Of a stretch of DNA of 64,000 nucleotides, positions 1-64,000 are shown one piece after another. Position 1 is the first letter of the stretch; each line of letters begins with the position of its first letter. The notes beneath the pieces are model-generated. The model was not told the origin of the DNA and did not search any database. It worked only from the letters and a program-made list of their open reading frames with translations. The translations under genes and the position numbers were made by a program. The stretch is taken from contig OY763325.1 of NCBI GenBank assembly GCA_963667315.1, positions 1,826,380-1,890,379 on the forward strand, written 5' to 3'. The DNA is from an uncultured Thermotogae bacterium (GTDB lineage Bacteria > Thermotogota > Thermotogae > MWEM01).

Positions 1-1612
1 GAACGATTCTGGAATCAAGATCCTCAACAGCCTTCTCAAGGTCAGCTTTCAGCTTTCCGGATGCGATATCCATCCAGTTCATCCGCTTGTTAATTGACCA
101 TAAGCTGTCTCCCAGTTTTTTGTCAAAGACCTCCTGAACCTTATCGAGTTCAGCAGTAATACCTTCTATACTCGATGTACCTTCAGTGACCTGAAGCTTA
201 AGCGTTTCATCTATATCACCGAGTCTTTTTTCGGTTTCCGTTTTAAACTGTTTCATTTCAGCCTCCAGAGAAGCATACTTCTCATCAATTGCCTTCCCGT
301 TAGCTTGAATGTCTTCTTTGAGACTCTTGATATTGATATCTACCCATTTCAGTCTCATATTCAAAGAAACCTTCGTCTCTTCAATCTGAGTTTCTACTTC
401 TTTAAGAACAGATACGCCATTTTCTTCTACAAGTGCCTGTGTTTCATTTTTATTTGCCTCAACGGCAGTTTTTATTTCGTTGATCTTCGAATCAAGTCTA
501 TCATTTTCTTTTTCTATTATCGTAATCTTTTCATTAAACGTTTCTTCAAGGCTGTTCAAAGCACTTTCAAGGTTTTCCAAAGCGTTCGAAGAACCCTTGA
601 TATCAGTCTGAACCAAACCGAGCTGATTTTTCAACTTGCTGATCAATTCCACAACGGATGCCGATACGACGCGATTATCCTGAACCATCATCTTCAGGGA
701 AGCGATATCCGCTTCGACGATTGAAAGTGAATTATCGAAAGTTTCAGAAGTCTGAACTTCCTCTTTTGCCAATTCAGCCTTCAACTCAACAACGGCAGTC
801 TCAAGTTCAAAAATTCTGTCCTCAACCGAATTGAGTGCGTCATAACTCGATTGAACATTATCCTTCACAGCTGCTATTTCATTTTCAAGATTGGTTATCC
901 CCTCTGAATTGGAAGCGATATCCTGTGTAGTGGTATCTTTCTCCGTTTTTTCCAGCGCGGCTATTTCAGCCTTCAGCTCTGAAGAAAGTGTTTCCAATGC
1001 CTGCGTGTATTCCGTCTTTAACTGTTGAGCGAACGTCTCGATTTCCTCGACACGCTTCGTCATCTGTTCGGTCTTCGTTGAAACGAGCGACTGAACCTCC
1101 GACATTGACGTCTCAAGTTGAGTATCTTCGGTCTCATTGGTTGTAAGTCTGTTGCCGAGTAATTCAAGTTCTTTTCCGAAAGCATCAATCTTGTTCATGG
1201 ATTCTGATACTTTTACGGCGAATTCATCACCGAGCGTTTCAAGAGCCGCTTTACCGGCAAGTGTATCGAGTGTTGACTTAAACTCGTTATTATACGCCTC
1301 CAGCTCGTTTTTCAAAGCTTCTATCTTTTCGTTGATCATCTCTTCCGCTGATTTATCTTCCATCTTTTCCATGAGAAGTTTATCGTTAGAATCGAGACCC
1401 TCAACCTTGCTTTCAAGATCCTTTACCTCTTTTCCAAGCTGATCCAATCCCTGCTCCGTCTCACCGAGTCTGTCACTGTAGTCCCCCAATTTACCACTCA
1501 TGACATCCACCAATGATTCGACAGCTTTCATGTCCTCCTGGGTAGCACTCTCGGCCATCATAACCAGAGATACAGTCAATATTAGGATAGCCATTACCAT
1601 GAATTTTTTCAT
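1..1612 (-). CDS. Secreted long coiled-coil protein (3' end runs off the window; absent from ORF track)
   Basis: My translation from ATG at 1612 (upstream GGGGG RBS): MKKFMVMAILILTVSLVMAESATQEDMKAVESLVDVMSGKLGDYSDRLGETEQGLDQLGKEVKDLESKVEG... Signal peptide, then heptad-like E/K/L-rich sequence; the same frame is open at position 1 (...KLKADLEKAVEDLDSRIV). Confidence 0.8.
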   Translation of the reverse strand, partial: MKKFMVMAILILTVSLVMMAESATQEDMKAVESLVDVMSGKLGDYSDRLGETEQGLDQLGKEVKDLESKVEGLDSNDKLLMEKMEDKSAEEMINEKIEALKNELEAYNNEFKSTLDTLAGKAALETLGDEFAVKVSESMNKIDAFGKELELLGNRLTTNETEDTQLETSMSEVQSLVSTKTEQMTKRVEEIETFAQQLKTEYTQALETLSSELKAEIAALEKTEKDTTTQDIASNSEGITNLENEIAAVKDNVQSSYDALNSVEDRIFELETAVVELKAELAKEEVQTSETFDNSLSIVEADIASLKMMVQDNRVVSASVVELISKLKNQLGLVQTDIKGSSNALENLESALNSLEETFNEKITIIEKENDRLDSKINEIKTAVEANKNETQALVEENGVSVLKEVETQIEETKVSLNMRLKWVDINIKSLKEDIQANGKAIDEKYASLEAEMKQFKTETEKRLGDIDETLKLQVTEGTSSIEGITAELDKVQEVFDKKLGDSLWSINKRMNWMDIASGKLKADLEKAVEDLDSRIV

Positions 1613-1958
1613 GTTTGAAGTTCCCCCTTCCAAATTCCTTCCCTTGATATATTTGCCTTGATTATATCATTTGCACATTTAATTTGCAAACGATCAATTC
1701 TTTTTGTATTGTGTTAAAGACTTGCTTCTTTTTATTGCGGTATAAGCGTTCTTCAAATGATAAAATCCCCTCTAATACCGTAATTCTTACATTTTTAATC
1801 AGAGTCTTTTATTCATATAAACTGCTTTTTAAAGGGCTGATGTGGCATGACCGCGGTTCATTTCCTTTCTGATTTTAAAGTTTCACTTATTCTTATCTTA
1901 TATTTAATCTTTTTAGAATAATTTTAGAAATAACGGAGTAAATCATCCCGGCAAACAA

Positions 1959-1984
1959 AGGGGCAGTTCGTGAACTGCCCCTAC
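1959..1984. repeat. REP-like palindrome (GTAG/CTAC family)
   Basis: AGGGGCAGTTCGTGAACTGCCCCTAC, intergenic downstream of tyrS; related copies at 8061, 9112, 35629, 39293. Confidence 0.75.
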
Positions 1985-2055
1985 AGTGAAACTTTATGAT
2001 GATAGTTTACAATGAAATCTTTTCTTTTAAAAAGTCCTTTGAATTTTCTCCGGTA

Positions 2056-3243
2056 TTACAATTCTATTTTATAGAACCTTCTTTTTCCAATCCTCAGGAT
2101 GTCTCCTGCGTTGAGTTTAATCGCCTCAAATGGATCTTCAAACTTCACATCGTTGATCTTTACGCCGCCCTGTTTGATCAAACGCTTCGCTTCGCTTTTG
2201 CTTGGAACGCCTGAGAGTACAAGAAGGTCGGCGAGCTTGACGGTATCCGTTTCAAGTTTCAAACCGGGAATTTCCGTCGGCACATCTTTTTTCTGAAATA
2301 CCTTGACGAACTCCGCTTCCGCTTCCGTCGCCTTTTCTTCGTTGTAAAGCAGCTTGACCATTTCTCTGCCGAGCCTCATCTTACAATCCCTCGGATTCAC
2401 ACTGCCATCCGCAAGCCCTTTTTCCAGGGTATCAAGTTCGGTCTTATCGATATCTGATAACAGTCGATAGTATTTCATCATCAGCGTGTCCGGTATGGAC
2501 ATCACCTTTCCGTAAACATTCTTCGGTTCATCGGTGAAAGCGATGTAATTATCATAACTCTTACTCATCTTGAGGTTGCCGTCAGTCCCCTCAATGATGG
2601 GCATCGTGAGAACGATCTGGGATTCGAGCCCATGGTCCGTCTGAATCTTTCTGCCGACCAGGAGATTAAACAGCTGATCCGTTCCACCGATTTCCACATC
2701 GGATTGGATGGCAACACTGTCATACGCCTGAGCCAGCGGATACATGAATTCGGCAACACTGATCGGCTGATTGTCTTTGTAGCGTTTGTCAAAATCATCT
2801 CTTTCGAGCATTCTTGCAACGGTATATTTTGCGGCAAGTCTGATAACATCCTCAAAGTTCATCTTATCAAGCCATTCACCGTTGTATCGCACTTCAGTCT
2901 TTTCCCTGTCAAGAATCGTGAAAACCTGCTCCTGATAGGATATGGCATTTTCTTTAACCGCTTCCATTGTCAGCATCGGTCTCGTTGCCGATCTTCCGGA
3001 AGGGTCTCCGATCCTTGCCGTAAAGTCACCGATGATAAGAACGACCTGATGACCAAGATCCTGAAATTCCTTCAATTTTTTCAGAACAACCGCATGTCCC
3101 AGATGAAGATCCGGTCTTGAAGGATCTACCCCCAGCTTAATTCTAAGGGGTCTTCCCTTTTTCAGTTTCTCTATGAGCTCAGCCTCTGACACAAGGTCAA
3201 AGGTGTTGTTTTTGATTATTTCAACTTGTTTTTTTAAATCCAT
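2056..3243 (-). CDS. tyrS: Tyrosine--tRNA ligase
   Basis: PDLHLGH (HIGH) and KMSKS motifs, GGTDQLFN, C-terminal S4-like domain (SKSEAKRLIKQGGVKIND). Confidence 0.97.
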   Translation of the reverse strand: MDLKKQVEIIKNNTFDLVSEAELIEKLKKGRPLRIKLGVDPSRPDLHLGHAVVLKKLKEFQDLGHQVVLIIGDFTARIGDPSGRSATRPMLTMEAVKENAISYQEQVFTILDREKTEVRYNGEWLDKMNFEDVIRLAAKYTVARMLERDDFDKRYKDNQPISVAEFMYPLAQAYDSVAIQSDVEIGGTDQLFNLLVGRKIQTDHGLESQIVLTMPIIEGTDGNLKMSKSYDNYIAFTDEPKNVYGKVMSIPDTLMMKYYRLLSDIDKTELDTLEKGLADGSVNPRDCKMRLGREMVKLLYNEEKATEAEAEFVKVFQKKDVPTEIPGLKLETDTVKLADLLVLSGVPSKSEAKRLIKQGGVKINDVKFEDPFEAIKLNAGDILRIGKRRFYKIEL

Positions 3244-3259
3244 AATACCGATTCCGTAA

Positions 3260-3499
3260 TTACAGGGACATTACGTATGACGTCACGAAACTCATAACCA
3301 TGAAGCCGATTGCGAGGTAAAGCGTAACCTTGCTGAGTCCGGAGAGACCCTTCTCTCTTCCGAAAACTGCGTTTGAACCGCCCGCTCCGAATGCTCCTCC
3401 AAGTGATGAATGTTTTGCCATGCTCATTGTAACGGTTACAACGAGTCCAAGTGCAACTGCGGCGTGCAGTATGTAAACCAATGCTTTAATAACTTCCAC
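3260..3499 (-). CDS. secG: Preprotein translocase subunit SecG
   Basis: 79 aa, two TM segments flanking SSLGGAFGAGGSNAVFG; GTG start after GGAGG. Confidence 0.9.
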   Translation of the reverse strand: MEVIKALVYILHAAVALGLVVTVTMSMAKHSSLGGAFGAGGSNAVFGREKGLSGLSKVTLYLAIGFMVMSFVTSYVMSL

Positions 3500-3592
3500 T
3501 GTAATTCCTCCCTTAATAAATAATACCGAGGTGTATTATACATGATCAACTGTGTTAAAATCAAGGGTAAAATTAAATGGGAGGTCTCTGCT

Positions 3593-4915
3593 ATGAACAC
3601 GCTCGGTATAGTCGTCGAATACAATCCATTTCACAACGGTCATCTCTTTCACCTGAATCATTCAATCAAAAAGGTGAATGCCTCTCATACCATTGCGGCG
3701 ATGAGTGGCGACTTTGTTCAGAGAGGCACACCCGCTTTTACGGACAAATGGGTCAGAACAAAAATGGCTTTGGATTCAGGCATCAATCTCGTCATCGAAT
3801 TACCCACGCTATTCGCCATACAAGATGCCGGCGGGTTTGCCACCGGCGCGGTAAAATTACTGGAAAGAACCGGTGTTTGTAAGAATCTTGTCTTCGGGAG
3901 TGAATCAAACGATATTGACTCTCTGAAGTTTCTCGCCAAGATGATGGTTGAAAATGAATATACCCTCTCCGAAATGGAGGAAAAATATGTCAAAAAGGGT
4001 TTTTCACATCCAAATGCCCGGAAATATGCCCTCAAAGACTTCTTATATAATATGAGTATGGATGATGACAAAAGAGAACAGATCATCGAAATCCTCGCCC
4101 GATCCAACGATATCCTCGGTATCGAATACCTGAAAGCCTTAAAGATCATCCGTTCTGAAATTGAACCGAACTGTATCCCAAGAACGGGAAGTGCCTACAA
4201 TGACAATAAAATAGCCGTCAATTTTTCCAGCGCAACGGCTATCAGAAAGGCGTTTCAAATGAAGAAAACCACGGGGATTAAAGAGAATGTACCGCTTCAT
4301 GTATGGGAGACCCTCGAAACCCTCGAAGAAAAGCTGAAACTCCCGAACCTTGAACAATACGAAATTACCCTGTTGAATAAAATCCGGGCTCTGACCCGCG
4401 ACCATCTCAAAAAATTCTACGGATTCACAGAAGGACTGGACCTTCGTTTCCTGAAGGCGGCCCTCTTATCGAGAAACCTTGAAGAATTACTGCAAAAAGT
4501 AAAATCAAAACGATTTACCTACACCAGACTGCAAAGGCTGCTGCTGTATTTTCTGTTTGAGATCACAAAACAGGATATTTCAGAAAGTGAAGAATTCGGA
4601 CCCCAGTACATCCGTGTTCTCGGATTCGACGAAAAAGGAAGGGAGGTCCTCTCCGAGATGCGTGACAGGGCAACGATACCGATCATCTCAACCCCCTCAA
4701 TCTACAATAAGGCCTATTCCAAATACGAAAAGCGCTTTGACAATCCAGAAAGGGATGCATTCGGAAAGAAACCCTATTTTTCAACCTATGAGATGTTTAA
4801 AAAACAGATTCAATTTGACTTTCGTTGTGCAGATTACTACACAACCCTTCAATGCGGGTACTTACCGGATCGAATGATGGATATCAAACAAAGGCCTTTG
4901 ATGGCGAAGTCTTAA
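3593..4915 (+). CDS. tmcAL: tRNA(Met) cytidine acetate ligase / HIGH-family nucleotidyltransferase (UPF0348)
   Basis: GIVVEYNPFHNGHLFHL, MSGDFVQRGTP, SNDILGIEYL, SSATAIR; start placed at ATG 3593 after GGGAGG. Confidence 0.88.
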   Translation: MNTLGIVVEYNPFHNGHLFHLNHSIKKVNASHTIAAMSGDFVQRGTPAFTDKWVRTKMALDSGINLVIELPTLFAIQDAGGFATGAVKLLERTGVCKNLVFGSESNDIDSLKFLAKMMVENEYTLSEMEEKYVKKGFSHPNARKYALKDFLYNMSMDDDKREQIIEILARSNDILGIEYLKALKIIRSEIEPNCIPRTGSAYNDNKIAVNFSSATAIRKAFQMKKTTGIKENVPLHVWETLETLEEKLKLPNLEQYEITLLNKIRALTRDHLKKFYGFTEGLDLRFLKAALLSRNLEELLQKVKSKRFTYTRLQRLLLYFLFEITKQDISESEEFGPQYIRVLGFDEKGREVLSEMRDRATIPIISTPSIYNKAYSKYEKRFDNPERDAFGKKPYFSTYEMFKKQIQFDFRCADYYTTLQCGYLPDRMMDIKQRPLMAKS

Positions 4916-5075
4916 GGTATTTTAATTCCTATATTAAGCGATAATAAATAATTATTTCACTCTTTCTCCTTTTTATGGTACAATCTCCTCAAGCAGGGGG
5001 ATGCTTGTTGACTTCACAAATTACAATCAGCTATTTATTCAATCAAATTCACAGATACCTCACATATAATTAACG

Positions 5076-5103
5076 TTGACCTTAAAGTAAGTTATGCTAT
5101 AAT
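5076..5103 (+). promoter_or_regulatory. Sigma-70/A promoter of the peptide ABC operon
   Basis: TTGACC-16 nt-TATAAT with extended -10 TG (TGCTATAAT). Confidence 0.6.
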
Positions 5104-5202
5104 ACGAGAAAGATGAAACTTTGTAATGAAAATGTTTGTATTAAAATTTCATAACGGTATTGATTATTTTCTCCATATCTTATTTTCTTAAGGAGGCAAT
5201 TT

Positions 5203-6135
5203 ATGTCTAAGAAAAAGAATTATTGGGTCAGCAGAATAATTCGAACGATCATTACAGCCTTTGGGGTAACCCTCATTGCCTTTCTGATCCTTCACCTGAG
5301 CAAAGGGGATCCCGTCAGGATCATGCTGGGACCCTATGCCAGTGAAGAGAACATTGCCGCTCTCAGAGCCAAGTACAAACTTGACGAACCCCTTCACATT
5401 CAATATCTTTCGTGGATAGGAAATGTCTTTAAGGGGGATCTCGGCACATCCATCCGCTACAACCGTTCAGTCAACGAACTCATAGCGGAAAGAATCGGTC
5501 CGACACTCATATTAACGGGCGGCGGACTTGTCATCGCAGTCGGTTTCGGTATCCTGCTGGGAATCAGTGCCGCATTGCGGCGAAACTCCTTCATGGATTA
5601 CTTTTCGACCTTTCAGGCGATGTTCTGGCTTTCCATCCCGACTTTCTGGCTGGGTATTCTGCTGCTGTACATCTTCGGATTACAGTTGAGATGGCTTCCG
5701 ATTGCAGGCATGACAGGATTTGCCTCCATCATCCTTCCGGTTCTGACGATCGGTCTGCAGCAGGAGGCGTGGTTTGCCCGTCCGATGCGCGCAGAGATGC
5801 TGGAAGTCCTGAATCAGGATTATATCAAGGCGGCAAAGGCAAAAGGCTTAAAATATTCCGTCGTTGTCTGGAAACATGCCCTCAGGAACGCCCTGATCCC
5901 CATCATCACCATGCTGGCACTCAGATTGCCCTGGATTATCGGAGGATCAGTCGTCGTTGAAGTGGTCTTTTCATGGGGCGGTATGGGCTCATTGCTGGTC
6001 AACAGCGTACTGGCAAGAGACTTTCCCGTCGTACAGGCCATATTGCTGATCATAGCCGCAGCTGTTGTCATCGCAAACCTGCTGGCGGATATCGTCTATT
6101 CGGTCGTCGATCCAAGAATAAGGACAGCGGGGTGA
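5203..6135 (+). CDS. Peptide/nickel ABC permease, OppB/DppB family
   Basis: GDPVRIMLG, GDLGTS, EAA-like loop MLEVLNQDYIKAAKAKGL, HALRNALIP, DPRIR end. Confidence 0.93.
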   Translation: MSKKKNYWVSRIIRTIITAFGVTLIAFLILHLSKGDPVRIMLGPYASEENIAALRAKYKLDEPLHIQYLSWIGNVFKGDLGTSIRYNRSVNELIAERIGPTLILTGGGLVIAVGFGILLGISAALRRNSFMDYFSTFQAMFWLSIPTFWLGILLLYIFGLQLRWLPIAGMTGFASIILPVLTIGLQQEAWFARPMRAEMLEVLNQDYIKAAKAKGLKYSVVVWKHALRNALIPIITMLALRLPWIIGGSVVVEVVFSWGGMGSLLVNSVLARDFPVVQAILLIIAAAVVIANLLADIVYSVVDPRIRTAG

Positions 6136-6140
6136 GGGGT

Positions 6141-7058
6141 ATGCAGAATAATCAGAATTCAGAACTCAGTTATGAACAGATAAAGAAGGATATCAGCAAT
6201 TTGAAACGAAAGAAATCTTCGCAGATGTCACTCGTCTGGTCACGATTTAAAAAGAACCGCCTGGCGTTAATCGGCTTCATCATCGTCGCGCTCGTTCTTT
6301 TCATCGCTTTTTTTGCAGATTTCCTGACACCGTACGATCCCCTTGAAACCGATCCGTTCAACCGCCTCAAAGGGCCGTCATCCGAACACTGGCTCGGGAC
6401 GGACGAGCTGGGCAGAGATGTTTTAACGAGATTGTTCCACGGTTCGAGGATTGCATTGGAGATCGGCGTCCTCATTATCCTGTTTGAAGGTGTCATCGGC
6501 ATCTTTCTCGGTGTCATATCAGGTTATTTCGGCGGCTGGATAGATGCCGTCATCATGCGAATCGTGGATATTCTCCGTTCTTTCCCGGTCATCATCCTTG
6601 CCATGGCAATTGCCGGAATCATGGGACAGGGGGTCTGGAATGTTGTCATTGCCCTGGGGATTGTCGGCTGGACAACCTATACTCGAATGGTTCGTTCAAA
6701 GATTCTGACCATTAAAGAAGCGGATTATGTAGAAGCCGCCTATTCAATCGGAGAATCCACCTTTTCCGTCATCATGAAATATGTCCTGCCAAACGCCATC
6801 CCGACGGCAATCATCATGGTCTGTATCATGATGCCAACTGCGTTGATCGCCAGTGCCACATTGAGCTTTCTCGGGGTTGGGGTTCAGCCGCCTACACCGG
6901 CATGGGGAGCGATGATTGCGGCCGGAAGGGCGTATCTGCTCAGGGCACCGTGGATTTCAACATCGGCCGGACTTGCCATCATGGTAACCGTACTCGGCTT
7001 TAACTTCATCGGCGACGGCCTCAGAGATGCGCTCGATCCAACCACAAAGAGAAATTGA
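6141..7058 (+). CDS. Peptide/nickel ABC permease, OppC/DppC family
   Basis: HWLGTDELGRDVLTRL, EAAYSIG, LSFLGVGVQPP, GDGLRDALDP; start at ATG 6141 after GAGGGG. Confidence 0.93.
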   Translation: MQNNQNSELSYEQIKKDISNLKRKKSSQMSLVWSRFKKNRLALIGFIIVALVLFIAFFADFLTPYDPLETDPFNRLKGPSSEHWLGTDELGRDVLTRLFHGSRIALEIGVLIILFEGVIGIFLGVISGYFGGWIDAVIMRIVDILRSFPVIILAMAIAGIMGQGVWNVVIALGIVGWTTYTRMVRSKILTIKEADYVEAAYSIGESTFSVIMKYVLPNAIPTAIIMVCIMMPTALIASATLSFLGVGVQPPTPAWGAMIAAGRAYLLRAPWISTSAGLAIMVTVLGFNFIGDGLRDALDPTTKRN

Positions 7059-7068
7059 GGGGTGTGAC

Positions 7069-8049
7069 ATGGCAAATTTGATAGAAATAGATAAATTAAA
7101 ACTTTCATTCGATACCGAAGAGGGAAAGGTAGAAGCGCTTGACGGTATCACCCTCGGTATCAGAGAGGGAACATTTCACGGTCTCATCGGTGAAACCGGC
7201 TGCGGAAAATCCATCACCGGAAAATCCATCATGGGATTACTGGATTCAAATGCATTGATAGAAAACGGGCAGATTCATTATAAGGGAAAGGATCTTCTGA
7301 AACTCAGCGAAAAAGAATTTCAGAAGGATATCAGGGGAAATGAGATCGCCATGATCTTTCAGGATCCGTCATCCTCGTTGAATCCCGTTTTTACCATAGA
7401 AAACCAGATCAGGGAAGTCGTCAGGATGTACGACAAGGCGAGTAAAGCCGAGTACAGAGATGTCGTCATCAACCATCTGAAAGATGTCAAACTCCCGGAT
7501 CCCGAAACACTCCTGTTCAAATATCCACATCAACTCTCCGGCGGGATGAAACAACGCGTCATGATCGCCATGATGCTGGCGTGTAAACCGTCATTGCTCA
7601 TCGCTGATGAACCAACCACGGCGCTTGACGTTTCAATACAGGCACAATTTCTGAAAGTGCTGAGAGCCTTGAAAGAGGCCTTCAGGATGACCGTTCTTTA
7701 TATCACACATAACCTTGCCGTTGTCAGTGAAATCTGTGATGATGTTTCGGTCATGTATGCGGGAAGAATCGTCGAAACCGCTCCCGTCAGAAGGCTGTTT
7801 AAAAACCCTCAGCATCCCTACACTCATAAACTGATTCACTCCGTTCTCGGTGTGGAGAATTCTCTCGACGATCTTGAAGAGATTCCGGGAAGTGTTCCCA
7901 AGCTGATCAACCCGCCGAAAGGGTGCCGATTCCACCCGAGATGTGAGAAGAAGCTGGCCGTCTGCGACAAGGAAATTCCTGAAACAATACAGATTGAAGA
8001 AGGTCACAGCGTTGCCTGTCATTTGTATACAGGCGGGGGAAGGAAATGA
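7069..8049 (+). CDS. Peptide ABC ATP-binding protein, OppD/DppD family
   Basis: Walker A GETGCGKS, LSGGMKQR, ADEPTTALD, C-terminal oligo_HPY with GCRFHPRC. Confidence 0.93.
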   Translation: MANLIEIDKLKLSFDTEEGKVEALDGITLGIREGTFHGLIGETGCGKSITGKSIMGLLDSNALIENGQIHYKGKDLLKLSEKEFQKDIRGNEIAMIFQDPSSSLNPVFTIENQIREVVRMYDKASKAEYRDVVINHLKDVKLPDPETLLFKYPHQLSGGMKQRVMIAMMLACKPSLLIADEPTTALDVSIQAQFLKVLRALKEAFRMTVLYITHNLAVVSEICDDVSVMYAGRIVETAPVRRLFKNPQHPYTHKLIHSVLGVENSLDDLEEIPGSVPKLINPPKGCRFHPRCEKKLAVCDKEIPETIQIEEGHSVACHLYTGGGRK

Positions 8050-8060
8050 TAAGCGTTACA

Positions 8061-8084
8061 AGGGTGATTCGTGAATTGCCCGCT
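8061..8084. repeat. Degenerate REP-like palindrome
   Basis: AGGGTGATTCGTGAATTGCCCGCTA between oppD-like and oppF-like genes. Confidence 0.55.
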
Positions 8085-8121
8085 ATATTCATCCACATTG
8101 GAATCAAAGCAGGTGAAAGTC

Positions 8122-9096
8122 ATGCGTAAAAACAAAGAAAAAATCATCGAGATAAAAAATCTGAAAAAACATTTCGACACCCAGTACGGTGCCGTAAAGG
8201 CCGTCGATGACATCACCTTCGACATCTACAAAGGTGAGACATTCGGACTGGTGGGAGAATCGGGATGCGGAAAGTCAACATTGATCCGGACAATACTCAG
8301 ACTGCTGAGCCCCACGTCCGGCGAAATCTGGTTCAACGGCCGGGATATCGCAAAACTCCATAAAAAAAGTGACCTCAAACCGCTGCGAAAAGAGATGAGT
8401 CTTGTCTTTCAGAACCCCCATTCCTCACTTAACCCGAGAATGACGGTTTACGACACACTGTCAAGACCGTTCAAGATTCACAACATCACTCATTCAAAAG
8501 AGGAGACCACCGTCGAAATCGTCAAGGTCCTCAAGACGATGGGCCTTCAGGCAGAACATATGATTCGTTTCCCCCACGAACTGAGTGGCGGACAGAAACA
8601 GAGAATAGCTGTCGCCAGAGCCCTTGCGGTCGAACCGGACGTCATCTTCCTGGACGAACCCACCTCCGCTTTGGACGTTTCCGTTCAGACGAAGATCCTC
8701 AAACTGCTGAACGCGACGAAGAAAGAACGAAATCTGACCTATTTCTATATCTCGCATGACATCAACCTCATCCGTGTCGTATCCGACAGGATTGCCGTCA
8801 TGTACCTGGGTAAGCTCGTTGAAATGGGAGATGCGGATGAAATTTTCAAAGATCCGAAACACCCGTATACCGTGGGGTTGTTTAAATCGGTGCCTGAACC
8901 GGATCCCGACAAACATATCGGAGAGATGTCGCTTCAGGGAGAAGTTCCCAGTCCGGTCAACCCGCCGGAAGGGTGTAATTTCAACCCGAGATGTCCACAC
9001 GCTTTTGACCGGTGTTTCAAAGAAGAACCCGAATTGAAGGAAATGGCAGACGGCAGAAGCGTTGCCTGTCATTTGTATACAGGCGGGGGGAAGTAA
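8122..9096 (+). CDS. Peptide ABC ATP-binding protein, OppF/DppF family
   Basis: GESGCGKS, LSGGQKQR, LDEPTSALD, HPYT, GCNFNPRC; start at ATG 8122 after AGGTG. Confidence 0.93.
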   Translation: MRKNKEKIIEIKNLKKHFDTQYGAVKAVDDITFDIYKGETFGLVGESGCGKSTLIRTILRLLSPTSGEIWFNGRDIAKLHKKSDLKPLRKEMSLVFQNPHSSLNPRMTVYDTLSRPFKIHNITHSKEETTVEIVKVLKTMGLQAEHMIRFPHELSGGQKQRIAVARALAVEPDVIFLDEPTSALDVSVQTKILKLLNATKKERNLTYFYISHDINLIRVVSDRIAVMYLGKLVEMGDADEIFKDPKHPYTVGLFKSVPEPDPDKHIGEMSLQGEVPSPVNPPEGCNFNPRCPHAFDRCFKEEPELKEMADGRSVACHLYTGGGK

Positions 9097-9111
9097 ATGA
9101 CAGGTGTTGAA

Positions 9112-9136
9112 AGGGTGATTCGTGAATTGCCCCTAC
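9112..9136. repeat. REP-like palindrome
   Basis: AGGGTGATTCGTGAATTGCCCCTAC. Confidence 0.65.
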
Positions 9137-9225
9137 AAGATGAGGTCATAATTTTCAATTCAAATTCTATAAGTTGCTCGCCCATGTCCAACTTATAAAA
9201 TAAAAAACTATCAGGAGGGATTTTT

Positions 9226-10752
9226 GTGAAGAAATTCAGAATTATTGTACTAATCGTTGTTTTAACCATGCTCGCAGTCAGCATTTCGTTCGCAGCCAGA
9301 AATACGGTTCTCGTCGCCATGAAAGGAGAACCTTCCAAGCTCAATCCAATCACTTATCAGGACACAGAAACCGACCTCGTTCTCACAGCACTCAGCGACC
9401 CGCTCGTTGAACTGACCACAGGAGGAGATTACACGGCAGAAGGTGCCGTCATCGAAAGTTATACCGTTTCAGAAGATGGAAAGACCTATACCTTCAAGAT
9501 CAAAAAGGGAATTACCTTCCACAACGGCGAAGTCATGAATGCGGAAGATGTTAAATTCACCTACGAATCGTTCATGGATCCCGAACTGGGTTCCCCGCAT
9601 CACAAGTATTACAATGACATTGAATCCGTCAATCTTGTGGATGATTACACCCTGGAAATCAAGCTCACGGACAGAAACGTCGCATTCCTCACATCCGCAA
9701 GACTCAGAGGAAGAGTTCTTCCAAAAGACTACATTGAGGCAAACGGATGGGAAGGCTATGAACAGCATCCGATCGGAACCGGCCCATACGAATTCGTTGC
9801 ACATGTACCGGGACAGAAGATCGTACTCAAGAGAAACGAAAATTACTGGGATGACCAGGCAAACATCGAAAACCTTGAATTCAGATTCTTCCCTGAAATG
9901 ACATCAGCTGTCATGGCGCTTCAGGCAAGACAGATCGACTTTATCGCAGAAATCCCCGCCGATGAATACAATGCCCTTAAAGACATGCCGGGAATGGGCT
10001 CGGGAACATACGCAAAATTTGAAGATCACAGAATCTGTTTCAACAAGAGACCCGACAGCGTATTTGCCGATCCAAAGGTCAGACAGGCCGTGGCTTACGC
10101 CATTAACAGATATGAACTCATCGCCCTCACAAGAGGCGATCTCGCCGTTCCCGCACAGGGAAGAGTCCCCAATTTCCATGAGGCATTCGCCTACGATGCG
10201 CCGGCTTACGAGCAGGACCTGGAAAAGGCAAAACAGCTTCTCGCAGAAGCCGGTTATCCAAACGGTTTCAAGACACAGATCTACGCACCGTCCAGCTATC
10301 AGGAAAGAGTCCTTGAAGTCACACAGATCCAGAGACAGCTCTCCAAGATTGGAATCGACTGCGAAGTTGTAGCCCTGGAATGGGGAACATACCTTGACGT
10401 TACAGCAGAAGGCGAAGCCCCTATGTTCAGAGAAAGATGGGCTGCCACTTCCCCATCCCCATACAGTTTCGTTGAAAACTGGTGGACCGAGTCAAGCTGG
10501 AATGAAATCTTCGGTACCTATTCCAACCCGAAGGTTGATGAACTCGTTGCCAACATCAACAAAGAAACAGATGATGCAAAGAGATGGGAAATGTACCGGG
10601 AAGTTCAGAAGATCGCCATGGAAGACGTCGCCTGTTATCCGCTTTACTGGCCAATCGAAGGTGTTGTTTACAATGACGAAGTGAAGATTCCGGAATACCT
10701 CTTCAACATCTTCCTCAGACCGATTTACAACATCGACAAATGGAGCTTCTGA
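9226..10752 (+). CDS. Peptide ABC substrate-binding protein (SBP family 5, OppA/DppA)
   Basis: Signal peptide without lipobox Cys; YTFKIKKGITFHNG, PIGTGPYEF, VRQAVAYAINR, AKQLLAEAGYPNGF. Confidence 0.93.
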   Translation: MKKFRIIVLIVVLTMLAVSISFAARNTVLVAMKGEPSKLNPITYQDTETDLVLTALSDPLVELTTGGDYTAEGAVIESYTVSEDGKTYTFKIKKGITFHNGEVMNAEDVKFTYESFMDPELGSPHHKYYNDIESVNLVDDYTLEIKLTDRNVAFLTSARLRGRVLPKDYIEANGWEGYEQHPIGTGPYEFVAHVPGQKIVLKRNENYWDDQANIENLEFRFFPEMTSAVMALQARQIDFIAEIPADEYNALKDMPGMGSGTYAKFEDHRICFNKRPDSVFADPKVRQAVAYAINRYELIALTRGDLAVPAQGRVPNFHEAFAYDAPAYEQDLEKAKQLLAEAGYPNGFKTQIYAPSSYQERVLEVTQIQRQLSKIGIDCEVVALEWGTYLDVTAEGEAPMFRERWAATSPSPYSFVENWWTESSWNEIFGTYSNPKVDELVANINKETDDAKRWEMYREVQKIAMEDVACYPLYWPIEGVVYNDEVKIPEYLFNIFLRPIYNIDKWSF

Positions 10753-10785
10753 TTCAACCGCTTATGAACAGGGCATAAAGATACC

Positions 10786-10816
10786 GGGGCAGCTTTTTGA
10801 GCTGCTCCTTTTTTTT
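10786..10816 (+). terminator. Rho-independent terminator
   Basis: GGGGCAGCT-TTTTG-AGCTGCTCC followed by a T run. Confidence 0.8.
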
Positions 10817-10878
10817 CCTCACACTCCCAACAAAAAGGTATGGTATCATAACGATGTGTAATCAATAAGGAGGTCAAA

Positions 10879-12045
10879 ATGACAGATACAAAACTCGAAA
10901 TAAAACAGATTATAAAAGAACATCTCGAAGAACTTTTCGACATCACAAAGCAAATGTACGAGAATCCCGAACTCGGATTTGAAGAAGTCAAGGCAGCCGG
11001 CTGGCTGACCGAAAAACTGGAAAAAGAAGGATTTGACGTCAAACGGGGAATCGCCGGACTTGATACGGCTTTCAAGGCAACCTGTGATCTCGGTGGACAA
11101 GGACCGAATATCGCATTCCTCTGTGAATACGATGCCCTGCCAGGAATCGGACACGGTTGCGGTCATAATCTCATCGGCCCCTCAAGCCTCGGTGCCGCTA
11201 TTGCCCTCTCAAAGGCAAAGGGACTGAACGGAACGATTACCGTTCTGGGATGCCCGGCTGAAGAAACGGGTGGGGCAAAGGTCATCCTCGTTGAAAAAGG
11301 GGTCTTTGATGATATTGACCTTGCCATGATGGTGCATCCTTCCACACATGTACAGGTTTATACGACATCATATGCCATTGACGCAATTGAATTCACCTAT
11401 CACGGTCAAACGTCACATGCCGCTTCGGCTCCCGAACTTGGGATCAACGCACTTGATGCTGTTATTCAGCTCTTCAACGGGATCAACGCACTTCGACAGC
11501 ATCTGAAAGACGATGTCAGGATCCACGGAATCATCAACGAAGGGGGACAGGCCCCGAATGTCGTTCCCGATCTTGCCTCGGCAAGATTCTATTTCAGGGC
11601 AAAGGACAGAAAATATCTCAACGAGATGTTCCAGAAAATACTGAAGATCGCAGAAGGAGCTGCCCTTATGACGGGCGCCAAAATGGAATGGCGAAACTAC
11701 GAACTCTCCAACGACAATCTTGCACCGAACAAAAGACTCGCCGCCCTCTTTGAAGAAAACCTCATCGCTCAGGGAATCACGGACATCGAACCGCCACAGG
11801 ACGGAAAGGGCTCTACGGATATGGGAAATGTCAGCCATGTTGTCCCGGCTATTCACCCGTATCTCCCCCTTGCACCCAAAGATTCGGTTCGACCGCATTC
11901 TGTTGAGCTGGCAGATGCCACCGTTTCACCCGGCGGGAAGGAAGAACTGTACAAAGCAGCCCTCACACTTGCCTGTACAGGGTGCGATATTCTGACGAAT
12001 AACGATGTGTATCTTGAAATCATCCAGGAATTTAAAGACCGATAA
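10879..12045 (+). CDS. M20 family amidohydrolase (ACY1L2/AbgB-like)
   Basis: EYDALPGIGHGCGHNLIG, PAEETGG, HAASAPELGINALDA, GSTDMGNVS. Confidence 0.9.
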   Translation: MTDTKLEIKQIIKEHLEELFDITKQMYENPELGFEEVKAAGWLTEKLEKEGFDVKRGIAGLDTAFKATCDLGGQGPNIAFLCEYDALPGIGHGCGHNLIGPSSLGAAIALSKAKGLNGTITVLGCPAEETGGAKVILVEKGVFDDIDLAMMVHPSTHVQVYTTSYAIDAIEFTYHGQTSHAASAPELGINALDAVIQLFNGINALRQHLKDDVRIHGIINEGGQAPNVVPDLASARFYFRAKDRKYLNEMFQKILKIAEGAALMTGAKMEWRNYELSNDNLAPNKRLAALFEENLIAQGITDIEPPQDGKGSTDMGNVSHVVPAIHPYLPLAPKDSVRPHSVELADATVSPGGKEELYKAALTLACTGCDILTNNDVYLEIIQEFKDR

Positions 12046-12058
12046 CCGATAAACCCGC

Positions 12059-12092
12059 AAAGGCGGAGGGGATTCATCACTTCCGCCTTTTT
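12059..12092 (+). terminator. Rho-independent terminator
   Basis: AAAGGCGGAG...CTTCCGCCTTTTT hairpin after the amidohydrolase. Confidence 0.65.
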
Positions 12093-12321
12093 CACATGCT
12101 TCTGAAACACCTCTAACCTTTTGACTTCCGGGGTACCAATAACGCTCAAATATTTAACGCCATTTTAACTTAAAACCAACCATATTCTTTCCAGAATATT
12201 CGATTTATGAACTTTCTATGATATAATTCCTTTGTAACGCTTTCAAACAGAGTGATACAGATTATTATTAACTATATTATACGGTAAATAAAGCGTAAAA
12301 GGGAGCGAGAAACTTACAGGA

Positions 12322-13080
12322 ATGCAAAATCAAAAAAAGCCCCATCTGACATCAGAAGACACCGCACTTTATCTTAAATACCTTAACGGTGATACGTTAA
12401 CCCGTACAGAAAACATTAAAATCTCAGAGGTACAGGATCATCTCGCAGACTGTGAAAGGTGTATGGAAAAGGTACAAAAAGTATTCTCCGAACGATCCGG
12501 CATCGCTAAAAGGAGCCATTCGGGATTTCAAAGCGATACGCTGATAAAGATGCATCACCTTACCGACATCCTCTTGAAAATAAAAGAGACGAAAACAGCC
12601 CGAAGCGATCGAAAAATAATTGACCGTCTCCTCAGCCTGACACCCTCGTTTGTACAAAAAGGCCTGCTTGTCGAACTGGTTGACCCGTCATCAAACAATA
12701 TAAAAAGCAGTACGCTTTTACCGGATCAGGCTGCTTCCCCCTTTATATATGAAACGCTCAAGCGGAAAACAAGAGGGGATGAATCCCCCTTCAAGATAGA
12801 AAACCGCCTTAAAGTCATCACTTCCGAAAAGATCGCCCATCGAACGGAGGTCCGTCTGAACTGCGAAGCAAAAACCCTCTGTGTCTTCCTCAAAAAAATC
12901 GGTGGTGAATACCTGCCAAGGATTGCACTGCTCAATCTCGAAGAAGTGGAACCTGCCGCAGAAAATCTCCATTTGAAGACACCCGTATACAACGGGGAAA
13001 AGGGACAGTTTGAATGCTGCTTCACGGATCTGAAATACGGAAAATATTTCCTGTTTATAGAACCTGATTTTTTCGTTTAA
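12322..13080 (+). CDS. zf-HC2/ZAS-type anti-sigma-like protein with C-terminal 'X' domain
   Basis: HLTSEDTALYLKYL...DHLADCERC (HxxxCxxC); C-terminal KVITSEKIAHRTEV...PRIAL...FTDLKYGKYFLFIEP shared with 15632, 16258, 19613 and 30037. Confidence 0.7.
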   Translation: MQNQKKPHLTSEDTALYLKYLNGDTLTRTENIKISEVQDHLADCERCMEKVQKVFSERSGIAKRSHSGFQSDTLIKMHHLTDILLKIKETKTARSDRKIIDRLLSLTPSFVQKGLLVELVDPSSNNIKSSTLLPDQAASPFIYETLKRKTRGDESPFKIENRLKVITSEKIAHRTEVRLNCEAKTLCVFLKKIGGEYLPRIALLNLEEVEPAAENLHLKTPVYNGEKGQFECCFTDLKYGKYFLFIEPDFFV

Positions 13081-13108
13081 TCATTTTCAATCGTTAAAGG
13101 GTGTCCAG

Positions 13109-15514
13109 ATGATCGAAAAAAAAAGCATTGCTGAACAGATAAAAGAAGCGGAGAATTTGACGCATTATGAAAAACTGAATGAGGCCCTTGCCGTCTATGG
13201 ACAGATAGACATGAACGTGGCAACCGATATGGATAAGGCCGTCATCCTCAACAATAAAGGTGTCATTTACAAACGAAAAGGAGACTATCAGAAAGCGGAG
13301 GATTATTACAACCAGGCACTTGCATACCACCTGAAAAACAATCGCGAGCCGCTGGAAGAATATCTGCTGACACTCAACAACCTTGCCCTGAATAAAAGAC
13401 TTTTCGGAAATTATACCAAAAGCGAAAAGATCTATCATGAAATTCTTACGATGGCAGAGCAGCATTTCGGAAGAGAATCTGAAATGTATTACAACAAACT
13501 CAACAATCTCGGTGCCCTTTACATGAAAATGGGACAGTTTGGGAAGGCTGAAGAGTGCTTCTGCGCCAGAAACAACTTCTTGGAGAAAACCGGAGAAACG
13601 GGAACCCTCAAATATGCACTGGCATTGTTCAACCTCGCCACATTGTACAAAGTATGGCGCAACAAGACCGATACAGCCATCGAATTGTACAGGCAATCCA
13701 TCAAACTCATGCAGGCAAACCATTTCACCAAGCATACCCATTATTACAGGACACATATCAACCTCTGCTTCGTGCTGATGGAGCGCGATGAGTTAACCGA
13801 AGCACGACTCATCCTGGAAAGCTTTCTCGCAGACACGAAAACCGAACAGGAAGCGTCATCACTCGATCACGCAAAATTCCTGCTTGAATATGCCAAACTG
13901 ATGAAAAAAATGCTCAAAAACGAAGAGGCGTTGCGTTCTATCGACACTGCCATCGAGATCATCGAAAGGACCCTGACGAAAGATATTCTTTTTTACAGCG
14001 AACTTCTGTCTGTCAAGGCGACTATTCTGTCAAACTTGAAGCGCTACGACGAAGCCTATACCAATCTGCTTCAATCCGTTAAGATTCAAAACCGTCTCTT
14101 CATCGATACCGCTTTCGCTTATGGTGAGTCCGACGCACTTGAATTTCTGAGGGCCATCAACAACGAATATAATCTCTTGCTCGATCTCATCAGAAGACAT
14201 TTCAGAGAAGAGGCTCAAAAAGTACATGATGCCTATCTCGCCATCATCCTGAGAAAGACCATCATCCTGGAGATGACGATGATACAGAATCTTTTGCTGA
14301 ACCGTTCAGGCGACAACGGGAAAACAAACGAAAAAGATTACATTCACGGGGATATCAAAGAACGTCTGAAACAACGGGATTACACCGCCATCATCGCCAA
14401 TCTTGATGATGACAGTCTCTTTTTCGATATCTATCACCTGGATCAGATGGACAGATACATCCTTTTCATCATCTCATCAGACGAAACGATCAGGCTGATC
14501 GACCTGGGAAAAGCTTCCTCTTTGAACAAGATGGTTGAAAAGTACAGGGAAAGTCTGACACATATCGAAAAGGGATGCTATCATCAGCTCTTGTCTACCG
14601 ATCTTTACAGACGCTTCTTTTCGACACTTCAGGGAAAATTCCCACGAAAGATAATCATCTCAACGGCCAACGAACTCTCACATCTTCCCTTTGACACCAT
14701 CAAAACAACCGATAACCGGTATCTGATTGAAGAAACGGATATTCGATACATCTCGACGATAAAAGATTTCGAAGCGGGAAAGAGAGGGGTGAGTGAAAAT
14801 GAGAAAACATTTTCACTCATCACGAATCCCGATTTCGATTATCCATCTGAAACACCGCCAGACAACACAGACGACTTTTACAAAAGACTGCCGGGAAGTC
14901 GGGTGGAAGGGGAGACGATCTGTCAGATACTGGGCGACTGGGAAGGAAGTCTCATACTCAACGATGCGAAAGCGGTTGACGCCAATTTCAAAAGACTCAC
15001 CGCTTCTCATATCGTTCATATCGCCACACACGGTTTCTTTTCAAAGAATCCGTACAATACCAATCCATTGAAAGACAGCGGGTTGATCTTCGCCGGGATC
15101 AACGCCATAAACGCAAAGCTTTCCCTAACCGAGACGGAAAAAGCCGAAATAGAAGACGGAAAAATGACGGCTTATGACCTAACGTTTCTCGATCTGAAAG
15201 GCACTGAACTCATCGTTCTATCCGCCTGTGAAACGGGACTCGGAAAGTATATCAACGGAAACGGCGTTATAGGGTTGCAGCGAGCCATTCTCCTTTCCGG
15301 TGTCCGAAAGATGATCATGACGCTCTGGAAGAGCGATGATGACTCCGCCATCAGCCTGATGAAAACCTTTTACAACCGATACCGTACTACATTTGATGCC
15401 GAAGCTTCTCTCAGGGAGGCAAAACTTCAGATGATAAAAGAAAACAGACAGCGGTTCGGAAATGAGGTCCCCGCCCTCTGGGGTGGCTATGTCTGTTTAT
15501 CGAGAAGTTTCTGA
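13109..15514 (+). CDS. TPR-CHAT caspase-like protease (copy 1)
   Basis: TPR repeats (LNNKGVIYKRKGDYQKAEDYY, LNNLGALYMKMGQFGKAE); CHAT dyad motifs HIATHG and LSACETG; LWGGYV end. Confidence 0.92.
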   Translation: MIEKKSIAEQIKEAENLTHYEKLNEALAVYGQIDMNVATDMDKAVILNNKGVIYKRKGDYQKAEDYYNQALAYHLKNNREPLEEYLLTLNNLALNKRLFGNYTKSEKIYHEILTMAEQHFGRESEMYYNKLNNLGALYMKMGQFGKAEECFCARNNFLEKTGETGTLKYALALFNLATLYKVWRNKTDTAIELYRQSIKLMQANHFTKHTHYYRTHINLCFVLMERDELTEARLILESFLADTKTEQEASSLDHAKFLLEYAKLMKKMLKNEEALRSIDTAIEIIERTLTKDILFYSELLSVKATILSNLKRYDEAYTNLLQSVKIQNRLFIDTAFAYGESDALEFLRAINNEYNLLLDLIRRHFREEAQKVHDAYLAIILRKTIILEMTMIQNLLLNRSGDNGKTNEKDYIHGDIKERLKQRDYTAIIANLDDDSLFFDIYHLDQMDRYILFIISSDETIRLIDLGKASSLNKMVEKYRESLTHIEKGCYHQLLSTDLYRRFFSTLQGKFPRKIIISTANELSHLPFDTIKTTDNRYLIEETDIRYISTIKDFEAGKRGVSENEKTFSLITNPDFDYPSETPPDNTDDFYKRLPGSRVEGETICQILGDWEGSLILNDAKAVDANFKRLTASHIVHIATHGFFSKNPYNTNPLKDSGLIFAGINAINAKLSLTETEKAEIEDGKMTAYDLTFLDLKGTELIVLSACETGLGKYINGNGVIGLQRAILLSGVRKMIMTLWKSDDDSAISLMKTFYNRYRTTFDAEASLREAKLQMIKENRQRFGNEVPALWGGYVCLSRSF

Positions 15515-15553
15515 AACACCGCTTCTCATTTCTGATAAATTTATGACATGATA

Positions 15554-15562
15554 TGTTATAAT
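15554..15562 (+). promoter_or_regulatory. Extended -10 element upstream of stand-alone X-domain gene 1
   Basis: TGTTATAAT; the same element is at 19571 before X gene 2, and TGATATAAT is at 12219 before the first island gene. Confidence 0.45.
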
Positions 15563-15631
15563 TATAAACGCGAGACAACTCATTTGAGAAACTGCAATTC
15601 GAAAAAAGACAAAAACAGCAAAGGAAGAACG

Positions 15632-16123
15632 ATGATTGAACAGGCGAAAGACAAGATGACACTTTCAGATTTTAATCCAAATGACCATTTAAACGATGTC
15701 AATACCCTTGTTATCCATATGAAATCCAAAAAGACAGGGGCAAGGATGCTAAGCGGGATAGACATGACATCACCGGATTCCGTGTTTGAATACGCCGTCA
15801 TTTCCCATAACACGAGAAGCGATGGCACTGAACAAAAGGTACAATCACTGATGAAAGTCATCACGTCCAAACGAATCGCCCATCGAACGGAAGTCATCCT
15901 TCTCGAAGATGAGCAGAAGATTATCGTCAGGATGAAAAAAGAACAATACGAAAGATTCCCGAGAATCGCCCTGATCCGGACGGATATCCCGTCGGAAGTC
16001 ATCGAAAGGGTCCAGACACAGGATCCGGATTACAAGGATTTCGGAGATGTTTTCGAATACGTCTTCGAAAACGTTGAACAGGGAAGTTATTACCTCTTCA
16101 TAGAACCGCTTTTTCTGCTTTGA
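15632..16123 (+). CDS. Stand-alone X-domain protein 1 (no zinc finger)
   Basis: KVITSKRIAHRTEV...PRIALIRTD...VEQGSYYLFIEP; paralog of 19613; start ATG 15632 after AGGAAG. Confidence 0.75.
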   Translation: MIEQAKDKMTLSDFNPNDHLNDVNTLVIHMKSKKTGARMLSGIDMTSPDSVFEYAVISHNTRSDGTEQKVQSLMKVITSKRIAHRTEVILLEDEQKIIVRMKKEQYERFPRIALIRTDIPSEVIERVQTQDPDYKDFGDVFEYVFENVEQGSYYLFIEPLFLL

Positions 16124-16257
16124 AAACGCTCCAAATACCTCTGATTGGATGCTGAAAAGATGAGAACCATGTTACAATCAAAGGCCTGAGGAACGGAAAA
16201 TCTCGTTCGCTTCGAATGCACCTATTATCGCATGAAGGTATTAAAATTGAGCCAAGG

Positions 16258-17004
16258 ATGGAAACTGTGCCGGAAAGACATTTAACAGACAAAAAGATAA
16301 CATACTATATCAGATATCTCTCGGAAACCGCAGGAGATTCTTTTGATACGAAAACGATTGAAGAAATTCAGACTCATCTTAACGATTGTGATCGCTGTAT
16401 GGAAAGAGTTCACAACAGATATGAGATGGCAGCAAAGGCAGAGAATACAAATTTCAGCGGCGACGTCGAAGAAGAACGTGCAAAAATTTTCGAAACGGCA
16501 AAAAAACTGAAAGAGCTTTCACTTTCGGAAACGGAAATGTCCATGATAGACAGCATCCTTGAAAACGGAGATGATCTGGATGACAACGCCGTGCATGTCC
16601 GCTTTAAAACCTTCCCGCTCGCCGACCGGCTGTACAGCCGACTCGGTATCCTGAAATATTCCGAACTGTTTGAATATGAAAAAATGTGCGACTGGTCACG
16701 TGGTGACGGCAAAAGCCCTGTCGAGGACAATTTCATGAAAGTCATCACATCCGAAGAGGTCAAAAACACCATGGAAATCGAACTCAACGAAACGGAAAGA
16801 AGCCTGAGTGTCAGACTCATCAACGAAGAACAGGACTTCGCCCCGAGAATTGCCATGCTCAGGATCGATGATCAATACGGCAAAGACAATCTGAGAATTG
16901 CCGATGTACTCTACGACGGCATGACCAACAGCTTTGAATTTAAATTCGAAGACCTTGAACGGGGAAATTATTTCGTCTTTATAGAACCAAATTTTCAGGT
17001 TTAA
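16258..17004 (+). CDS. zf-HC2/ZAS-type anti-sigma-like protein with X domain (copy 2)
   Basis: HLTDKKITYYIRYL...THLNDCDRC; C-terminal KVITSEEV...PRIAML...FEDLERGNYFVFIEP. Confidence 0.72.
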   Translation: METVPERHLTDKKITYYIRYLSETAGDSFDTKTIEEIQTHLNDCDRCMERVHNRYEMAAKAENTNFSGDVEEERAKIFETAKKLKELSLSETEMSMIDSILENGDDLDDNAVHVRFKTFPLADRLYSRLGILKYSELFEYEKMCDWSRGDGKSPVEDNFMKVITSEEVKNTMEIELNETERSLSVRLINEEQDFAPRIAMLRIDDQYGKDNLRIADVLYDGMTNSFEFKFEDLERGNYFVFIEPNFQV

Positions 17005-17087
17005 AAACAAAAACATCAAATGGGGCAGTGAAGATGACTGTCCCTTTTTTATATCTATATTATTGTTATCCCGGGGAGTGGTTGACG

Positions 17088-19508
17088 TTGGAAAATACCT
17101 ATATTGATGAGCAGATAAAGAAAGGAGAAACGCTAATCCATGATGATAAACTGGATGAAGCCCTGTCTTTATTTGAGATGATCGATAAACGTTCCGCAAG
17201 TGAGGTACAAAAGGCTGTTATATCGAATGATGTGGGTGTGATTTATAAGCGAAAAGGATTGTATAAGGAAGCGGAAAAAAAGTATCAATATGCGATAGAT
17301 GTGTATGAAAGAAATAATTGTGAGCCTGTTGATGAGTATATTCTTTCTTTGAATAATATTTCAGTTTTAAGAACAATATCAGGAGATTACATAAATGCAT
17401 TGAAAAGTTTCAATTTCCTCAAAACTCTGACTGAGAAAATGCTCGGAAAAGAAACAACAACATATTCTATCAGAATAAACAATATTGCTTCATGTTACTT
17501 AAGGTTGGGATATTATGAAAAAGCAGAACTATTATTTTTAGAATCGAAGGAAATAAGAGAAAAGATCTCAGGAAAAGAATCTAAACTATTTGTACAAAGT
17601 ATAGTAAACCTTGCAAACTTATACAACAAATGGGGCAAAACTGATATTGCTGTTTCTTATTATCTTGAAACAATCCAATTAATGGAATCAATCAATTTCA
17701 TAAATAATCCTCATTACAACAAAGCGTTAATAAATCTCTGTATTCTCCTAATAGAAAAAGGGAATTATGATGAAGCCAAGAGACTTCTTACCATTCAGTT
17801 TGAACACTTGAATCAATCAAAAAAACAACATACAATTGATTATGCACTCTTTCTCATGGAATATTCGAAACTCCTTAAAGAACTCAAAGAGTTTGGCTCA
17901 TCAAAACAAGCCATCAATGAAGCGTTAAAAATCGTAGAACAACAAGCGGGAAAGAAAAACCTTCAATATACCGAGATGCTTTCAACAAAGGCAAGTTTGA
18001 TGATTGAATTGAAGGAATACGATACAGCTTATGATTTACTCCTTAAAGCAGTCAGACTTCAGAATGAAATCTTTGTGAACTTTTCCTTCGGACAGAGCGA
18101 AAGTGATGCCCTTGAATTCCTTCGATGCATCAACAACGAATACAATCTGCTATTGTCAACCGTTTTGAACTATTTCAAAGACGATTCTGACAAGGTGCGG
18201 GAAACCTATCTGAACATCCTCCTGAGAAAGACCATCATCCTTGAGATGACGATGGTTCAGAACCTTCGACTCGGCAGGTATAAAGATTCAGAAGAAAACG
18301 GCGAAGGGTATATATATGAAGAGATGATCAAAAGACTCGGTGATACGGATTATGGGGAAATCCTCGGTCGTTTAAGGGAAAACAATGTCTTTCTGGATAT
18401 CTTTCATCTGGCACAAACGGACAGATACGTCATGTTCGTCCTTTCAAAGGACAAACCCGTCAGACTCATAGATCTGGGCAAAGCCTCTCAGCTGAACATT
18501 ACCCTCTCAAAATACCGTGACAGTCTGACGAACACCGAACAAAGGAAGTATCATCGTCTGTTGTCTGCCGACCTGTATCGCAGATTCTTCGGATTCCTCA
18601 ACGGGACCCTACCGGAAAAGCTCATCATCTCAACGGCAAATGAGATTTCACAGCTTCCCTTTGAAACGATCATCACGCCCGATCAATCCTATCTCATCGA
18701 AAAGACGATGATTCAGTATATCTCCACCCTGAAGGATTTTGAAGAGGAAACTCATACAAAGCTGCCAAAGACACTGTCATTAATTACCAATCCCAATTTC
18801 GATTATCCTTTAAATAACGAAACAAGCTCCTTTCAGAAAAGCACAGCAGATGCGGAAGAAGAAAAACAAATCTATAAAGAGCTCCCCGGCAGCTTCAAAG
18901 AAGATGAGATAATTAAAGCAATACTCAACGACTGGAACATCATCGAAAGACTTAAGGGAGACAATGCAACGGATTCAAAAGCTAAGAAGATAACAGGTGC
19001 TCGTATCATCCATATCGTCACCCACGGCTTTTTCAGAGATAATCCGTACAATACCAATCCTCTGAAGGACAATGGTGTTGTCCTTGCGGGTATCAATTCG
19101 CTTATCAGGGGGATAGAACTCAGTGAAGAGGAAGCAAAAAATATAGAAGACGCCGAACTGAGCGCTTACGATATGACCTTCATGAATCTGAAAGACACGG
19201 AACTCGTTGTTCTCTCCACCTGTGAAAGCGGACTTGGAAAAGTCGTTACAGGAAATGGCGTCATAGGATTGCAGAGAGCTGTGCTTGTTTCAGGTGCAAG
19301 GAAGATGATTATGACACTCTGGAACGTCTCCGACGCCTCAAGCCTGGAATTGATGAAACAATTTTACCGCCGTTACTCTGAATCATTTGATGTGGAAACA
19401 TCCCTCAGAGAGGCAAAACTGGCAATCATCAGAAAGAACAGAAAACAGTACGGGAATGATACACCTAGCCTCTGGGGCGGCTTTGTTTGTCTTGGGAGGA
19501 GTTTTTGA
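17088..19508 (+). CDS. TPR-CHAT caspase-like protease (copy 2)
   Basis: TTG start (LENTYIDEQ matches MENPYIQEQ of copies 3 and 4) after GGGGAG; TPRs; HIVTHG and LSTCESG motifs. Confidence 0.92.
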   Translation: MENTYIDEQIKKGETLIHDDKLDEALSLFEMIDKRSASEVQKAVISNDVGVIYKRKGLYKEAEKKYQYAIDVYERNNCEPVDEYILSLNNISVLRTISGDYINALKSFNFLKTLTEKMLGKETTTYSIRINNIASCYLRLGYYEKAELLFLESKEIREKISGKESKLFVQSIVNLANLYNKWGKTDIAVSYYLETIQLMESINFINNPHYNKALINLCILLIEKGNYDEAKRLLTIQFEHLNQSKKQHTIDYALFLMEYSKLLKELKEFGSSKQAINEALKIVEQQAGKKNLQYTEMLSTKASLMIELKEYDTAYDLLLKAVRLQNEIFVNFSFGQSESDALEFLRCINNEYNLLLSTVLNYFKDDSDKVRETYLNILLRKTIILEMTMVQNLRLGRYKDSEENGEGYIYEEMIKRLGDTDYGEILGRLRENNVFLDIFHLAQTDRYVMFVLSKDKPVRLIDLGKASQLNITLSKYRDSLTNTEQRKYHRLLSADLYRRFFGFLNGTLPEKLIISTANEISQLPFETIITPDQSYLIEKTMIQYISTLKDFEEETHTKLPKTLSLITNPNFDYPLNNETSSFQKSTADAEEEKQIYKELPGSFKEDEIIKAILNDWNIIERLKGDNATDSKAKKITGARIIHIVTHGFFRDNPYNTNPLKDNGVVLAGINSLIRGIELSEEEAKNIEDAELSAYDMTFMNLKDTELVVLSTCESGLGKVVTGNGVIGLQRAVLVSGARKMIMTLWNVSDASSLELMKQFYRRYSESFDVETSLREAKLAIIRKNRKQYGNDTPSLWGGFVCLGRSF

Positions 19509-19612
19509 ACTCGAAACAATTCCTTGATAACTGACTCCTTATTCATTTTCAGCATTTTTGTTACAATTTATGTTATAATCGTGTAAGTTGTGCACCTATA
19601 TAATCTACAGAA

Positions 19613-20119
19613 ATGTTTAATAATCGAATAAAGAGGTACAGAATTTTGGTTGATCAAATAAAAAATAATACGATAGCTCCCTTTATAAACGATGTAAACA
19701 CACTCATCATCCATATGAAATCAAAAAAAGTTGGTTCAAGGTGCTCAAGTAGAATTGAGATGAGTTCATCTGAGTCTGTTTTTGATTATGTGACTATCTC
19801 TCGCAATACGAGAAGTTATGATAAAAAACGCGAGATTCAGTCATATCTCAACGTTATTACTTCCGATAGGATTAAACACAGAACGGAAGTCCAACTTCTT
19901 GAGGCTGAAAAAAGCATCATCGTTCGTATGAAGCGTGAAGAATATGAAAGATCACCAAGAATCGCCTTGATTCGAACCGACATTCGCCCCGAAGTAATAG
20001 AAAGAGTCCAGACAATGGATCCCGAATACAAAGATTTTGGAGATGTGTTTGAATACGTCTTTGATGATGTTGAAGAGGGAAGTTATTACCTCTTTATTGA
20101 ACCACTCTTTTTGTTTTGA
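19613..20119 (+). CDS. Stand-alone X-domain protein 2 (true start may be TTG 19646)
   Basis: NDVNTLIIHMKSKK...VITSDRIKHRTEV...PRIALIRTD...GSYYLFIEPLFL, highly similar to 15632. Confidence 0.75.
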   Translation: MFNNRIKRYRILVDQIKNNTIAPFINDVNTLIIHMKSKKVGSRCSSRIEMSSSESVFDYVTISRNTRSYDKKREIQSYLNVITSDRIKHRTEVQLLEAEKSIIVRMKREEYERSPRIALIRTDIRPEVIERVQTMDPEYKDFGDVFEYVFDDVEEGSYYLFIEPLFLF

Positions 20120-20301
20120 AATTAAAGAAAATCATAAAATAAACAGATCACCTGAAACGGAATTTATATAATTCCGTTTTTTTATTTCACGCTCCAGCTC
20201 TGGTGTATAATATTCCAGAAAACAACGTAATACGCTTCAGAGAATACTGCATCATTGTATATAATAAATAGAACAAACCCATTATTAATCGGAGGAAGGA
20301 C

Positions 20302-22565
20302 ATGGAAAATCCTTATATTCAGGAGCAAGTAGATCGAGCGAAAAAATAACTTCATGAAGAAAAACCGGAAAAGGCGCTTGTCATCTATGAGATGATTGAT
20401 CTTCTTGCTGCCCCTGAGATTCAGAAAGGTGTTGTTTTAAACGATATTGGATGGGGTTGTATAAGGAAGCTGAACAAAAATATAATAAAGTTTCAGAAAT
20501 TTATAAACAGAATAATTTTGAACCTCTTGAAAATTATATAGTGACATCTAATAATTCAGCTATCATATTACAGATACTAGGAGATTATTTTAAGGCAGAA
20601 AAAACATTTAAAAGAAATCTTGATAAAACCCATGAAAAGTATGGGAAAAAACTCCGAACTATATACAGTGAGAACAAATAACATTGGTTCTTTATTTTAT
20701 GAGATTGGGGATTTCATTAATGCCGAATGTTATTTTTTTAGAATCAAAAAAATCACAGAGATTCTTTTCGTTAAATTCTTAGTAAAATATATTCAGCTAT
20801 TAAATAATCTGTCAGATGCCTATAAACAACAAAAAGAATATTAAGAAGCTTTATTCTATTCAGAAAACACAGTAAATACTATGGAAGCTATAAAGTTTAC
20901 GAAAAACAAGTGCTATTTATAAGCATTAGAAAAATATTGTTGGTTATTAATAGAAACAAAAAGTTTTTCTCAAGCTACTAAATTATGTGCGAGAATAGAA
21001 ATACTATATACAAAATTTGATCATTATTCAGATTCAGGACAATAAAATTTCACTCTTCTATACGGATATTCTGCATGAAAAGGTTTTATCGTTATCTGAA
21101 AAAACAAAGATGAAGGATGTTTTCAAACTACCCTCGAGTCATTGAAAATAAAGAACAACATCTTTATCAATACCATTTTCACCTTCAACGAAAAACAAGC
21201 ACTTGAATTTTTGAGAATGATCAACAACGAATACAACAAACTTCTTTCTATCACAATTGACTATTTCCCACGATGATAACGAAAAAATTCGGGAAACCTA
21301 TCTGAATATCGTATTAAGTAAGACAATGATTCTGGAAATGACAATGATTCAAAATCGGCAGCTTGACAGGTATAAAAACTCGGATAATGCACATCAAAAA
21401 AGGTATATCCATGAGAACATCGTTGAAACGCTCAAACACAACGATTATTCCAAAATTATCACTCATTTGAAGGATAACAATGTTTTTCTGGATCTCTTCT
21501 ATCTGGATAAAACGGATAGATATGTGATGTTTGTTCTTTCTAAGCGTGAGCCAGTCAGATTAATATACTTCGGAAAAGGTACTGAACTTAATAGAACAAT
21601 GAAAAGAGAAAATTTCACCGAATGTTATCCGCAGATCTTTATCGCAGATTCTTCGGATTTCTCGATGAAAAAATACCGGAAAAGATCATCATCTCCACGT
21701 CAAATGAGATTTCACAACTTCCCTTTGAAACGCTTATAACACCGGATAATTTCTACCTTATCGAAAAAGCCACCGTTCAATATATCTCTACATTTAAAGA
21801 CTTTAACACTGAAATTGTATCCAAAACACAGAAAACACTTACGACCCGAATTTTGATTACCCTTTAAATCCGTCTACAAACCCTGATCCTGAAAACCCAG
21901 AGCAAGATGACGACAAAGGTTTATACAAAAGGCTCTCGGCAAGTAAGGTTGAAGGGGATAAGATAAGACTAATCCTGAAAGATTGGGAAATTTCAGAAAT
22001 ACTGGAAGGGGATAATGCAACTGATTTAAAAGTAAAGCAGATACCATCCAGTTACATCCTGCATATCTCATCACACGCTGTATACAGGGATAATAACAGT
22101 ACAAACAATATAAACCCGCTGAAAGACAGCGGTATTGTTCTTGCGGGTATTAATTCCCTCATTAAAGGAATAGAATTAAGCGAAGATGAAGCTAATGAAA
22201 TAGAAGATGCTGAACTGAATGCCTATGATATGACATTCATAGACCTCAAAAACACCGAACTGGTTGTTCTTTCTGCCTGCAACACAGGACTCGGCAAAAT
22301 AGTAAACGGAAACGGTGTCATAGGACTTCAAAGAGCCGTCCTGTTATCCGGGGCAAAGAAACTGATTATGTCACTCGGAGAAATCTCTGATACGGCAAGT
22401 ATGTTGTTGATGGAAAAATTTTACAGAAGATATCGGGAATCCCTTGATGTCGAAAAGTCTTTACGAGAGGCTAAACTTGCCATTATAAGGGAAAATATAA
22501 AGAAATATGGACATGCGGCTCCGTCCAGATGGGGAAGTTATGTCTGTTTAAGCAGGAGTTTTTAA
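20302..22565 (+). pseudogene. TPR-CHAT protease pseudogene (copy 3)
   Basis: ATG 20302 after GGAGG gives MENPYIQEQVDRAKK then TAA at 20347; homology resumes (LHEEKPEKALVIYEMID). Several stops and frameshifts split it into ORF fragments 20451, 20620, 21257, 21622 and 22230 (LSACNTGLG...RWGSYVCLSRSF). Confidence 0.9.
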
Positions 22566-22651
22566 GTGTGGGGGAACTTCAGATTTAATACTGCACTGTA
22601 TTCAGTGTATAATGTTTCCTGAGAAGATTATCAGATTTTTGGAGGTGGATT

Positions 22652-25123
22652 ATGGAGAATCCTTATATTCAGGAGCAAATGGACAGGGCTTTGAAATTAC
22701 TTAACGAAGAGAAACCGGATGAAGCGCTTGCCATTTATGAGATGATAGATCTTCGTTCGGCTGGTGAAATACAGAGGGCTGTGGTTTCGAATGATATTGG
22801 ATGGGCTTTTAAAAAGATGGGACTTTATAAGGAAGCTATGCAAAAATATCGTTTTGCACTTGATATCTATGAAAAGAACCATCGTGAACCTCTTGAGAAT
22901 TATATTGTAACATCCAATAATTTGGCTGTTCTGCTACACATAATCGGCGAATACAAGAAAGCGGAAGAAATATATAAACATAATTTAGATTTGGTATTGA
23001 CAAATCTCGGAGAGCGCTCAGAAACTTATGCTATTAAAATAAACAATCTCGGTTATTTTTATCTGGAAATCGGCAAATATGATATTGCAGAAAGGTTATT
23101 CATCGAATCAAAAAACTTACGAAAAGAACTTTTCGGTGAAAACTCTATTAAATACCTTCAAGGGTTAAACAACCTTGCAGGTTTGTACAAACAAAAAAAA
23201 GACTATGAAAAAGCTTTAGTCTATTTTAAGGAAACTGTCAGGCTCATGGAAGTTATTAAATTTACCTCCAATACACATTATTACAAGGCCCTTGAAAATC
23301 TTTGCTGGCTGTTTATCGAAATTGGCGAATACGAAGAAGCTACATCAATACTCAATAAAATCCATGAAGATTCTGATATAAACAAAGGTTATCAAACACT
23401 TGAGCAATCAAAACTTTTGCTGGATCATGTCCGGTTAAGTAGAAAGATAAATCACCCCGAAGATGCACTCAAAATGATTGAAGATTTGTCCGGATCGTAC
23501 AATGCAAATCAAACAATCAACACACTTTTTTATTCGGATATTCTATACGAAAAATCACACCTGCTTTCAGAAGTTGGTGACTTTGAAGCGGCTTTTCAAA
23601 CGAACCTTGTTTCGTTGAAGAATCAGAACGATATTTTCCTCAACACCTCCTTTTCTTTCAGCGAACATCAATCTCTCGACTTTCTCAGAAAGATCAACAG
23701 AGAATACAATCTAATCCTTAACCATCTCATAACACATTTCAGTACAGATCAGAACAAGGTCATGGAAACTTACTTAAATATCATTCTCAGAAAATCCATC
23801 ATTCTTGAGATGACGATGATTCAGAACATTCTGCTTAGACGTTTTGAATCAGATGATTTATCATCAGAAAATGTACAGGAACGTTTTAAAAAGGAATATA
23901 TCGACAAGCTTCTTCACGTTGATTATGAAAAAATTTTAAATCGGTTAGATAGTGAATCCTGGTTTCTTGATTATTATTACACAGATGAAAGTGATCAATA
24001 TATTCTGTTTCTCATCTCTCCTGATCAACCCATTCGGTTTATCAATCTTGGAAATGCAAGCGAAATTAACCGGCTCATTGACGCCTACAGAAACAGTATC
24101 CTGTGTGACAAAGACAGGGGGGCTCATCAGCGGCTTTCAATACAGCTTCTATCAAAACTGTTTCCCTTCGACGTTGAAAATCTCCCGAAAAAGATCATTA
24201 TTTCCCCCGTTAATGAGATATCCACATTACCTTTTGAAACCTTTTTGGATGAAGAAGGGTATTTTCTCATCGAAAAGACATTTGTGAAATATATTTCTTC
24301 AGTTAAGGACATTGTCCAAATCAAGAAGGCTCTTTCGCCTAAAACTGTTTCCATCGTTAGCAATCCCGATTTTGATTATCTCCTGGACAACGTTGAAAGA
24401 GATACCGAACCAAATTACACTCAACCATCTTCTGAAGCATTGAGTTACAGAGGTTCGGTATCAGATGATGATTATTTTAAGCGATTAAAGGGTATGGAGG
24501 TTGAAGGGGAGATCGTAGCCAAAATTCTTCAGGCAGCGGGGTGGCAGATTGACACTTTTCTCAGCGGACGAGACGCCTGCGTCTCCAAAGTGAAACAACT
24601 TAAAGACAGCAACATCATTCATATTATAAGCCATGGGTACACCACTATTCAGAGTCAATACAGCAAAAATCCACTTAAGGATTGTGGCCTGGTGTTTTCT
24701 GGAATCAATACGCTTTTGAGAAATGAGAAAACTATAAGTAAAACAGAAAAAGAAATCATCGAAGATGGTGTTCTCACCGCATATGATATGACTTTTATGA
24801 ATTTTGAAAACACAGAATTGATGGTCCTGTCCGCCTGCAATACGGGGCTTGGCAAAATTGAGAATGGAAACGGTATTCTCGGCTTTCAGCGTGCTGTCCT
24901 TTTGACCGGAGTAAAAAGACTTCTGATCACATTGTTCCAAGTCCCAGATCGGTACAGCTCTGAATTAATCGAAATATTTTATTCCGAATACATCATGAAT
25001 CACGATGCGGAATCAGCTTTGAGGAATGCCAAATTGAAGCTGATAGATCATTGTTATAAGACAATAGGGCATGCCGATCCGTATTTATGGGGAGGATATG
25101 TCTGCCTTTCAAGGAGTTTCTGA
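22652..25123 (+). CDS. TPR-CHAT caspase-like protease (copy 4)
   Basis: TPRs (INNLGYFYLEIGKYDIAE); HIISHG and LSACNTG motifs; LWGGYVCLSRSF end. Confidence 0.92.
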   Translation: MENPYIQEQMDRALKLLNEEKPDEALAIYEMIDLRSAGEIQRAVVSNDIGWAFKKMGLYKEAMQKYRFALDIYEKNHREPLENYIVTSNNLAVLLHIIGEYKKAEEIYKHNLDLVLTNLGERSETYAIKINNLGYFYLEIGKYDIAERLFIESKNLRKELFGENSIKYLQGLNNLAGLYKQKKDYEKALVYFKETVRLMEVIKFTSNTHYYKALENLCWLFIEIGEYEEATSILNKIHEDSDINKGYQTLEQSKLLLDHVRLSRKINHPEDALKMIEDLSGSYNANQTINTLFYSDILYEKSHLLSEVGDFEAAFQTNLVSLKNQNDIFLNTSFSFSEHQSLDFLRKINREYNLILNHLITHFSTDQNKVMETYLNIILRKSIILEMTMIQNILLRRFESDDLSSENVQERFKKEYIDKLLHVDYEKILNRLDSESWFLDYYYTDESDQYILFLISPDQPIRFINLGNASEINRLIDAYRNSILCDKDRGAHQRLSIQLLSKLFPFDVENLPKKIIISPVNEISTLPFETFLDEEGYFLIEKTFVKYISSVKDIVQIKKALSPKTVSIVSNPDFDYLLDNVERDTEPNYTQPSSEALSYRGSVSDDDYFKRLKGMEVEGEIVAKILQAAGWQIDTFLSGRDACVSKVKQLKDSNIIHIISHGYTTIQSQYSKNPLKDCGLVFSGINTLLRNEKTISKTEKEIIEDGVLTAYDMTFMNFENTELMVLSACNTGLGKIENGNGILGFQRAVLLTGVKRLLITLFQVPDRYSSELIEIFYSEYIMNHDAESALRNAKLKLIDHCYKTIGHADPYLWGGYVCLSRSF

Positions 25124-25181
25124 TTTAAAATTCCTGACCATGCTGAAAAATGAATAATTGGCACTATTTATAGGTGTCAAG

Positions 25182-25214
25182 AAAAAAGAATCCAAAATCA
25201 TGGATTCTTTTTTT
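25182..25214. terminator. Bidirectional-type terminator
   Basis: AAAAAAGAATCCA-AAATCA-TGGATTCTTTTTTT. Confidence 0.65.
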
Positions 25215-25356
25215 ATACATATGCTTGCTGATTTTTTAAAAAAAGAGGCTATATATAACTGTAAGCATAAGAGAGGGAAATATTAAAGTGCCTCATCGGG
25301 TTATGACAGTCACCGTGTTATCAAAAAACATAACATAACTCAGAGGAGGAAACAGT

Positions 25357-25674
25357 ATGATTAAAAGAAAAATCGTACTTTTAGTAACAATTGCAACGCT
25401 GGTGTTCGCTGGTTTCTCAGCGGCAAATGATCGGATGACTTCTTCAGAGGAACTGTCTTTTTTCCTGGATTCCACGGAACAAAGCTGGTTCAGAGTTCAA
25501 CTGGAAATGTCTGAATTTGACTGGTCCATTCAACCATTAAGCGCTGGTTCAACTTCAACAACAGATCCCGCCAGCAACAATGGCGGTCCTGGCGGGGAAG
25601 ATGACTGGTGGGTTAGTCTACCCACGAGTGATTTAAATCTGTTTGCTCTTAATTTATCCTGGCCGATAAATTAA
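25357..25674 (+). CDS. Small secreted protein, unknown function (105 aa)
   Basis: GGAGG RBS; signal peptide MIKRKIVLLVTIATLVFAGFSAA; acidic Trp-rich mature part; followed by a terminator; a decayed duplicate lies downstream. Confidence 0.75.
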   Translation: MIKRKIVLLVTIATLVFAGFSAANDRMTSSEELSFFLDSTEQSWFRVQLEMSEFDWSIQPLSAGSTSTTDPASNNGGPGGEDDWWVSLPTSDLNLFALNLSWPIN

Positions 25675-25760
25675 GAAAACACTATATGTCGGAAACATTA
25701 TAACACAGTGACACTGTACTAACCAAATGAGGTTACTTTTTGTTTTCCCTCATTATTATC

Positions 25761-25791
25761 TTCCCCCTTCTTTTGAAGGGGGAATTTTTTT
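25761..25791 (+). terminator. Rho-independent terminator
   Basis: TTCCCCCTTC-TTTT-GAAGGGGGAA followed by a T run. Confidence 0.8.
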
Positions 25792-25896
25792 ATTGAAGAC
25801 AAAAGTTAACTTATGCTATGATAACTTTACTTTCTATATTATCTAATATCTTTATTTTTAAAACAACTCTTTTTCTTTATAAAAAGGAGGAGAGGG

Positions 25897-26130
25897 CTGA
25901 TAAAGATCCTTTATAATCCTAACAACTATAGTTTTGATTTACTGATTTCTCAACAGCAAATGACCGGATAAATTCTTCAGAGGAATTATCGTTTTTCTGG
26001 ATTCTCCGAAACAAAGCAAATTCAATATTCAATCGGAAATGTCTGAATTCGACCAAGCAATTCAACTTTTGAGAACTGGGCCAGGAGCAACTACTACACC
26101 CAGAATAATTGGTAAAAACAATAGGATATG
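25897..26130 (+). pseudogene. Decayed duplicate of the 105-aa secreted protein
   Basis: DNA homology: TTTCTCAACAGCAAATGACCGGATAAATTCTTCAGAGGAATTATC...GAAATGTCTGAATTCGAC versus TTTCTCAGCGGCAAATGATCGGATGACTTCTTCAGAGGAACTGTC...GAAATGTCTGAATTTGAC; strong AAGGAGG RBS but no ATG, with frameshifts. Confidence 0.75.
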
Positions 26131-26803
26131 AGCATTCTGTTTTAATCTATCTTTATCAGAACTCTTTTACAAATACATAAACGAAGAACAAACGGTGGTT
26201 TCAGAGTATTTCCTGAAAATTAAACTTGAAAGCCCCCATCAGTAACGTTCTGATTATATTTCAGTTAATATCACACCCGATCTCAAGATATAAATTTTAA
26301 CATTAGATATTTCCCCACCCATTTTTTAAGTTTATCTGTGGGAATCATTATCATGATACTACAATGATTTTTGTTAATATTTTTTGAACACTCATCTTGG
26401 AATTACAATACAATAATTCACGTACAATATTTTTTTTCAGTTCAACTATAAGAATATGTAAGTAAAAAAGAGCAAAATTGAAAATGCAGAACATAATGCA
26501 GATAATTTCAAATGATATATGATCAGCTACACCAAAATCTAAGGAGGTAAAACAATGCAGAAAAGAAGGAGAAACATGAGTATTTGCTTTATACGCTGGA
26601 AAGTGAGAGAAAGATTGATGATCATTAATGGGTATTTATCTCAACTTTCACATCACTCTTATTTTAGCAAAAAAATAATTGACCCATTTCTTCCTATCTT
26701 TGTAGACGAAACTACGACTTAAGGTTTTAAGATTCCGGTTCGTGTTTCTGGAAATTAATGTACCATACCCGGCGAAAAAAAAACTTAAAGGAGGAAGATT
26801 TGA

Positions 26804-27211
26804 ATGCTCACACAATTAAATGAAGAACAGAAAATGATTTATTTTATGTATTTACTAGGCATTGGATTAGAGTCTATTGACGCAAGAGATTTACAGAAAA
26901 TCGAGGAATTTTTATTCAAACACAAAGAATACTATGAGGACATCAAGAAAGAATTTCAGATTATCCAGAGATTATTTGAAGTAAAAATCAAAACTCTAGC
27001 TGAGGAAAATTTATCCTTTGAAAAAATGGATAGCTATGATAGAGAGGAGGTGACTATAATGTTTGACTATTGGAAAAATTCTCCTCCCCACTCTTCAAAT
27101 AAAGAAAAAGATTATATCATAATCAAGTGCCCTCTGGGTTATGAAGAAGATGATGATTGCTTAATTGTAAAAATCCCTAAAAAAAGAGTTGAAAAAAAAT
27201 TTACTGCATAA
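26804..27211 (+). CDS. Truncated anti-sigma-like protein with degenerate zinc site
   Basis: QLNEEQKMIYFMYLLGIGLESIDARDLQKIEEFLFKHKEYYE aligns to CLDDREKNIYFQYLSGINLKSIDAAELMRIEMHLFECKECYE of 30037, with H/C/C lost. Confidence 0.65.
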   Translation: MLTQLNEEQKMIYFMYLLGIGLESIDARDLQKIEEFLFKHKEYYEDIKKEFQIIQRLFEVKIKTLAEENLSFEKMDSYDREEVTIMFDYWKNSPPHSSNKEKDYIIIKCPLGYEEDDDCLIVKIPKKRVEKKFTA

Positions 27212-27426
27212 TTCATAAGATTTCTATCTGTTCCCTTGTCCTGATTTAAAATTTCAAAATCTCTAAGGAGGTTGATTTTATGGCTGTTTAAATTCGTTCT
27301 AATTACCAATTACAAATAACAACGGGTATATACATTAGTACCAAATCGAGAATATAAGTATCTTAACTTAACCATTCTAAATTTGGCTCTTCCAGGCATT
27401 ACCGGAAAAGTCTCAAAGGAGGGACT

Positions 27427-28665
27427 ATGAGAAAAAACGACTTAAGAAGTGATGATTTTGATCCCCATGAGAGTAAAGAGTATTTAATAATCTCATTGAG
27501 GGAACAATTTCTGAACAAATACTACAGATTATGGAGAAATAAGAATCAACAAGTATCAATACGGAATCTAAAAAAGATTTCTGCAAACAGATTCAAAACA
27601 GAGGCAGAGCAGAATCTTGCTTATACAAGGTTGGCACAGGATTTTGGTTTTGATGAAAAAGCTAGTGAAACAGAAAATACTCTTCAACTGACTAAAGATT
27701 TTGTTTATTACTTTGCCAATGATTTTTTCAAAACCGTTGTGTTAAGTTTGACGGACAAGCAAATGAAGAAATATTTTTTCGAGCTTGATGAAAGAAAGGA
27801 AAAAATATTCGATCCGGTGAAAAACAAACTTTTATTGTTTTTCACCGCGTTGGGAAGCAATTCTGCTTTAGCATGTTTAATAAAAGATAATTCAAGCATG
27901 ATTAAAGGCGTTTTCATGAAGCAATCAAGTAAACATGTAAAAAATGAAGTGATGGATGTAATCACTCATTATTGGGCTCTGTTGAGAGAAATCAGTAAGA
28001 CTTTCAAATATTATTTCCCCCAAAAACCTATGGGATGGTTCATTAAATGTATCAAAACTGAGCTGTTTAAGAAGAATTACATCATTGAGATTAATCCTAA
28101 TTCTTCTCAGATAGATGAATCCACAGAAGATCCAATAGAGATAAATGAAAATATTAATGTCCGTAAAAACGGATTCGGGAGACAGAATCCAGACTCAATT
28201 GCATTCTGGCAACTTATCGGAGAAGAATTTTTTCGGATAATTTTGTTAGATACAAACTATGGATATGTCTGGAAAAGGCTTAATTATGTATTGAAACTTT
28301 TTGATTTTAAACCTAGTGACGTGCTAATAGATTATCATGACAAAACAATAGCCGATATAGTTGAAAAGATTAAAGAGTGGTTAAGTGATATTCTTTCATT
28401 GGATGATGATGAATTAAAAATACTTTTTGAGGTAATCGAGGTTGAGATTCATAAAACCATCCCCGATACCGTTCCAATTAAAGATCATAAAACGTGGAAA
28501 ACATTAAAAGAATTTCAAAATTCATCTATTCCAATCAAAGATTTGCGCTTAACCCTCTTCGTTCAGGATGAAAATCCAACAATTCTTTCTGGCTGGAATG
28601 CCAGACTTGCGAAACGTTTAAAAAAGTTTCTCAAAAATTCCGGTTATGATATAAACGACTTTTGA
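27427..28665 (+). CDS. Divergent sigma-70-like protein (paralog 1)
   Basis: Degenerate region-2-like segment (ALACLIKDNSSMIKGVF...DVITHYWALL...PMGWFIKCIK); shares W-x6-kl..f.p..i and the terminal LSxW..rl.krL motif with 30929 and 32080. Confidence 0.5.
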   Translation: MRKNDLRSDDFDPHESKEYLIISLREQFLNKYYRLWRNKNQQVSIRNLKKISANRFKTEAEQNLAYTRLAQDFGFDEKASETENTLQLTKDFVYYFANDFFKTVVLSLTDKQMKKYFFELDERKEKIFDPVKNKLLLFFTALGSNSALACLIKDNSSMIKGVFMKQSSKHVKNEVMDVITHYWALLREISKTFKYYFPQKPMGWFIKCIKTELFKKNYIIEINPNSSQIDESTEDPIEINENINVRKNGFGRQNPDSIAFWQLIGEEFFRIILLDTNYGYVWKRLNYVLKLFDFKPSDVLIDYHDKTIADIVEKIKEWLSDILSLDDDELKILFEVIEVEIHKTIPDTVPIKDHKTWKTLKEFQNSSIPIKDLRLTLFVQDENPTILSGWNARLAKRLKKFLKNSGYDINDF

Positions 28666-28683
28666 TTTCAATCTTCCCCTTCT

Positions 28684-28710
28684 AGCCCGTGACTCAAACG
28701 GGCTTTTTTT
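28684..28710 (+). terminator. Rho-independent terminator
   Basis: AGCCCGT-GACTCAA-ACGGGCT followed by a T run. Confidence 0.75.
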
Positions 28711-28762
28711 CCAAGATAACATTTCTTTATTTTTCATTAAATAATGTAATACCAAGGCCCTC

Positions 28763-28804
28763 TTTTTCTTTTTATCCAACTTTTAGAGTGCACTTCAATT
28801 CCCC
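28763..28804. repeat. Imperfect ~42-bp direct repeat, copy 1
   Basis: TTTTTCTTTTTATCCAACTTTTAGAGTGCACTTCAATTCCCC; partner at 33410. Confidence 0.65.
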
Positions 28805-28998
28805 CTATTTAATAGTATAATCACATATAAATAAAAACAAGAAAGCATTTAACTTAAAATCTCTTCCACAGCCTTTTACGTTAATATTGTTTTACTCATC
28901 AAAACAATATATTTTTCTCTCTTCCATCTTGCAATATTCTTTGTTTTTTTTTCTACAAAAAAGTAGAGACATATTTTAACAGAAGGGGTTGAAGAAAT

Positions 28999-29712
28999 AT
29001 GAACGGAAAACAATTACTAAGCAATTCGATTTATATTTTCATTGATTTTAAGTTTGGAGAATTTCTTGAGAAAGCAGGTTTGAAACGAAACAACTTACTC
29101 GTCAATACTAATAATTTTCTTAAAAAGGTCGAAAAAGTCGATGGTTTTTATTTCCCAAAAGCTAGTTTAATTGACCTGAACAGCTGGATGCCCACAGTCA
29201 CTGAAAAGAGCAAGTTTAATCATTTTGCCGCATTACAAATTTTGGGATTTCAAAACCTCGAAAATTATTTCATTGATCTTGAAACGGAGAAAGAAATCCT
29301 AAACACTGTATTTCAAGGGAATTCTGGCCCCCCTTGGTGGATTATTTGCTATATTGGTTATGCTTGTAAATTTTCATCACAACTAATCGTAGAACATTTA
29401 AAAGGGAAAAAACTTGAGGAGGTTTACCGGAAGTTTAGGGGTGGGGTCAACCAGGATATTTTCACCCTTTTTGGTAATGATTCAAAAGAATTATTCTCGA
29501 AACTCGAATCAGATCTCAATCAAACACTTGAGTACAATTTAAGCGTAAATAATTTAGAAAAGAAGAAGCATTTTTATCCGTTCAAAGATACCCGTTCAGG
29601 TGATATAAATTTTGATATTTTATTCCAAAGTGAAGAACCATCAGATTTGATCATTGAGTGGATTTTTAACCTCGCCTATAATGCATCAAAGATATATATT
29701 AAAACACATTAA
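28999..29712 (+). CDS. Short paralog of the sigma-like proteins lacking the region-2 segment
   Basis: QLLSNSIYIFIDFKF ~ ELLSRSIYMEFRLKY (32080); PPWWIICYIGYACKFSSQLIVEHL ~ YPWQMICFLLKIIGYRPKSIVDQF; PSDLIIEW ~ PSKSVSEW. Confidence 0.55.
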   Translation: MNGKQLLSNSIYIFIDFKFGEFLEKAGLKRNNLLVNTNNFLKKVEKVDGFYFPKASLIDLNSWMPTVTEKSKFNHFAALQILGFQNLENYFIDLETEKEILNTVFQGNSGPPWWIICYIGYACKFSSQLIVEHLKGKKLEEVYRKFRGGVNQDIFTLFGNDSKELFSKLESDLNQTLEYNLSVNNLEKKKHFYPFKDTRSGDINFDILFQSEEPSDLIIEWIFNLAYNASKIYIKTH

Positions 29713-30036
29713 GATACCCTTGCGTTTTTAACAACATGATCACTTATTGTTTTTCATTTTTTAACACTTATGAGTGCGGATTTTATCATTTCAAATACTA
29801 TATATAGTATCTAAAAAAGGAGTGATCATGTTGGCTATGTATATATTTAAAAGTTCTGAAATCGCTTTAACCGACGTTAAAAAATGGAATATTTTATTCC
29901 TATCGAATTTTCAGATTTTAACTTTGAAACCCACTTAATATTCTTCTCCAGATTAAGTATTTTTAATACAAATATCTTTGACTTTTGTATTATTTCTTTT
30001 CATAAAGATTTGATTCGGATCATTAATAATTAAGGG

Positions 30037-30735
30037 GTGACTTGTATGAATGAAAACTGTTTGGATGATCGTGAGAAAAACATATACTTCCAGTATTTGT
30101 CAGGAATTAATTTAAAATCTATAGATGCTGCAGAACTTATGCGGATAGAAATGCATCTATTTGAATGCAAAGAATGCTATGAACAGGTAAAAAAAGAATA
30201 TAAACTCATTAAATTTCTTCAGAACTGGTCATTTGAAGGACACGCTCAAACAGTTAAACTTTTCAATTTCATTGAAAATTTGAGAAATTACTACGAAGAG
30301 GAAAATGACGAAAAGAAAAAAAATTTAATTGAGAAATTACTTCAATCTGACTTTGATTATCGCGGAAGAGGTTTTGATGAATTTCTGAATAAACGTAAAG
30401 AAAAAGAGACTTTTAAATTCAAATATTTCTTTACAATAGAAGTGGAAAAAACCAAAGAAAATTCACAAAAACTAAAAATTTTAGATGAAAAAAAATCGGC
30501 TGAAGAATTCGTCTTATGCTATAAAGATAATTATCTCTTGATCAAATCTAGAACTGACAATTTTGCTGGAACCGATACACCTTTTGGGATATTGTCTTCT
30601 GTCAACAAAGAGAATAATTATCTAAAATTAAAGCAATTTACTCCAACAGACGAAAGTCCTCAATTATCCTTTTTATGTCTAACTCCTGGAAGATATAATC
30701 TGTATATTGAGGAGAATATTTCAGCTAGCAAATAG
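30037..30735 (+). CDS. zf-HC2/ZAS-type anti-sigma-like protein with X-like C-terminus (copy 3)
   Basis: MHLFECKECYE (HxxxCxxC); C-terminal SFLCLTPGRYNLYIEE resembles F.DL..G.Y.lfIE. Start may be ATG 30046. Confidence 0.7.
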   Translation: MTCMNENCLDDREKNIYFQYLSGINLKSIDAAELMRIEMHLFECKECYEQVKKEYKLIKFLQNWSFEGHAQTVKLFNFIENLRNYYEEENDEKKKNLIEKLLQSDFDYRGRGFDEFLNKRKEKETFKFKYFFTIEVEKTKENSQKLKILDEKKSAEEFVLCYKDNYLLIKSRTDNFAGTDTPFGILSSVNKENNYLKLKQFTPTDESPQLSFLCLTPGRYNLYIEENISASK

Positions 30736-30928
30736 GAACTGGAGGGGGTTAAAGTTAAATGCTAAGTCATAAATCGTGCAGTGTAGAGTTTTCTGCGTAT
30801 TTCGGCTATTCTTGACTGACATAGAGCCGTTCAAGGAGCTGAGTTTCATAAATGTTAAAATGAAATACCGTCTCAGTCTTTTATGTTCTATATGTCACTC
30901 AAGTATTGATTGTGTGAGGTGAAGTTAA

Positions 30929-31996
30929 ATGAACATAGAAATGCGGAAGTATTTACTTCAAAGCTTTATCAAGTTTTTCATTTTAAATCATTCTGAACTT
31001 CTAAGGCGTTTTTCAGATGACGAAGAAATTGTTAATCTTTGTTTTAAAGAGGTTTTAAGTGTTCTCAGCGATCAGGAAATAGAAGTTTTATGCAATGATC
31101 CACAAAAAAGATTTGATTTACTGAAGCTCGAAAGAGTTAACGATAGGATATATTTCGAGTTAATAAAACAAGGGAATCATAATGCGATTTCTGACTTAAT
31201 GAAATCCTATACACCTCAGATCAGATTCTATTTCTATAGTTTACTCGGAAAAAAATTCATTTACTGCAACAGAAATATTGTGAATGATGTAATTGATTCT
31301 GAATGGTGTAAACTTTGGCTTTACAGAGAGAATTATGATTACTCAATTGCCAGTTTCGTTACTTATTTCATCCGCATAGTCTATAATGCTTTGCGCGAAA
31401 TTGAAAGAAAACTTTCTAATGATGCTCAGGTTATTATATGGCTTTCTTCCAAGAAGAAGACAGAAAATGTGTTTATTGATGATCCTATTGAGTATCTTGG
31501 TTTTAGAAATTGCGCATTATGTCCACGGACACCAGAAAATATATGTGTGGATTACCATGAAGGACAAATTGTTTTAGGGTATTTATTTAAAACGAGATTA
31601 GCACCTGTTTGGAAAATCATTTTATATGGAATTATGATCAGTAATTACAAGATCGGTTATATTGTTCAAGAGCTTTCTGAACATAATATGTATCAGTTGT
31701 TGAGTATTTTGAAAACAGAAATCTCAAACACTCTTCCTGAATCTGTTGACTATTTATCATGGCTCTTCAGAGAAATACATGAAGATATTGAACAAACACC
31801 ATCTGATTTATTTTCAAAATTCGGGGGCAAATCAGATAAGAAAATAGCACAATATACCCATATTCCTGTGAAACATATAAAACTGAAAGATTTGATCAAG
31901 GGGGAACAGACTTTAAGTAACTGGAAGTTTGCAATAAAAAGGACATTAAGAAAGCATCGTCTACGTCAAATTATCGAAGAAAAAGTTTTTTTTTAG
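30929..31996 (+). CDS. Divergent sigma-70 (ECF-like) protein (paralog 2)
   Basis: Region-2-like NAISDLMKSYTPQIRFYF...DVIDSEWCKLWLYRENYDYSIASFVTYFIRIVYNALRE. Confidence 0.6.
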   Translation: MNIEMRKYLLQSFIKFFILNHSELLRRFSDDEEIVNLCFKEVLSVLSDQEIEVLCNDPQKRFDLLKLERVNDRIYFELIKQGNHNAISDLMKSYTPQIRFYFYSLLGKKFIYCNRNIVNDVIDSEWCKLWLYRENYDYSIASFVTYFIRIVYNALREIERKLSNDAQVIIWLSSKKKTENVFIDDPIEYLGFRNCALCPRTPENICVDYHEGQIVLGYLFKTRLAPVWKIILYGIMISNYKIGYIVQELSEHNMYQLLSILKTEISNTLPESVDYLSWLFREIHEDIEQTPSDLFSKFGGKSDKKIAQYTHIPVKHIKLKDLIKGEQTLSNWKFAIKRTLRKHRLRQIIEEKVFF

Positions 31997-32079
31997 ACAA
32001 GGAATTACGTTTTTAATGTCTTTTCCTGTACTATCCCTCCATTTGTATGGCGGGGTAGTACAAAAAGGGGGGCGTAACA

Positions 32080-33150
32080 ATGAATAGCAATTCTGATTGT
32101 AAAAGAGATAAATATACTGCAAGAGAACTTCTTTCGCGAAGTATTTATATGGAGTTCAGACTGAAATACAAAAAGCTATTGACACCATCAGCACAAACTG
32201 AGGAAGAAAAAAAGAATATTATGTCTTCACTAAGAGAAGTTGTAGAAACTATAGTCAGGCAACTCAGCGACAAAGAAGTTAATTATTACATAGATAACAT
32301 CGACGATAGAAAGAAATTAGCTAATCGAATTAGGGATTATGCGCTTCTTTCCCTAGGAAGTGAAAATAAGGTTTTGGCAACAACACTTCTGATCAAACTC
32401 TACTCTGGATTTATCAGAAAGGTAGCTTTGCATACTTATTTAGATTATGAAATATCATTGAACTCGAATTCTTTCGAAGAAGTTGTTACTGATGTAATCT
32501 CAAAACTCTGGACAATTCGAAACACATATAATCCAATAAAAGGTACGTTTTCAACTTGGCTGGCAGCAATAATCCGAAATAATATCAGACACAATCAACT
32601 TGTTAGAAATAGAGTTTCATTAATTAGTTTGGATAAAAATTCAAATGATTCTGATTTTGATGATTTTGAAAATTATATTTATCAAATAGAAAGTCAAAAA
32701 TTGTTCACCTCTCCCGATGTGATTTTTGCAATAGAGTATTACGCGGAATCTGTTTTTATTGAGATATTTAAGGAACCAGTATCCTATCCGTGGCAGATGA
32801 TTTGTTTTTTGTTAAAAATAATAGGATACAGACCAAAATCTATTGTTGATCAATTCTCTGACTTAACACTCAGCCAGATTACAAAAAGTTTAAAAACAGA
32901 CTTTAAAATAATCAGTCGGTTTGAAAATGCTTTTATTGATAAATCTTTTGAACCATTTGAATCTAATTTAGAAATTAAGTTAAGTTCCGAGAATTCCCCA
33001 ACTTTTTATTACAAAAATCTTAAACTTTTTATCGGAAAAAGAACTGGTGACATTGAGTTGAATAATTTTTTTGGTAAATCACCTTCAAAATCTGTCAGTG
33101 AGTGGGCTTTAAAAGTCAGTCATAAATTGAGTTTAAAATTTGCAGAATAA
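32080..33150 (+). CDS. Divergent sigma-70 (ECF-like) protein (paralog 3)
   Basis: Clearest region 2: LLIKLYSGFIRKVA...FEEVVTDVISKLWTIRNTYNPIKGTFSTWLAAIIRNNIR. Confidence 0.7.
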   Translation: MNSNSDCKRDKYTARELLSRSIYMEFRLKYKKLLTPSAQTEEEKKNIMSSLREVVETIVRQLSDKEVNYYIDNIDDRKKLANRIRDYALLSLGSENKVLATTLLIKLYSGFIRKVALHTYLDYEISLNSNSFEEVVTDVISKLWTIRNTYNPIKGTFSTWLAAIIRNNIRHNQLVRNRVSLISLDKNSNDSDFDDFENYIYQIESQKLFTSPDVIFAIEYYAESVFIEIFKEPVSYPWQMICFLLKIIGYRPKSIVDQFSDLTLSQITKSLKTDFKIISRFENAFIDKSFEPFESNLEIKLSSENSPTFYYKNLKLFIGKRTGDIELNNFFGKSPSKSVSEWALKVSHKLSLKFAE

Positions 33151-33409
33151 ATAAACTACTCATTCTTTAACTTTTCAAATTTAAGGTAAATATGGTCATT
33201 CTGGCTAATCTGGAACTTATTTCTAAAACTCAATTTGCTGAGGTTGCTTATCCTCATCACCTTAGAATGCATATGTGGATAACAAATTATTTATGTACTA
33301 AAAAAAGGGATTGGATCAAGGAAAATTAATCAGATACAGGTTAAAATTCTAACGGTATTTTTATTTATGATAAAATCCCTATTGAACCTTCATTTTTAAC
33401 TTAAAGGAT

Positions 33410-33452
33410 TTTTTCTTTTTATCCAGCTTTTGGAGTGCATTTCCGATTCCCC
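33410..33452. repeat. Imperfect ~42-bp direct repeat, copy 2, at the island right edge
   Basis: TTTTTCTTTTTATCCAGCTTTTGGAGTGCATTTCCGATTCCCC, 10 bp from the fumarate hydratase stop codon. Confidence 0.65.
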
Positions 33453-33461
33453 GATCCTTTT

Positions 33462-33968
33462 TTATTTCTCCCAGATCGTCACCCCATCCGCGTCTATCGC
33501 CACGACGAGTGGAAAGTCCTCCACCTCTATACGCTGTATCGCCTCACTCTGAAGGTCTTCGTACAGGATGACTTCATGTGTCTTGACCCTTGAAGCGAGA
33601 GCCGCTGCCGCACCGCTTGGGGTGAGGAAGTAGCAGGTCTTGTGCAGACTGCACGCCTGTGCTGCATTTGCCGTTCGCTTGCCCTTTCCCACCGTTCCGA
33701 TAACACCGTTTTTGAACAGCATATCCAGGAACTTGTCCATTCGCTGGCTGGTTGTGGGACCGATGGCGCCTATGGTTTCACCACGGGGTGTTTTGGCGGG
33801 GCCTGCGTAGAAGATCAGTTTGTCCTTGAGATCAAGCGGAAGCTGTCCCGTTCTTGAAAAGTATTCCAGGAGTCTTTTCTGGGCGGCATCACGCATGATG
33901 ATGATTTCACCTGTGTAGTTTATCTGTGTTCCGGCTTTCTGTTTTTTGATGTCGGGGTTGTTATTCAT
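33462..33968 (-). CDS. Fe-S hydro-lyase (fumarate hydratase/tartrate dehydratase class I) beta subunit
   Basis: MRDAAQKRL, IFYAGPA, IGPTTSQRMD, VGKG, FPLVVAIDADG. Confidence 0.92.
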   Translation of the reverse strand: MNNNPDIKKQKAGTQINYTGEIIIMRDAAQKRLLEYFSRTGQLPLDLKDKLIFYAGPAKTPRGETIGAIGPTTSQRMDKFLDMLFKNGVIGTVGKGKRTANAAQACSLHKTCYFLTPSGAAAALASRVKTHEVILYEDLQSEAIQRIEVEDFPLVVAIDADGVTIWEK

Positions 33969-34779
33969 TTTGAAATATCACTTCTCCTGTTCTGCATATA
34001 TAGCAGTCTACGGAAATGGCCAGGGGCAGGGTTGCGATATGCGTTTCGCAGTCCATGATTCTCACGTTGTAGCAGCTGATTCCCGTTCCCAGACCCTGAA
34101 ATCCCACATGCAGGGCGTTGATCGCCGTTTCTGTCTCTTTTTCAAGGGCTACGTATCGTGCGTCCGCATGACGGGCATGAATACTTTCCGTCAACGCCAG
34201 TTTTGAGAGCAGCATCGCCTTTTCCGATGTGCCGCCAAGCCCGACTCCGATCTTCAACGGCGGACAGCTTCTGGCACCTGCTTCTTCTATATGTTCGACG
34301 ATTTTATTTTTTATTTCTTCCGGTGTGGCGGAAGGAGACATCATGTAGAGTCTGGAGAGGTTTTCGCTTCCGCCGCCTTTGATGAGGAATTTGATCCGCA
34401 GGTCAGCCCCTTCCGTCTCAAAAATATGCACCATCGCCGGTGTGTCGTTGAGTCTGTTCGTTCTGTCGAAGAGCGGATCACCCACACTGGAATATCTGAA
34501 CGGGTTTGAGGTGTAGACGTCTGCGACGGCTTCGTCGAGCAGGGTCTGCAATGTTCTGTCCAGCACCAGTTCTCTGCCTTTCCAGCAGAAGAATTCCAGC
34601 AGTCCCGTGTCCTGACACAGGGGCAGTCCTTTTTCACTCGCCACCTTGCAGTTCTCTTTGAGCACTGCTGAGAAGGTTCCGTCGTAAGCGTCTATGTACG
34701 GCTTTACCTCGGGATTAATCTCAAGGTTTGCCTTCCTGATCGCTTCTTTTATCTCTTGTTTGATCTGTTCTGTTGTCAT
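33961..34779 (-). CDS. Fe-S hydro-lyase (fumarate hydratase class I) alpha subunit
   Basis: PLCQDTG, KGGGSEN, AGARSCPP, GLGGTSE, HIATLP, CYICR. Confidence 0.92.
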   Translation of the reverse strand: MTTEQIKQEIKEAIRKANLEINPEVKPYIDAYDGTFSAVLKENCKVASEKGLPLCQDTGLLEFFCWKGRELVLDRTLQTLLDEAVADVYTSNPFRYSSVGDPLFDRTNRLNDTPAMVHIFETEGADLRIKFLIKGGGSENLSRLYMMSPSATPEEIKNKIVEHIEEAGARSCPPLKIGVGLGGTSEKAMLLSKLALTESIHARHADARYVALEKETETAINALHVGFQGLGTGISCYNVRIMDCETHIATLPLAISVDCYICRTGEVIFQNE

Positions 34780-35570
34780 TTGAAGAGGTCCTTTCTGAAG
34801 TTTTTATAATAACCCGATGATTTGTCGTCTTCTTCGTATCGGAATCGTCTGACAACTTCGGAGTCATATTCCGCCGCTATCCACGTTTCCTTGTCAAGGG
34901 CATCACAGAGTATATCTCCCGATGGGGAGATGATTCGGCTGTGTCCCAGGAAGTCAAACCCCTGATGTCCTCCCGGTGTGGCCGCACAGACGACGTAGAG
35001 GCCGTTTTCTATGGCCCTTGCCTTTGTCAGGGTATTGTAGGTGTTATATCGGCTTCTGCCGAAGGCAAACGGCATGAAGAGGATTTCCGCACCGTTGAGC
35101 GCTGCCTTTCTTGAAACTTCCGGCATCCCGATCTCATAGCAGATGGAGATGCCGCATTTAACACCTCCGAGTCTGAAGATTCTTCCCGGATGATTCCCCT
35201 GAGAGAAGCGTTCTTTCTCCCCTCTGAAGAGATGGGTCTTGTCGTAGTATCCCAAATGGGTGCCTTTTTCGAAAACGGAAACGGCGTTTTTGTATTCCCC
35301 TTTTTCCGTCTTTCTGCCAATTCCGGCAATAACACTGCAATTATGATTTTTCGAGACGGTCTTCAGCCATTCTTCTATGATTTGCTGTTCTTCGTCTATG
35401 TGTTTGAGGATTTGTGCCTCCCATGAGTATCCCGTTCCGAACATCTCGGGCAGCAGGAGATAATCGAACGGCACGAATATCTTATCGATGATGCGCCGGG
35501 CTTTTTTGAGGTTCAGTTCCAGGTTAAACGGTTCGCTTCGCATTTGAATGCTTATGATTGTTTTTTGCAA
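34776..35570 (-). CDS. Carbon-nitrogen hydrolase (nitrilase family)
   Basis: E-K-C triad contexts LPEMFGTGY, YDKTHLF, ICYEIGMPE; ARAIENG; TTG start. Confidence 0.9.
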   Translation of the reverse strand: MQKTIISIQMRSEPFNLELNLKKARRIIDKIFVPFDYLLLPEMFGTGYSWEAQILKHIDEEQQIIEEWLKTVSKNHNCSVIAGIGRKTEKGEYKNAVSVFEKGTHLGYYDKTHLFRGEKERFSQGNHPGRIFRLGGVKCGISICYEIGMPEVSRKAALNGAEILFMPFAFGRSRYNTYNTLTKARAIENGLYVVCAATPGGHQGFDFLGHSRIISPSGDILCDALDKETWIAAEYDSEVVRRFRYEEDDKSSGYYKNFRKDLFK

Positions 35571-35628
35571 AATTTCTCCTTTTTTTCAGATTTCACAGAG
35601 ATTAAAGTTACACACACCGCCAATACCA

Positions 35629-35668
35629 GGCAATTCGTGAATTGCCCCTACAGGGTTTCGGGGTTCCC
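35629..35668. repeat. REP-like palindrome with GGGTT tail
   Basis: GGCAATTCGTGAATTGCCCCTACAGGGTTTCGGGGTTCCC; a similar tail follows the 39293 copy. Confidence 0.7.
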
Positions 35669-35675
35669 TTAAATA

Positions 35676-36860
35676 TTATACACCCGTTTTGTACGCGCCA
35701 AGTTTTTTTCTCAAGGCTTCCACTTCTTCCTGATGTTCAAACAGGGCACAGGGGCCGTTCGTGTTTTCCAGAACGTGTCCGTTTTCTCTCAGTTCTACGA
35801 AGAGCGGGCTTGCGAGACCCTCTTTCAGGGTTGACTTTCTCATGTTATGCGTGGCGATGTCGGAAACGGGGCACGGGGTCAGGTCTCCCAGTGAATTGAT
35901 GTGGGCAAAGCCTTTTCCCGATGAGACACAACCCCCGAAGAGTTCTTCATCTCCTGGGGAATGAATAATGAACAACTGTTTTTCATCCTTGAACTTCAGA
36001 ACCTGCTCTCTGAAGGCCTTTCTCTGGACACTGTCAAGGCAAAGCTCCCGGCTGATCTTCGGGTCAGATGTTGAACAGGTGGAGTCTTTTTTCATCCGGT
36101 CGCTTTCCGTTGCGGCAACGGGGATATATTCTGTCAGGAATGCGAGATGAAGTCCTTCGTCGATGAATTCATCCACACTGTCTTCACGCATCCAGTAGTC
36201 GTAGTTTTTATTGGTGATGGTGACGGAGATCCCGCTGAGGATTCCCGCTTTCCCCAGTCGCTTTGCCGTGCCGACGGCTTTTTCATGTATACCCTCGCCT
36301 CGTCGCTGATCGGTGATGTCTTTTGAGCCTTCCACGCTGACGACGATCCCCGTGTTGCTCATCTTCTTGAGTTTTTTATACTCTTCATCCCCAATGGCGG
36401 TTCCGTTGGTAAAGATGAGAAAGAGCTTGTCATCGTGTTTGGCACACAGGTCCAGCAGTCCCTTGAAGACAAATGGTTCTCCTCCGGCGATGAGGAAGGC
36501 GTAGGTTCCCAGTTCAGCGGCCTCCGTGATGACACGGTCCCAGTCTTCAACCGTCATATGCGGCTGTGTGTTTCTCTCATCCATCTCAGAGACGTTCCCA
36601 AGGGCAGCGGCAAAACAGCCCTGACATTTCAAGTTGCATAAATGGGTAATGCTGAGTATCATGATAGGCGGCACCATGACGCCTTCTTTTTCCAACACTT
36701 CTTTTCTCCGCTCTTCACATCTGTAAAAATTTTTCATCATTCCGGCAGATTTCGTCAGGTATCTGGGATGTTTCATGATGAAGGGGAGAAATATTCTGGA
36801 GAGTTTGGGATTGACAAAATTCAACGCTTCTTTTATCTGATTCAACATCATTGTTTTCAC
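35676..36860 (-). CDS. Radical SAM protein with SPASM/twitch-like C-terminus
   Basis: CNLKCQGC (CxxxCxxC), AGGEPF, C-terminal GCVSSGKGFAHINSLGDLTPCP. Confidence 0.9.
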   Translation of the reverse strand: MKTMMLNQIKEALNFVNPKLSRIFLPFIMKHPRYLTKSAGMMKNFYRCEERRKEVLEKEGVMVPPIMILSITHLCNLKCQGCFAAALGNVSEMDERNTQPHMTVEDWDRVITEAAELGTYAFLIAGGEPFVFKGLLDLCAKHDDKLFLIFTNGTAIGDEEYKKLKKMSNTGIVVSVEGSKDITDQRRGEGIHEKAVGTAKRLGKAGILSGISVTITNKNYDYWMREDSVDEFIDEGLHLAFLTEYIPVAATESDRMKKDSTCSTSDPKISRELCLDSVQRKAFREQVLKFKDEKQLFIIHSPGDEELFGGCVSSGKGFAHINSLGDLTPCPVSDIATHNMRKSTLKEGLASPLFVELRENGHVLENTNGPCALFEHQEEVEALRKKLGAYKTGV

Positions 36861-37033
36861 CTCTGTCTTTGATAGTTTTATTGTACCTTATATATTTTAT
36901 GGTTTTTTTAATTTTTGGGGAAGGTTTATCACAAAAGTTCTGACCGGTAGTCATTTGTGGTATAATTAGTTGAAAAAAAATATGCAAACACTATTTTTAT
37001 ACAACATTTAACTTAGATGAAAGGAGAGACAGT

Positions 37034-38224
37034 ATGTTTAATAAAAAAGAACTGATTTCAGCTTTAAACAAAGAGAGAGCTCTTCGTCTTGAACTTGAAA
37101 AAGAAAATCAGTATCTGCGCGCCTTAAAACAGGCGATGCCGGATCCGTTTTATTTCAGAGATATGGACTACAACGTTATCGAATGGCCACAGGCAATTCA
37201 GGAGCTGACAGGTTATTCAGAAGAAGAGGCAAAGCACATAAAATGCGGTGATATGTTTAAAGCAGCCGTGTGTAAAGATTGTCCAACACAAACCTGCGTT
37301 GAGACCAAATCGTTCTTAAAGGATGCAGAAGTTCCCGTTTACAATAAAAAAGGTGAAGAAAAAGTTGCACTGGTATCCAACGCGGGTGTCTATGATACCG
37401 ACGGTAAACCAATTGCGGCACTTGAAATCGTCAAGGATATCACCACCTTAAAACAGTTACTCGACAGCATTTCAGATAAGTCCGAACAGTTGAGTGCTGC
37501 TGCGGAAGAACTTGCCGCTTCCTCACAAGAGGTTGCCTCACTTTCACATCAGGTTGAACAGCAGACGATAGGGGTTGCGGATCTGACACATGACGGGTTG
37601 GAGAGTTCTAACAAAGTTCTTTCCAAGACACTTGAGGCGTATAAAAATTCAGAGATTGTCGGTCAGTCGATGGAAGAAGTCATTACCCTTATGGATAAAT
37701 CCGCAAAGGAAACAGATGACTTGAAAGAAAAATCCGAAGGGATCATCAGGATCGTTGCTTCTATTCAGCAGATTGCCTCGCAAACAAACCTTCTTTCGCT
37801 CAACGCTTCCATAGAAGCGGCAAGAGCCGGAGAAGCCGGAAAAGGATTCGCCGTTGTTGCCGAAGAGATCAGAAAACTCGCCGTCAGCTCCAATCAATTT
37901 GCGGATGAGATCAAAGGAACCATTGATGAGATCACAAGAATGGTGATCGCTACCACCCAGAACATCAAGAAAACTCAGGAAAAGGTTGAAAAGAACGGAG
38001 AGGAAATCCGTGGATTCTTTGAGACTTTTAAAGTCATTAAAAATTATTCAGAAGAACTTGTAACCCTTATCGGTACCATTCAGAACAATGCGAACAGCAG
38101 TTCGGAATTGAGTACCCAGCAGAAACAATCAATGGATGAAGTCTCAAATGTTGGTCAGGAAGTTTCCATCATCGCAATGGATCTTCAGAATGAGATAAAG
38201 AAGATGAATTATACGAAGATGTAG
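37034..38224 (+). CDS. Cytoplasmic PAS-domain methyl-accepting chemotaxis protein
   Basis: [34 protein letters not shown]; N-terminal PAS-like region; no TM segment. Confidence 0.92.
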
Positions 38225-38246
38225 GATGCTATAGAGTATTTTAAAC

Positions 38247-38275
38247 GGGAGCGACTAATAGTCGTTCCTTTTTTT
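38247..38275 (+). terminator. Rho-independent terminator
   Basis: GGGAGCGACT-AAT-AGTCGTTCC followed by a T run. Confidence 0.7.
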
Positions 38276-38352
38276 GTGTCTGCGTCTTCTAAAAAGTCAA
38301 AAGATCCTCCTGAGTGTTATAATTCAGACAAAGAAGAAAAGGAAGTGAGGAA

Positions 38353-39225
38353 ATGAAAAACATCATTCCACGCGTTGCGGCAATACACGATATATCCGGG
38401 TTCGGCAGAGCTTCGCTGACGGTTATCATGCCTATATTATCCAATATGGGGATTCAGGTCTGTCCCATGCCGACAGCCGTTCTCTCAACTCATACGGGGG
38501 GATTTGACGGTTTTGAGTTTATCGATCTGACAGAACATTTAACGGCATATATGAATCACTGGCGTTCGCTGAACCTGCGTTTTGACTCAATTTATTCGGG
38601 CTTTCTCGGTTCGGAAAAGCAGATAGCGATCGTGCAGGCATTCATTCATGACTTCAAGGCGGAGAATCAACTCGTCGTCGTCGACCCCGTGATGGGGGAT
38701 GACGGGAAGCTGTATCAGACGATTACGTCTGAGATGGTGGACGGGATGAAAGCGCTCGTGTCTGATGCGGATATGATTACGCCGAATATCACAGAGGCAG
38801 CTTATCTGCTTGACAGGGAGATTCCGGAAGACATCTCCGATTCGGATATCAGGGAATGGCTGAGGGCTTTATCGGCGATGGGGCCGCAGTACACCGTGAT
38901 CACCAGTGTGCCGAATGTCGAGAAGGGCAAGCAGACGGCAACGGTTGCCTATAACGCAAGAGATGAACGCTTCTGGAAGGTATCCTGTGATTATATCCCA
39001 GCTCTTTATCCCGGAACCGGGGATATGTACACGAGTGTCCTGCTTGGCAGTCTGATTCAAGGGGACAGTCTGCCGATAGCCCTGGACCGTGCACAGCATT
39101 TTGTTTCTCTGGCGATTCGGGCAACGTTTGGTTTTGAGATTCCGCATCGTGAAGGGGTTTTGCTGGAGAGGGTTCTGGATTCGCTGAAGGCACCTGTGAC
39201 GTCTACTTCTTATGAGTTGATGTGA
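38353..39225 (+). CDS. pdxK: Pyridoxal/pyridoxamine kinase
   Basis: HDISGFGRASLT, PTAVLSTHTGGF, SIYSGFLGS, VDPVMGDDG, TPNITEA, GTGDMY. Confidence 0.88.
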   Translation: MKNIIPRVAAIHDISGFGRASLTVIMPILSNMGIQVCPMPTAVLSTHTGGFDGFEFIDLTEHLTAYMNHWRSLNLRFDSIYSGFLGSEKQIAIVQAFIHDFKAENQLVVVDPVMGDDGKLYQTITSEMVDGMKALVSDADMITPNITEAAYLLDREIPEDISDSDIREWLRALSAMGPQYTVITSVPNVEKGKQTATVAYNARDERFWKVSCDYIPALYPGTGDMYTSVLLGSLIQGDSLPIALDRAQHFVSLAIRATFGFEIPHREGVLLERVLDSLKAPVTSTSYELM

Positions 39226-39292
39226 TACTGCAGCTATGATGCAACGCTCATTCACAGAAGATACATCATATAAATGATCATTTCACTTTACC

Positions 39293-39364
39293 GTAGGGGC
39301 AATTCATGAGAATTCAAAGGATTCTCTGGAGCTTTCCTTTGGAAAGATCATGAACTGCCCCTAC
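39293..39364. repeat. REP-like palindrome interrupted by a 38-bp insert
   Basis: GTAGGGGCAATTCATGA [39310-39347] TCATGAACTGCCCCTAC; TCATGA occurs on both sides of the insert. Confidence 0.7.
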
Positions 39365-39431
39365 CGGGTTCCGGGTTTTCCACCATAAAAAAACTGTTTC
39401 CGAAGATCCTATTCCATAATATTAATCGTAC

Positions 39432-39536
39432 CTATAAATCTGCCCATGCTACATCTTCTTCAGGGGACAACCAGTCTTTTTTCAGAACTTCTTCACTTGC
39501 CAGCGTTAACTCACTAACCTCTTTTGTTTCCATCAT
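39432..39536 (-). CDS. 34-aa mini-ORF resembling the C-terminus of DUF2281-type TA-associated proteins
   Basis: My translation MMETKEVSELTLASEEVLKKDWLSPEEDVAWADL after GGAGG; the family resemblance (LASE..L..DW..PEED.AW..L) is from memory. Confidence 0.5.
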   Translation of the reverse strand: MMETKEVSELTLASEEVLKKDWLSPEEDVAWADL

Positions 39537-39543
39537 TCCTCCA

Positions 39544-39717
39544 TCAATTTTCAATCTCACTAAAACTGTTGATAATATTCAGAGCTTCAAATAGGATATC
39601 ATATGGCAGTCTTTCGATGATTACAGCGGGTCTTTTCCCTTTTTGTTCATGTCCTTTTTGAGGATTAAAGTCCAGAAAAACAATATCTCCCTGTTTTGGT
39701 TTGTAATCTGCTGTCAT
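39544..39717 (-). pseudogene. mazF: MazF/PemK toxin with large in-frame internal deletion (57 aa left)
   Basis: MTADYKPKQGDIVFLDFNPQKGHEQKGKRPAVI joined directly to the C-terminal IERLPYDILFEALNIINSF; about half of a typical ~110-aa PemK fold is missing. Confidence 0.8.
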
Positions 39718-39950
39718 ATTTCATTTCCCAGCGAATCTCCGGTATCCCATTCAGAACAGTTATAGTCCCCTTTGTAATCTTTTACTCTATCTTTTTATGA
39801 TATATGCTTTTTTACCGGAACAATAATAATATTCCCATCGACCACTTTAACTTCAACCTGATCATTTTCTCCAATTTTCATTTTATCCAGAATAATCCTG
39901 GGAATCCAGATTGCGTAACTGTTCCCCCGTTTTTGAATTTTAGTCAACAT
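39714..39950 (-). pseudogene. mazE: MazE/AbrB antitoxin with premature stop
   Basis: MLTKIQKRGNSYAIWIPRIILDKMKIGENDQVEVKVVDGNIIIVPVKKHIS*KDRVKDYKGDYNCSEWDTGDSLGNEI*; TAA at 39795-39797; the original stop overlaps the mazF ATG (ATGA). Confidence 0.82.
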
Positions 39951-40061
39951 ATGATCACCTGATTTAAAGTATAAACTTTGTATATACTGTTGTCAACTTT
40001 AAAGACTTCACAGAGCTTAACCCCCATAGTGTATAATAATAAAAAATCTTGGGGGTGAACC

Positions 40062-43000
40062 ATGTACGAAAAATTAATTTCTTTTAAGACTCGAATAGAA
40101 CAGCGTATAGAAGAAATCAGACCTTATGTGATCACGAAACGGTTGGGGATAGAGGGGTGGAAAGTCACACGAAACGATTCGCTTTATCCCCCTGTAGACA
40201 ACTGGGAGCATGTGAAGGTTGGCTACAGATGGGAGAATGAGGATGAAATTCCCGTCTGGTTTGAGACAATCGTCCATCTGCCCCGTATCGAACCGCATCA
40301 GGATTGTCTGCTGAGTATCTGGACGGGGGGGGAAAGTCTCGTTTTTATTGACGGCAAGCCCTTTGGCGAGATCAACCCGTATCACAGAAGCATCAACGTC
40401 AACAAGTTCTGCACAGACAAGAACCACACCCTTTCCATTCAAACCGTTCCGCATCTGCTTTTCGGAGAGAAATCCACCAACAGACAACTGGAATACGCTT
40501 TCGTCCTCATCGCCGACAGGGACATTAAACGTTTTACCGATACCCTTCAGCTGACACTGGACAGTGCCGTTGCAACAGACGACACACAGCTTCAGGAACA
40601 GCTTTGTGTGCTGCTTGAAGAAACACTCATCATGACACGCATGCCACGAAGCACCGCTCGCTATACGGCTTCTATAAGGGACAACAAGTCAATAGACGAA
40701 TATATCGCAAAGAAATACATCTCGGAAAATATTCCGTTCTCCGGTGGTAACAGGCTTGATGAGGATGAAAAGATGATGCTCTGGGAAGCGTGGGAATATA
40801 TCACAACCGAGATGAAAAAGCTGCTTGAGGATTATCCGAAGCGGGGTGAAATCTCCGCGATGGGACATGCCCATATCGACTATGCCTGGCTGTGGCCCGT
40901 AGCCGAGACGAAACGAAAGATTCCACGAACCTTCGCCAACGCCCTTTCCATGATGGAACGCTATCCGGATTTCGTGTTCACACAGTCCTCCGCACAGATG
41001 TATGCGGATATCAAAGAGCTTTATCCGGATATCTTCAAAAGGATTAAAGAACAGGTGAAAAACGGCAACTGGGAAGTTGCAGGCGGTTCATGGGTGGAAA
41101 ACGACTGTAACGTCCCTTCTCCGGAATCACTGGCGAGACAGTTCTATTACGGCCAGACATTCTTTAAAAGAGAATTCGGCGTGTATAACAAGGTTTCCTG
41201 GCTGCCGGATGTATTCGGATTTCCCTGGGTCCTGCCGCAGATATGCAAAGAGGCCGGTATCGACTATTTCTTTACAACCAAGCTGACATGGAATGATAAA
41301 AACCCGATGCCGCATGACATCATGAGATGGCGAGGTCTTGACGGCAGTGAAGTGATCTACAGGAGTTTTAAGAATCCGATGGGATATAACGCAGATATCG
41401 ACCCGAAGACGATCTACGAAAACTGGGAGAATTACAAAGACAAGACGAATATCCCGCTGAGCATGATGACATACGGTTACGGAGACGGCGGTGGCGGTCC
41501 CGTTGACCAGCAGATGGACAATCTGGATATCCTCGACGATATTCCCGGTGTTCCAGACGTGACACTGGAAAAGGCTGAAGAGCATTTCGACTGGATTTCC
41601 CAGCATAAGGATTCCCTGCCCGTCTGGGATGATGAGCTCTATCTCGAATTCCACAGGGGAACCTATACCACACAGGCGAGAACGAAGAAGCTGCATAAAG
41701 AATGCGAAGACGCCCTCGCGGAAACGGAGATGCTTTATACCCTGCTTGAAAATGAGGAAAACTATCCGCATGACAAGTTTGACAACGCCTGGAAGACCGT
41801 TTTAAGGAATGAGTTCCACGATATATTACCCGGTTCCTCAATCCCTGAAGTCTACATGGACAGCGAAAGAGAACTTGGTGAGACACTTGAAGCCGTTCGT
41901 GGGATGAAAGATGAAATACTGAAGAACAAAGCGGCAGATTCAAAGAATTATGTCAGCGTTTTCAACCCAAGTGAGCATGAAAGACCCTGTGTCTTTGAAC
42001 TGGAAACAGAAAACGGTGAAGGCTGGGTGCTTCAGCCCGAATTCGGTGAAAAACTCATCCCGATGCTCACGCATGACGGAAAGGCAAGTTACAACTGTCA
42101 CGAAATCATGGCACCGTTTGCCACGCTTCGCTTCTTCAAGGAGAAGAGGGTGAAACTCGTTGCCGATGAGGTCAGCAAGAACTTTGAATTCGAAAATTTT
42201 CATTACCGGGCACAGGTCATGGATGACGGCTCCATTCAGGTCTACAACAAGGAAACAGAAAAATATTTGTTCAGAGAAGCCGGAAACATCCTCCGACTTT
42301 ACGAGGATGTACCGATGTTCTGGGATGCCTGGGACACGGCGGTGAATTATGAACATTACACACTTGATTTCGACTCCGTTGAAGTTGATGTCATAGAGTC
42401 AACACCTGCCAGAAAGGTAGTTGAAGTCACTTACACAATTGAAGAGTCAACGATCGTTCAGAGATATATCTTCAAAGAGGAAGAGGCACGCATCGATATT
42501 GAAAACGATATTGACTGGCATCACAGAAGGGTCATGCTCAGGGCAGACTTCGAGACAACCCTCCTCTCCAGAAAGGCGACTTTCGACCTGGGAGCCGGCT
42601 TCATCGAGAGAGCCACACACAAAAACACGGACAGGGAACTGGCGAGATTTGAAATGCCGGGACACAGATGGATTGACCTCTCCGAAAGGGATTTTGGCGT
42701 CAGCCTCCTCAATAACGGAAAATACGGCTACAGTGTTGAAGACAACTGTTTGTCACTCACCCTGCTGCGTTCACCGATCAACCCTTCCGTATTCGCCGAC
42801 GAAGGCAGACACAGTTTCACCTATTCCATCTTTGCCCATTATTCCAGTGACCTGGAAGAAACGGTCAAAGAGGCGAGAAACCTCAACAGGCCGCTTACCG
42901 TATTTGACGGTGTGGTTCACAATCTCGGAAAGGAAATCGGAGACCTGGACGAATCCAGTCTGCACATCATGTGTCTGAAAACGGCTGCCACAGGCGGAAC

Positions 43001-43190
43001 GGTTCTCAGAGTCTGTGAAACGCTCGGTTCAAGGGACAGTGCAACCCTCTCTTTCAAGGGATTGTCATTTGAAAAAGTATATCTGTCAAATATTCTCGAA
43101 GAGGAACTGACCGAGATTCCAGTCGCTGAAGATAAGTCCTTCAGCGTTGAATACGAACCGTTTAAAATTTATACGTTTATCCTAAAATAA
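40062..43190 (+). CDS. Alpha-mannosidase, glycoside hydrolase family 38
   Basis: GHAHIDYAWLWP, WLPDVFGF, YGYGDGGGGP, ELYLEFHRGTYT, NEFHDILPGSSI. Confidence 0.95.
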   Translation: MYEKLISFKTRIEQRIEEIRPYVITKRLGIEGWKVTRNDSLYPPVDNWEHVKVGYRWENEDEIPVWFETIVHLPRIEPHQDCLLSIWTGGESLVFIDGKPFGEINPYHRSINVNKFCTDKNHTLSIQTVPHLLFGEKSTNRQLEYAFVLIADRDIKRFTDTLQLTLDSAVATDDTQLQEQLCVLLEETLIMTRMPRSTARYTASIRDNKSIDEYIAKKYISENIPFSGGNRLDEDEKMMLWEAWEYITTEMKKLLEDYPKRGEISAMGHAHIDYAWLWPVAETKRKIPRTFANALSMMERYPDFVFTQSSAQMYADIKELYPDIFKRIKEQVKNGNWEVAGGSWVENDCNVPSPESLARQFYYGQTFFKREFGVYNKVSWLPDVFGFPWVLPQICKEAGIDYFFTTKLTWNDKNPMPHDIMRWRGLDGSEVIYRSFKNPMGYNADIDPKTIYENWENYKDKTNIPLSMMTYGYGDGGGGPVDQQMDNLDILDDIPGVPDVTLEKAEEHFDWISQHKDSLPVWDDELYLEFHRGTYTTQARTKKLHKECEDALAETEMLYTLLENEENYPHDKFDNAWKTVLRNEFHDILPGSSIPEVYMDSERELGETLEAVRGMKDEILKNKAADSKNYVSVFNPSEHERPCVFELETENGEGWVLQPEFGEKLIPMLTHDGKASYNCHEIMAPFATLRFFKEKRVKLVADEVSKNFEFENFHYRAQVMDDGSIQVYNKETEKYLFREAGNILRLYEDVPMFWDAWDTAVNYEHYTLDFDSVEVDVIESTPARKVVEVTYTIEESTIVQRYIFKEEEARIDIENDIDWHHRRVMLRADFETTLLSRKATFDLGAGFIERATHKNTDRELARFEMPGHRWIDLSERDFGVSLLNNGKYGYSVEDNCLSLTLLRSPINPSVFADEGRHSFTYSIFAHYSSDLEETVKEARNLNRPLTVFDGVVHNLGKEIGDLDESSLHIMCLKTAATGGTVLRVCETLGSRDSATLSFKGLSFEKVYLSNILEEELTEIPVAEDKSFSVEYEPFKIYTFILK

Positions 43191-43205
43191 TTCGAGTTAG
43201 ACTGC

Positions 43206-43236
43206 AAAAAGGCAGCTCGCTTGAGCTGCCTTTTTT
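43206..43236 (+). terminator. Rho-independent terminator
   Basis: AAAAAGGCAGCTC-GCTT-GAGCTGCCTTTTTT. Confidence 0.85.
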
Positions 43237-43609
43237 GTTGTTTGTTTTAGCCAGAGGGAACGTCCCCTTGATCACACCCTTGATCACAGCTCATCATGTG
43301 CATCGGCATAAATGAGTAAATATCATGCTTCTGTCAAAAATTCAACAAAATGATTCATATACGCAATTAAACTTCATATTGTCTATACATTTTATCTGTA
43401 GTATATGCATCGGGGATTGTGAAATAAATCCCAATTAACTGATATCAAACACGATAACCATACGACTTGTTGAAATAAATCAGTTTAAGCAGCAACATGA
43501 ATCGATTAAAGAGAAAAGGATGGACTTTTTAAAGTTGAATTGGCCGGAGGAGAATTCCGGATGGTGTTCCGCTCAATGAGGGCGATAAACAATTAAGAGG
43601 TGTAAAAAG

Positions 43610-43732
43610 ATGAAAAGATATTCAAACGACAAATACTATTACTGGCTGGATGAATTTGAGAACCCGGATGCGGTGAAACCGGTACAGGAAAAAGTCAACA
43701 AGTTTCACTGGTCTCATCTTCTGATCAGATAA
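43610..43732 (+). CDS. Small peptide A, 40 aa (family 1)
   Basis: GAGGTG RBS; MKRYSNDKYYYWLDEFENPDAVKPVQEKVNKFHWSHLLIR; paralog of 44532. Confidence 0.75.
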   Translation: MKRYSNDKYYYWLDEFENPDAVKPVQEKVNKFHWSHLLIR

Positions 43733-43746
43733 ATAGTTTCTTTTTC

Positions 43747-43776
43747 AAAGGAGGTCTTAGAAAGACCTCCTTTTTT
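43747..43776 (+). terminator. Rho-independent terminator after peptide A
   Basis: AAAGGAGGTCT-TAGAA-AGACCTCCTTTTTT. Confidence 0.8.
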
Positions 43777-43968
43777 CATGTCTGCCCATCAACCTGTTTA
43801 TAAAGCTGAAAAGCTCATTTATAGCCATTTTTACATTTAAAGACATCTTACAAAACAGAAATATATATTCACCTATATTTAATATGTCGCCATGTAATAA
43901 ATTCCAGATATCTTCGTCAAGTGTTATGAAAGTACGAATCAGGAACTATTTTAAAGGGAGGGATTCGA

Positions 43969-44103
43969 ATGAACAGATGGATAAGAAGAAAAGCATTTCA
44001 TAAAAACAGTCACATTAAAGATATTAGTATCGGTGAGCAGATAGAGGAAACGAAAGATAAAATCAATTTTATGTTTTATGACATGAACGCCTTTATACGA
44101 TAA
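43969..44103 (+). CDS. Small peptide B, 44 aa (family 2)
   Basis: GGGAGG RBS; MNRWIRRKAFHKNSHIKDISIGEQIEETKDKINFMFYDMNAFIR. Confidence 0.75.
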   Translation: MNRWIRRKAFHKNSHIKDISIGEQIEETKDKINFMFYDMNAFIR

Positions 44104-44114
44104 GGAGGGATTTT

Positions 44115-44243
44115 ATGAGATTGTTTAAAAGTAAGACCTTTTTTAACAAAAAAGCACAGATCAACGATATCAACGAACAGATAGAAGAAACGAAGGATAA
44201 ACTATATTTCATGTATTTCGGCAGAAACGGATTCAGCAGATAA
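44115..44243 (+). CDS. Small peptide C, 42 aa (family 2)
   Basis: AAGGAGG RBS; MRLFKSKTFFNKKAQINDINEQIEETKDKLYFMYFGRNGFSR. Confidence 0.78.
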   Translation: MRLFKSKTFFNKKAQINDINEQIEETKDKLYFMYFGRNGFSR

Positions 44244-44254
44244 GGAGAAATGTT

Positions 44255-44380
44255 ATGAAAAGATTTGAAAATCAATTGTTTAACAGGGACAATCAGTATA
44301 AGGATATCAACGAAAGAGTTGAAGAATCAAAAGATAAATTTTATTTCATGCTTCACGGATTAAATGGATTTACAAGATAA
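44255..44380 (+). CDS. Small peptide D, 41 aa (family 2)
   Basis: AAGGAG RBS; MKRFENQLFNRDNQYKDINERVEESKDKFYFMLHGLNGFTR. Confidence 0.78.
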   Translation: MKRFENQLFNRDNQYKDINERVEESKDKFYFMLHGLNGFTR

Positions 44381-44392
44381 GGGGTGATGAAG

Positions 44393-44518
44393 ATGAAAAA
44401 ACTTTTCAGAAAATTTATAAGCAGGGACTTTAACGGAAATTATGACAACACTAATGTTGAAGCATCAAATTCAACAATTTATTATACATTTAATGATTTA
44501 AACGGTTTTAACAGATGA
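44393..44518 (+). CDS. Small peptide E, 41 aa (family 2, divergent)
   Basis: GGGGTG RBS; MKKLFRKFISRDFNGNYDNTNVEASNSTIYYTFNDLNGFNR. Confidence 0.72.
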   Translation: MKKLFRKFISRDFNGNYDNTNVEASNSTIYYTFNDLNGFNR

Positions 44519-44531
44519 GAGGTGTAAAAAG

Positions 44532-44669
44532 ATGAAACGTTATGCAAATGATAAGTATTATTACTGGCGAGATGCCCTGACAGATCCAAAACAGAGGACC
44601 GCAAACAAAGAAACAGAAACAGCGGATGATAGAGACAGACTGCATTGGTTATTTCCGTTGTTAAGATAG
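44532..44669 (+). CDS. Small peptide F, 45 aa (family 1)
   Basis: Same GAGGTGTAAAAAGATGAAA leader as peptide A; MKRYANDKYYYWRDALTDPKQRTANKETETADDRDRLHWLFPLLR. Confidence 0.75.
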   Translation: MKRYANDKYYYWRDALTDPKQRTANKETETADDRDRLHWLFPLLR

Positions 44670-44690
44670 ATTAAAAATTCCCCCAAAGCA

Positions 44691-44722
44691 AAGAGAGAGG
44701 GCTTTTTCAAGCCCTCTCTCTT
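44691..44722. terminator. Bidirectional terminator between the peptide array and a GLUG lipoprotein gene
   Basis: AAGAGAGAGGGCT-TTTTCA-AGCCCTCTCTCTT. Confidence 0.75.
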
Positions 44723-44780
44723 CTTGTGATTCGTGGTATCACGCACAGATCATATTAAACACTATCTTCAACCGTTTGTC

Positions 44781-46844
44781 CTACTCCGTCCCTGGTGCCG
44801 GAGACTGTGGAATACTTTTCAGATACGGATAAGAGTTGTCTTCAACAATTGTCCAAACCGTACCAAAATCCCATACCGAATCAAAGGTCTCCTTGCTCTT
44901 CATCTCTGCGGTTGTTTTGCCCGTTACGCCTGTTGAGGAGCCAATGGCAATGTCACTTGAAGCCTCTGACACATCCGTGTCCCAGAAGGAATGTGTTATG
45001 GTAAAACTAAAACCGAGTGCCTTCCCTGCAAAGCCGCCGATTTCAAATCCGGTCCCCGTTGCATTTCCACTCGCATAGGCATTGACAATACTGCTGCTAA
45101 GATTTATCACCCCTGCAAAACCGCCAACAGTATAGCTCCCACTTGCTTTGCCTGTCGTATACGCATTTTCAATACTACCGCTATACTGATTCCCCACAAA
45201 GCCGCCGGCATATTGTGTTCCGCTTGCAATTCCGGTCGAATAAGCGTATGTGATACTGCCACCCTGTTGTTTTCCGATAAAACCACCAACTGAATTATCA
45301 CCCTCTACCTCAGCGGATACATTCGTGTTTGAAATACTTCCAGCAACCTGCACACCCACAAAACCACCAATGTTGATAGAGCCATTAACAGTACCATCCA
45401 CCTCAACATTTGTGATAGTTCCGGAAACAAGACTGCCAACTAATCCACCGACTGCTGCAAAACCATTCACATTGATATTTTCCAACCTCAACTGTTCAAT
45501 CGTTGCCGCCTCAATCATTCCAAAGAGTCCTATCGCGGTGTCACTGTTTTCAGTTCTGTCAATACAAAGATCGGCTATCGTGTGCGTCGCTGAGCCGCCA
45601 TAACCCGTGAAATGTCCGGTGAATCGATTTGCATCTGTCCCGATGGGTTCCCATCCGGAGGGATTATCAACCGTCGTCGCCGCATACGTCTCATAATATT
45701 CCGTCTGGGATGAGAGATCCGTCGTCAGCATGAAGTGGACGTCTTCTCCCATGTAATCCCGCACGTTGTTCAATTCTTTCCAATTGCCAATCTGATACGG
45801 ATCGTTTACCGTTCCGTTTCCGGCGGAGAAATCCGTTAATGCCGTGAATCGTGCGTTTCTCGCCAATCCGGCATTCAACGTCCAGGTAATTGACCCCTCA
45901 TAAAGATCTCCCACTCCCGTCGGCAGCAGGATGCAGTCTGTGGCCACACCATAAATAGCCAACGTGTATTGTTGGGCATTGTGATAGGCGGCATTCGTCA
46001 GGTTATCGGACCAGATTTTGAACAACACCCGCTCCCCTTCCTGTGAGAAGGTGTAGGCTTCATTTTCCCCTTCCGTTCCAACTTGTCTCAGTCTTTCCCG
46101 CGTATCCGGAGCTTCTATCACCTCTGCCCCACTCTGCGATACACTCAAACGATTGGTATTCCCGAAGAATATCAAGGCGTTTTGCTCCGATACCGGCCGG
46201 TCCACGAGAAAATTAAACGCACTTTCCACCGTATGTTCCGATGATACCTGTCGGGCATCGTAATAGTATTTCAGGGTGTAGGCATTCCCATCACTCGATT
46301 TGACATACTTTGGCCGAAGCAGGACTCCGTTGTTGTACACCCGGCTCGTCTCACTCGCCTTCAGGGTGATGTAATCCGTCAGGAGCATCTCGTACAAATC
46401 CGTCCCGTTTTGTGTCTCGTCATCCTGGAGGATGACCCATTTCAGAGTTGTTCCCGTTACCCTTTGTGTCGCTCTCTCTGCACCGCTCCAAATCGTTCCC
46501 GCTTCTATCGCCTCTCGGGTGATGTCCTCCGGAATGAAGCAGATGTAACGTGCGTGATCCACTTTGTGTCCCGAAATCTTAAATGTTTCCGTTCCCTCTC
46601 CCGTTACGCTCAACGTGAATGGCGTTATCATCTCCCGACTCGTTAATTCATCTTTGTCAATCGTCAGACTCCACAATCCGAATTCCCTGTAATCCTCAAG
46701 TCCATAGTCTCCAATCTCGGATAGTTTTATCCCTTTGACAACAGATATTGCATTCGTATCTTTGCCTCCACGATTGATACACGAAACCATCAACAGAGCC
46801 GCAACGACCATAGCACATATCAAGATCAGTTTCCCCTTTCTCAT
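44781..46844 (-). CDS. Lipoprotein with unknown N-terminal domain and one GLUG-repeat module
   Basis: Lipobox LLMVSC; FSAGNGTVNDPYQI, repeated GGLVG/GGFVG motifs, FWDTD...YPYLKS. Confidence 0.8.
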   Translation of the reverse strand: MRKGKLILICAMVVAALLMVSCINRGGKDTNAISVVKGIKLSEIGDYGLEDYREFGLWSLTIDKDELTSREMITPFTLSVTGEGTETFKISGHKVDHARYICFIPEDITREAIEAGTIWSGAERATQRVTGTTLKWVILQDDETQNGTDLYEMLLTDYITLKASETSRVYNNGVLLRPKYVKSSDGNAYTLKYYYDARQVSSEHTVESAFNFLVDRPVSEQNALIFFGNTNRLSVSQSGAEVIEAPDTRERLRQVGTEGENEAYTFSQEGERVLFKIWSDNLTNAAYHNAQQYTLAIYGVATDCILLPTGVGDLYEGSITWTLNAGLARNARFTALTDFSAGNGTVNDPYQIGNWKELNNVRDYMGEDVHFMLTTDLSSQTEYYETYAATTVDNPSGWEPIGTDANRFTGHFTGYGGSATHTIADLCIDRTENSDTAIGLFGMIEAATIEQLRLENINVNGFAAVGGLVGSLVSGTITNVEVDGTVNGSINIGGFVGVQVAGSISNTNVSAEVEGDNSVGGFIGKQQGGSITYAYSTGIASGTQYAGGFVGNQYSGSIENAYTTGKASGSYTVGGFAGVINLSSSIVNAYASGNATGTGFEIGGFAGKALGFSFTITHSFWDTDVSEASSDIAIGSSTGVTGKTTAEMKSKETFDSVWDFGTVWTIVEDNSYPYLKSIPQSPAPGTE

Positions 46845-47071
46845 CCTCTTCTCACACCCTTTTTATAAATTCTTTTATGATCAAAACCGCCTTTAATTAT
46901 CTTGTTTTGCAAGATTATACCTTATTTATGTTAATTTTTTAGCACATTATACTACGATGATTTGATCCATAAAGATGCAGAATACCCTGAAGCATTAAGA
47001 ATAAGGAATCACAGCGATACACGGTACCGATTGTTCATGGCGTTGAGATAAATAAAATTTTCACCCAAACT

Positions 47072-47105
47072 AAAAAGAGAGGGCATAAAAGCCCTCTCTT
47101 TTTTT
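47072..47105. terminator. Terminator downstream of the 1052-aa gene
   Basis: AAAAAGAGAGGGC-ATAAAA-GCCCTCTCTTTTTTT. Confidence 0.75.
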
Positions 47106-47124
47106 GCAAAAAAATTATTATCCC

Positions 47125-50100
47125 TTATTCCTCATATCCAGGTGCGGGTTCCTGTGGGATGCTCCTCAGATACGGGTAGGATATTTGCCCCACCTCTTCC
47201 ACAATCGTCCAGACCGTGTCAAAATCCCAGTCGGCATCGGTAAAGGTTGTCTTATCCTTCATCTGCGCCGTCGTTTTTCCCGTTATGCCCGTTGACGATC
47301 CGTAACCAACCCCGGAAGATTTCCCGGAGCTCTCTGTATCCCAGAATGCCTGGTTGATAGTTACACCATTCTCAACTATCCCGGCAAAGCCACCGATATT
47401 GCCGTTTCCCGAAACACTTCCTGTCGTATACACGTTATTGTACGTTCCCTCATATATAACCCCGACAAAGCCACCGACACAATTACTGAAAAAACCATCT
47501 CCGACCACACTTCCCGTCGTATACACGTTGCTGAGATTTTCCACCTCCAATGTTCCGGCAAAGCCGCCAATCTCCCAATTAACACCAGACACAATTGTGT
47601 TCGTATACGTATTGATGATGTTCTTCCCCGCAGATACAATTCCAACAAGACCACCGATGGCGTCTCCACCCCTCACGGTTCCCGTCGTATACGTGTTGAT
47701 GATATTCATTCTACTGGTTTTCCCCGCAAGAACACCTGCACCCGTTAATCCTGATACATTCCCAGACACAAATACATCTTCAATCGTTCCAGAAGACATC
47801 AATCCCACGAGACCGCCCACATAGAAATTACCGGTCACTTTCACATCCTTCAGTCCAAGATGTGTAAACGTTGCGCCTTGTGTCTCTGAAGCAACATAAC
47901 CAAACAAGCCTACATGATCTTCACTCGGACGGTCTATACACAGATCCGCTATCGTATACGTTGCCTGTTCATCATAACCGCCGAACGTCCCGAAGAATGG
48001 CTTCTCTACTGTCCCGATCGGCTCCCAGCCCTTATTACCCGGTGTCGTCTTTGTCGCCACATACGTTTCGTAATGCGCCGTCTGCGATGAGAGATCCGTT
48101 ATCAGCTTGAAGTGTACGTCTTCTCCCATGTAATCCCTCACGCTGTTCAGCTGTTTCCAGTTCGCTATTCGGAATGGTTCCGCCTCCGTTCCGTTTCCTC
48201 CCTCAAAGATGGATTCCAGACCTGGAGGTGGCGTTTGCGGAACGCTTCTCAGATACGGGTAGGATATTTGTCCATCATTCTCAACGATCATCCAGACCGT
48301 GTCAAAATCCCAGTCGGCATCGGTAAACGTCGTCTTTTGCTTCATCTGTGCCGTCGTCTTTCCCGTTATGCCCGTTGACGATCCGGAGCCAACACCGTCA
48401 GCCTGCCCGGAGTTCTGTATATCCCAGAATGACCGGCTGATGGTTCCAGTCATTATTTCTCCGACAAAGCCACCTACCTCAAAGCTTCCCGTTACACTTC
48501 CCGCCGTATAGGTCTTACTGATACTTGCATTATTAAGGCCTCCGGCAAAGCCACCGATTTCACGCTCTCCCGTCACCACCACTGTCGTATAGGTGTTACT
48601 GACCTCAACATCACTAATCCAGCCTGCTAAACCACCCACATCACGGTCTCCCGTCACGGTCCCGGTCACACACACATTATTAACAATTCCTGCCAGGAAT
48701 CCTGTTAAACCACCAGTATAATTGCCCCCCGTCACAGTCCCGTTCACTGCCACATTGCTAAGCTCGCCACCATTAATCATTCCAGCCAAACCACCAGCAG
48801 AACGCTCTCCCATCACAATCCCGCTCACGCTCAGGTTGCCGATTTCCACCTTTTTTATAAGTCCTGTTAAACCACCCACGTACTGCTGACCGGTCACCTT
48901 CACATCTTCAAGTCCAAGCTGTGTGATCGTCGCCCCTTCTGTGTATGTGCCGATAACACCAAATAAACCCACAAAATCTTCACCCGGACGATCGATGCAC
49001 AGATCCGTTATCGTGTGCGTTGCCGCCCCGTCATAGCCGCTGAACGTTCCAAGAAATGGATTTGCCTCTGTTCCGATTGGCGCCCATCCCTTATTGCCCG
49101 GCGTCGTCTGTGTCGCCACATACGTTCCATAATACGCCGTCTGCGATGAGAGATCCGTTATCAGGGCAAAGTATACGTCTGAGGCCATGAAGTTCCTCAC
49201 GTTGTTCAGGTGCTTCCAGTTCGCTATCTGATATGGATTTCCCACTGTCCCGTTTCCACCGGCAAAGGGCATTATTACTGAAAATCTGGCATTCCTCGCC
49301 AGTTCTTCGTTCAACGTCCAGTTGATACTCCCCTCGTATAGCCCGTTCATTCCCGTCGGCGGCAGTTCACACGGCTCCGGTAATCCTCTGATTGACAGGA
49401 GGAATTTTTCCGCCTTCTTGTATGAATCGTTCGTCAGCCTTTCGGACCAGATCTTGAACACGACCTTGTCACCATCCTGTGAAAAGGTGTAGACTTCATT
49501 TTCCCCTTCAGTTCCGAGCTGTCTCAGTCTGTCCCGTTCGTCGGGTATATCTATTTTCTCCCTGCCGTCATCCGTTACAGACAAACGGTTTGGATTTTCG
49601 AAATACAGCAGGCCGTTATGTGCTTCTACCGTTCTATCTCTTAAAAATTCCAATGCACTCTGCGTATTCCGATTCGGTGAGACCTGTCGCGCATCGTAAT
49701 AACGCCGCAGGCTGTACGCATTCTCTTCGCTCGTCTTCACGTATGATGGGCGGATCAGTTCGCCTCCGGCGTATATGCGGCTCGTCTCACTCGCCTTCAG
49801 CGTGATGTAATCCGTCAGGAGCATCTCGTACAAATCTGTCCCGTTCTGCAGCTCATCATCCTGAACGATCACCTTTTCGATTCCAAGCCCTTCTCCAGTT
49901 CGTGAACTTCTTTCAGTCCCGCTCCATATCATCCCCGCTTCTATCGCCTCGCGGCTTATCCCCTCCGGGATGAAGCAGATGTAAAGCGCATGATCCACCT
50001 TGTGCCTTTTTATCTCAAGGGTTTCCGTCCCCATTCCTGTTATCCTCAGCGTAAGTGGCGATGTTGTCATTCCCAGCACCGTTAGTACCTCTTTCTCTAT

Positions 50101-50283
50101 CGTCAAACTCCAAAGTCCTAATTCCCGGTAATCCTCCAATTTGTACGCTCCCACTTCCGCAAGTGCTATGCTCTTTAAAACCTGCTCCCCGTTTATCATA
50201 CTTTTACGCTGTGCACACGAGATCATCAGCAACCCCGCGACAATCAAGATTACAATTGTCATTAACTTTTTTCTTTTCTCCAT
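47125..50283 (-). CDS. Lipoprotein paralog with two tandem GLUG-repeat modules
   Basis: Lipobox LLMISC; N-terminal ~320 aa homologous to 44781; two modules GGNGT...PY/FxIANW...YPYLRS.P with near-identical DNA at 47160-47290 and 48249-48380. Confidence 0.82.
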   Translation of the reverse strand: MEKRKKLMTIVILIVAGLLMISCAQRKSMINGEQVLKSIALAEVGAYKLEDYRELGLWSLTIEKEVLTVLGMTTSPLTLRITGMGTETLEIKRHKVDHALYICFIPEGISREAIEAGMIWSGTERSSRTGEGLGIEKVIVQDDELQNGTDLYEMLLTDYITLKASETSRIYAGGELIRPSYVKTSEENAYSLRRYYDARQVSPNRNTQSALEFLRDRTVEAHNGLLYFENPNRLSVTDDGREKIDIPDERDRLRQLGTEGENEVYTFSQDGDKVVFKIWSERLTNDSYKKAEKFLLSIRGLPEPCELPPTGMNGLYEGSINWTLNEELARNARFSVIMPFAGGNGTVGNPYQIANWKHLNNVRNFMASDVYFALITDLSSQTAYYGTYVATQTTPGNKGWAPIGTEANPFLGTFSGYDGAATHTITDLCIDRPGEDFVGLFGVIGTYTEGATITQLGLEDVKVTGQQYVGGLTGLIKKVEIGNLSVSGIVMGERSAGGLAGMINGGELSNVAVNGTVTGGNYTGGLTGFLAGIVNNVCVTGTVTGDRDVGGLAGWISDVEVSNTYTTVVVTGEREIGGFAGGLNNASISKTYTAGSVTGSFEVGGFVGEIMTGTISRSFWDIQNSGQADGVGSGSSTGITGKTTAQMKQKTTFTDADWDFDTVWMIVENDGQISYPYLRSVPQTPPPGLESIFEGGNGTEAEPFRIANWKQLNSVRDYMGEDVHFKLITDLSSQTAHYETYVATKTTPGNKGWEPIGTVEKPFFGTFGGYDEQATYTIADLCIDRPSEDHVGLFGYVASETQGATFTHLGLKDVKVTGNFYVGGLVGLMSSGTIEDVFVSGNVSGLTGAGVLAGKTSRMNIINTYTTGTVRGGDAIGGLVGIVSAGKNIINTYTNTIVSGVNWEIGGFAGTLEVENLSNVYTTGSVVGDGFFSNCVGGFVGVIYEGTYNNVYTTGSVSGNGNIGGFAGIVENGVTINQAFWDTESSGKSSGVGYGSSTGITGKTTAQMKDKTTFTDADWDFDTVWTIVEEVGQISYPYLRSIPQEPAPGYEE

Positions 50284-50497
50284 CTTACTCCCACCTCATT
50301 TATTTTTCTATTATTTCGAAATATAATCTTTTTAGAGTCGTATCATTACATTATATTCATCATTTCAATAACATGAAACTTCTATTCATTATACAGATAG
50401 AATATCCACCATATATGTACATTATAATAACATTAATTTTATATTCTTTCACGAAATTAGTCTGATTCGCTTAATATATTTTTTTCATTTAAAACAG

Positions 50498-50533
50498 AAA
50501 AAACCGGACACTTTTTTAAGTGTCCGGTTTTTT
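50498..50533. terminator. Terminator downstream of asnS
   Basis: AAAAAACCGGACAC-TTTTTTAA-GTGTCCGGTTTTTT. Confidence 0.8.
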
Positions 50534-50552
50534 ATTTACATGTTTTTATTTT

Positions 50553-51938
50553 TTATCCGTAAATCTGCCCTTTTGTTCTTGGGAACGGTAATGTGTCTCT
50601 GATGTTTTCGATACCCGTCAGGTACATGAGCATTCTTTCCAGGCCCATTCCAAAACCGGAGTGTGGCGCACTTCCCCATTTTCTGAGTTCGAGATACCAT
50701 TGATATGTCTCCATCTCCATGTTTCTTTCTTCCAGCTTCTTGAGCAACACATCGTATCGTTCTTCTCTCTGACTTCCGGTGACGATTTCACCAACACCGG
50801 GAACGAGGAGATCGAGACATCTGACGGTCTTGCCGTCGTCGTTCTGTCTCATGTAGAAGGATTTGAAGGCTCCCGGATAATCTGTTACGAAGACGGGTTT
50901 CTTAAAATGAACATCCGTAAGGTATCTTTCATGTTCTTTGAAGAGGTCTTCTCCCCAAACGGGTTCATTTTCAAATTCTGACAGATGCTCTCTCAGAAGG
51001 GCTATGGCATCCGTGTATGTGATCTGTGCAAATTCGTTGTTGAGCAGCATGTCATATCTTTCCATCAGTTGTTTGTTGATGAACTTGCCGAAGAATTCCA
51101 GTTCTGTTGCACACGTTTCCTTGACATATTTTGTGATGCCCTTGACGAAGTCTTCAATGAGTACGATCAGGTCATCAAAGTCATAGAATGCCATTTCCGG
51201 TTCGATCATCCAGAATTCGGAAGCGTGAAGCGGTGTGTTGGACGGGTCGGCTCTGAAAGTCGGTCCGAAGGTGTAGACTTCTCCGTGTGAGAGGGCAAAG
51301 GCCTCCGCTTCAAGCTGTCCGCTGACGGTTAGACCCACCCTTTCCCCGAAAAAGTCCTGACTGTAGTCAATCGGTTTATCCCCCAACGCAACGGCTTCAA
51401 GGTTGAGGTTGGTGACCTGGAAGGATTCTCCGGCCCCTTCCGCATCACTCTTCGTGAGGAGCGGTGAGTGAATGTAAAGGAATCCCTTGTCCTGGAAATA
51501 TTTGTGAATGGCATATGAGAGTTTGTTTCTCACGGTGAGTCCTGCCAGTAATGTGTTCGTTCTGGATCTGAGATGCGGCATACCTCTGAGGAATTCCAGC
51601 GTGTGGCGCTTCTTCTGAAGCGGATAATCGTCCGCTGACGGTCCAACGACTTCAACCGTATCGGCGAGCACTTCAATACTCTGACCCTTGCCACCCGATT
51701 CAACAATCTCTCCGGTTACTTTCACACAAGCCCCGGTCAGCAATTCCGATTTATCAACGCTGTCCAGCTTGTCGATAACGATCTGAAGCTTGTCGAAACA
51801 GGACCCATCGTTTATTGAAAGAAAGTACACGTTCTTTGAGAACCTCGCCGTTCTGATCCATCCGTAAATCGTGACTTTTTTGCCAATCTCCTGTGTCATA
51901 AACAGCTCTGAAATCTTATCTCTTTTTCCGTTAATCAT
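50553..51938 (-). CDS. asnS: Asparagine--tRNA ligase
   Basis: OB-fold GWIRTAR, HLRSRT, LTVSGQLEAE, FGPTFRA, EFWMIEPE, GSQREER, PHSGFGMGLER. Confidence 0.96.
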   Translation of the reverse strand: MINGKRDKISELFMTQEIGKKVTIYGWIRTARFSKNVYFLSINDGSCFDKLQIVIDKLDSVDKSELLTGACVKVTGEIVESGGKGQSIEVLADTVEVVGPSADDYPLQKKRHTLEFLRGMPHLRSRTNTLLAGLTVRNKLSYAIHKYFQDKGFLYIHSPLLTKSDAEGAGESFQVTNLNLEAVALGDKPIDYSQDFFGERVGLTVSGQLEAEAFALSHGEVYTFGPTFRADPSNTPLHASEFWMIEPEMAFYDFDDLIVLIEDFVKGITKYVKETCATELEFFGKFINKQLMERYDMLLNNEFAQITYTDAIALLREHLSEFENEPVWGEDLFKEHERYLTDVHFKKPVFVTDYPGAFKSFYMRQNDDGKTVRCLDLLVPGVGEIVTGSQREERYDVLLKKLEERNMEMETYQWYLELRKWGSAPHSGFGMGLERMLMYLTGIENIRDTLPFPRTKGQIYG

Positions 51939-52341
51939 TTTAAACCCCTTTCCATCTATAATTTTTCCTTATTATACGCTTTAAAAGCCTTTTTTTGAAG
52001 TCTGAACAGAATATTTTACTCGGTTAGCCTGTTCATTTCATCAAATTTTATCATAATTAGTTTTAAATTGGGCAGAAGAAACCAAGATTCATTTCCCAAC
52101 CCACTTTGTTTTTTCAACAAAGACAGTTTAGAGTTTACACATTCGTTTCACCAGGGAATCCCATCCGTCATACCTTTCCCTCAGACGGTTAATCCTTTGT
52201 GATATAATAACTTATGTTCCGATTTGTTTGTTTTCCGTACATTATCAGGACTACACGTTTTCTTTTACGTTAATACGAGCTTATATACTTATAATATATC
52301 AAACAACGGTGCTTTAACCTCTATTTTCATGGTGATTCAAA

Positions 52342-54450
52342 ATGAAAACAATGAAAAACGCCTTAAAAAAACAGGAACATTACCTGTCAACGATCATCAT
52401 AATCCCTTTGATGATCTTTATCGTTATCTTGTCGATACTGATGTGGACCAATCATTTCGCCGCAAGGCTTTACAGGATCAATTCCAGTTCTGAAGCATTC
52501 GTTAAAGAACTGGTCAACGAATTCATCCTGCTGGAATCAACCTTCAATCAAAAGATGAGCTTTCTCCTTGAACAGGGTTATGATCAATCATTTGATGAAA
52601 ACACCATCAACAGTATCCGTGAAGAGCTGTTGGCAACCGAATCCGATTTTCCCTCCGCTTTGAATACGGCATTCTCCAAAGAGCCGGAATTAGTTCGGCA
52701 GATGTCGGATTTAAGCCCGGGGGATGTTTACTACAGCAGTCTGGCCAGCGAACCCGAAACGGGAGATGTTCGATTATACGCCTATATTCGACTGCCGGAC
52801 CGTTCTTTTTTCGGTGTCGGGGTTAAATTCGGAGAGATAAAGGAACGTGCCATACGGATCATGGCAGAAGTTTTTTCCGACCCCGCTCTGAGTCTCAAAA
52901 ACCCGGGAAATTATACTCCGACTGAGCTTTTGCTCTTTGAGGAATCCCTTGAAAAGAATCTACCGGTTTATCATATCCGTTCTCTGACCGAGCTGGATCT
53001 GTATGTCAAAAAGGCTACGAGATACGGTAGCTACCGGTTTATCATCACAACAAGATTTGATGTCTCGCTCTATATCCTCATCACCGTAATCGTCCTGTCG
53101 GGTCTTTTTATAGGCCTCCGCCTCTTTGTCAATCAAAACATCGAGAAAATATCCGGTAATTTTTCACACAACCTTGAAAGACTGGAACATAACGTTCAGA
53201 ATTTTCAGCTGGATGACTTCAGTGTAAATCCGGAGGACATCAACTCCGATATCAAGGAGATTGATGCCATCTCAAAGGCCTTTCTGAAGATGCGGGACGA
53301 CATCATCAACTCCTATGAAGAGCTTTCAGCGATGAATCAAGAGATTGAAGCCACCTATATGGAAAATCAGAACTTGTTGAAGAAGGTGGAAGCCTTTTTA
53401 AACATGCCGGATTATCTTCTCTATCTGAACAATACCGAACGGTTCCTGCTCAGAAGTTTTGAGCGAATCCTGTCGCTTGTGGACGGGATGGATTTGGGGT
53501 ATGTCGCCTTTTATGACGAGGGGGAATACAAATTTCTGGACTTCGTCGGAATCGATATGGAGCTGATCAATTCAATCCCGACGGAACCGGAAACTTATGC
53601 CCTGTCAGAAGAGGATCAGCATTATGATGCGGTTGCCCTCGTCGATTATGCAGAAGGGGAGTATCTGACCCGATACAGGGAAATCCCTGAAATACGCGAA
53701 TTCCAGGTGGATATTGCACAGGTTCTATATATCCCCATCTCCACCGAAAACAGTTATCTCGGGGATATCTGTCTGTTTACGCAGAGAAAAAGCGGGAATC
53801 GCATGACCGATGACGATTACCGGATCGCAGCCTTCTTCGCCAATTATCTGAAAGGGTATTTGATGATCAAGGAATTATCGACAGATGAAGCGGAACTTCA
53901 GAAAGAGACGATCTACTCCCTGATCAGACTGCTGGAACAGCATGATCCCTACACAAAGGGACATTCTGAAAGTGTCGCAAAACTGGCAGCCGATTTCGCC
54001 ACTTATCTTAAACTCCCGGAACAAACGGTTCAGTCCCTTTACTGGTCGGGGATCGTTCACGATATGGGAAAGATTCTCATCCCCAACAGCATTCTGAATA
54101 AACCGGCAAGACTCTCAAAAGAGGAATTCGCGATCATTCAGAATCATCCGGAGTACGCCTGGGATGTCCTGAAAAAAAACAAGAACATGGAACATATCGC
54201 CATTTTCATCAAACATCATCATGAAAAGTACGACGGCAGCGGTTACCCGGACAAGTTGAAAGGCGATCAGATTCCCTTTGAATCGAGAATCCTTACCCTG
54301 GCCGATGCCTGGGATGCCATGACTGCCGAGCGCGTCTATAAGAAGGGCATGTCTGCGGAAGATGCCCTTGAAGAGATTCAAAGGAATGCCGGTGTTCAAT
54401 TTGACCCGGAATTGGTCACAAAATGGATACAGTTCATCCAGAACGACTAA
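52342..54450 (+). CDS. Membrane-bound HD-GYP c-di-GMP phosphodiesterase (paralog 1)
   Basis: TM-extracytoplasmic-TM-coiled coil-GAF-like-HD-GYP; QHDPYTKGHS, HDMGK, HHEKYDGSGYP, ADAWDAM. Confidence 0.92.
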   Translation: MKTMKNALKKQEHYLSTIIIIPLMIFIVILSILMWTNHFAARLYRINSSSEAFVKELVNEFILLESTFNQKMSFLLEQGYDQSFDENTINSIREELLATESDFPSALNTAFSKEPELVRQMSDLSPGDVYYSSLASEPETGDVRLYAYIRLPDRSFFGVGVKFGEIKERAIRIMAEVFSDPALSLKNPGNYTPTELLLFEESLEKNLPVYHIRSLTELDLYVKKATRYGSYRFIITTRFDVSLYILITVIVLSGLFIGLRLFVNQNIEKISGNFSHNLERLEHNVQNFQLDDFSVNPEDINSDIKEIDAISKAFLKMRDDIINSYEELSAMNQEIEATYMENQNLLKKVEAFLNMPDYLLYLNNTERFLLRSFERILSLVDGMDLGYVAFYDEGEYKFLDFVGIDMELINSIPTEPETYALSEEDQHYDAVALVDYAEGEYLTRYREIPEIREFQVDIAQVLYIPISTENSYLGDICLFTQRKSGNRMTDDDYRIAAFFANYLKGYLMIKELSTDEAELQKETIYSLIRLLEQHDPYTKGHSESVAKLAADFATYLKLPEQTVQSLYWSGIVHDMGKILIPNSILNKPARLSKEEFAIIQNHPEYAWDVLKKNKNMEHIAIFIKHHHEKYDGSGYPDKLKGDQIPFESRILTLADAWDAMTAERVYKKGMSAEDALEEIQRNAGVQFDPELVTKWIQFIQND

Positions 54451-54638
54451 ATCATCAATCTTCCAGCATAAATTCAAAATGATAATAATTTGTTCTTCAT
54501 GAAACGGCTATCATTTTCTTCCACAACGGTATCTGTATATTCAAATAAATTTTACTTGTTTCATCCTGTTACATTTCATCAAACACCCCTGAAAATGCTA
54601 TACTTCCTTGTGATTCTGTCGCAGAAGGGTGATACAAA

Positions 54639-56825
54639 TTGAAGACCTTAAAATCCGAACTCAGGAACGCCGGTAAGCGTCTTTCTTTACTGGTTTCCGT
54701 TCCATTCAGCATCTTCGTCATAATATTGTCGGTTTCACTACTAACCGCTTCTTTCAACGCAATGATTCATGAGATTGATGCTAAATCCGAAAAACTCATC
54801 AACACGATCAGTTATGAGTTGGTGATGCTTGAAACAAAATTCAACGCGTTGACGGAAAATATCCTTCTTAAGGCCTATCCCGATTCATTTGCGGCGGAAG
54901 ACATACAGAAATTCAGAACCCTGCTAATGAATGAAGAAACAGCTTTTCCCATCAAAGCCATCAATTATTACCGGATAAATGAAGATTTTCTGATCTACGA
55001 TACGGATTTTGCAACGGATCTCGGAGCTGATTTCGGCAACAACCGGTATTTCCAGGAGAATTTCTGGCCTTTGCAACCGGGCGAGGTCTTTACAGATCAT
55101 CTGATCCGGGAAACAGCTACGGAAGATATCCGACTGTACAGTTATATCAAACTGGAAGACGGTTCCCTTTTTGAACTGGGCATTAAATTCAGTGGTGTAA
55201 AAGAGATGATTGAGACGGCTACCCAAAGGATTTTCGATGACGGCCCCAGCGAAATTGCGATTTATGTCCCTTATTCCTGTGAGGAAAACCATCTTTTCAA
55301 AACCGCTCAGGAATCCGGAAAACCCGTTTATAATATGCTTTCACCGAGCAGCGCTGAGTTCTATATCGGAAAACAATCGAAATTCGGCATCTATCATTTC
55401 ATCGTCAAGACAACCTTCAATTATCCGCTTTATTTTACAGCGGCCATCATCATCATATTTGTGATGTATTTTGTACTGAAAAGACTGGTCGATCAACGTT
55501 CCAACAAGATAGCCGAAAGATTTTCAAAAAGTATCGAAATTCTCGATAAAAACCTTAAAAAGTTCCACTTGACAAATTCTCCGGAACCCCCGCAGAAAAT
55601 CACCTGTGATATTGCGGAGATCAATTCCATCTCAAATTCTTTTCTGAAGATGCGAACCGATATCATCGACTCTTATGAAGCGTTGAATCAATTGAACCGG
55701 GAACTCGAACGCTCATTTACTGAAAACCAGTCCCTTTTGAAAAAAGTGGAGGCCTTTCTGAACTTCCCGGATTATCTGCTCTACAAAGACAGCACGGAAA
55801 AATTCCTCGTCCGATGTTTTGAAAAGATGCTGCAGCTGTCAAACACCTGTGATTACGCGTATGCCGCCATCATCGAAGAGGATGGCGTCTACCACTTCCT
55901 CGATTTTAAGGGGTTGGATGTCGATATGATGAACCGTCTCAGACTTGTAGCCGATCATTATCCCAGGTCGGATCACGTTGCCCTGTTCAATTATAAGGTT
56001 GGACAATATTATAATGAACACAGTGATATTCCCGAATTAAAGGCAGAAATCGATGATATTCAACAGGCCCTGGCAATCCCGGTTGCCAGCGAAAATAATT
56101 ATTACGGCAGCATCACACTCCTGACAAAACGTTCTTCAGACAATCTGCTGACCGAAGAGGATTATCGAATGGCAACCTTTTTCTCCAATTATCTGAAAGG
56201 GTATCTGAGTCTCAAAGAGCTGGCAAATTACGAAGATGATCTTCAGAAGGAGACGATCTACGCGCTGATCCGATTGCTGGAGCAGCACGATCCCTACACC
56301 AGAGGACACTCTGAAAGTGTGGCGGGACTGGCATCAGACTTCGCGCTGCATCTGGGATTTGTGGAACAAGAGTCCCAGGAACTGTACTGGGCGGGAATCG
56401 TCCATGACATGGGAAAGATCCTCATCCCCAACAGCATCCTGAATAAACCGGCACAACTGACCAGTGAAGAGTTTGAAGTGATCAAAAAGCATCCCGTCTA
56501 CGCCTGGGATGTGCTGCGAAAAAACAAACACATGGAAAACATTGCCAATATCATCAAACATCATCACGAAAAATATGACGGCAGCGGTTATCCCGATGGA
56601 TTAAGCAGCAACCGAATCCCCTTTGAATCGAGAATCCTCACCCTCGCCGATGCCTGGGATGCCATGACCGCCGAGCGCGTCTACAAGAAGGGAATTTCGG
56701 TGGAAGAAGCCCTCGAGGAGATCCGAATGAATTCGGGAAAACAGTTTGATCCCATACTCGTTGAAAAATGGGTGAATTTTGTTCAGACCGGATTGAATGA
56801 TCGTCAAAACAAGAAAAAACCGTAA
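54639..56825 (+). CDS. Membrane-bound HD-GYP phosphodiesterase (paralog 2)
   Basis: Same architecture and intact motifs; TTG start. Confidence 0.92.
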   Translation: MKTLKSELRNAGKRLSLLVSVPFSIFVIILSVSLLTASFNAMIHEIDAKSEKLINTISYELVMLETKFNALTENILLKAYPDSFAAEDIQKFRTLLMNEETAFPIKAINYYRINEDFLIYDTDFATDLGADFGNNRYFQENFWPLQPGEVFTDHLIRETATEDIRLYSYIKLEDGSLFELGIKFSGVKEMIETATQRIFDDGPSEIAIYVPYSCEENHLFKTAQESGKPVYNMLSPSSAEFYIGKQSKFGIYHFIVKTTFNYPLYFTAAIIIIFVMYFVLKRLVDQRSNKIAERFSKSIEILDKNLKKFHLTNSPEPPQKITCDIAEINSISNSFLKMRTDIIDSYEALNQLNRELERSFTENQSLLKKVEAFLNFPDYLLYKDSTEKFLVRCFEKMLQLSNTCDYAYAAIIEEDGVYHFLDFKGLDVDMMNRLRLVADHYPRSDHVALFNYKVGQYYNEHSDIPELKAEIDDIQQALAIPVASENNYYGSITLLTKRSSDNLLTEEDYRMATFFSNYLKGYLSLKELANYEDDLQKETIYALIRLLEQHDPYTRGHSESVAGLASDFALHLGFVEQESQELYWAGIVHDMGKILIPNSILNKPAQLTSEEFEVIKKHPVYAWDVLRKNKHMENIANIIKHHHEKYDGSGYPDGLSSNRIPFESRILTLADAWDAMTAERVYKKGISVEEALEEIRMNSGKQFDPILVEKWVNFVQTGLNDRQNKKKP

Positions 56826-56927
56826 ATTCCATACGTCTATATTTTTTCTATTGCATTAATTCTATCAACACGCCATAAAACATGCTATAATTTAGTGTAC
56901 GAATATTAAAATTTCGGGTGATGATGG

Positions 56928-59093
56928 ATGATCTCTTTAAAAGATGAGTTTGTTAAACAGGGCAAAAAGCTTTCACGCCGGTTCCTGATACCCCTTATAG
57001 TCTTCATAGCATTTATATCGTTCTCTTTCTGGGTCATCATGTTTCATGCCAGGATGGATGAAATCAATTCGACGGCTGAGATCTTTATTCGGGATGTCAA
57101 CATAACTTTTTTTGAAATTGAATACGATTACAATCATTCTCTCGCTTCTCTTCTGACAGCTTATTATGAAGCAGGCTATGGGGCGGAGAGTATTCAGGCA
57201 ATCAAATCGAAACTCTTTGAAAGGCAGTCGCCTTCTTTCGAGCTTACGCAGGTCAATTTTTATCGAATCTCTGAAGATTTTCGTATTTTTGATACCGATG
57301 CCGAAGGATATCTTGATATGGATCTCAGCAGTTTTGACTATTTTGAAAACAATCTGTCACGGTTAAAACCGGGTGAAGTCTTTCTCGACAGGATCACGAC
57401 TGAAATCGTAACCGGCGATTTCGTACTGGTTGCCTATGTCCGTGATCGTGATGGCACCTTTTTTTCAATAGGGCTGAAGTTTGGCGGGGATCAGGAAATC
57501 GTTCAAGCCCTGTCCAGACAAGTTTTTACCAAAGATGATGCGATAATCACAATGAACAAGGCTTTTTCGGATGCGGAACGAAATTATTTTCAGCATTCAC
57601 TTGAAAGCGGTCGGCCCGTCTTTCGTTATGTTCCTTTTTTAAAGGCCGATTATTATATCGCCAAAAATTCAAACTACGGCAATCACAAACTCATCGTAAC
57701 CATCACCTATATTTACCCGCTTTTTATGCTTATTTCCACTCTCATCATCATTGCATTGATCATCGTCCTCAGACTGCTCACACAAAGGCATCTGGATCAC
57801 GTTTCCCACAAATTTTCAGGTGCAATGGAGATCGTCGAAAGGAATGTCACAGGATTCCATTTAACCGGACAAGCGGTAGTTCCTGAACCTGTCAGGACAG
57901 ATATTCTTGAAATTCACGCCATCTCCAATGCCTTTTCAAAAATGAAAAATGAAATTCAGAGTTCCTATGAAGAGATGACGGCCATGAACGAAGAACTGGA
58001 AGCGGCTTATCTGGAAAACCAGGATCTTCTAAGCAGACTTGAAACCTTGATCAACGTCCCGGATTATCTCCTTTATCTGGACGATATCGAAAGGTTTCTC
58101 GTCAGAAGTTTTGAGAGAATACTGACCCTCTCCTCTGATATCGATTTCGCCTATGTGCTCGTGATTGATGAGGGCCTGTACAAATTTCTCGATAGCAGGG
58201 GCTTTGGAACTGAACAACTGAACAAATTGAAATTGATTGCCGGAAAATTTAAACATGAAAAAGCAGTTGTGCTGAGAGAACATGATAAGGGTGATCTCTA
58301 CACCCTCTACCCAATACCGGAAGTCGAAAAAGAATTAAGGAGCATCTCCCAGTCACTGGTTATTCCCATCCGCTCGGATAAACAGTATTATGGCAGTATA
58401 ACGTTACTCACAACCACCCGGTCAAACCATCATCTCACACATGAAGATCATCGTATAGCCGCTTATTTTGCCGCATATCTCAAGGGATATCTCATGATCA
58501 AAGAATTTTCAGGGATTGAAGAGGAATTAAAAGGCGAAACGATATACGCTCTCATCCGTCTCCTGGAAAAGCATGATCCCTACACGAAAGGTCACTCGGA
58601 AGGTGTGGCAAAACTCGCCTCGAATTTTGCCCTGTTTATGGGTTTATCGGAAGAAACGGCACAGGATCTTTACTGGGCGGGGATCATTCACGATATGGGA
58701 AAAATTCTCATCCCGCATCGTATCCTGAACAAACCCGGAAGATTGACGGATGAAGAATTCGACATCATCAAAAAGCATCCGGTTTTCGCCTATGATGTGC
58801 TGAAGGAGAATAAACTCATGAAGAATATTGCAGAATATATCGTTCATCATCACGAAAAATACAACGGCAGCGGTTATCCCGACGGCTTAAAGGGAGAGGC
58901 AATCCCGTTCGAGGCAAGAATTCTGACACTGGCCGATTCCTGGGACGCCATGACCGCTGAAAGAGTTTATAAAAAGAGCATCACCTTTGAAGATGCCATC
59001 GATGATCTTGAGAAAAACGCCGGGATACAATTCGACCCTGAATTGACGAGACAATGGATCCATTTCGTCAGATCGGACAGATACAAAAAATAA
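56928..59093 (+). CDS. Membrane-bound HD-GYP phosphodiesterase (paralog 3)
   Basis: KHDPYTKGHS, HDMGK, HHEKYNGSGYP, ADSWDAM. Confidence 0.92.
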   Translation: MISLKDEFVKQGKKLSRRFLIPLIVFIAFISFSFWVIMFHARMDEINSTAEIFIRDVNITFFEIEYDYNHSLASLLTAYYEAGYGAESIQAIKSKLFERQSPSFELTQVNFYRISEDFRIFDTDAEGYLDMDLSSFDYFENNLSRLKPGEVFLDRITTEIVTGDFVLVAYVRDRDGTFFSIGLKFGGDQEIVQALSRQVFTKDDAIITMNKAFSDAERNYFQHSLESGRPVFRYVPFLKADYYIAKNSNYGNHKLIVTITYIYPLFMLISTLIIIALIIVLRLLTQRHLDHVSHKFSGAMEIVERNVTGFHLTGQAVVPEPVRTDILEIHAISNAFSKMKNEIQSSYEEMTAMNEELEAAYLENQDLLSRLETLINVPDYLLYLDDIERFLVRSFERILTLSSDIDFAYVLVIDEGLYKFLDSRGFGTEQLNKLKLIAGKFKHEKAVVLREHDKGDLYTLYPIPEVEKELRSISQSLVIPIRSDKQYYGSITLLTTTRSNHHLTHEDHRIAAYFAAYLKGYLMIKEFSGIEEELKGETIYALIRLLEKHDPYTKGHSEGVAKLASNFALFMGLSEETAQDLYWAGIIHDMGKILIPHRILNKPGRLTDEEFDIIKKHPVFAYDVLKENKLMKNIAEYIVHHHEKYNGSGYPDGLKGEAIPFEARILTLADSWDAMTAERVYKKSITFEDAIDDLEKNAGIQFDPELTRQWIHFVRSDRYKK

Positions 59094-59178
59094 GTGTCTT
59101 ATTTCGTCATTAATGATAACCGACTAATAATTAGTATTCTTCCCGACGGGATGAATCCGTCAAAAAAATGGTGAAAGC

Positions 59179-61338
59179 ATGAAAACTTTAAAAGAACAGA
59201 TGTTCCAAAATTCAAGAAAACTGGTACTGGTTATCGTCATCCCACTCGTCATCTTCACACTTATCATCTCCGGATTACTCTGGTATACGCTATTTGATGC
59301 CAGAGCAAAGGAGATCACGGCGAAGGCAAACGAATACGTACGGGAATTGGAATATACTTTTGAAAAAGTAAAATCCAAGCATTTCTTTCTGTTGTCTGAG
59401 TTGTTGCGTGAAGAATATTCAAGCGGGTATGACGCCAATGCGCGTGACCGGATTATCAAAAAAATAGATGAGATCGCCTGCGACACCTTTGATGTTGCAC
59501 AGGTTAATTTTTACCGGATTAACACCGATTTCGTCATCTATGAAACGGATTATCCACCGGACACCGGACTTGATTTCAAGACCGATCCCACAATGCTCGA
59601 ATTTCTCTCGTCAATGCAGCCGGGAGAGATCGCAACAAACGGTCTCACACTGGAATATCACACGTCTGAACCGAGGCTGTTTATCTATATCAGACTGCCT
59701 GATGGCAGCTGGTTTGAAATCGGAATACGCTTCACAAATTTTTATGAAAGACTCAAGGCTATCAGCGAAACGATTTTCACCGACTATGATGCCAATATTA
59801 TTTTCATCAAAACCCCAACCGATGCGGAAAAGAGCTATCTCTCCAGATCAATGGAAACGGGACAGGCGATTTTTCATCATACGGGTATCACCGGTGCGCA
59901 ATATTATATCAGTAAAGCATTGGGCTTCAGCCGTTTAAACTTTATCATCGACATGGATTTCCCCTTTGTTCTCGAGTTGACCGTCACCTTGCTGGAACTG
60001 ATTGCCCTCCTGATCATCTTTTCATTCATCATCAGGCGGATGCTGCGAAAATTCTCGAACAGACTGTCGAAAAATATCAGCATCATCAATCAAAACGTCC
60101 AGAATTTTCATCTCAATGGCTTACAAAAAGCCCCGGAGCCCGTTGATTCCGAAGTCGAGGAAATCAGAGCCATCTCGGATAATTTCATGAAGATGCGGGA
60201 GGAGATCATCGGAGCCTATGAGGAAACAACCGCCATGAACGAAGAACTGGAGGCCTCTTTCCTTGAAAATCAAACACTGCTGGAAAAGATGGAAGTCCTG
60301 ATTGATGTTCCCGATTATGTACTCTATCTGAACGATATTGAGAAATTCCTTCTGAGAAGTTTTGAGAGACTGATTCTGTTAACGGGGGACTATGATTTTG
60401 GTTACGTTGCCATCATTGAAGACGGCATTTACAAATATTTGGAATTCAACGGCTTTGACGTGGAACAGATGAACCGTCTGCAATTGAAGGTGGAAGATTT
60501 CCCGATTACGGATAAAGTCAAACTGCGTGAATTCGGAGAAGGCGAGTTTTATAAACTTCACCCTATAGAATCTCTCAGAGATGCAATTATGGACACACAA
60601 CAGGCGCTCTTCATTCCCATTGCCACCAAAAAACGCTTTTATGGGAGTATCAGCCTTTACACTCAAAAACATTCGGGGAACAAATTCACCGGTGACGATG
60701 TCCGAATCGCCAAATATTTCGCCAAGTATCTTGACGGCTATCTCCTGTTAAAAGAATTCGGCGAGATTGAAGAGGAACTTCAGAAAGAAACCATCAACGC
60801 ACTGATTCGATTACTGGAACAACATGATCCCTATACAAAAGGACATTCTGAAAGTGTCGCACATCTCGCATCAGAATTTGCCCATTATCTAAATCTGAGT
60901 GAGGAGACGGCTCAGGACCTTTACTGGTCGGGGATTGTGCATGATATGGGTAAGATTCTCATCCCGCATAATATCCTCAACAAGCCGGGACGGTTGACGG
61001 AAGATGAATTTGACATCATCAAAAAACACCCGGTTTACGCTTATGATGCCCTGAAAGATAACCAGCTCATGAAAGACATCGCCATTCATATCCGTCATCA
61101 TCATGAAAAATACGACGGCAGCGGTTATCCCGACGGGCTGAAGGGCAAAGCCATCCCCTATGAATCCCGTATACTTGCTCTTGCAGACTCATGGGATGCG
61201 ATGGTCTCCGAAAGAATCTACAAAAAGGGTATCGATCTGAAAGATGCCATCGCCGATTTCAAAAGAAATTCAGGCATACAATTTGATCCCGATCTGGTTG
61301 AAAGATGGATAAAATTCATTCAATCTGATATGATATAA
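59179..61338 (+). CDS. Membrane-bound HD-GYP phosphodiesterase (paralog 4)
   Basis: QHDPYTKGHS, HDMGK, HHEKYDGSGYP, ADSWDAM. Confidence 0.92.
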   Translation: MKTLKEQMFQNSRKLVLVIVIPLVIFTLIISGLLWYTLFDARAKEITAKANEYVRELEYTFEKVKSKHFFLLSELLREEYSSGYDANARDRIIKKIDEIACDTFDVAQVNFYRINTDFVIYETDYPPDTGLDFKTDPTMLEFLSSMQPGEIATNGLTLEYHTSEPRLFIYIRLPDGSWFEIGIRFTNFYERLKAISETIFTDYDANIIFIKTPTDAEKSYLSRSMETGQAIFHHTGITGAQYYISKALGFSRLNFIIDMDFPFVLELTVTLLELIALLIIFSFIIRRMLRKFSNRLSKNISIINQNVQNFHLNGLQKAPEPVDSEVEEIRAISDNFMKMREEIIGAYEETTAMNEELEASFLENQTLLEKMEVLIDVPDYVLYLNDIEKFLLRSFERLILLTGDYDFGYVAIIEDGIYKYLEFNGFDVEQMNRLQLKVEDFPITDKVKLREFGEGEFYKLHPIESLRDAIMDTQQALFIPIATKKRFYGSISLYTQKHSGNKFTGDDVRIAKYFAKYLDGYLLLKEFGEIEEELQKETINALIRLLEQHDPYTKGHSESVAHLASEFAHYLNLSEETAQDLYWSGIVHDMGKILIPHNILNKPGRLTEDEFDIIKKHPVYAYDALKDNQLMKDIAIHIRHHHEKYDGSGYPDGLKGKAIPYESRILALADSWDAMVSERIYKKGIDLKDAIADFKRNSGIQFDPDLVERWIKFIQSDMI

Positions 61339-61421
61339 GTGCTCGGATTGAATCGCAGGATCTTGACATCTTCCCGACGGGAATGCTTGTGGGGGTGGAT
61401 TTATATTTAAAGGAGACTGTT

Positions 61422-64000
61422 TTGAAAAATTATTTAAAACCGGCGGCTATCGGATTGCTGATGTTCGCTGCACTTGTGTTTATCATCGTTTTGATCTACT
61501 CATCCAGTAATATGATGCCCATCTTTGGAAATTGGGAACTTGAAAAAAACGGAACCGTCAAAAGTTTCACCTTTCCGGTATGGGAGGAGCTGACCGATGA
61601 GGATTATCTGATCCTGAGAAGCACCTTTGAGCTGGAGGCTATCTACGACCGGATGACGTTCACCATCTATCCCTTTATCAGAAATGCGGATGTTTATATC
61701 AACGGGGAATACGCCTTTAAGATCGACTCGCTTGAGAAGATGGAGGAGAATCCGCCTCCCTATATCTTTCTGACTTACAAGATACCGAAAAGATTTTTAA
61801 ATCAGCAAATAACACTGGAAATCAGAACGTACGGTCCTCAGACCGTCTTTTTCGGTTATTACCCGATGAAGGCGAATTATCAGATTTTGACAACCGCCTA
61901 TATCAGTGCAGAGGTCCTTGAATCCTATGTCTATATCTTTGCGATGGGAATGCAGGGAATTCTCGCTTTCCTCATGATGTCCATCGCCTTCAGTACGAAA
62001 GGAAAGAACAGGGCTTATTTTCATATCGGACTCGGGATCATGATACAGATATTCTACCTGTTTAACGCCGTTATCGGGTTTAATACGAATTATTCACTCT
62101 CTTCCACCGATTTTTCATTCTTGCTTCCGATCATTCTGATCAGCTCATTTACCTTTATTTATCAGGGGCTGGAGTTGTTCCTGACACAGAGATTAAAATA
62201 TACCCGGCATCTCGTCAAGATCATCCCCGTTCTCTTCCTGTTGTATCTGGTCATTCCGATAGACATCTTCATCGTGGAACATATCTCGGCTGCCTATTTT
62301 CTGGGGATGACCGCTCTGATCATCTATGTGTCCGTTAAGCACGCCAAAAACATCCTGCTGACCTGTACCCTTTATCTCGTCTTGTTCACAACCCTTTACG
62401 ATTTTTACATCAAAGGCCTGATCACGATTTTTCCGATGCCTGCCCTTCAAACCTATGCCATCATCACCCTGAATTTCATCTTCGGCTCTTTCTTCGCCTA
62501 CAATTTTATCTCCGGATACAAACGTGAACGTAAATTAAGACTTGAACTCACCGAATCCTATGAGGAAATTCACACGTCAAATGAGGAGCTTGAAGCCTCC
62601 TATCAGGAGATTGAACAGCTCAACAGTTCATTGGAGGAAAAGGTCAGAGAACGGACGGAAGCGTTGAATCTGACGGTGAAAGACCTCAGGATGATCCTCA
62701 ACAACACCGATGAAGGATTCCTGACACTCGACAAACTGCACAGAGCTGAAAACACTTACAGTCGTGAAAGTGAAAGAATCTTCGGATGCTGTCCCGCGGG
62801 CATGAAGCTTTCAGACCTGTTGTATCCGGCTGAATCGGATAGGGAAAACAATATTTTCATCGACGAAATTATCACGGCAATTCAGATGGAATCAAATGAT
62901 CTGAGACGAGAGGCTTATCTCTCTCTGCTGCCCGATCAACTGACCATCAACGGGCTTTTCGTTGAACTGGAATACAAATGGATTGAAGATGCCATCCCGG
63001 GAGAAAAACAGCTCATGATCATCCTCAGGGATATGACGGCAAAACGCAAACTCGAAAATATGATCGAACATGAACGGAACAACCTCTCAAAGATCGTCAA
63101 GATCATGCTGAACCTTGAGGAATTCATGCGCATAGAAATCGATTATCGGCAATTTATGACTATCGAAGTTTTCAGAGCCATTGAAGACAGCACCTCTTTT
63201 ATCAAAACGATCAGTTTTATCAAACGAAGAGTACATACGTTCAAAGGAAACCTCGCCAGTTTCGGACTTGCTACCATCGCCGAAAAACTCCATCTGCTGG
63301 AAGATGATCTTTCAGAGCTTCTCCTTGATGAAACGGAGAACGGTGCCGAAAAACTCGATACCATGAAAACCCTGTTCAACGAACGCAAGACCATCGAATG
63401 GCTGAGTGATGAGGAAGAGGCCATCAAACAGGCAATCTCTACCGATATATTCAGAGAGGAACGTTTTTACCGCGTCTATCCGGAACAGCTGGAAAATCTG
63501 AAAAGACGGTTATGCGCCATTCTTCCGGAAAACCTTCTGGGGCCTGTTAAGGAAGAAGTCAAAATCATTGAACACAGAAGTCTCAAAGAACTGCTGAACT
63601 ATTATCGCTTTGTCGTGGAGAATCTCTGCGAAAAGTTGGGGAAAACTGTGAATCCACTGATCATTCGTGGAAACAATCATTATGTGGATGCGGACAAATA
63701 CGAAAAATGGATCGGTAGTCTGATTCATCTGTTCAGAAACAGTATCGATCATGGGATTGAAGGGGCAGATGAACGAATCACCGCAGGCAAAGCGGAATAT
63801 GGACAGGTTATCATCGATATCCGTAAAAATAATTCTCAGTTGAAGATCGAAATATCCGATGACGGGAGGGGCATAGATGTTGCAAAGATAGCCGGGACGG
63901 CCGTTGAAAAAGGCTTGAAGACGGCAGCAGAGATTAAAGAGATGACAGACGAACAGATCCTGAATCTCATCTTCCTGGACGGTTTCTCCACAAAAGATGA
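61422..64000 (+). CDS. Multi-TM CheA-like histidine kinase (Hpt + HATPase); runs off the window, absent from ORF track
   Basis: TTG after AAGGAG; my translation in one frame: N-terminal TM, multi-TM block, SYEEIHTSNEELEASYQE, Hpt RRVHTFKGNLASFG, HATPase LIHLFRNSIDHGIE...ISDDGRGID...LIFLDGFST. Confidence 0.85.
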   Translation, partial: MKNYLKPAAIGLLMFAALVFIIVLIYSSSNMMPIFGNWELEKNGTVKSFTFPVWEELTDEDYLILRSTFELEAIYDRMTFTIYPFIRNADVYINGEYAFKIDSLEKMEENPPPYIFLTYKIPKRFLNQQITLEIRTYGPQTVFFGYYPMKANYQILTTAYISAEVLESYVYIFAMGMQGILAFLMMSIAFSTKGKNRAYFHIGLGIMIQIFYLFNAVIGFNTNYSLSSTDFSFLLPIILISSFTFIYQGLELFLTQRLKYTRHLVKIIPVLFLLYLVIPIDIFIVEHISAAYFLGMTALIIYVSVKHAKNILLTCTLYLVLFTTLYDFYIKGLITIFPMPALQTYAIITLNFIFGSFFAYNFISGYKRERKLRLELTESYEEIHTSNEELEASYQEIEQLNSSLEEKVRERTEALNLTVKDLRMILNNTDEGFLTLDKLHRAENTYSRESERIFGCCPAGMKLSDLLYPAESDRENNIFIDEIITAIQMESNDLRREAYLSLLPDQLTINGLFVELEYKWIEDAIPGEKQLMIILRDMTAKRKLENMIEHERNNLSKIVKIMLNLEEFMRIEIDYRQFMTIEVFRAIEDSTSFIKTISFIKRRVHTFKGNLASFGLATIAEKLHLLEDDLSELLLDETENGAEKLDTMKTLFNERKTIEWLSDEEEAIKQAISTDIFREERFYRVYPEQLENLKRRLCAILPENLLGPVKEEVKIIEHRSLKELLNYYRFVVENLCEKLGKTVNPLIIRGNNHYVDADKYEKWIGSLIHLFRNSIDHGIEGADERITAGKAEYGQVIIDIRKNNSQLKIEISDDGRGIDVAKIAGTAVEKGLKTAAEIKEMTDEQILNLIFLDGFSTKD

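Follow-up and report, generated by a model that had tools for sequence, protein, structure and literature searches.

Does the ~21-kb island at positions 12322 to 33150 of the window (the whole 64-kb stretch of DNA analyzed here, from a Thermotogota-like bacterium) encode a switch in which caspase-like proteases cut zinc anti-sigma proteins and so release dedicated sigma factors? All of the island genes named in the initial annotation were present at their coordinates on the + strand, as are all features described below. The gene classes listed there were likewise found, with two amendments: the fourth TPR-CHAT gene is a pseudogene and one of the four sigma-like genes lacks sigma2. The island thus contains four TPR-CHAT genes, one of them frameshifted and the others intact, and genes for four proteins of the HxxxCxxC type, of which one is degenerate. 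It also holds the four sigma-like genes and two genes that encode, on its own, the C-terminal beta-sandwich domain of the HxxxCxxC proteins (here designated X). The explanation that we favor, tentatively and at a little under an even chance, is that these represent a cytoplasmic sigma/anti-sigma switch that is gated by a protease and present in several paralogous copies. The absence of Cas genes stated in the initial annotation was borne out, since no CRISPR array or cas gene was found within the 64-kb window, and neither was a tRNA or an Rfam RNA. No known defense-system model in PADLOC was matched by the island, the only matches being weak ones, two of TPR models in TPR-CHAT1 and one of BrxL in X1. 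Nothing ties the island to the role in defense or differentiation that had been suggested, and the proposed analogy to HetF and PatU3 found no sequence support at the island.

TPR-CHAT1 (13109..15514), TPR-CHAT2 (17028..19508), and TPR-CHAT4 (22652..25123) matched Pfam CHAT with E values of 1e-51, 1e-51, and 2e-48, respectively, in addition to TPR models (TPR_12, 4e-26, in TPR-CHAT1), and the His/Cys dyad is intact in each (IATHG/LSACETG, IVTHG/LSTCESG, and IISHG/LSACNTG, respectively), so that the protease class named at the outset is real. Translation of TPR-CHAT2 probably begins downstream of the GTG given as its start. A tblastn frame map of the TPR-CHAT3 pseudogene (20302..22565) showed at least five frame changes, with the last fragment matching CHAT at 1e-27; in L002, a related strain, the orthologue is annotated as a full-length gene encoding 806 aa, of which only the last 827 nt lie inside the fetched locus. 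No signal peptide or transmembrane segment was predicted in TPR-CHAT1. Judged from their sequences, the TPR-CHATs are caspase-like cysteine proteases of the cytoplasm, with no specific sequence similarity to Csx29. A small protein with a signal peptide is encoded at 25357..25674 and is 39% identical to positions 2978 to 3358 of locus L006; a Thermotogota metagenome-assembled genome keeps a counterpart downstream of its CHAT gene, and the membership of this secreted protein in the system is uncertain.

The HxxxCxxC proteins, here called ZAS-X, combine an N-terminal three-helix zinc domain of the pattern [H/C]-x32-H-x3-C-x2-C with a C-terminal X domain. In ZAS-X1 (12322..13080; HLADCERC), the zinc motif H8...H40xxxC44xxC47 is followed by a helical linker and X. 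ZAS-X2 (16216..17004; HLNDCDRC) is a second anti-sigma-like protein, and ZAS-X3 (30037..30735; C...HLFECKEC) has a divergent X domain. The degenerate copy (26804..27211) reads FLFKHKEY, has lost the zinc ligands and lacks X; it is 53% identical to the N terminus of ZAS-X3 and is conserved in L002. HxxxCxxC and the upstream H/C ligand were conserved in 13 aligned N-terminal domains, and this conservation was seen across 16 ZAS-bearing sequences, bearing out the ZAS-like assignment of the initial annotation. The profile searches called for there gave a mixed outcome: CHAT was detected, Sigma70_r2 passed its cut-off only in sig4 among the four window genes, and zf-HC2 stayed below the Pfam cut-off in every copy (17.2 bits in ZAS-X3, with a cut-off of 22.2). 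Nevertheless, zf-HC2 was the only recurrent Pfam match in the ZAS-X family (7 of 13 members; best E value, 5.7e-4), and weak matches to RsrA (also below the cut-off), DdvA, and RsiW were located at the zinc motif. The AF2 model of ZAS-X1, of moderate confidence (pLDDT 67, from an alignment of 7 sequences), shows three N-terminal helices and a beta-sandwich. Residue R151 lies in a low-confidence loop of this model (segment 144-162, pLDDT<50) and does not vary in alignment A5 and hardly varies in A11, whereas Lys or other residues replace this Arg in the ZAS-X3 clade. No transmembrane segment was predicted in ZAS-X and no similarity to Csx30 was found. ZAS-X therefore appears to be a soluble anti-sigma-like protein carrying a new beta-sandwich domain.

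The stand-alone X proteins X1 (15548..16123, 33 nt after TPR-CHAT1; no Pfam family) and X2 (19613..20119) share 65% identity with each other and 31 to 38% with the C-terminal halves of ZAS-X1 and ZAS-X2. Two ZAS-X/CHAT/X triplets are present in the window, with intergenic gaps of 28 to 33 nt (TPR-CHAT1 starts 28 nt after ZAS-X1).

The sigma-like proteins align with each other at 19 to 24% identity. Sig1 (27427..28665; 412 aa) has degenerate sigma2 motifs behind a long N-terminal extension, sig2 (28999..29712) comprises only the C-terminal half of the family, without sigma2, and has an intact orthologue in L002, and sig3 (30929..31996; 355 aa) gave weak matches to ECF sigma factors. Sig4 (32080..33150; 356 aa) matched Sigma70_r2 with 30 bits (cut-off, 24) and TIGR02937 with 7.6e-8 and 32.2 bits, below the 42.9-bit cut-off of the latter. 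The family is very rare (95 cluster representatives among 1.84 billion), and 47 of 65 members matched Pfam Sigma70_r2 (best E value, 3e-16). In hhalign, the family aligned with canonical ECF sigmas over sigma2 and the linker (97.6% probability; E value, 2.6e-12). In the AF2 model of sig4 (pLDDT 87), a clear sigma2 follows an extension of four helices at the N terminus, and the C-terminal half is helical; sigma2 alone superimposed on 5or5 with a TMt of 0.75 and an rmsd of 2.2 A, and the best Foldseek matches were nearly all sigma factors, with ECF sigmas at the top. The sigma class of the initial annotation is hence confirmed by the Pfam and hhalign results, and on these profile matches the sigma-like proteins carry a real sigma-70 region 2.

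Region 4 was not detectable in the family by Pfam, hhalign, or hmmsearch, and promoter binding by the sigma-like proteins can therefore be called only putative. This raises the question of whether they are transcription factors at all. Having lost a canonical sigma4, they could instead be adaptors, substrates, or regulators of the CHATs, or toxin-like effectors, with ZAS-X proteins as their inhibitors in a purely protein-level system. The recurrence of intact ORFs with only the sigma C-terminal half and the long conserved N- and C-terminal extensions of the family would also fit such a role. However, sigma2 retains the hallmark core- and -10-binding pattern D..Q/..W...F.TWL..I..N, Foldseek aligned 200 to 220 columns with two-domain ECF sigmas at a probability of 0.9 to 1.0, and helices 212-278 of the AF2 model show the length pattern of sigma4. 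We consider a nontranscriptional role improbable; that the sigma-like protein is a divergent ECF-like sigma with a noncanonical helical C-terminal half is well supported.

Whether the three gene classes belong together was addressed in other loci. Outside the lineage of the window, each of 8 loci (L001, L005/9/10, L011, L013-16, L018, L019, L022, and L023) has ZAS-X directly downstream of a sigma-like gene, in many cases with the two genes overlapping, and the pairing of sigma and ZAS-X is well supported. In L019 and L022, the order is sigma, ZAS-X, TPR-CHAT, with ZAS-X and CHAT overlapping; in L008, CHAT is divergent from ZAS-X. The co-location elsewhere, the absence of which had been named as a refuting outcome, was thus found in operons with overlapping genes on unrelated metagenome contigs. 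Several loci have no CHAT beside the pair: an FGE-sulfatase gene is next in L001, L013, and L016, a response regulator and a HAMP kinase follow in L018, and WD40-caspases or FGE-sulfatase proteins take the CHAT position in other loci. It is the sigma/ZAS-X pair that forms the conserved core, and CHAT need not be next to it.

Such an invariant core with varying neighbors (CHAT, C14 caspases, FGE-sulfatase, PEGA, and PDZ-like secreted proteins) would be expected if sigma/ZAS-X were an ordinary soluble module of the RsrA/ChrR type, switched by its own zinc-thiol chemistry or by ligand sensing in the X domain, with TPR-CHAT, WD40-caspase, FGE-sulfatase, PEGA, and small secreted proteins being outputs of the regulon and not the input. 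Many neighbors are secreted proteins or lipoproteins and therefore belong to a compartment other than that of the cytoplasmic ZAS-X, and ZAS-X shares with ChrR the layout of an anti-sigma domain followed by a C-terminal sensor domain. Nevertheless, the TPR-CHATs are cytoplasmic and overlap ZAS-X in an operon downstream of sigma, which fits a coregulator better than a distal target, and, on inspection by eye, housekeeping-type extended -10 boxes and no shared ECF-type motif precede the sigma operons. The fusion of a ZAS domain with TPR-CHAT in DdvA moreover speaks for CHAT action on the anti-sigma side and is an independent "Rosetta-stone" argument that the two are functionally linked (PMC11506125). 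We regard the regulon explanation as somewhat unlikely.

The right flank of the island is 97.5% identical in nucleotide sequence to those of L002 and L004, whereas the island proteins are 44 to 74% identical or unrelated. The many divergent paralogues, and alleles that differ so strongly between otherwise nearly identical strains, suggest that diversity is under selection, as it is in immune or conflict loci. The island occupies a recombination hot spot where sequence identity falls off sharply and GC is low, its content varies from strain to strain, and the CHAT-linked ZAS-X1 and ZAS-X2 are >10 kb away from the sigma genes, leaving the CHAT and sigma blocks physically apart in the window. A hypervariable integration site could thus have gathered CHAT paralogues and separate, functionally uncoupled sigma/anti-sigma modules largely by chance. 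This is very improbable, given that the same three classes recur in overlapping-gene operons on contigs of 52% versus 34% GC with different flanks, and that the X domain, besides being fused to ZAS, is also encoded directly beside CHAT genes.

In the protease-gated switch that we favor, soluble ZAS-X would hold the divergent ECF-like sigma inactive, its N-terminal zinc domain binding the sigma, which is well supported. The ~450-residue TPR array of the cytoplasmic TPR-CHAT would be the sensor and, when it is triggered, we infer that CHAT cuts ZAS-X. The most likely cut site would be the loop with R151, which is exposed and of low confidence in the X beta-sandwich; in parallel fashion, Csx29 cuts Csx30 at a flexible loop of its C-terminal domain. 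Housekeeping proteases would then clear the leftover ZAS fragment, and the freed sigma would direct RNA polymerase to its regulon. More speculatively, the stand-alone X proteins may be decoy or competitor substrates or adaptors, and proteins with only the sigma C-terminal half might modulate the sigma/ZAS-X pair.

Among known systems, RsrA and ChrR (with SigR and SigE) are soluble cytoplasmic HxxxCxxC anti-sigmas encoded beside their sigma, as ZAS-X is a cytoplasmic HxxxCxxC protein encoded next to a sigma-like gene, and ChrR also bears a C-terminal sensor domain. What controls them is thiol oxidation or singlet oxygen and not a dedicated protease, and SigR and SigE are canonical ECFs with sigma2 and sigma4. 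In Myxococcus xanthus, DdvA, the partner of ECF sigma DdvS, is one transmembrane polypeptide with a ZAS domain fused to a periplasmic TPR-CHAT with an incomplete active site, and it needs intramembrane proteolysis by RseP (PMC11506125). The island resembles DdvA-DdvS in having a CHCC/HHCC zinc anti-sigma domain, a TPR-CHAT caspase-like module, a dedicated ECF-type sigma, a narrow distribution, and CHAT proteolysis of the anti-sigma as the proposed trigger. However, its ZAS protein and TPR-CHAT are separate, cytoplasmic, and without transmembrane segments, its anti-sigma bears the new beta-sandwich domain, its sigma has no recognizable region 4, and no CBASS or CRISPR regulon is near. In the type III-E Craspase (Cas7-11-Csx29, Csx30, and CASP-sigma), Csx29 cleaves Csx30, relieving CASP-sigma (PMC10028731). 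Both systems have a cytoplasmic TPR-CHAT, a two-domain sigma inhibitor, and an ECF-type sigma output, and in both (predicted for the island) the N-terminal part of the inhibitor binds sigma while its C-terminal domain carries the cut flexible loop. The island system, unlike Craspase, is multicopy and hypervariable, and, with Cas7-11, crRNA, and array all absent from the 64 kb, RNA-guided activation is excluded. CalpL, a cA4-activated Lon-SAVED protease linked to type III CRISPR, cleaves the anti-sigma CalpT and releases the ECF sigma CalpS (10.1101/2024.05.08.593092). The island shares the three-part protease/anti-sigma/sigma cassette and sigma release by anti-sigma cleavage but has TPR-CHAT in place of Lon-SAVED, a different anti-sigma fold, and no CRISPR link. 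The switch favored here would be a variant of the known Csx29-Csx30-CASP-sigma, CalpL/CalpT/CalpS, and DdvA/DdvS switches, with unfused components and no CRISPR.

The island is an uninterrupted run of co-oriented genes on the + strand (window positions 12322 to 33150), and the initial annotation described these genes accurately: all gene classes were located, the catalytic dyads are intact in three of the four CHATs, and no CRISPR or cas feature is present in the 64 kb. It opens with two triplets, each made up of a putative zinc anti-sigma protein with a C-terminal beta-sandwich domain X (ZAS-X), a caspase-like TPR-CHAT protease, and a stand-alone X protein: ZAS-X1 (12322 to 13080), TPR-CHAT1 (13109 to 15514), and X1 (15548 to 16123), and then ZAS-X2 (16216 to 17004), TPR-CHAT2 (17028 to 19508), and X2 (19613 to 20119). 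Because the gaps inside both triplets are only 28 to 33 nt, the triplets look like operons. They are followed by TPR-CHAT3 (20302 to 22565), a decayed pseudogene with at least 5 frame changes, TPR-CHAT4 (22652 to 25123), a small secreted ORF with a signal peptide (25357 to 25674), and a degenerate ZAS copy (26804 to 27211). The run ends with the sigma-like genes sig1 (27427 to 28665), sig2 (28999 to 29712), sig3 (30929 to 31996), and sig4 (32080 to 33150), with ZAS-X3 (30037 to 30735) lying between sig2 and sig3.

The island paralogues are judged to be old; amino acid identities are 40 to 47% among the CHATs, 21 to 31% among the ZAS-X proteins, and 22 to 24% among the sigma-like proteins. Hydrophobic segments are absent from the island proteins (highest 19-residue Kyte-Doolittle mean, ≤1.62), and the set is therefore predicted to be cytoplasmic. 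The GC content is about 44 to 49% in the flanks versus 31 to 38% in the right half of the island. We found no CRISPR array, cas gene, tRNA, or Rfam RNA (including CRISPR repeats) in the 64-kb window, and the sole tandem repeat in the window scan was a 29-bp unit in 1.9 copies.

The secreted protein encoded at 25357 to 25674, directly 3' of the last TPR-CHAT gene, is ~100 amino acids long and carries a GGPGGEDD motif; a counterpart with 39% identity occupies the same position in a Thermotogota metagenome-assembled genome (MAG; L006, 2978 to 3358). It is followed by an AT-rich stretch of 1.1 kb (25675 to 26803) that contains only ORFs of ≤55 amino acids and has no Rfam match. Extended −10 boxes of the housekeeping type (TGnTAtAAT) were seen 5' of the island operons (12046 to 12321, 19509 to 19612, 20120 to 20301, 22566 to 22651, and 28666 to 28998) and 5' of sigma operons elsewhere (L019, 9823 to 10000; L022, 1 to 228). 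Inspection of the upstream regions of the island and related operons by eye, which was not systematic, revealed no common ECF-type promoter motif.

The initial annotation counted four TPR-CHAT genes, three of them with intact His/Cys motifs, and this count stands. The three intact proteins match the Pfam CHAT family (PF12770; E values of 1e-51, 1e-51, and 2e-48), have N-terminal TPR arrays, and retain the motifs of the catalytic His-Cys dyad (THG/SHG and SAC/STC). Single-sequence and profile searches of the PDB with the CHAT proteins retrieved TPR proteins only and did not link them specifically to Csx29, DdvA, or separase.

The HxxxCxxC motif is present in all three ZAS-X proteins, and when the N-terminal domains of 13 homologues are aligned, H40, C44, and C47 never vary. 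Some 32 residues before the motif, nearly all ZAS homologues also keep a His or Cys, which completes a four-ligand ZAS signature; the degenerate copy lacks both the motif and the upstream ligand. No copy in the window reached the zf-HC2 cut-off of 22.2 bits (best, 17.2 bits). This was the sole recurrent Pfam family for the ZAS domains, matching 7 of the 13 homologues at an E value of ≤0.1 (best, 5.7e-4), all below the cut-off. The RsrA model TIGR03988 scored 14 to 16 bits with the ZAS-X proteins (cut-off, 62.5), and a PDB profile search gave weak matches at the motif to DdvA (E value, 0.12) and RsiW (E value, 0.37). A word-indexed homology search with ZAS-X1 returned a single match. The AlphaFold2 (AF2) model of ZAS-X1, which was built from a shallow alignment of 7 sequences and has a pLDDT of 67, consists of three N-terminal helices (residues 11 to 21, 28 to 43, and 45 to 62; pLDDT, about 78 to 85), a helical linker, and a C-terminal beta-sandwich; Foldseek found no significant match to this model.

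The X beta-sandwich domain has no relative in Pfam or the PDB. ZAS and X are separable modules, since X stands alone in X1 and X2 and a related MAG has ZAS lacking X. An arginine within the motif [TAS]-R-[GSN] (R151 in ZAS-X1) is invariant or nearly so among X domains, and in the AF2 model it is located in a loop predicted to be disordered (residues 144 to 162).

Among the sigma-like proteins, sig4 is the only window copy above the cut-off for Pfam Sigma70_r2 (PF04542; 30 bits, cut-off 24), sig1 and sig3 match sigma-70 region 2 weakly, and sig2 has no region 2. Weak matches of sig3 and sig4 to many NCBIfam ECF sigma models are likewise confined to region 2. A word-indexed search with the four proteins matched only the window's own proteins. 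When 1.84 billion cluster representatives were scanned in full with HMMER, 95 relatives emerged at an E value of ≤1e-3, and the family is thus very rare. Sigma70_r2 was matched by 47 of 65 family members (best E value, 3e-16), and hhalign aligned the family to canonical ECF sigmas with 97.6% probability (E value, 2.6e-12) over sigma2 and the linker only. No window copy matched Pfam region 4 (r4 or r4_2), a single family member of the 65 matched Sigma70_r4_2 weakly, and neither local hhalign nor hmmsearch detected a sigma4 signal in the C-terminal half of the family.

The AF2 model of sig4 (pLDDT, 87) comprises four N-terminal helices (residues 14 to 94), a sigma2-like bundle (98 to 185), a disordered linker (188 to 210), and eight more helices, of which those in residues 212 to 278 follow a long/short/short/long pattern like that of sigma4; the conserved tail beyond them ends in FFGxxPxxxISDWxxxVxxRLKK. 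In Foldseek searches of the PDB and a viral library, the best matches to sig4 were almost all sigma factors, with ECF sigmas on top, at probabilities of 0.8 to 1.0 and a best E value of only 0.014. Two-domain ECF sigmas aligned over 200 to 220 columns (probability, 0.9 to 1.0; E values above 0.01), and the sigma2 domain alone gave a TMt of 0.75 and an rmsd of 2.2 Å. Judged from these sequence and model comparisons, the sigma-like proteins constitute a true sigma2-bearing family derived from ECF sigmas, in which the half that would bind the −35 element has either diverged strongly or been replaced. It is quite improbable that proteins with this region 2 signal, even though they lack a recognizable region 4, have a non-transcriptional role. 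Intact ORFs for the sigma C-terminal half without sigma2 were observed in the window (28999 to 29712; sig2), in L002 (6832 to 7542) and L004 (110 to 724), the contigs of two near-identical strains, and in L007 (16273 to 17058 and 19348 to 19935). These ORFs are kept between strains as intact genes with 51% identity and are for this reason probably functional.

In eight of the eight loci outside the window's lineage that include upstream DNA (L001, L005/9/10, L011, L013-16, L018, L019, L022, and L023), a sigma-like gene immediately precedes ZAS-X, and the two often overlap. From gene order and domain identity, the sigma-like protein and ZAS-X very probably form a sigma/anti-sigma pair. The initial annotation had listed a lack of co-location of the three gene classes elsewhere among the findings that would count against its reading, but they are co-located: in L019 (52% GC) and L022 (34% GC), TPR-CHAT comes next and overlaps ZAS-X, resulting in a compact sigma→ZAS-X→TPR-CHAT operon. 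The reading is thereby supported in part, as to its components and their co-location. In L008, the CHAT gene is divergent from ZAS-X. With such operons in two loci of different GC content, a fortuitous co-location of CHAT and sigma/anti-sigma genes is very improbable. No CRISPR features were found in L019 and L005, and no similar loci were found in phage records, plasmid records, or viral contigs.

The other loci contain secreted WD40- or PPC-caspases (Peptidase_C14), FGE-sulfatase lipoproteins, PEGA proteins, and small PDZ-like secreted proteins, and in L018 a two-component system takes the place of the caspase/FGE neighbors. The caspase/FGE-sulfatase neighborhood recurs beside sigma/ZAS-X pairs in other organisms. 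The main alternative to a protease-gated pair makes the caspases and FGE proteins the regulon of the sigma factor and has ZAS-X itself do the sensing. The neighbors vary and many are secreted, as this alternative would have it, but the TPR-CHATs are cytoplasmic and are placed in the sigma/ZAS-X operon, and we consider it somewhat unlikely. Large WD40/PPC Peptidase_C14 caspases and FGE-sulfatase lipoproteins flank sigma/ZAS-X in L005 (2906 to 5905 and 14668 to 17475), L011 (599 to 3733), and L019 (2202 to 9115), the caspases of L019 and L011 and one of the two in L005 being secreted. Several unrelated loci encode small secreted proteins of 150 to 180 amino acids with a PDZ-like "GDxI" motif directly 5' of the sigma-like gene (L005, 5982 to 6428, 7809 to 8255, and 8380 to 8916; L011, 3782 to 4922; L013, 32 to 574; and L016, 3 to 545), and two of the L005 copies are 98.6% identical.

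The strain contigs L002 (10980 to 17544) and L004 (4332 to 10096) are 97.5% identical to the window at the nucleotide level rightwards from position 33459, over genes for fumarase, a nitrilase-family protein, a radical SAM protein, an MCP, and pyridoxamine kinase. To the left of this position the identity drops abruptly, to 65 to 72% in L002 and to an undetectable level in L004. L002 retains the gene order of the window with proteins 44 to 74% identical, and its CHAT3 is annotated as full length. At the same site, L004 carries other sigma-like genes and a ZAS-X gene whose products are only 23 to 32% identical to those of the window. In the Thermotogota MAG contig DAINPP010000027.1, the flank proteins are 80 to 94% identical to those of the window, and the site is occupied by X, a histidine kinase, one TPR-CHAT, and the small secreted ORF, as well as by alternating sigma-like, sigma-C-half, ZAS-only, and X genes. 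Between the M20 peptidase and fumarase genes there is thus a hot spot that is hypervariable at the strain level. That alleles should diverge to such an extreme in genomes elsewhere 97.5% identical is indicative of strong diversifying pressure.

An archaeal host, raised by weak MCH and DUF2115 matches in the window, was rejected because the flanks are bacterial in content (Opp transporter, MCP, and split fumarase) and because Thermotogota MAGs are the closest genomes; the source of the window is thus a Thermotogota-related bacterium. A PemK-family toxin pair is found just past the pyridoxamine kinase gene in the related strains (L002, 16953 to 17402; L004, 10106 to 11438), L004 also has an IS605 OrfB/Cas12f-like TnpB gene, and the window contains part of the sequence of this region (39310 to 39591). 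Farther along, two large proteins of 687 and 1,052 amino acids are encoded on the − strand (44781 to 50283), both with weak ZmpA-like matches, the former with GLUG repeats and the latter with an M26-N-like match below the cut-off. Four tandem paralogues of about 700 to 730 amino acids (52342 to 61338) each carry a C-terminal HD_5/HD (HD-GYP-type) domain.

We tentatively propose, at a little less than even confidence, that proteolysis by TPR-CHAT would gate the sigma/ZAS-X pair, on the grounds of the operons in which genes overlap, the recurrence of ZAS-X/CHAT/X triplets, the preserved catalytic dyads, and three published precedents. In DdvA, a ZAS domain is fused to TPR-CHAT and self-cleavage has been proposed (PMC11506125). 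Csx30 binds CASP-sigma with its N-terminal domain and is cut by Csx29 at a flexible loop of its C-terminal domain (PMC10028731), and CalpL cuts the anti-sigma CalpT, releasing CalpS (10.1101/2024.05.08.593092). ZAS-X closely parallels Csx30 in having a (putatively) sigma-binding N-terminal domain and a C-terminal domain with an exposed loop, and by this layout the candidate cut site would be the invariant Arg loop of X.

Allelic hyperdiversity makes a defense role plausible, but no defense-system model supports it: a search against PADLOC-DB v2 gave weak generic matches only, two TPR models to CHAT1 (E values, 1.5e-4 and 5.4e-3) and BrxL to X1 (E value, 3.9e-3). The divergence of alleles at one chromosomal site makes a role in conflict or immunity testable. 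In a bolder version, which we regard as unlikely, the island would be a free-standing, CRISPR-independent surveillance module in which polymorphic cytoplasmic TPR-CHATs sense an invader or damage cue directly via their TPR arrays, cut the soluble zinc anti-sigma at the conserved Arg loop of the new beta-sandwich domain, and free a sigma factor of a new class whose C-terminal DNA-binding half is non-canonical. If this were true, such cassettes could be the ancestral module for the signaling arms of Craspase (Csx29/Csx30/CASP-sigma) and DdvA.

To our knowledge, a caspase-like protease has so far been linked to the release of an ECF sigma only in the accessory arm of type III CRISPR and in one fused Myxococcus membrane protein. 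A soluble, unfused, CRISPR-free version would make the TPR-CHAT/anti-sigma/sigma logic an autonomous signaling module, and a simple three-protein system would allow asking what activates bacterial TPR-CHAT. CHAT, caspases, and Thermotogota are all absent from the ECF classification paper, and our literature search retrieved no description of an unfused CHAT/zf-HC2/sigma system.

The logic of the island is that of Craspase, CalpL/T/S, and DdvA/DdvS. However, Cas7-11 (gRAMP), an array, and Csx30/Csx31 beside TPR-CHAT, the features of type III-E Craspase, are missing, and the ZAS-X and X profiles matched no Csx30 chain in the PDB. CalpL/T/S relies on a Lon-SAVED protease, which the island lacks. 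DdvA combines ZAS, a transmembrane helix, and a periplasmic TPR-CHAT in one polypeptide, whereas the island encodes ZAS and TPR-CHAT in separate genes, and none of its proteins has a hydrophobic segment. These missing defining features, together with the lack of a description in the literature searched, set the island apart as a new version. The families that it would add are a sigma with sigma2 but without a recognizable sigma4, the ZAS-X anti-sigma, and the X beta-sandwich domain. Built from these three undescribed protein families, the system is a version of the known switches that is soluble, unfused, and CRISPR-free, occurs in multiple copies, and is hypervariable.

Follow-up and report, generated by a model that had tools for sequence, protein, structure and literature searches.

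Known and proposed protease-linked regulation of ECF-type sigma factors

The type III-E Craspase system comprises Cas7-11, the TPR-CHAT protease Csx29, Csx30/Csx31 and an ECF-like sigma factor (CASP-sigma/RpoE). Craspase cleaves Csx30, and this proteolysis is thought to release CASP-sigma (PMC10028731; summarised in bioRxiv 10.1101/2023.06.23.546230). That preprint also summarises the type III CRISPR system CalpL-CalpT-CalpS, in which the cA4-activated Lon-SAVED protease CalpL cleaves the anti-sigma CalpT and the ECF sigma factor CalpS is released. In Myxococcus xanthus, the ECF sigma factor DdvS is partnered by DdvA, a transmembrane ZAS anti-sigma with its own periplasmic TPR-CHAT, and CHAT-mediated cleavage of the anti-sigma has been proposed there too (PMC11506125). 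Kaur et al. 2021 describe conflict systems in which caspases are linked to ECF sigma factors, among them EACC2-caspase neighbourhoods and TRADD-N fused to an ECF-like HTH (PMC8195603). Finally, in ECF41, ECF42, ECF238 and other ECF groups with C-terminal extensions, and in sigmaI-like proteins (sigma2 followed by sigmaI-C), an ECF-type sigma2 precedes a non-standard or extended C-terminal part.

We analyzed a stretch of 64,000 nucleotides (the window) that carries four sigma-like genes, here called A to D. At a probability of about 0.55 for the reading as a whole, we consider A to D to be paralogous members of a rare, unnamed and uncharacterized family of ECF-like sigma proteins with a conserved C-terminal module (C-module). 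Together with a soluble ZAS-type anti-sigma-like protein and a CHAT (caspase-like) protease, this family would make up a signalling module of three genes, which has been multiplied and rearranged here inside a fast-diverging, low-GC island; its mode of action is discussed below in conditional terms.

The likeness to the type III-E system lies in the genetic coupling of a cytoplasmic TPR-CHAT protein to an ECF-like sigma and a sequestering protein, but the window contains no Cas7-11 ORF and no CRISPR repeat array, the sequestering protein is a ZAS-type anti-sigma rather than Csx30, and the sigma has a C-module in place of sigma4. With CalpL-CalpT-CalpS, the locus would share a protease that cuts a soluble anti-sigma and frees an ECF-type sigma; here, in contrast, the protease is a CHAT cysteine protease, there is neither a cyclic-oligoadenylate sensor domain nor CRISPR linkage, and the C-terminal domain of the sigma is different. 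As in DdvS/DdvA, a ZAS domain, TPR-CHAT and an ECF sigma form one regulatory unit. In DdvA, however, anti-sigma and TPR-CHAT are joined in a single membrane protein whose active site is incomplete, and RseP cleavage follows, whereas in the window each is a protein of its own, no membrane segment is predicted and the His-Cys dyads are complete; DdvS has canonical sigma2 and sigma4. The systems of Kaur et al. resemble the locus in co-encoding a caspase-superfamily protease with an ECF sigma, with a predicted transcriptional output, but their constant parts are EACC2 and a DUF1822 TPR protein instead of a ZAS anti-sigma and CHAT, and the part of that paper examined holds no description of the C-module or of the three-gene module.

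Four sigma-like genes and their sigma2 region

Four ORFs begin exactly where an earlier note on this DNA had placed them (Table 1), and a scan of all stop-to-stop ORFs identifies these same four, and no others, as C-module ORFs in the window. Their mutual similarity, judged from sequence, is well above chance (BLASTP E-values of 2e-8 for A-C, 8e-8 for A-D, 9e-9 for C-D, 1e-5 for B-D and 0.011 for B-C). Scored with an HMM for which all input sequences were family members from other organisms, the C-module reaches 117 bits in D, 70 in A, 55 in C and 52 in B. The pairs of C-terminal motifs quoted earlier are all present, though they had been listed in reverse gene order (YPWQM.../SVSEW in D, PVWK.../TLSNW in C, YVWK.../ILSGW in A and PPWW.../LIIEW in B), and the spacing between the W-containing motif and the terminal W motif, put earlier at 70-90 aa, measures ∼80 aa. 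The conserved Trp pair is ∼104-108 aa apart (W238/W342 in D, W282/W390 in A). The likeness is less strong for the proposed common N-terminal helix (E = 0.04 between B 3-27 and D 14-38), but this helix recurs in other long family members.

Table 1. Sigma-like, anti-sigma-like and CHAT genes of the island (positions in the window).
Feature	Position	Strand	Length (aa)	Description
p252	12322-13080	+		soluble anti-sigma-like; ZAS HLADCERC (HxxxCxxC), F.Y....RG linker, C-terminal domain ending G.Y.LFIEP; 285 bits
TPR-CHAT protease 1	13109-15514	+	801	Pfam CHAT 1e-51 plus TPR; His-Cys dyad intact (VHIATHG, IVLSACET)
p191	15548-16123	+		anti-sigma-like paralog without ZAS; linker and C-terminal domain; 84 bits, HMM positions 93-245 only
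p262	16216-17004	+		soluble ZAS-type anti-sigma-like (HLNDCDRC); 283 bits
TPR-CHAT protease 2	17028-19508	+	826	Pfam CHAT 1e-51; dyad intact (IHIVTHG, VVLSTCES)
p168	19613-20119	+		second anti-sigma-like paralog without ZAS; 87 bits, HMM positions 110-245
CHAT pseudogene	20350-22565	+		degraded fourth TPR-CHAT gene; at least 7 frame fragments; seven collinear CHAT HMM matches
TPR-CHAT protease 3	22652-25123	+	823	Pfam CHAT 2e-48 plus TPR; dyad intact (IHIISHG, MVLSACNT)
as1	26804-27211	+	135	anti-sigma-like; N-terminal domain only; Zn motif lost (EEFLFKHKEY); 26 bits, HMM positions 9-68
A	27427-28665	+	412	sigma-like; long N-terminal extension, degenerate sigma2-like region, C-module residues 253-404
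B	28999-29712	+	237	without sigma2; N-terminal helix, ∼60 aa of other sequence, C-module residues 87-234
as2	30037-30735	+		full-length soluble ZAS anti-sigma-like (HLFECKEC); 253 bits; weak Pfam zf-HC2, NCBIfam RsrA-like
C	30929-31996	+	355	sigma-like; sigma2 residues 69-162, C-module residues 201-345
D	32080-33150	+	356	sigma-like; best-preserved sigma2 residues 81-171, C-module residues 211-353

The ECF-like character proposed in the earlier note is borne out. The family profile matches sigmaE and SigW with E-values of 5e-17 to 1e-15 (5e-17 for sigmaE of the PDB), and hhalign aligns it to canonical ECF sigma factors (99.4%) from sigma2 through the linker to the first sigma4.1 helix. Structure prediction followed by Foldseek, which had been proposed as a check, matched region 2 of sigmaE to the D model (4lup_A, TMt 0.76, rmsd 2.3 Å), while the C-module gave no sigma4 match; the full-length AF2 model of D is of moderate quality (pLDDT 70). 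Among A to D, the family sigma2 profile scores D at 58 bits and C at 48 bits, and D alone, with 30 bits, exceeds the Pfam Sigma70_r2 cut-off of 24. C has weak NCBIfam ECF matches; its ortholog is annotated as 'sigma24 family protein' by JGI. NCBIfam CAS_III-E_sigma gives weak matches that do not extend beyond sigma2 (E = 0.18 for D, 2e-4 for the sequence P0008). A matches neither Pfam nor the family sigma2 profile, with which its ortholog reaches just 14.6 bits, and yet its BLASTP alignments to C and D (∼1e-8) cover the sigma2 region. B lacks sigma2, as noted before.

C and D look like the only competent sigma subunits of the four. A and B, with a degenerate and a missing sigma2, are most likely partners or modulators acting via their C-modules, since other organisms encode module-sigma2-module fusion proteins. 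For B, where a dominant-negative or anti-anti-sigma function had been suggested, these fusion architectures and the sigma2-module-module proteins instead point to a partner or modulator that works by module-module contact.

The C-module and its relation to sigma4

The typical family member consists of a canonical sigma2, an acidic linker and, where sigma4 usually sits, a conserved eight-helix C-module of ∼150 aa, which all four of A to D carry at the C-terminus. Its consensus is GYP[WH]Q...KP.EIV..LSD ... F.PL ... D..TR ... vG.T.L..YYGK.P..NISDW..+V++R. An exhaustive HMM search returned 222 representative clusters; the family is thus not private to these four genes, and it is linked to CHAT proteases and to anti-sigma-like genes of the ZAS type. 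The C-module is present in 143 of the 152 family sequences examined; among the 148 scanned with Pfam, 99 match Sigma70_r2 and only 8 match Sigma70_r4_2. These eight are probably the 8 of the 9 sequences lacking the module in which a canonical sigma4 motif is plain to see. The module also occurs alone and in tandem, in sigma2-module-module and four-module proteins as well as in the fusions mentioned above. One family member matches Pfam TRADD-like_N.

How does this module relate to sigma4? The AF2 model is a single compact domain (pLDDT 93.1, pTM 0.86). No likeness to sigma4 was detected by Pfam, NCBIfam, a PDB sequence profile or hhalign (0.3%), and Foldseek against PDB and BFVD found no sigma4-like fold. 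Likewise, there is no SigI model or fold match (Pfam, NCBIfam, Foldseek) and no SnoaL, TPR or Cys-rich extension, which separates the family from the ECF groups with extensions. Because the sigma4 position misses the Pfam model, the family would fall outside the ECF classification, as SigI does (PMC7826278). Resemblance to sigma4 is limited to the first four helices, in their lengths (20, 11, 8 and 15 aa, with loops of 5, 4 and 4 aa) and in motif spacing: the conserved Pro of 'YPWQ' precedes 'IV' by 18-20 aa, the same as 'LP' to 'EIA' in canonical ECF sigma factors (alignment read by eye). Across 171 modules, the helix at the position of the sigma4 recognition helix is net acidic (−1.0), in contrast to a basic terminal helix with the W motif (+2.4). 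A sigma4-like four-helix core inside a larger domain and a replacement domain suit this evidence about equally well. Since no sigma4 likeness was found, binding of the beta-flap and the −35 element is putative, and these proteins may not be true initiation factors.

It is possible, though we think it unlikely, that these are ordinary ECF sigma factors whose first four module helices form a compact divergent sigma4, fused to a C-terminal regulatory extension of ∼75 aa that tunes activity in cis, with a regulatory W-motif helix, much like the extensions of ECF41, ECF42 and ECF238. Such extensions are a known class of 19 groups (PMC7826278), the helix pattern and spacing just described would fit, the profile alignments to sigmaE reach through the first sigma4.1 helix, and Foldseek matches the D model to the sigmaE chain 1or7_B over 210 columns, more than sigma2 alone. 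Against this reading, neither sequence nor fold shows a detectable match to sigma4, the putative recognition helix is acidic, the model is one domain rather than a core with an appendage, and the module exists alone and in tandem; moreover, extension-bearing ECF groups typically lack an anti-sigma (PMC7826278), whereas the C-module family nearly always has one.

The split or expanded sigma4 of the earlier note holds in that the C-terminal part is non-canonical and enlarged, but the split itself was not demonstrated. We consider it improbable that the W-containing segment represents sigma4.1 and the first HTH helix, with NISDW..+V++R as a sigma4.2 recognition helix displaced by an insert of ∼70-90 aa. 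The charges speak in its favour, as no helix but the terminal one is clearly basic; the hydrophobic/basic pattern of this helix resembles the canonical GTVKSRL.RAR..L helix (alignments read by eye), and in a single domain of 150 aa it would be predicted to pack on the N-terminal helices. Yet hhalign does not match this helix to sigma4.2, and the literature examined offers no precedent for a permuted or split sigma4.

A conserved three-gene locus and a putative protease switch

Of 13 distinct loci for which enough sequence was available, from Thermotogota MAGs and other metagenomes, 12 have the order sigma-like, soluble HxxxCxxC anti-sigma-like, CHAT. In several loci consecutive genes overlap by 4 nt; in some, CHAT is fused to Clp_N/AAA and not to TPR. 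The island in the window holds the same components, a context that the earlier note had missed: six anti-sigma-like genes, three intact TPR-CHAT genes and one CHAT pseudogene, which lie just upstream of the four sigma-like genes. It consists of two units of anti-sigma, CHAT and ZAS-less paralog, followed by the CHAT pseudogene, TPR-CHAT protease 3, and two units that each comprise an anti-sigma and two sigma-like genes. The sigma-like genes do not adjoin CHAT genes, and the gene order is unlike that of the canonical module. p168 is a duplicate of p191, with a unit period of ∼3.99 kb (direct repeats D4 and D9), and the pseudogene contains repeat families D1-D3, D5 and D8, Pfam CHAT matching its fragment 22230-22565. 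as1 lies directly upstream of A and is 53% identical over its first 53 aa to as2, which lies directly upstream of C and D.

The His-Cys dyad is preserved in each of the three intact CHAT proteins. The anti-sigma-like proteins are characterized by HxxxCxxC and, in the linker, by a conserved F.Y....R[GN] motif (alignment), and reading of their sequences by eye predicts no membrane segment; for p252, no Pfam or NCBIfam model fits. In as2, Lys replaces Arg at the putative cleavage site. The island has a GC content of 31%, against ∼44% in the flanks. Compared with the sister genome L001, island proteins show 44-74% identity and flanking proteins 96-99.6%. A and B are intact in both genomes (51% identity for B). 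No shared promoter motif was found in the window, where a single conserved 21-nt block is unique.

The hypervariability of the island between near-identical genomes would also suit proteins that are not initiation factors but CHAT effectors or substrates in a conflict or abortive-infection system; after release or processing, they would bind the RNA polymerase core via sigma2 and, for want of a working sigma4, jam host transcription. Related loci are rich in caspase-family proteases, one with type I restriction genes, in a type III-B system a sigma factor is itself the target cut by PCaspase (bioRxiv 10.1101/2023.06.23.546230), neither sigma4 nor a DNA-binding signature was detected, and A and B persist despite their sigma2 defects; even so, we judge this reading a long shot, for genuine ECF sigma factors are classically controlled by a ZAS-type anti-sigma, most members have a well-conserved sigma2, no toxic effector domain was found in the C-module, and no relative turned up on viral contigs. 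No PADLOC model matches, so a defence role is a suggestion drawn solely from the hypervariability and the caspase-rich neighbourhoods.

For the three-gene signalling module, our preferred reading, the following sequence of events may be envisaged. The sigma-like protein would be kept inactive by the anti-sigma-like protein until the CHAT protease is switched on by a signal sensed via its TPR (or Clp_N/AAA) part. The protease would then cut the anti-sigma linker, possibly, as a guess, at the conserved Arg-Gly that follows F.Y, and the freed sigma-like protein would bind RNA polymerase via sigma2 and either redirect or block transcription. Most likely, then, CHAT would cleave the anti-sigma and so free the sigma-like protein, which would make the module a CRISPR-independent analogue of Craspase/Csx30/CASP-sigma and of CalpL/T/S. 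The organisation of the locus suggests a protease-triggered transcription switch.

Four sigma-like paralogs and their sigma2 domains

The four open reading frames described earlier as one family of sigma-like proteins, here A, B, C and D (see the table), proved exact in their coordinates, and the motifs quoted for them were all found, although they had been listed in reverse gene order. BLASTP gave pairwise E values of 2e-8 (A-C), 8e-8 (A-D), 9e-9 (C-D), 1e-5 (B-D) and 0.011 (B-C). To avoid circularity, we trained HMMs of the sigma2 domain and of the ~150-aa C-terminal domain at the sigma4 position (the C-module) only on family members from other organisms. The C-module HMM scored 117 bits on D, 70 on A, 55 on C and 52 on B, and a scan of all stop-to-stop ORFs found the module in exactly these four ORFs of the window. 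BLASTP and the independent HMMs thus support the claimed paralogy, and the four proteins are, by these sequence comparisons, distant but genuine paralogs. Chance similarity and decaying pseudogenes were ruled out, as the four ORFs, though ~50% diverged between two genomes, are unbroken in both.

Sigma-like, anti-sigma-like and CHAT genes of the island, with amino acid identity to the orthologs on the sister-genome contig L001
Feature	Coordinates	Strand	Description	Identity to L001 ortholog
CHAT1	13109-15514		intact TPR-CHAT, His-Cys dyad
CHAT2	17028-19508		intact TPR-CHAT, His-Cys dyad
TPR-CHAT pseudogene	20350-22565		at least 7 collinear frame fragments, between second CHAT unit and CHAT3
CHAT3	22652-25123		intact TPR-CHAT, His-Cys dyad
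CHAT (compared with L001)				52%
as1			anti-sigma-like protein	44%
A	27427-28665	+	412 aa; C-module at residues 253-404	48%
B	28999-29712	+	237 aa; C-module at residues 87-234	51%
as2			anti-sigma-like protein	74%
C	30929-31996	+	355 aa; C-module at residues 201-345	59%
D	32080-33150	+	356 aa; C-module at residues 211-353	65%

The sigma2 domain (regions 2.1-2.4) is one of the features that define group 4 (ECF) of the sigma70 family. Among the four proteins D alone passes the Pfam Sigma70_r2 model (30 bits vs GA 24), while the family sigma2 profile recognizes both D (58 bits) and C (48 bits). The same profile finds no match in the window's A, whose ortholog scores 14.6 bits, or in B, in agreement with the earlier proposal that B lacks sigma2; for A, the only sign of a sigma2 is BLASTP homology to C and D across this region. 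With NCBIfam, the ECF matches of A-D are all sub-threshold and restricted to the sigma2 half, six other family members match the sigma2 half of ECF models alone, every equivalog and subfamily model scores far under its cut-off, and there is no dedicated model for the family. The family profile matches sigma factors of the PDB, including sigmaE, SigW and SigH, with E values down to 5e-17, in alignments that end past the first helix of sigma4.1. Comparison with canonical ECFs by hhalign gives 99.4% over sigma2, the linker and that first sigma4.1 helix. The AlphaFold2 model of full-length D is of moderate quality (pLDDT 70), and its best Foldseek matches in the PDB are ECF sigma factors (1or7_B, probability 0.95; 4lup_A over sigma2, TMt 0.76, rmsd 2.3 A).

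The C-module and its relation to sigma4

In a sigma factor, the -35 element and the beta-flap are contacted by sigma4 (regions 4.1-4.2), a helix-turn-helix. In the family consensus, a typical ECF sigma2 and an acidic linker are followed by the C-module, with the consensus GYP[WH]Q..(Y/W)KP.EIV..LSD..L ... F.PL ... D..TR..L...vG.T.L..YYGK.P..NISDW..+V++R. The sigma4 models of Pfam and NCBIfam match none of A, B, C and D, hhalign gives merely 0.3% between the C-module and sigma4, and the C-module profile returns only chance matches from PDB sequences. AlphaFold2, run on the C-module alone with a 33-sequence alignment, yields a confident model of eight helices (pLDDT 93.1, pTM 0.86), for which Foldseek finds no real match in the PDB (best E 2.6, probability 0.03) and, with PDB and BFVD taken together, no match above a probability of 0.13. 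Structure prediction combined with Foldseek recovered sigma2 on D but matched no sigma4 to the confident C-module model.

Inspection by eye gives a different impression: helices 1-4 of the C-module (20, 11, 8 and 15 aa, with loops of 5, 4 and 4 aa) fit the sigma4 pattern, and the spacing from its Pro to 'IV' equals that from 'LP' to 'EIA' in the canonical domain. This helix-length pattern and motif spacing, the only features that point to a very divergent sigma4 core, resemble what a compact, divergent sigma4 with a regulatory extension would show. The earlier note had instead proposed a split or expanded sigma4; in its split form the basic terminal helix would be the recognition helix, and the charges across 171 modules are in keeping with this, since the helix that occupies the sigma4 recognition position has a net acidic charge (-1.0), and the basic charge lies on the terminal W-motif helix (+2.4). 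Against both explanations stands the failure of Pfam, NCBIfam, hhalign, the PDB profile search and Foldseek to match the C-module to sigma4. From these non-matches, the sigma4-like helix and spacing features and the helix charges we therefore conclude that the C-module is a replacement domain or else a sigma4 core so remodelled within a larger domain that it is no longer recognizable. The two sigma4 explanations depart from the reading we prefer, in which the C-module stands at the sigma4 position, solely in the origin of the module. The earlier interpretation thus holds in part: the ECF-like nature of the proteins (by profile, hhalign and Foldseek), their non-canonical C-terminal end and the one sigma2-less member stand, and the scheme as a whole is only partly supported.

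The wider family came to light solely through an exhaustive profile HMM search, which gave 222 representative clusters at E <= 1e-3 (53 at E <= 1e-10). Word-indexed protein searches returned only sister-genome orthologs, from one other organism, and with the C-module profile a single fragment; a scan of viral contigs found no relatives. The C-module is present in 143 of the 152 sequences examined, and eight of the nine that lack it show a canonical sigma4 motif. Pfam detects Sigma70_r2 in 99 of 148 members and Sigma70_r4_2 in only 8. Set beside each other, these counts suggest that the C-module and a recognizable sigma4 are mutually exclusive; judged from totals rather than sequence by sequence, the eight Sigma70_r4_2-positive members are probably those without a C-module. 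When Pfam was applied to long family members in search of informative fusions, it found sigma2 alone. The modules themselves occur in fusions, with the order module-sigma2-module in at least seven representatives (P0034, P0044, P0058, P0085, P0098, P0112, P0130), sigma2-module-module in two (P0047, P0107) and four modules in P0082, a protein of 845 aa that has no Pfam match. By analogy with these fusions we argue that B would be a partner or modulator acting through module-module contact with a sigma2-bearing paralog, with an activating role as admissible as an inhibitory one.

Two known types of sigma factor were considered and rejected. SigI-like factors carry a sigmaI-C domain after sigma2 and are paired with an RsgI-type anti-sigma. 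No SigI model appears among the NCBIfam matches, and the Foldseek comparison of the C-module with the PDB, which matched nothing, reveals no sigmaI-C-like fold, provided that this PDB copy holds sigmaI-C; unlike a SigI-like system, moreover, the island has anti-sigma-like proteins of the zinc (ZAS) type without a predicted membrane segment. An extension of the ECF41/42 type was dismissed because the sigma-like proteins have neither SnoaL nor TPR. The ECF Hub classification, whose group-specific HMMs rest on the sigma2 + sigma4 core, demanded Pfam matches to both domains, and ECF-like proteins whose sigma4 escapes the Pfam model, such as SigI, were excluded from it (PMC7826278). The present family would fail the two-domain requirement, and this exclusion would explain why it has no ECF group.

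A hypervariable island of anti-sigma-like proteins and CHAT proteases

The region from ~12.3 to 33.2 kb is a single system, a context that the earlier note had missed, and its order is [p252-CHAT1-p191] [p262-CHAT2-p168] [CHAT pseudogene] [CHAT3] ... [as1-A-B] [as2-C-D]. The first two units form a tandem duplication of ~3.99 kb. Pfam identifies the CHAT domain of caspase-like cysteine proteases (clan CD) in the three intact ORFs with E values of 1e-48 to 1e-52, and fragments of the fourth, inactivated copy are visible as ORFs at 21257-21739 and 22230-22565.

The other six genes (p252, p262, as1, as2, p191 and p168) encode one anti-sigma-like family, with no predicted membrane segment in any member. 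The full-length proteins p252, p262 and as2 have an N-terminal HxxxCxxC motif, a linker with F.Y....R[GN] and a C-terminal domain ending in G.Y.L.hEP; the zinc motif is kept in these three and in nearly all homologs at other loci, and as2 gives weak matches to Pfam zf-HC2 and NCBIfam RsrA. In as1 a ZAS-like N-terminal domain is all that is left, and its zinc ligands are gone, as they are in the L001 ortholog; p191 and p168 lack the entire ZAS domain. With as1 immediately preceding A-B and as2 immediately preceding C-D, gene adjacency points to these two as co-encoded, putatively cognate anti-sigma factors. With its zinc site lost, the sigma2 of A degenerate and B devoid of sigma2, as1-A-B looks like a degenerate copy of as2-C-D, and it is conserved in both genomes despite this degeneration.

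Type III-E CRISPR-Cas loci place Cas7-11 (gRAMP) and a CRISPR array beside TPR-CHAT, Csx30/31 and a sigma factor. No CRISPR repeat array occurs in the 64 kb window, whose large ORFs are a GH38 mannosidase, M26/GLUG-like, HD-GYP and CHAT proteins; with neither an array nor Cas7-11 in the window, a type III-E locus was rejected. PADLOC-DB 2.0, which contains no model for any of these components, gave weak generic TPR matches to CHAT1 and none to the sigma-like and anti-sigma-like proteins.

Other genes of the window were recorded in passing. A 105-aa protein with a signal-peptide-like N-terminus (25357-25674) is followed by a degraded second copy at ~25890-26130 (direct repeats D11 and D15, 71-84% identity), and the L001 protein at its position has no detectable similarity to it. 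Four tandem paralogous genes for proteins of ~700-730 aa occupy 52342-61338; both scanned paralogs have a terminal HD_5 domain of the HD-GYP type and may therefore be cyclic-di-GMP phosphodiesterases. On the minus strand, 44781-50283 encodes two large proteins (687 and 1052 aa) with GLUG motifs and/or an M26 peptidase N-terminal-like region, and GC skew is strongly negative (-0.23 to -0.25) across this stretch.

The 400-kb JGI metagenome contig L001 has this island too, at the corresponding chromosomal site. We compared window ~20000-33400 with L001 1-10980, where L001 terminates within the CHAT genes. Six flanking genes, including those for fumarase, CN-hydrolase, radical-SAM, MCP and PfkB proteins, encode products 96-99.6% identical to those of L001; in contrast, the island proteins, all from intact ORFs, are just 44-74% identical. 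The GC content is ~31% in the island vs ~44% around it, and on the right the island ends somewhere between the D stop (33150) and the gene for fumarase beta (33462). The same architecture, with diverged alleles between conserved flanks, fits diversifying selection or allele replacement, as in defence or conflict loci.

Blocks upstream of as1 and as2 are conserved in L001. The 21-nt block TTCCGGTTCGTGTTTCTGGAA at 26733-26753, a candidate operator, promoter element or RNA hairpin with imperfect inverted-repeat ends, is followed at 26760-26780, ~50 nt upstream of as1, by TACCAYACCCGG; the as1 block is the same in L001 although the neighbouring proteins are ~45% identical. We found no second copy of the 21-nt block and no promoter motif common to the units in the window, and the two elements stand 3 nt further apart in one of the two genomes than in the other. 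Because the block is unique in the window and the spacing unequal between the genomes, no promoter was called. The segment upstream of as2 at 29774-30036 is ~82% identical to L001, above the sequence-level conservation of most island proteins, and contains a conserved small ORF of 36-54 aa (49 aa in L001), the perfect palindrome ACTATATATAGT, the palindrome TTAACYGASGTTAA and a hairpin of AATACAAA and TTTGTATT.

Related loci, identified with a five-sequence sub-alignment, lie in Thermotogota MAGs and metagenome contigs, where a sigma-like gene, an anti-sigma-like gene and a CHAT gene follow each other in tight, operon-like order. This order is found at 12 of 13 distinct loci, counted after collapsing duplicates and requiring enough downstream sequence. 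Consecutive genes frequently overlap by 4 nt, and in nearly every related locus the anti-sigma-like gene follows the sigma-like gene. Loci of the 'GYPHQ'-motif subfamily have in third place a gene for CHAT fused to Clp_N or Clp_N + AAA, not TPR. In the single exception, the L007 type, a CHAT gene lies at a distance of 8 kb upstream, with two WD40-caspase genes in the vicinity; another related locus adjoins type I restriction genes. Further caspase-family genes lie near the sigma-like/anti-sigma-like pair (L007, 3760-6759 and 15522-18329; L017, 4575-7115), and the extra genes around such pairs encode WD40-Peptidase_C14, PPC-Peptidase_C14 and giant proteins with FGE-sulfatase domains. These neighbourhoods are generally rich in caspase-type proteases.

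A proposed protease-controlled sigma module

These gene contents suggest the following sequence of events. The anti-sigma-like protein would sequester the sigma-like protein until CHAT is switched on by a signal perceived through its TPR (or Clp_N/AAA) part. The protease would then cleave the anti-sigma within its linker, where the conserved Arg-Gly is a candidate site, and the released sigma-like protein would engage RNA polymerase through sigma2. Alternatively, the sigma-like proteins may be RNAP-binding effectors or direct CHAT substrates rather than initiation factors. In the most far-reaching reading, to which we assign a probability of only about 0.3, the C-module would be a new RNAP- or promoter-binding substitute for sigma4 that defines a new class of the sigma70 family (sigma2 plus a non-sigma4 domain); stand-alone CHAT would free the sigma-like protein by cutting a soluble ZAS anti-sigma, in the manner of Craspase and CalpL but independently of CRISPR, within an island that is hypervariable and of the conflict type; and sigma2-less copies such as B would pair module-to-module with sigma2-bearing ones.

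The logic proposed for this system, protease-controlled sigma/anti-sigma signalling, is already known in kind. CalpL/CalpT/CalpS (bioRxiv 10.1101/2023.06.23.546230) and Craspase/Csx30/CASP-sigma (PMC10028731; bioRxiv 10.1101/2023.06.23.546230) are precedents for sigma release triggered by a protease. The DdvA anti-sigma bears its own TPR-CHAT domain (PMC11506125), and a link between ECF sigma factors and caspases had been noted computationally (PMC8195603). The more important finding is the wider, uncharacterized sigma-like/ZAS anti-sigma/CHAT module, which is multiplied here into a hypervariable island. Because the triad is compact and soluble and its predicted partners are clear, assays of binding, of cleavage and of transcription in vitro could test it directly.

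Type III CRISPR (CalpL/T/S, Craspase/CASP-sigma) and the DdvA/DdvS defence regulon have recently turned out to use the release of ECF sigma factors under protease control as an output. If our reading is true, Thermotogota MAGs and metagenome contigs of unknown taxonomy would harbour the same release logic in three genes that stand on their own. The contrast between 44-74% identity within the island and 96-99.6% in its flanks makes the island a natural example of a regulatory system that diversifies fast. If confirmed, a sigma-like protein in which sigma4 has been replaced, or remodelled until unrecognizable, would bear on the minimal architecture of a sigma factor.

Follow-up and report, generated by a model that had tools for sequence, protein, structure and literature searches.

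Two tandemly encoded small-protein families of Thermotogota and the putative stress-type promoter of their operon

Two families of small proteins, always encoded in the order family 2 then family 1, are present in a stretch of 64,000 nucleotides from an uncultured Thermotogae bacterium (hereafter the window) and in related arrays of about 12 lineages. With this distribution and dN/dS values of 0.13–0.27 between lineages, the array is far beyond chance, and the proposal of a preliminary description of this DNA, that it holds genuine small-protein genes in two paralogous families, is upheld. We consider it probable (roughly 0.6) that the two families are a stress-regulon pair of small proteins, and neither RiPP precursors nor secreted peptides. 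In related MAGs, hsp20 and osmC are preceded by the same promoter-like element as the operon, and the peptides therefore look like stress-response small proteins rather than precursors of antibiotics or signals.

The six ORFs (A to F; see table) lie on the same strand between positions 43610 and 44669 and encode proteins of 40–45 aa. Each is preceded by a GGAGG-like Shine-Dalgarno site 5–8 nt upstream, and the intergenic gaps within B–F are only 6–13 nt, so that the ORFs, ribosome-binding sites and tight packing described earlier are all found where they had been placed. E, whose stop codon is at 44518, has three candidate starts, 44384 (GTG), 44387 (ATG) and 44393 (ATG); the 43-aa form that begins at 44387 is the one chosen by gene callers on sister contigs. 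The six ORFs form two units, and a terminator closes each of them; the terminator of the B–F operon faces a convergent gene, and equivalent hairpins follow the family 1 gene at the related loci L030 and L042. The two units had been proposed to share a junction as a result of cassette duplication, and this junction is real and longer than first stated, with 82% identity over 65 nt (43588–43652 and 44510–44574). A decayed family 2 gene probably lies directly upstream of A. The earlier suggestion of such a remnant is made plausible by where it lies, by the MNRLKRKGW at its N-terminus and by the 3′ junction that it shares with the main unit, but its whole-length DNA similarity to B–E is not significant (z<1).

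Table. Positions of the small genes and associated features within the window
Feature	Position	Strand	Description
Possible degenerate copy of the promoter-like element	43420-43448	+	TGAAAT-N17-TATCAA, upstream of the decayed unit; weakly suggested
Probable decayed family 2 gene	43497-43596	+	5′ end MNRLKRKGWTF then stop; frameshifted 3′ end ...FRMVFRSMRAINN then stop
A	43610-43732	+	Second copy of family 1, 40 aa
Intrinsic terminator, A unit	43747-43773	+	Hairpin
Promoter-like element, main unit	43893-43920	+	TGTAAT (43893-43898), 16-nt spacer, CGTCAA (43915-43920)
B	43969-44103	+	Family 2 paralogue, 44 aa, C-terminus NAFIR (NGFIR in sister strains)
C	44115-44243	+	Family 2 paralogue, 42 aa, C-terminus NGFSR
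D	44255-44380	+	Family 2 paralogue, 41 aa, C-terminus NGFTR
E	44387-44518	+	Divergent family 2 paralogue, 43 aa, C-terminus NGFNR
F	44532-44669	+	Family 1, 45 aa, MKRYANDKYYYWRD...HWLFPLLR; partner gene closing every array
Intrinsic terminator, B–F operon	44691-44722	+	14-bp stem, then T-rich tail
Orphan radical SAM/SPASM protein	35676-36860		7 kb upstream of the array

Comparison with related loci reveals purifying selection on these genes, while synonymous sites are near saturation between lineages. When three orthologous pairs between the window and L030 are summed, about 42 of 64 synonymous sites are changed versus about 62 of 316 non-synonymous sites, and the close strain L033 differs from the window by 11 synonymous and 5 non-synonymous changes. 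Individual genes behave in the same way: C and the first L030 gene share 69% identity (pS 0.81, pN 0.14), D shows a dN/dS of 0.20 against L030 and five synonymous but no non-synonymous changes against L033, E has a dN/dS of 0.23 relative to the second L042 gene, F gives values of 0.13–0.27, and the protein encoded by A is identical to that of its L033 copy, from which the gene differs by a single synonymous change. The paralogues A and F are much further apart (pN 0.33, pS 0.90). Selection spans the entire length of the peptides, non-aromatic positions included. On the strength of the Shine-Dalgarno sites, the spacing and dN/dS, we take the six ORFs to be selected protein-coding genes. Selection is thus clear and a match to a known family is absent (below), two points on which the preliminary description had staked its case.

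The family split proposed earlier is borne out by alignment, as B–E align with one another and A aligns with F. Family 2 proteins have a basic N-terminus, a long amphipathic helix with the pattern D-I-x-E-x-x-E-x-K-D-K, an aromatic F-Y-F-M patch and a short ...NGFxR tail; they vary at the N-terminus and are conserved in the centre and at the C-terminus. Family 1 proteins are conserved at both ends and variable in the middle; their head, MKRYxNDKYYYWRD, is invariant, and a charged linker connects it to a tail of the form HW-FP-hydrophobic-R. All six peptides had been described as ending in hydrophobic-x-Arg. This holds inside the window, but the terminal Arg, common as it is, is not a family invariant: family 1 ends in G in one lineage and in N in another, one family 2 protein ends in N, and another clade has tails of ...NGIR or ...GVIR in place of F-x-R. 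The emphasis initially laid on a conserved free C-terminal Arg is weakened accordingly. The two families do not appear to have a common ancestor, since hhalign gave a probability of 2% and only a [NK]DK-aromatic-x3 hexapeptide is found in both.

The peptides are hydrophilic (GRAVY −0.8 to −1.5, pI 8–10, 4–8 D/E per peptide), carry a net positive charge and are rich in Trp, Tyr and Phe. None of the six has a hydrophobic N-terminal segment, a signal peptide, a hydrophobic export segment or a Cys, in agreement with the first inspection. AF2 predicts low-confidence helices (pLDDT 61–67) without a transmembrane segment, and for C a single charged helix over residues 3–36 (mean pLDDT 67). From their hydrophilicity and these predicted helices the proteins are expected to be cytoplasmic. 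Neither family has a match at E<0.01 in Pfam, NCBIfam, PADLOC, PHROGs or PDB sequences, so by the profile and structure-sequence libraries searched both families are new; the earlier term "unannotated" is only partly apt, as several homologues have been deposited as "hypothetical protein".

Searches of 5.8 and 1.84 billion proteins, together with DNA-pattern scans, yielded relatives only in metagenomes and in MAGs of Thermotogota, where they are confined to a single small group of this phylum; the samples that hold such contigs include anaerobic digesters (for example JGI 3300042269-76 and 3300009713). Two viral-contig matches to the family 1 pattern were chance matches in unrelated ORFs, and a viral origin was set aside. 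In the homologous arrays one to four family 2 genes are always followed by family 1, and this order is seen at every locus whose upstream flank is kept. The ratio of family 2 to family 1 is 1:1, 2:1 or 4:1, with family 1 remaining single, which argues against a strict 1:1 complex. Judged from this gene order, the basic module is one family 2 gene plus one family 1 gene, of which the locus in the window is an expansion. The pair as a unit had gone unremarked in the preliminary description.

What surrounds the module differs from lineage to lineage, and includes GH38/GLUG, MNT-HepT, MarR-MatE, methyltransferase, NUDIX, caspase-like, S41, DUF5700 and GGDEF-EAL genes. None of the 29 related loci fetched for their synteny carries the array beside GH38; in those MAGs the pair is located elsewhere. 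With such different neighbours, and with what appear to be its own promoter and terminator, the operon is to all appearances self-contained. Rfam and tRNA scans of the window gave no matches.

Upstream of B lies a promoter-like element whose two blocks, TG.AATA and CGTCAA, are invariant in the nine lineages examined, separated by a spacer of 16 nt in the window and 17 nt in the other lineages. This conservation upstream of the operon persists despite the near-saturated synonymous sites. RNAalifold found zero pairs in the conserved leader, with neither a consensus fold nor alternative hairpins, and we therefore read the conserved block as a DNA signal. ECF promoters have AAC in the −35 block and CGT(C/A) in the −10 block (PMC5758882). 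Here CGTCAA is invariant and follows the −35 block at 16–17 nt, as in ECF promoters, and the −35 block reads TG(T/G)AAT in all sequences, with AAT where the ECF hallmark has AAC. No other copy of the 43893–43920 element was found within the window. The extended promoter pattern has 24 matches in 596 Gb, eight of them in four MAGs of the same clade, and all eight are 40–50 nt upstream of start codons, namely those of the peptide operon, osmC (Pfam 9e-21) and hsp20 (Pfam 6e-30). Matches of the promoter 18-mer on several other Thermotogota contigs fall inside a large coding gene and were dismissed as coincidental.

The element thus looks like an ECF-like alternative-sigma promoter and not a sigma-70 promoter, and its regulon, from the genes that it precedes, would be stress-responsive. 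It may instead be a FliA-like promoter (TAAT-N15-GTCGTCAA) or a repressor or activator site. An MCP gene in the same window was considered as a FliA comparison and rejected, as its promoter is a plain extended −10 sigma-A promoter; its canonical TGnTATAAT shows the appearance of a sigma-A site in this genome. Two ECF-like sigma paralogues of 355 aa with weak matches to sigma models lie at 30929–33150, 11 kb from the array. No sigma gene in the window carries the same promoter, and a loose AAT-N-CGTC site upstream of 30929 differs in spacing. A multi-omics study of Thermotoga maritima, which has three alternative sigma factors, detected a motif for none of them (PMC3636130). A shared promoter of the alternative-sigma type was not among the features picked out in the preliminary description.

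We suggest the following account. The ancestral module would have been one family 2 gene followed by one family 1 gene, under a promoter of its own and closed by its own terminator. Here family 2 would have expanded to four paralogues (B–E) ahead of F, and the second unit would have retained only its family 1 gene (A) beside a decayed family 2 gene. Transcription is predicted from the non-sigma-70, ECF-like promoter TGTAAT-N16/17-CGTCAA; because this also precedes hsp20 and osmC in the clade, the peptides would be produced at the same time as a chaperone of the small heat-shock type and a stress protein of the peroxiredoxin type. From their constant pairing we infer that the two families act together. 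We hold it possible rather than likely, as a tentative proposal, that they form a hitherto unrecognised two-component stress effector, one that directly modulates part of the proteostasis machinery (sHSP, Lon, FtsH or Clp) or shields membranes or nucleic acids; it would then also be the first target to be defined for an alternative sigma factor of Thermotogota. A specific form of this proposal, by analogy a helical hetero-oligomer that would bind a protein partner such as a chaperone or AAA+ protease via exposed aromatic patches and tails, is more doubtful still.

Several other explanations bear on the same features. Short tandem paralogues in which aromatic motifs (KYYYW, FYFM) and tails are conserved might be RiPP precursors whose C-terminal or aromatic segments are cross-linked by an enzyme from another locus, such as the radical SAM/SPASM protein of the window, which has weak SPASM-maturase-like matches. 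These matches reach 67 bits against maturase cutoffs of 500–650, however, and the gene lies in a context of fumarase and nitrilase genes. The neighbourhoods of the pair in the about 12 lineages inspected are unrelated and contain no conserved maturase, RRE protein, protease, exporter or other transporter, immunity gene or receptor, and the early statement that no maturase or transporter is adjacent in the window holds. The conservation also reverses the typical leader/core layout, as it is the N-terminus that varies while the centre and C-terminus are conserved, and co-regulation with hsp20 and osmC, if correctly deduced, fits intracellular stress proteins; we regard RiPP precursors as improbable. 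It is even harder to credit a leaderless bacteriocin made of several peptides, like aureocin A70, garvicin KS or enterocin L50, or any similar set of peptides that is secreted or acts on membranes. Tandem homologous peptides of 40–45 aa that lack a leader and Cys, are net positive and abound in Trp, Tyr and Phe would suit such a set, but their low GRAVY and 4–8 acidic residues each would not, nor would the prediction of a single long charged helix in place of a compact hydrophobic saposin-like fold; an ABC exporter or immunity gene is not conserved nearby, and MatE/MarR genes adjoin the pair only in lineage 3.

Conserved C-terminal tails in several variants per genome are also what might be expected of cell-cell signalling pro-peptides, the tails being released and sensed, for example, by HD-GYP sensors or TPR-CHAT proteins. 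Four HD-GYP membrane sensors downstream of the array do diverge rapidly (43% identity between lineages, compared with 89% for AsnRS), and TPR-CHAT genes are present in the window, more than 18 kb from the array. Against this, HD-GYP and TPR neighbours are missing from most other lineages (no TPR-CHAT gene was found beside the pair among the neighbours checked there), the operon has no paired receptor gene, the peptides lack any export signal and the tail is not invariant, which leaves signalling very improbable. We judge equally poor the chances that the pair is a small module of the toxin-antitoxin or addiction-like type, moving from one genomic setting to another. The core of two genes, which has a promoter and a terminator of its own, is found in varied contexts, often near mobile or toxin-antitoxin genes (MNT-HepT, HEPN/NTase, transposases, group II intron RT, mazEF remnants), but neither protein resembles PADLOC or Pfam toxin-antitoxin components, both fall well below the usual size of type II toxins and lack the hydrophobicity of type I toxins, the copy number of family 2 varies while family 1 is single, and a promoter common to hsp20 and osmC differs from an autoregulated sigma-70 site. 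Finally, the runs of Phe, Tyr and Trp codons (FFF, YYYW) and the conserved W...P-x-x-stop endings of family 1 could mark leader or arrest peptides that sense aromatic amino acids or stall ribosomes. Selection at non-aromatic positions and the lack of alternative hairpins by RNAalifold speak against this, and with a strong terminator at its end and a convergent gene beyond, the operon has nothing downstream to regulate; its anatomy largely refutes this reading. Of the functions put forward in the preliminary description, modification in trans as RiPPs, protease ligands and signalling have gained no supporting evidence, the neighbours differ in every lineage, and a stress-regulon pair remains our preferred reading.

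With these genes, a phylum in which small proteins are almost unstudied gains two orphan families that are clearly under selection, and an obligate family 2–family 1 pair that can apparently expand by paralogy. The hsp20, osmC and peptide operon sites provide a candidate promoter motif and mini-regulon for a Thermotogota alternative sigma factor; if this assignment is true, TGTAAT-N17-CGTCAA would be a motif that escaped detection in T. maritima. If chaperones or proteases turn out to be modulated by the peptides, these would represent stress effectors of a new class, and even otherwise they are a clean example for small-ORF annotation, in which pipeline length cut-offs hide such genes.

Among known systems, leaderless bacteriocins such as aureocin A70, garvicin KS and enterocin L50 are tandem peptides of about 30–45 aa that are cationic, Trp/Tyr-rich and without Cys; the peptides described here differ in being strongly hydrophilic and acid-rich and in having no conserved exporter or immunity genes. 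The precursors of darobactin, triceptides and streptide are short peptides in which aromatic residues are conserved, as are the C-terminal cores of some families, whereas our families have no recognisable leader and no co-located maturase in any lineage inspected. RRNPP, Phr and arbitrium peptides are recognised by a Sec signal peptide at the N-terminus and a receptor gene of the TPR type next to their own, and we found neither; nor is there the hydrophobic transmembrane helix of a type I toxin, as the peptides are hydrophilic throughout and the AF2 helix is charged. Lambda CIII and Bacillus subtilis SpoVM are small helical proteins that modulate AAA+ proteases or chaperones. They are single genes without homology to the two-family pair, which they might resemble in size (about 26–54 aa), in one amphipathic helix, in stress or developmental control and, by analogy, in acting through binding to a large machine. 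The small stress proteins CsbD, YflT and GsiB of the B. subtilis sigma-B and ECF regulons are likewise short, hydrophilic, cytoplasmic and without an enzymatic domain, and the predicted expression of our pair from a non-housekeeping promoter alongside classic stress genes (hsp20 and osmC here) parallels theirs. The pair differs from them in having no sequence kinship, two unrelated families in obligate tandem, paralogue expansion, aromatic clusters and a regulon membership that is deduced from the promoter. The B. subtilis sigma-X, -M, -W and -V promoters have the form tGaAAC-N16/17-CGTC/CGTA (PMC5758882). Although TGTAAT in the window departs from the hallmark AAC, the element that we describe is like them in its two blocks 16–17 nt apart, its exact CGTC at −10 and its position 40–50 nt upstream of the starts of stress genes.

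Six small plus-strand ORFs, A to F, lie within 43497-44722 of the window (ORF listing at 20 aa and raw sequence), as the preliminary description had reported. Each is preceded by a GGAGG-like Shine-Dalgarno (SD) sequence 5-8 nt upstream, and only 6-13 nt separate the genes of the main unit, B to F. B to E align together (family 2) and A aligns with F (family 1), as had been proposed. The junction shared by the two units proved longer than claimed, and the arrangement is a fourfold expansion of family 2 plus a second unit cut down to family 1 (A). The stub beside A is plausibly a degenerate B-like gene, judging from its position, MNRLKRKGW start and common 3' junction, but its statistical similarity to the B-like genes could not be shown.

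Features of the window and of related loci (locus handle given where the position is not in the window)
Feature	Position	Strand	Details
TPR-CHAT (caspase-like) proteins	13109-15514, 17028-19508, 22652-25123	+	three paralogues, about 800-826 aa
ORFs interleaved with TPR-CHATs	12322-13080, 15548-16123, 16216-17004, 19613-20119, 21257-21739		domain-less
ECF-like region	30037-33150	+	paralogues at 30929-31996 and 32080-33150, about 355 aa, 24% identical
Radical SAM	35676-36860	-	orphan
MazE/AbrB-like and MazF/PemK-like	39432-39950	-	antitoxin remnant, 51 aa; truncated toxin, 57 aa (named by sequence reading)
Stub	43497	+	possible B-like remnant
A	43610-43732	+	40 aa, MKRYSNDKYYYWLDEFENPDAVKPVQEKVNKFHWSHLLIR
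Hairpin after A	43747-43773		terminator-like
Promoter-like element	43893-43920		TGTAAT-N16/17-CGTCAA
B	43969-44103	+	44 aa
C	44115-44243	+	42 aa
D	44255-44380	+	41 aa
E	44387-44518	+	43 aa; other starts 44384, 44393; 43-aa form called on sister contigs
F	44532-44669	+	45 aa, MKRYANDKYYYWRDALTDPKQRTANKETETADDRDRLHWLFPLLR
Repeated junction	43588-43652, 44510-44574		65 nt, 82% identity
Hairpin after F	44691-44722		terminator-like
GLUG/Peptidase_M26_N-like lipoproteins	44781-46844, 47125-50283	-	lipobox LMVSC; convergent to array
HD-GYP proteins	52342-61338	+	four tandem membrane-sensor paralogues, 702-728 aa
Element before osmC/hsp20	L005 about 6580-6650	-	TGTAAT-N17-CGTCAA.T..TATGA
Insertion, about 35 nt	L030 2365-2412		between ancestral SD/start position and present first family 2 ATG
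MNT/HepT-type pairs (Polbeta NTase + HEPN)	L030 2922-3733; L041 1504-2186		near operon
GLUG/Peptidase_M26_N-like entries	L042 9049-9460, 10238-14401		this locus has GLUG gene fragments upstream of array
Third small ORF	L061 1203-1310	+	35 aa, MRNLLGRMSRVQALDDIQKKIDYIKDSTLWNVERY; between family 1 and terminator

Family 2 has a variable basic N-terminus followed by [ND]-[DE]-I-x-E-x-x-E-x-[KG]-[DE]-[KR]-F-[YF]-F-M-x-H-G-[LI]-N-G-[FI]-(x)-R, and family 1 an invariant head, M-[KR]-R-Y-x-N-D-K-[YF]-Y-Y-W-[RL]-D, a linker that is charged and variable but for a conserved proline, and then [HYD]-W-x-[FL]-P-x-x-[RGN]. Common ancestry of the two was considered and rejected (hhalign probability 2%; sole overlap, an [NK]-D-K-aromatic-x3 hexapeptide). 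The peptides are mildly basic (pI 8-10) with GRAVY values of -0.8 to -1.5, and aromatic residues make up 14-20% of the six in the window; as the preliminary description noted, they have neither cysteine nor signal peptides, and, being also hydrophilic, they are cytoplasmic in character. Low-confidence AF2 models predict one long helix (residues 3-36) with a free tail for family 2 (pLDDT 67) and helices for family 1 (pLDDT 61). The terminal arginine, described as conserved, is only frequent: family 1 ends in G in the related locus L030 and in N in L042, and one family 2 peptide ends …NGFN.

Word-indexed searches of 5.8 billion proteins and an HMM search that exhaustively covered 1.84 billion representatives found relatives solely in Thermotogota, on contigs of MAGs and metagenomes; scanning genomes and metagenomes for DNA patterns that encode the family 1 head (YxNDK[YF]YYW) added further lineages, bringing the total to about 12. 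Neither family has a match in Pfam, NCBIfam, PADLOC, PHROGs or PDB sequences. Both are new and restricted to a narrow Thermotogota clade; "previously unannotated" is only partly true, as a few MAG records already list members, under no other name than "hypothetical protein". Same-species strains (L033-L040) carry the same six genes, loci L030-32 and L041-46 two family 2 genes and one family 1 gene, L061 family 2 (tail …HGVIR), family 1 and a third small ORF, and a Thermotogaceae MAG clade (L063, L066, L068, L070, L071, L072, L074, L075) exactly one family 2 gene (…DINEVTKERFFFMSHGINGIR; tails …NGIR or …NSIR) and then one family 1 gene (MKRYANDKYYYWRDELTNPKP…HWIFPLIR). Pairing of the two families is obligate, and family 2 has expanded through paralogues. 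The third ORF of L061 may be a further divergent member, given a faint likeness to the family 2 helix. The start of the first family 2 gene of L030 is ambiguous because of an in-frame TTG at 2380, which would give a 53-aa form.

These are real genes under purifying selection. Between lineages, Nei-Gojobori counts give pS of 0.57-1.0 (synonymous sites near saturation), pN of 0.14-0.36 and, where computable, dN/dS of 0.13-0.27. The six genes differ from those of the close strain L033 by 11 synonymous and 5 non-synonymous changes (5 and 0 in D), and the family 1 head is invariant in protein, yet its synonymous codons differ among lineages. Identity between the window and L030 is 89% for AsnRS, 60-69% for the peptides and 43-49% for the neighbouring HD-GYP and GLUG proteins; the contrast between AsnRS and the adjacent first HD-GYP protein (43%) indicates that the sensor domains evolve fast.

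In the window the array is flanked upstream by a GH38 mannosidase and downstream by the two GLUG lipoproteins, AsnRS and the four HD-GYP genes, and this synteny is kept in the closest lineages only. Elsewhere the pair neighbours a methyltransferase, NUDIX, caspase-like protein, S41 peptidase, DUF5700 or GGDEF-EAL protein, and MAGs with a GH38 51-57% identical have it on other contigs. Across the lineages inspected no maturase or other enzyme, exporter, immunity gene or receptor recurs as a conserved neighbour, in line with the preliminary description for maturase and exporter, and the module is thus self-contained: promoter, n copies of family 2, family 1, terminator. Scans of the window for Rfam families and tRNAs were empty. 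The GLUG lipoproteins, in which no catalytic peptidase domain was detected, vary widely in repeat number among lineages (687, 1052, 1098, 1387 aa). In several lineages toxin-antitoxin pairs of the MNT/HepT type, transposases and a group II intron RT are found near the operon, marking the surrounding region as a rearrangement hot spot. The window strain differs from L033 upstream of GH38, where the L033 contigs carry an RpiR/SIS regulator in place of the mazEF-like remnants. The radical SAM gene, whose best matches are SPASM-type models (AhbD, AhbC, WgkB, NirJ), all far below family cutoffs, adjoins a nitrilase-family gene (CN_hydrolase) and split fumarase genes, with no precursor peptide noted nearby.

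Upstream of the first family 2 gene in all nine lineages examined is TG(T/G)AATA, 16-17 nt, CGTCAA, followed by a AGTAAGGAAA-like stretch and the SD, conserved despite saturated synonymous sites in the adjacent genes. RNAalifold found no RNA structure in this leader, which argues for a DNA signal. The element is unlike the sigma-A consensus, which is E. coli-like in T. maritima (PMC3636130) and for which the MCP gene of the window has a textbook TGGTATAAT promoter. ECF promoters have AAC in the -35, CGTC/CGTA in the -10 and 16-17 nt spacing (PMC5758882); the element resembles them in its -10 CGTC and its spacing but reads AAT where they have AAC, and it is taken for a probable alternative-sigma promoter. 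Within the roughly 1 Mb of DNA retrieved, a regex search located it only at the peptide operons and, in three related MAGs, ahead of a gene of the OsmC family. Scanning 596 Gb of species-representative genomes for TGTAAT-N16/17-CGTCAANTNNTATGA gave 24 matches, 16 scattered among unrelated taxa, consistent with the roughly 35 chance matches estimated for the whole collection, and eight in four MAGs of the peptide-operon clade. All eight are correctly oriented, with a start codon 40-50 nt downstream, and precede the peptide operon, osmC (three) or Hsp20/alpha-crystallin genes (three; Pfam 6e-30); one MAG, DAOTHY01, has the element at all three operons. The form before osmC/hsp20 in L005 recurs in L006, L007, L097, L099 and L116. 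This sharing suggests a small stress regulon under an alternative sigma factor, its members being the genes for sHSP and OsmC and the peptide pair; in T. maritima the alternative sigma factors had yielded no motif (PMC3636130). Elsewhere in the window, the two divergent ECF-like paralogues, with weak sigma-70 region 2/ECF-superfamily matches and a preceding 232-aa ORF that is faintly RsrA-like (anti-sigma), could be long sigma factors of an atypical ECF-like type.

The two families would be co-expressed under stress, would act jointly and would bind a protein partner by way of their exposed aromatic patches and tails. Aromatic clusters exposed on soluble small proteins are features that chaperones and Lon-type proteases typically recognise, and for this reason our preferred biochemical guess, at a probability of about 0.2-0.25, is a proteostasis modulator or decoy.

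The observation made in the preliminary description stands, and its interpretation does so only in part. Neither its emphasis on the C-terminal arginine nor the protease-ligand idea found support, and RiPP precursors modified in trans are disfavoured, as there is no conserved maturase and the conservation pattern is the opposite of that expected. For leaderless bacteriocins the peptides are too hydrophilic, and neither an exporter nor an immunity gene is conserved. A secreted pheromone is disfavoured by the lack of an export signal and a paired receptor. Against a toxin-antitoxin module stand the absence of likeness to known components, the non-hydrophobic character of both proteins and a variable family 2:family 1 copy ratio. 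A leader or arrest role is disfavoured by the terminator that closes the operon, with nothing for the peptides to regulate downstream, and by selection over the whole peptide length. The two families most resemble small proteins of stress regulons run by an alternative sigma factor, a kind known in general terms; new here are their architecture as a pair of families and the candidate promoter motif for Thermotogota.
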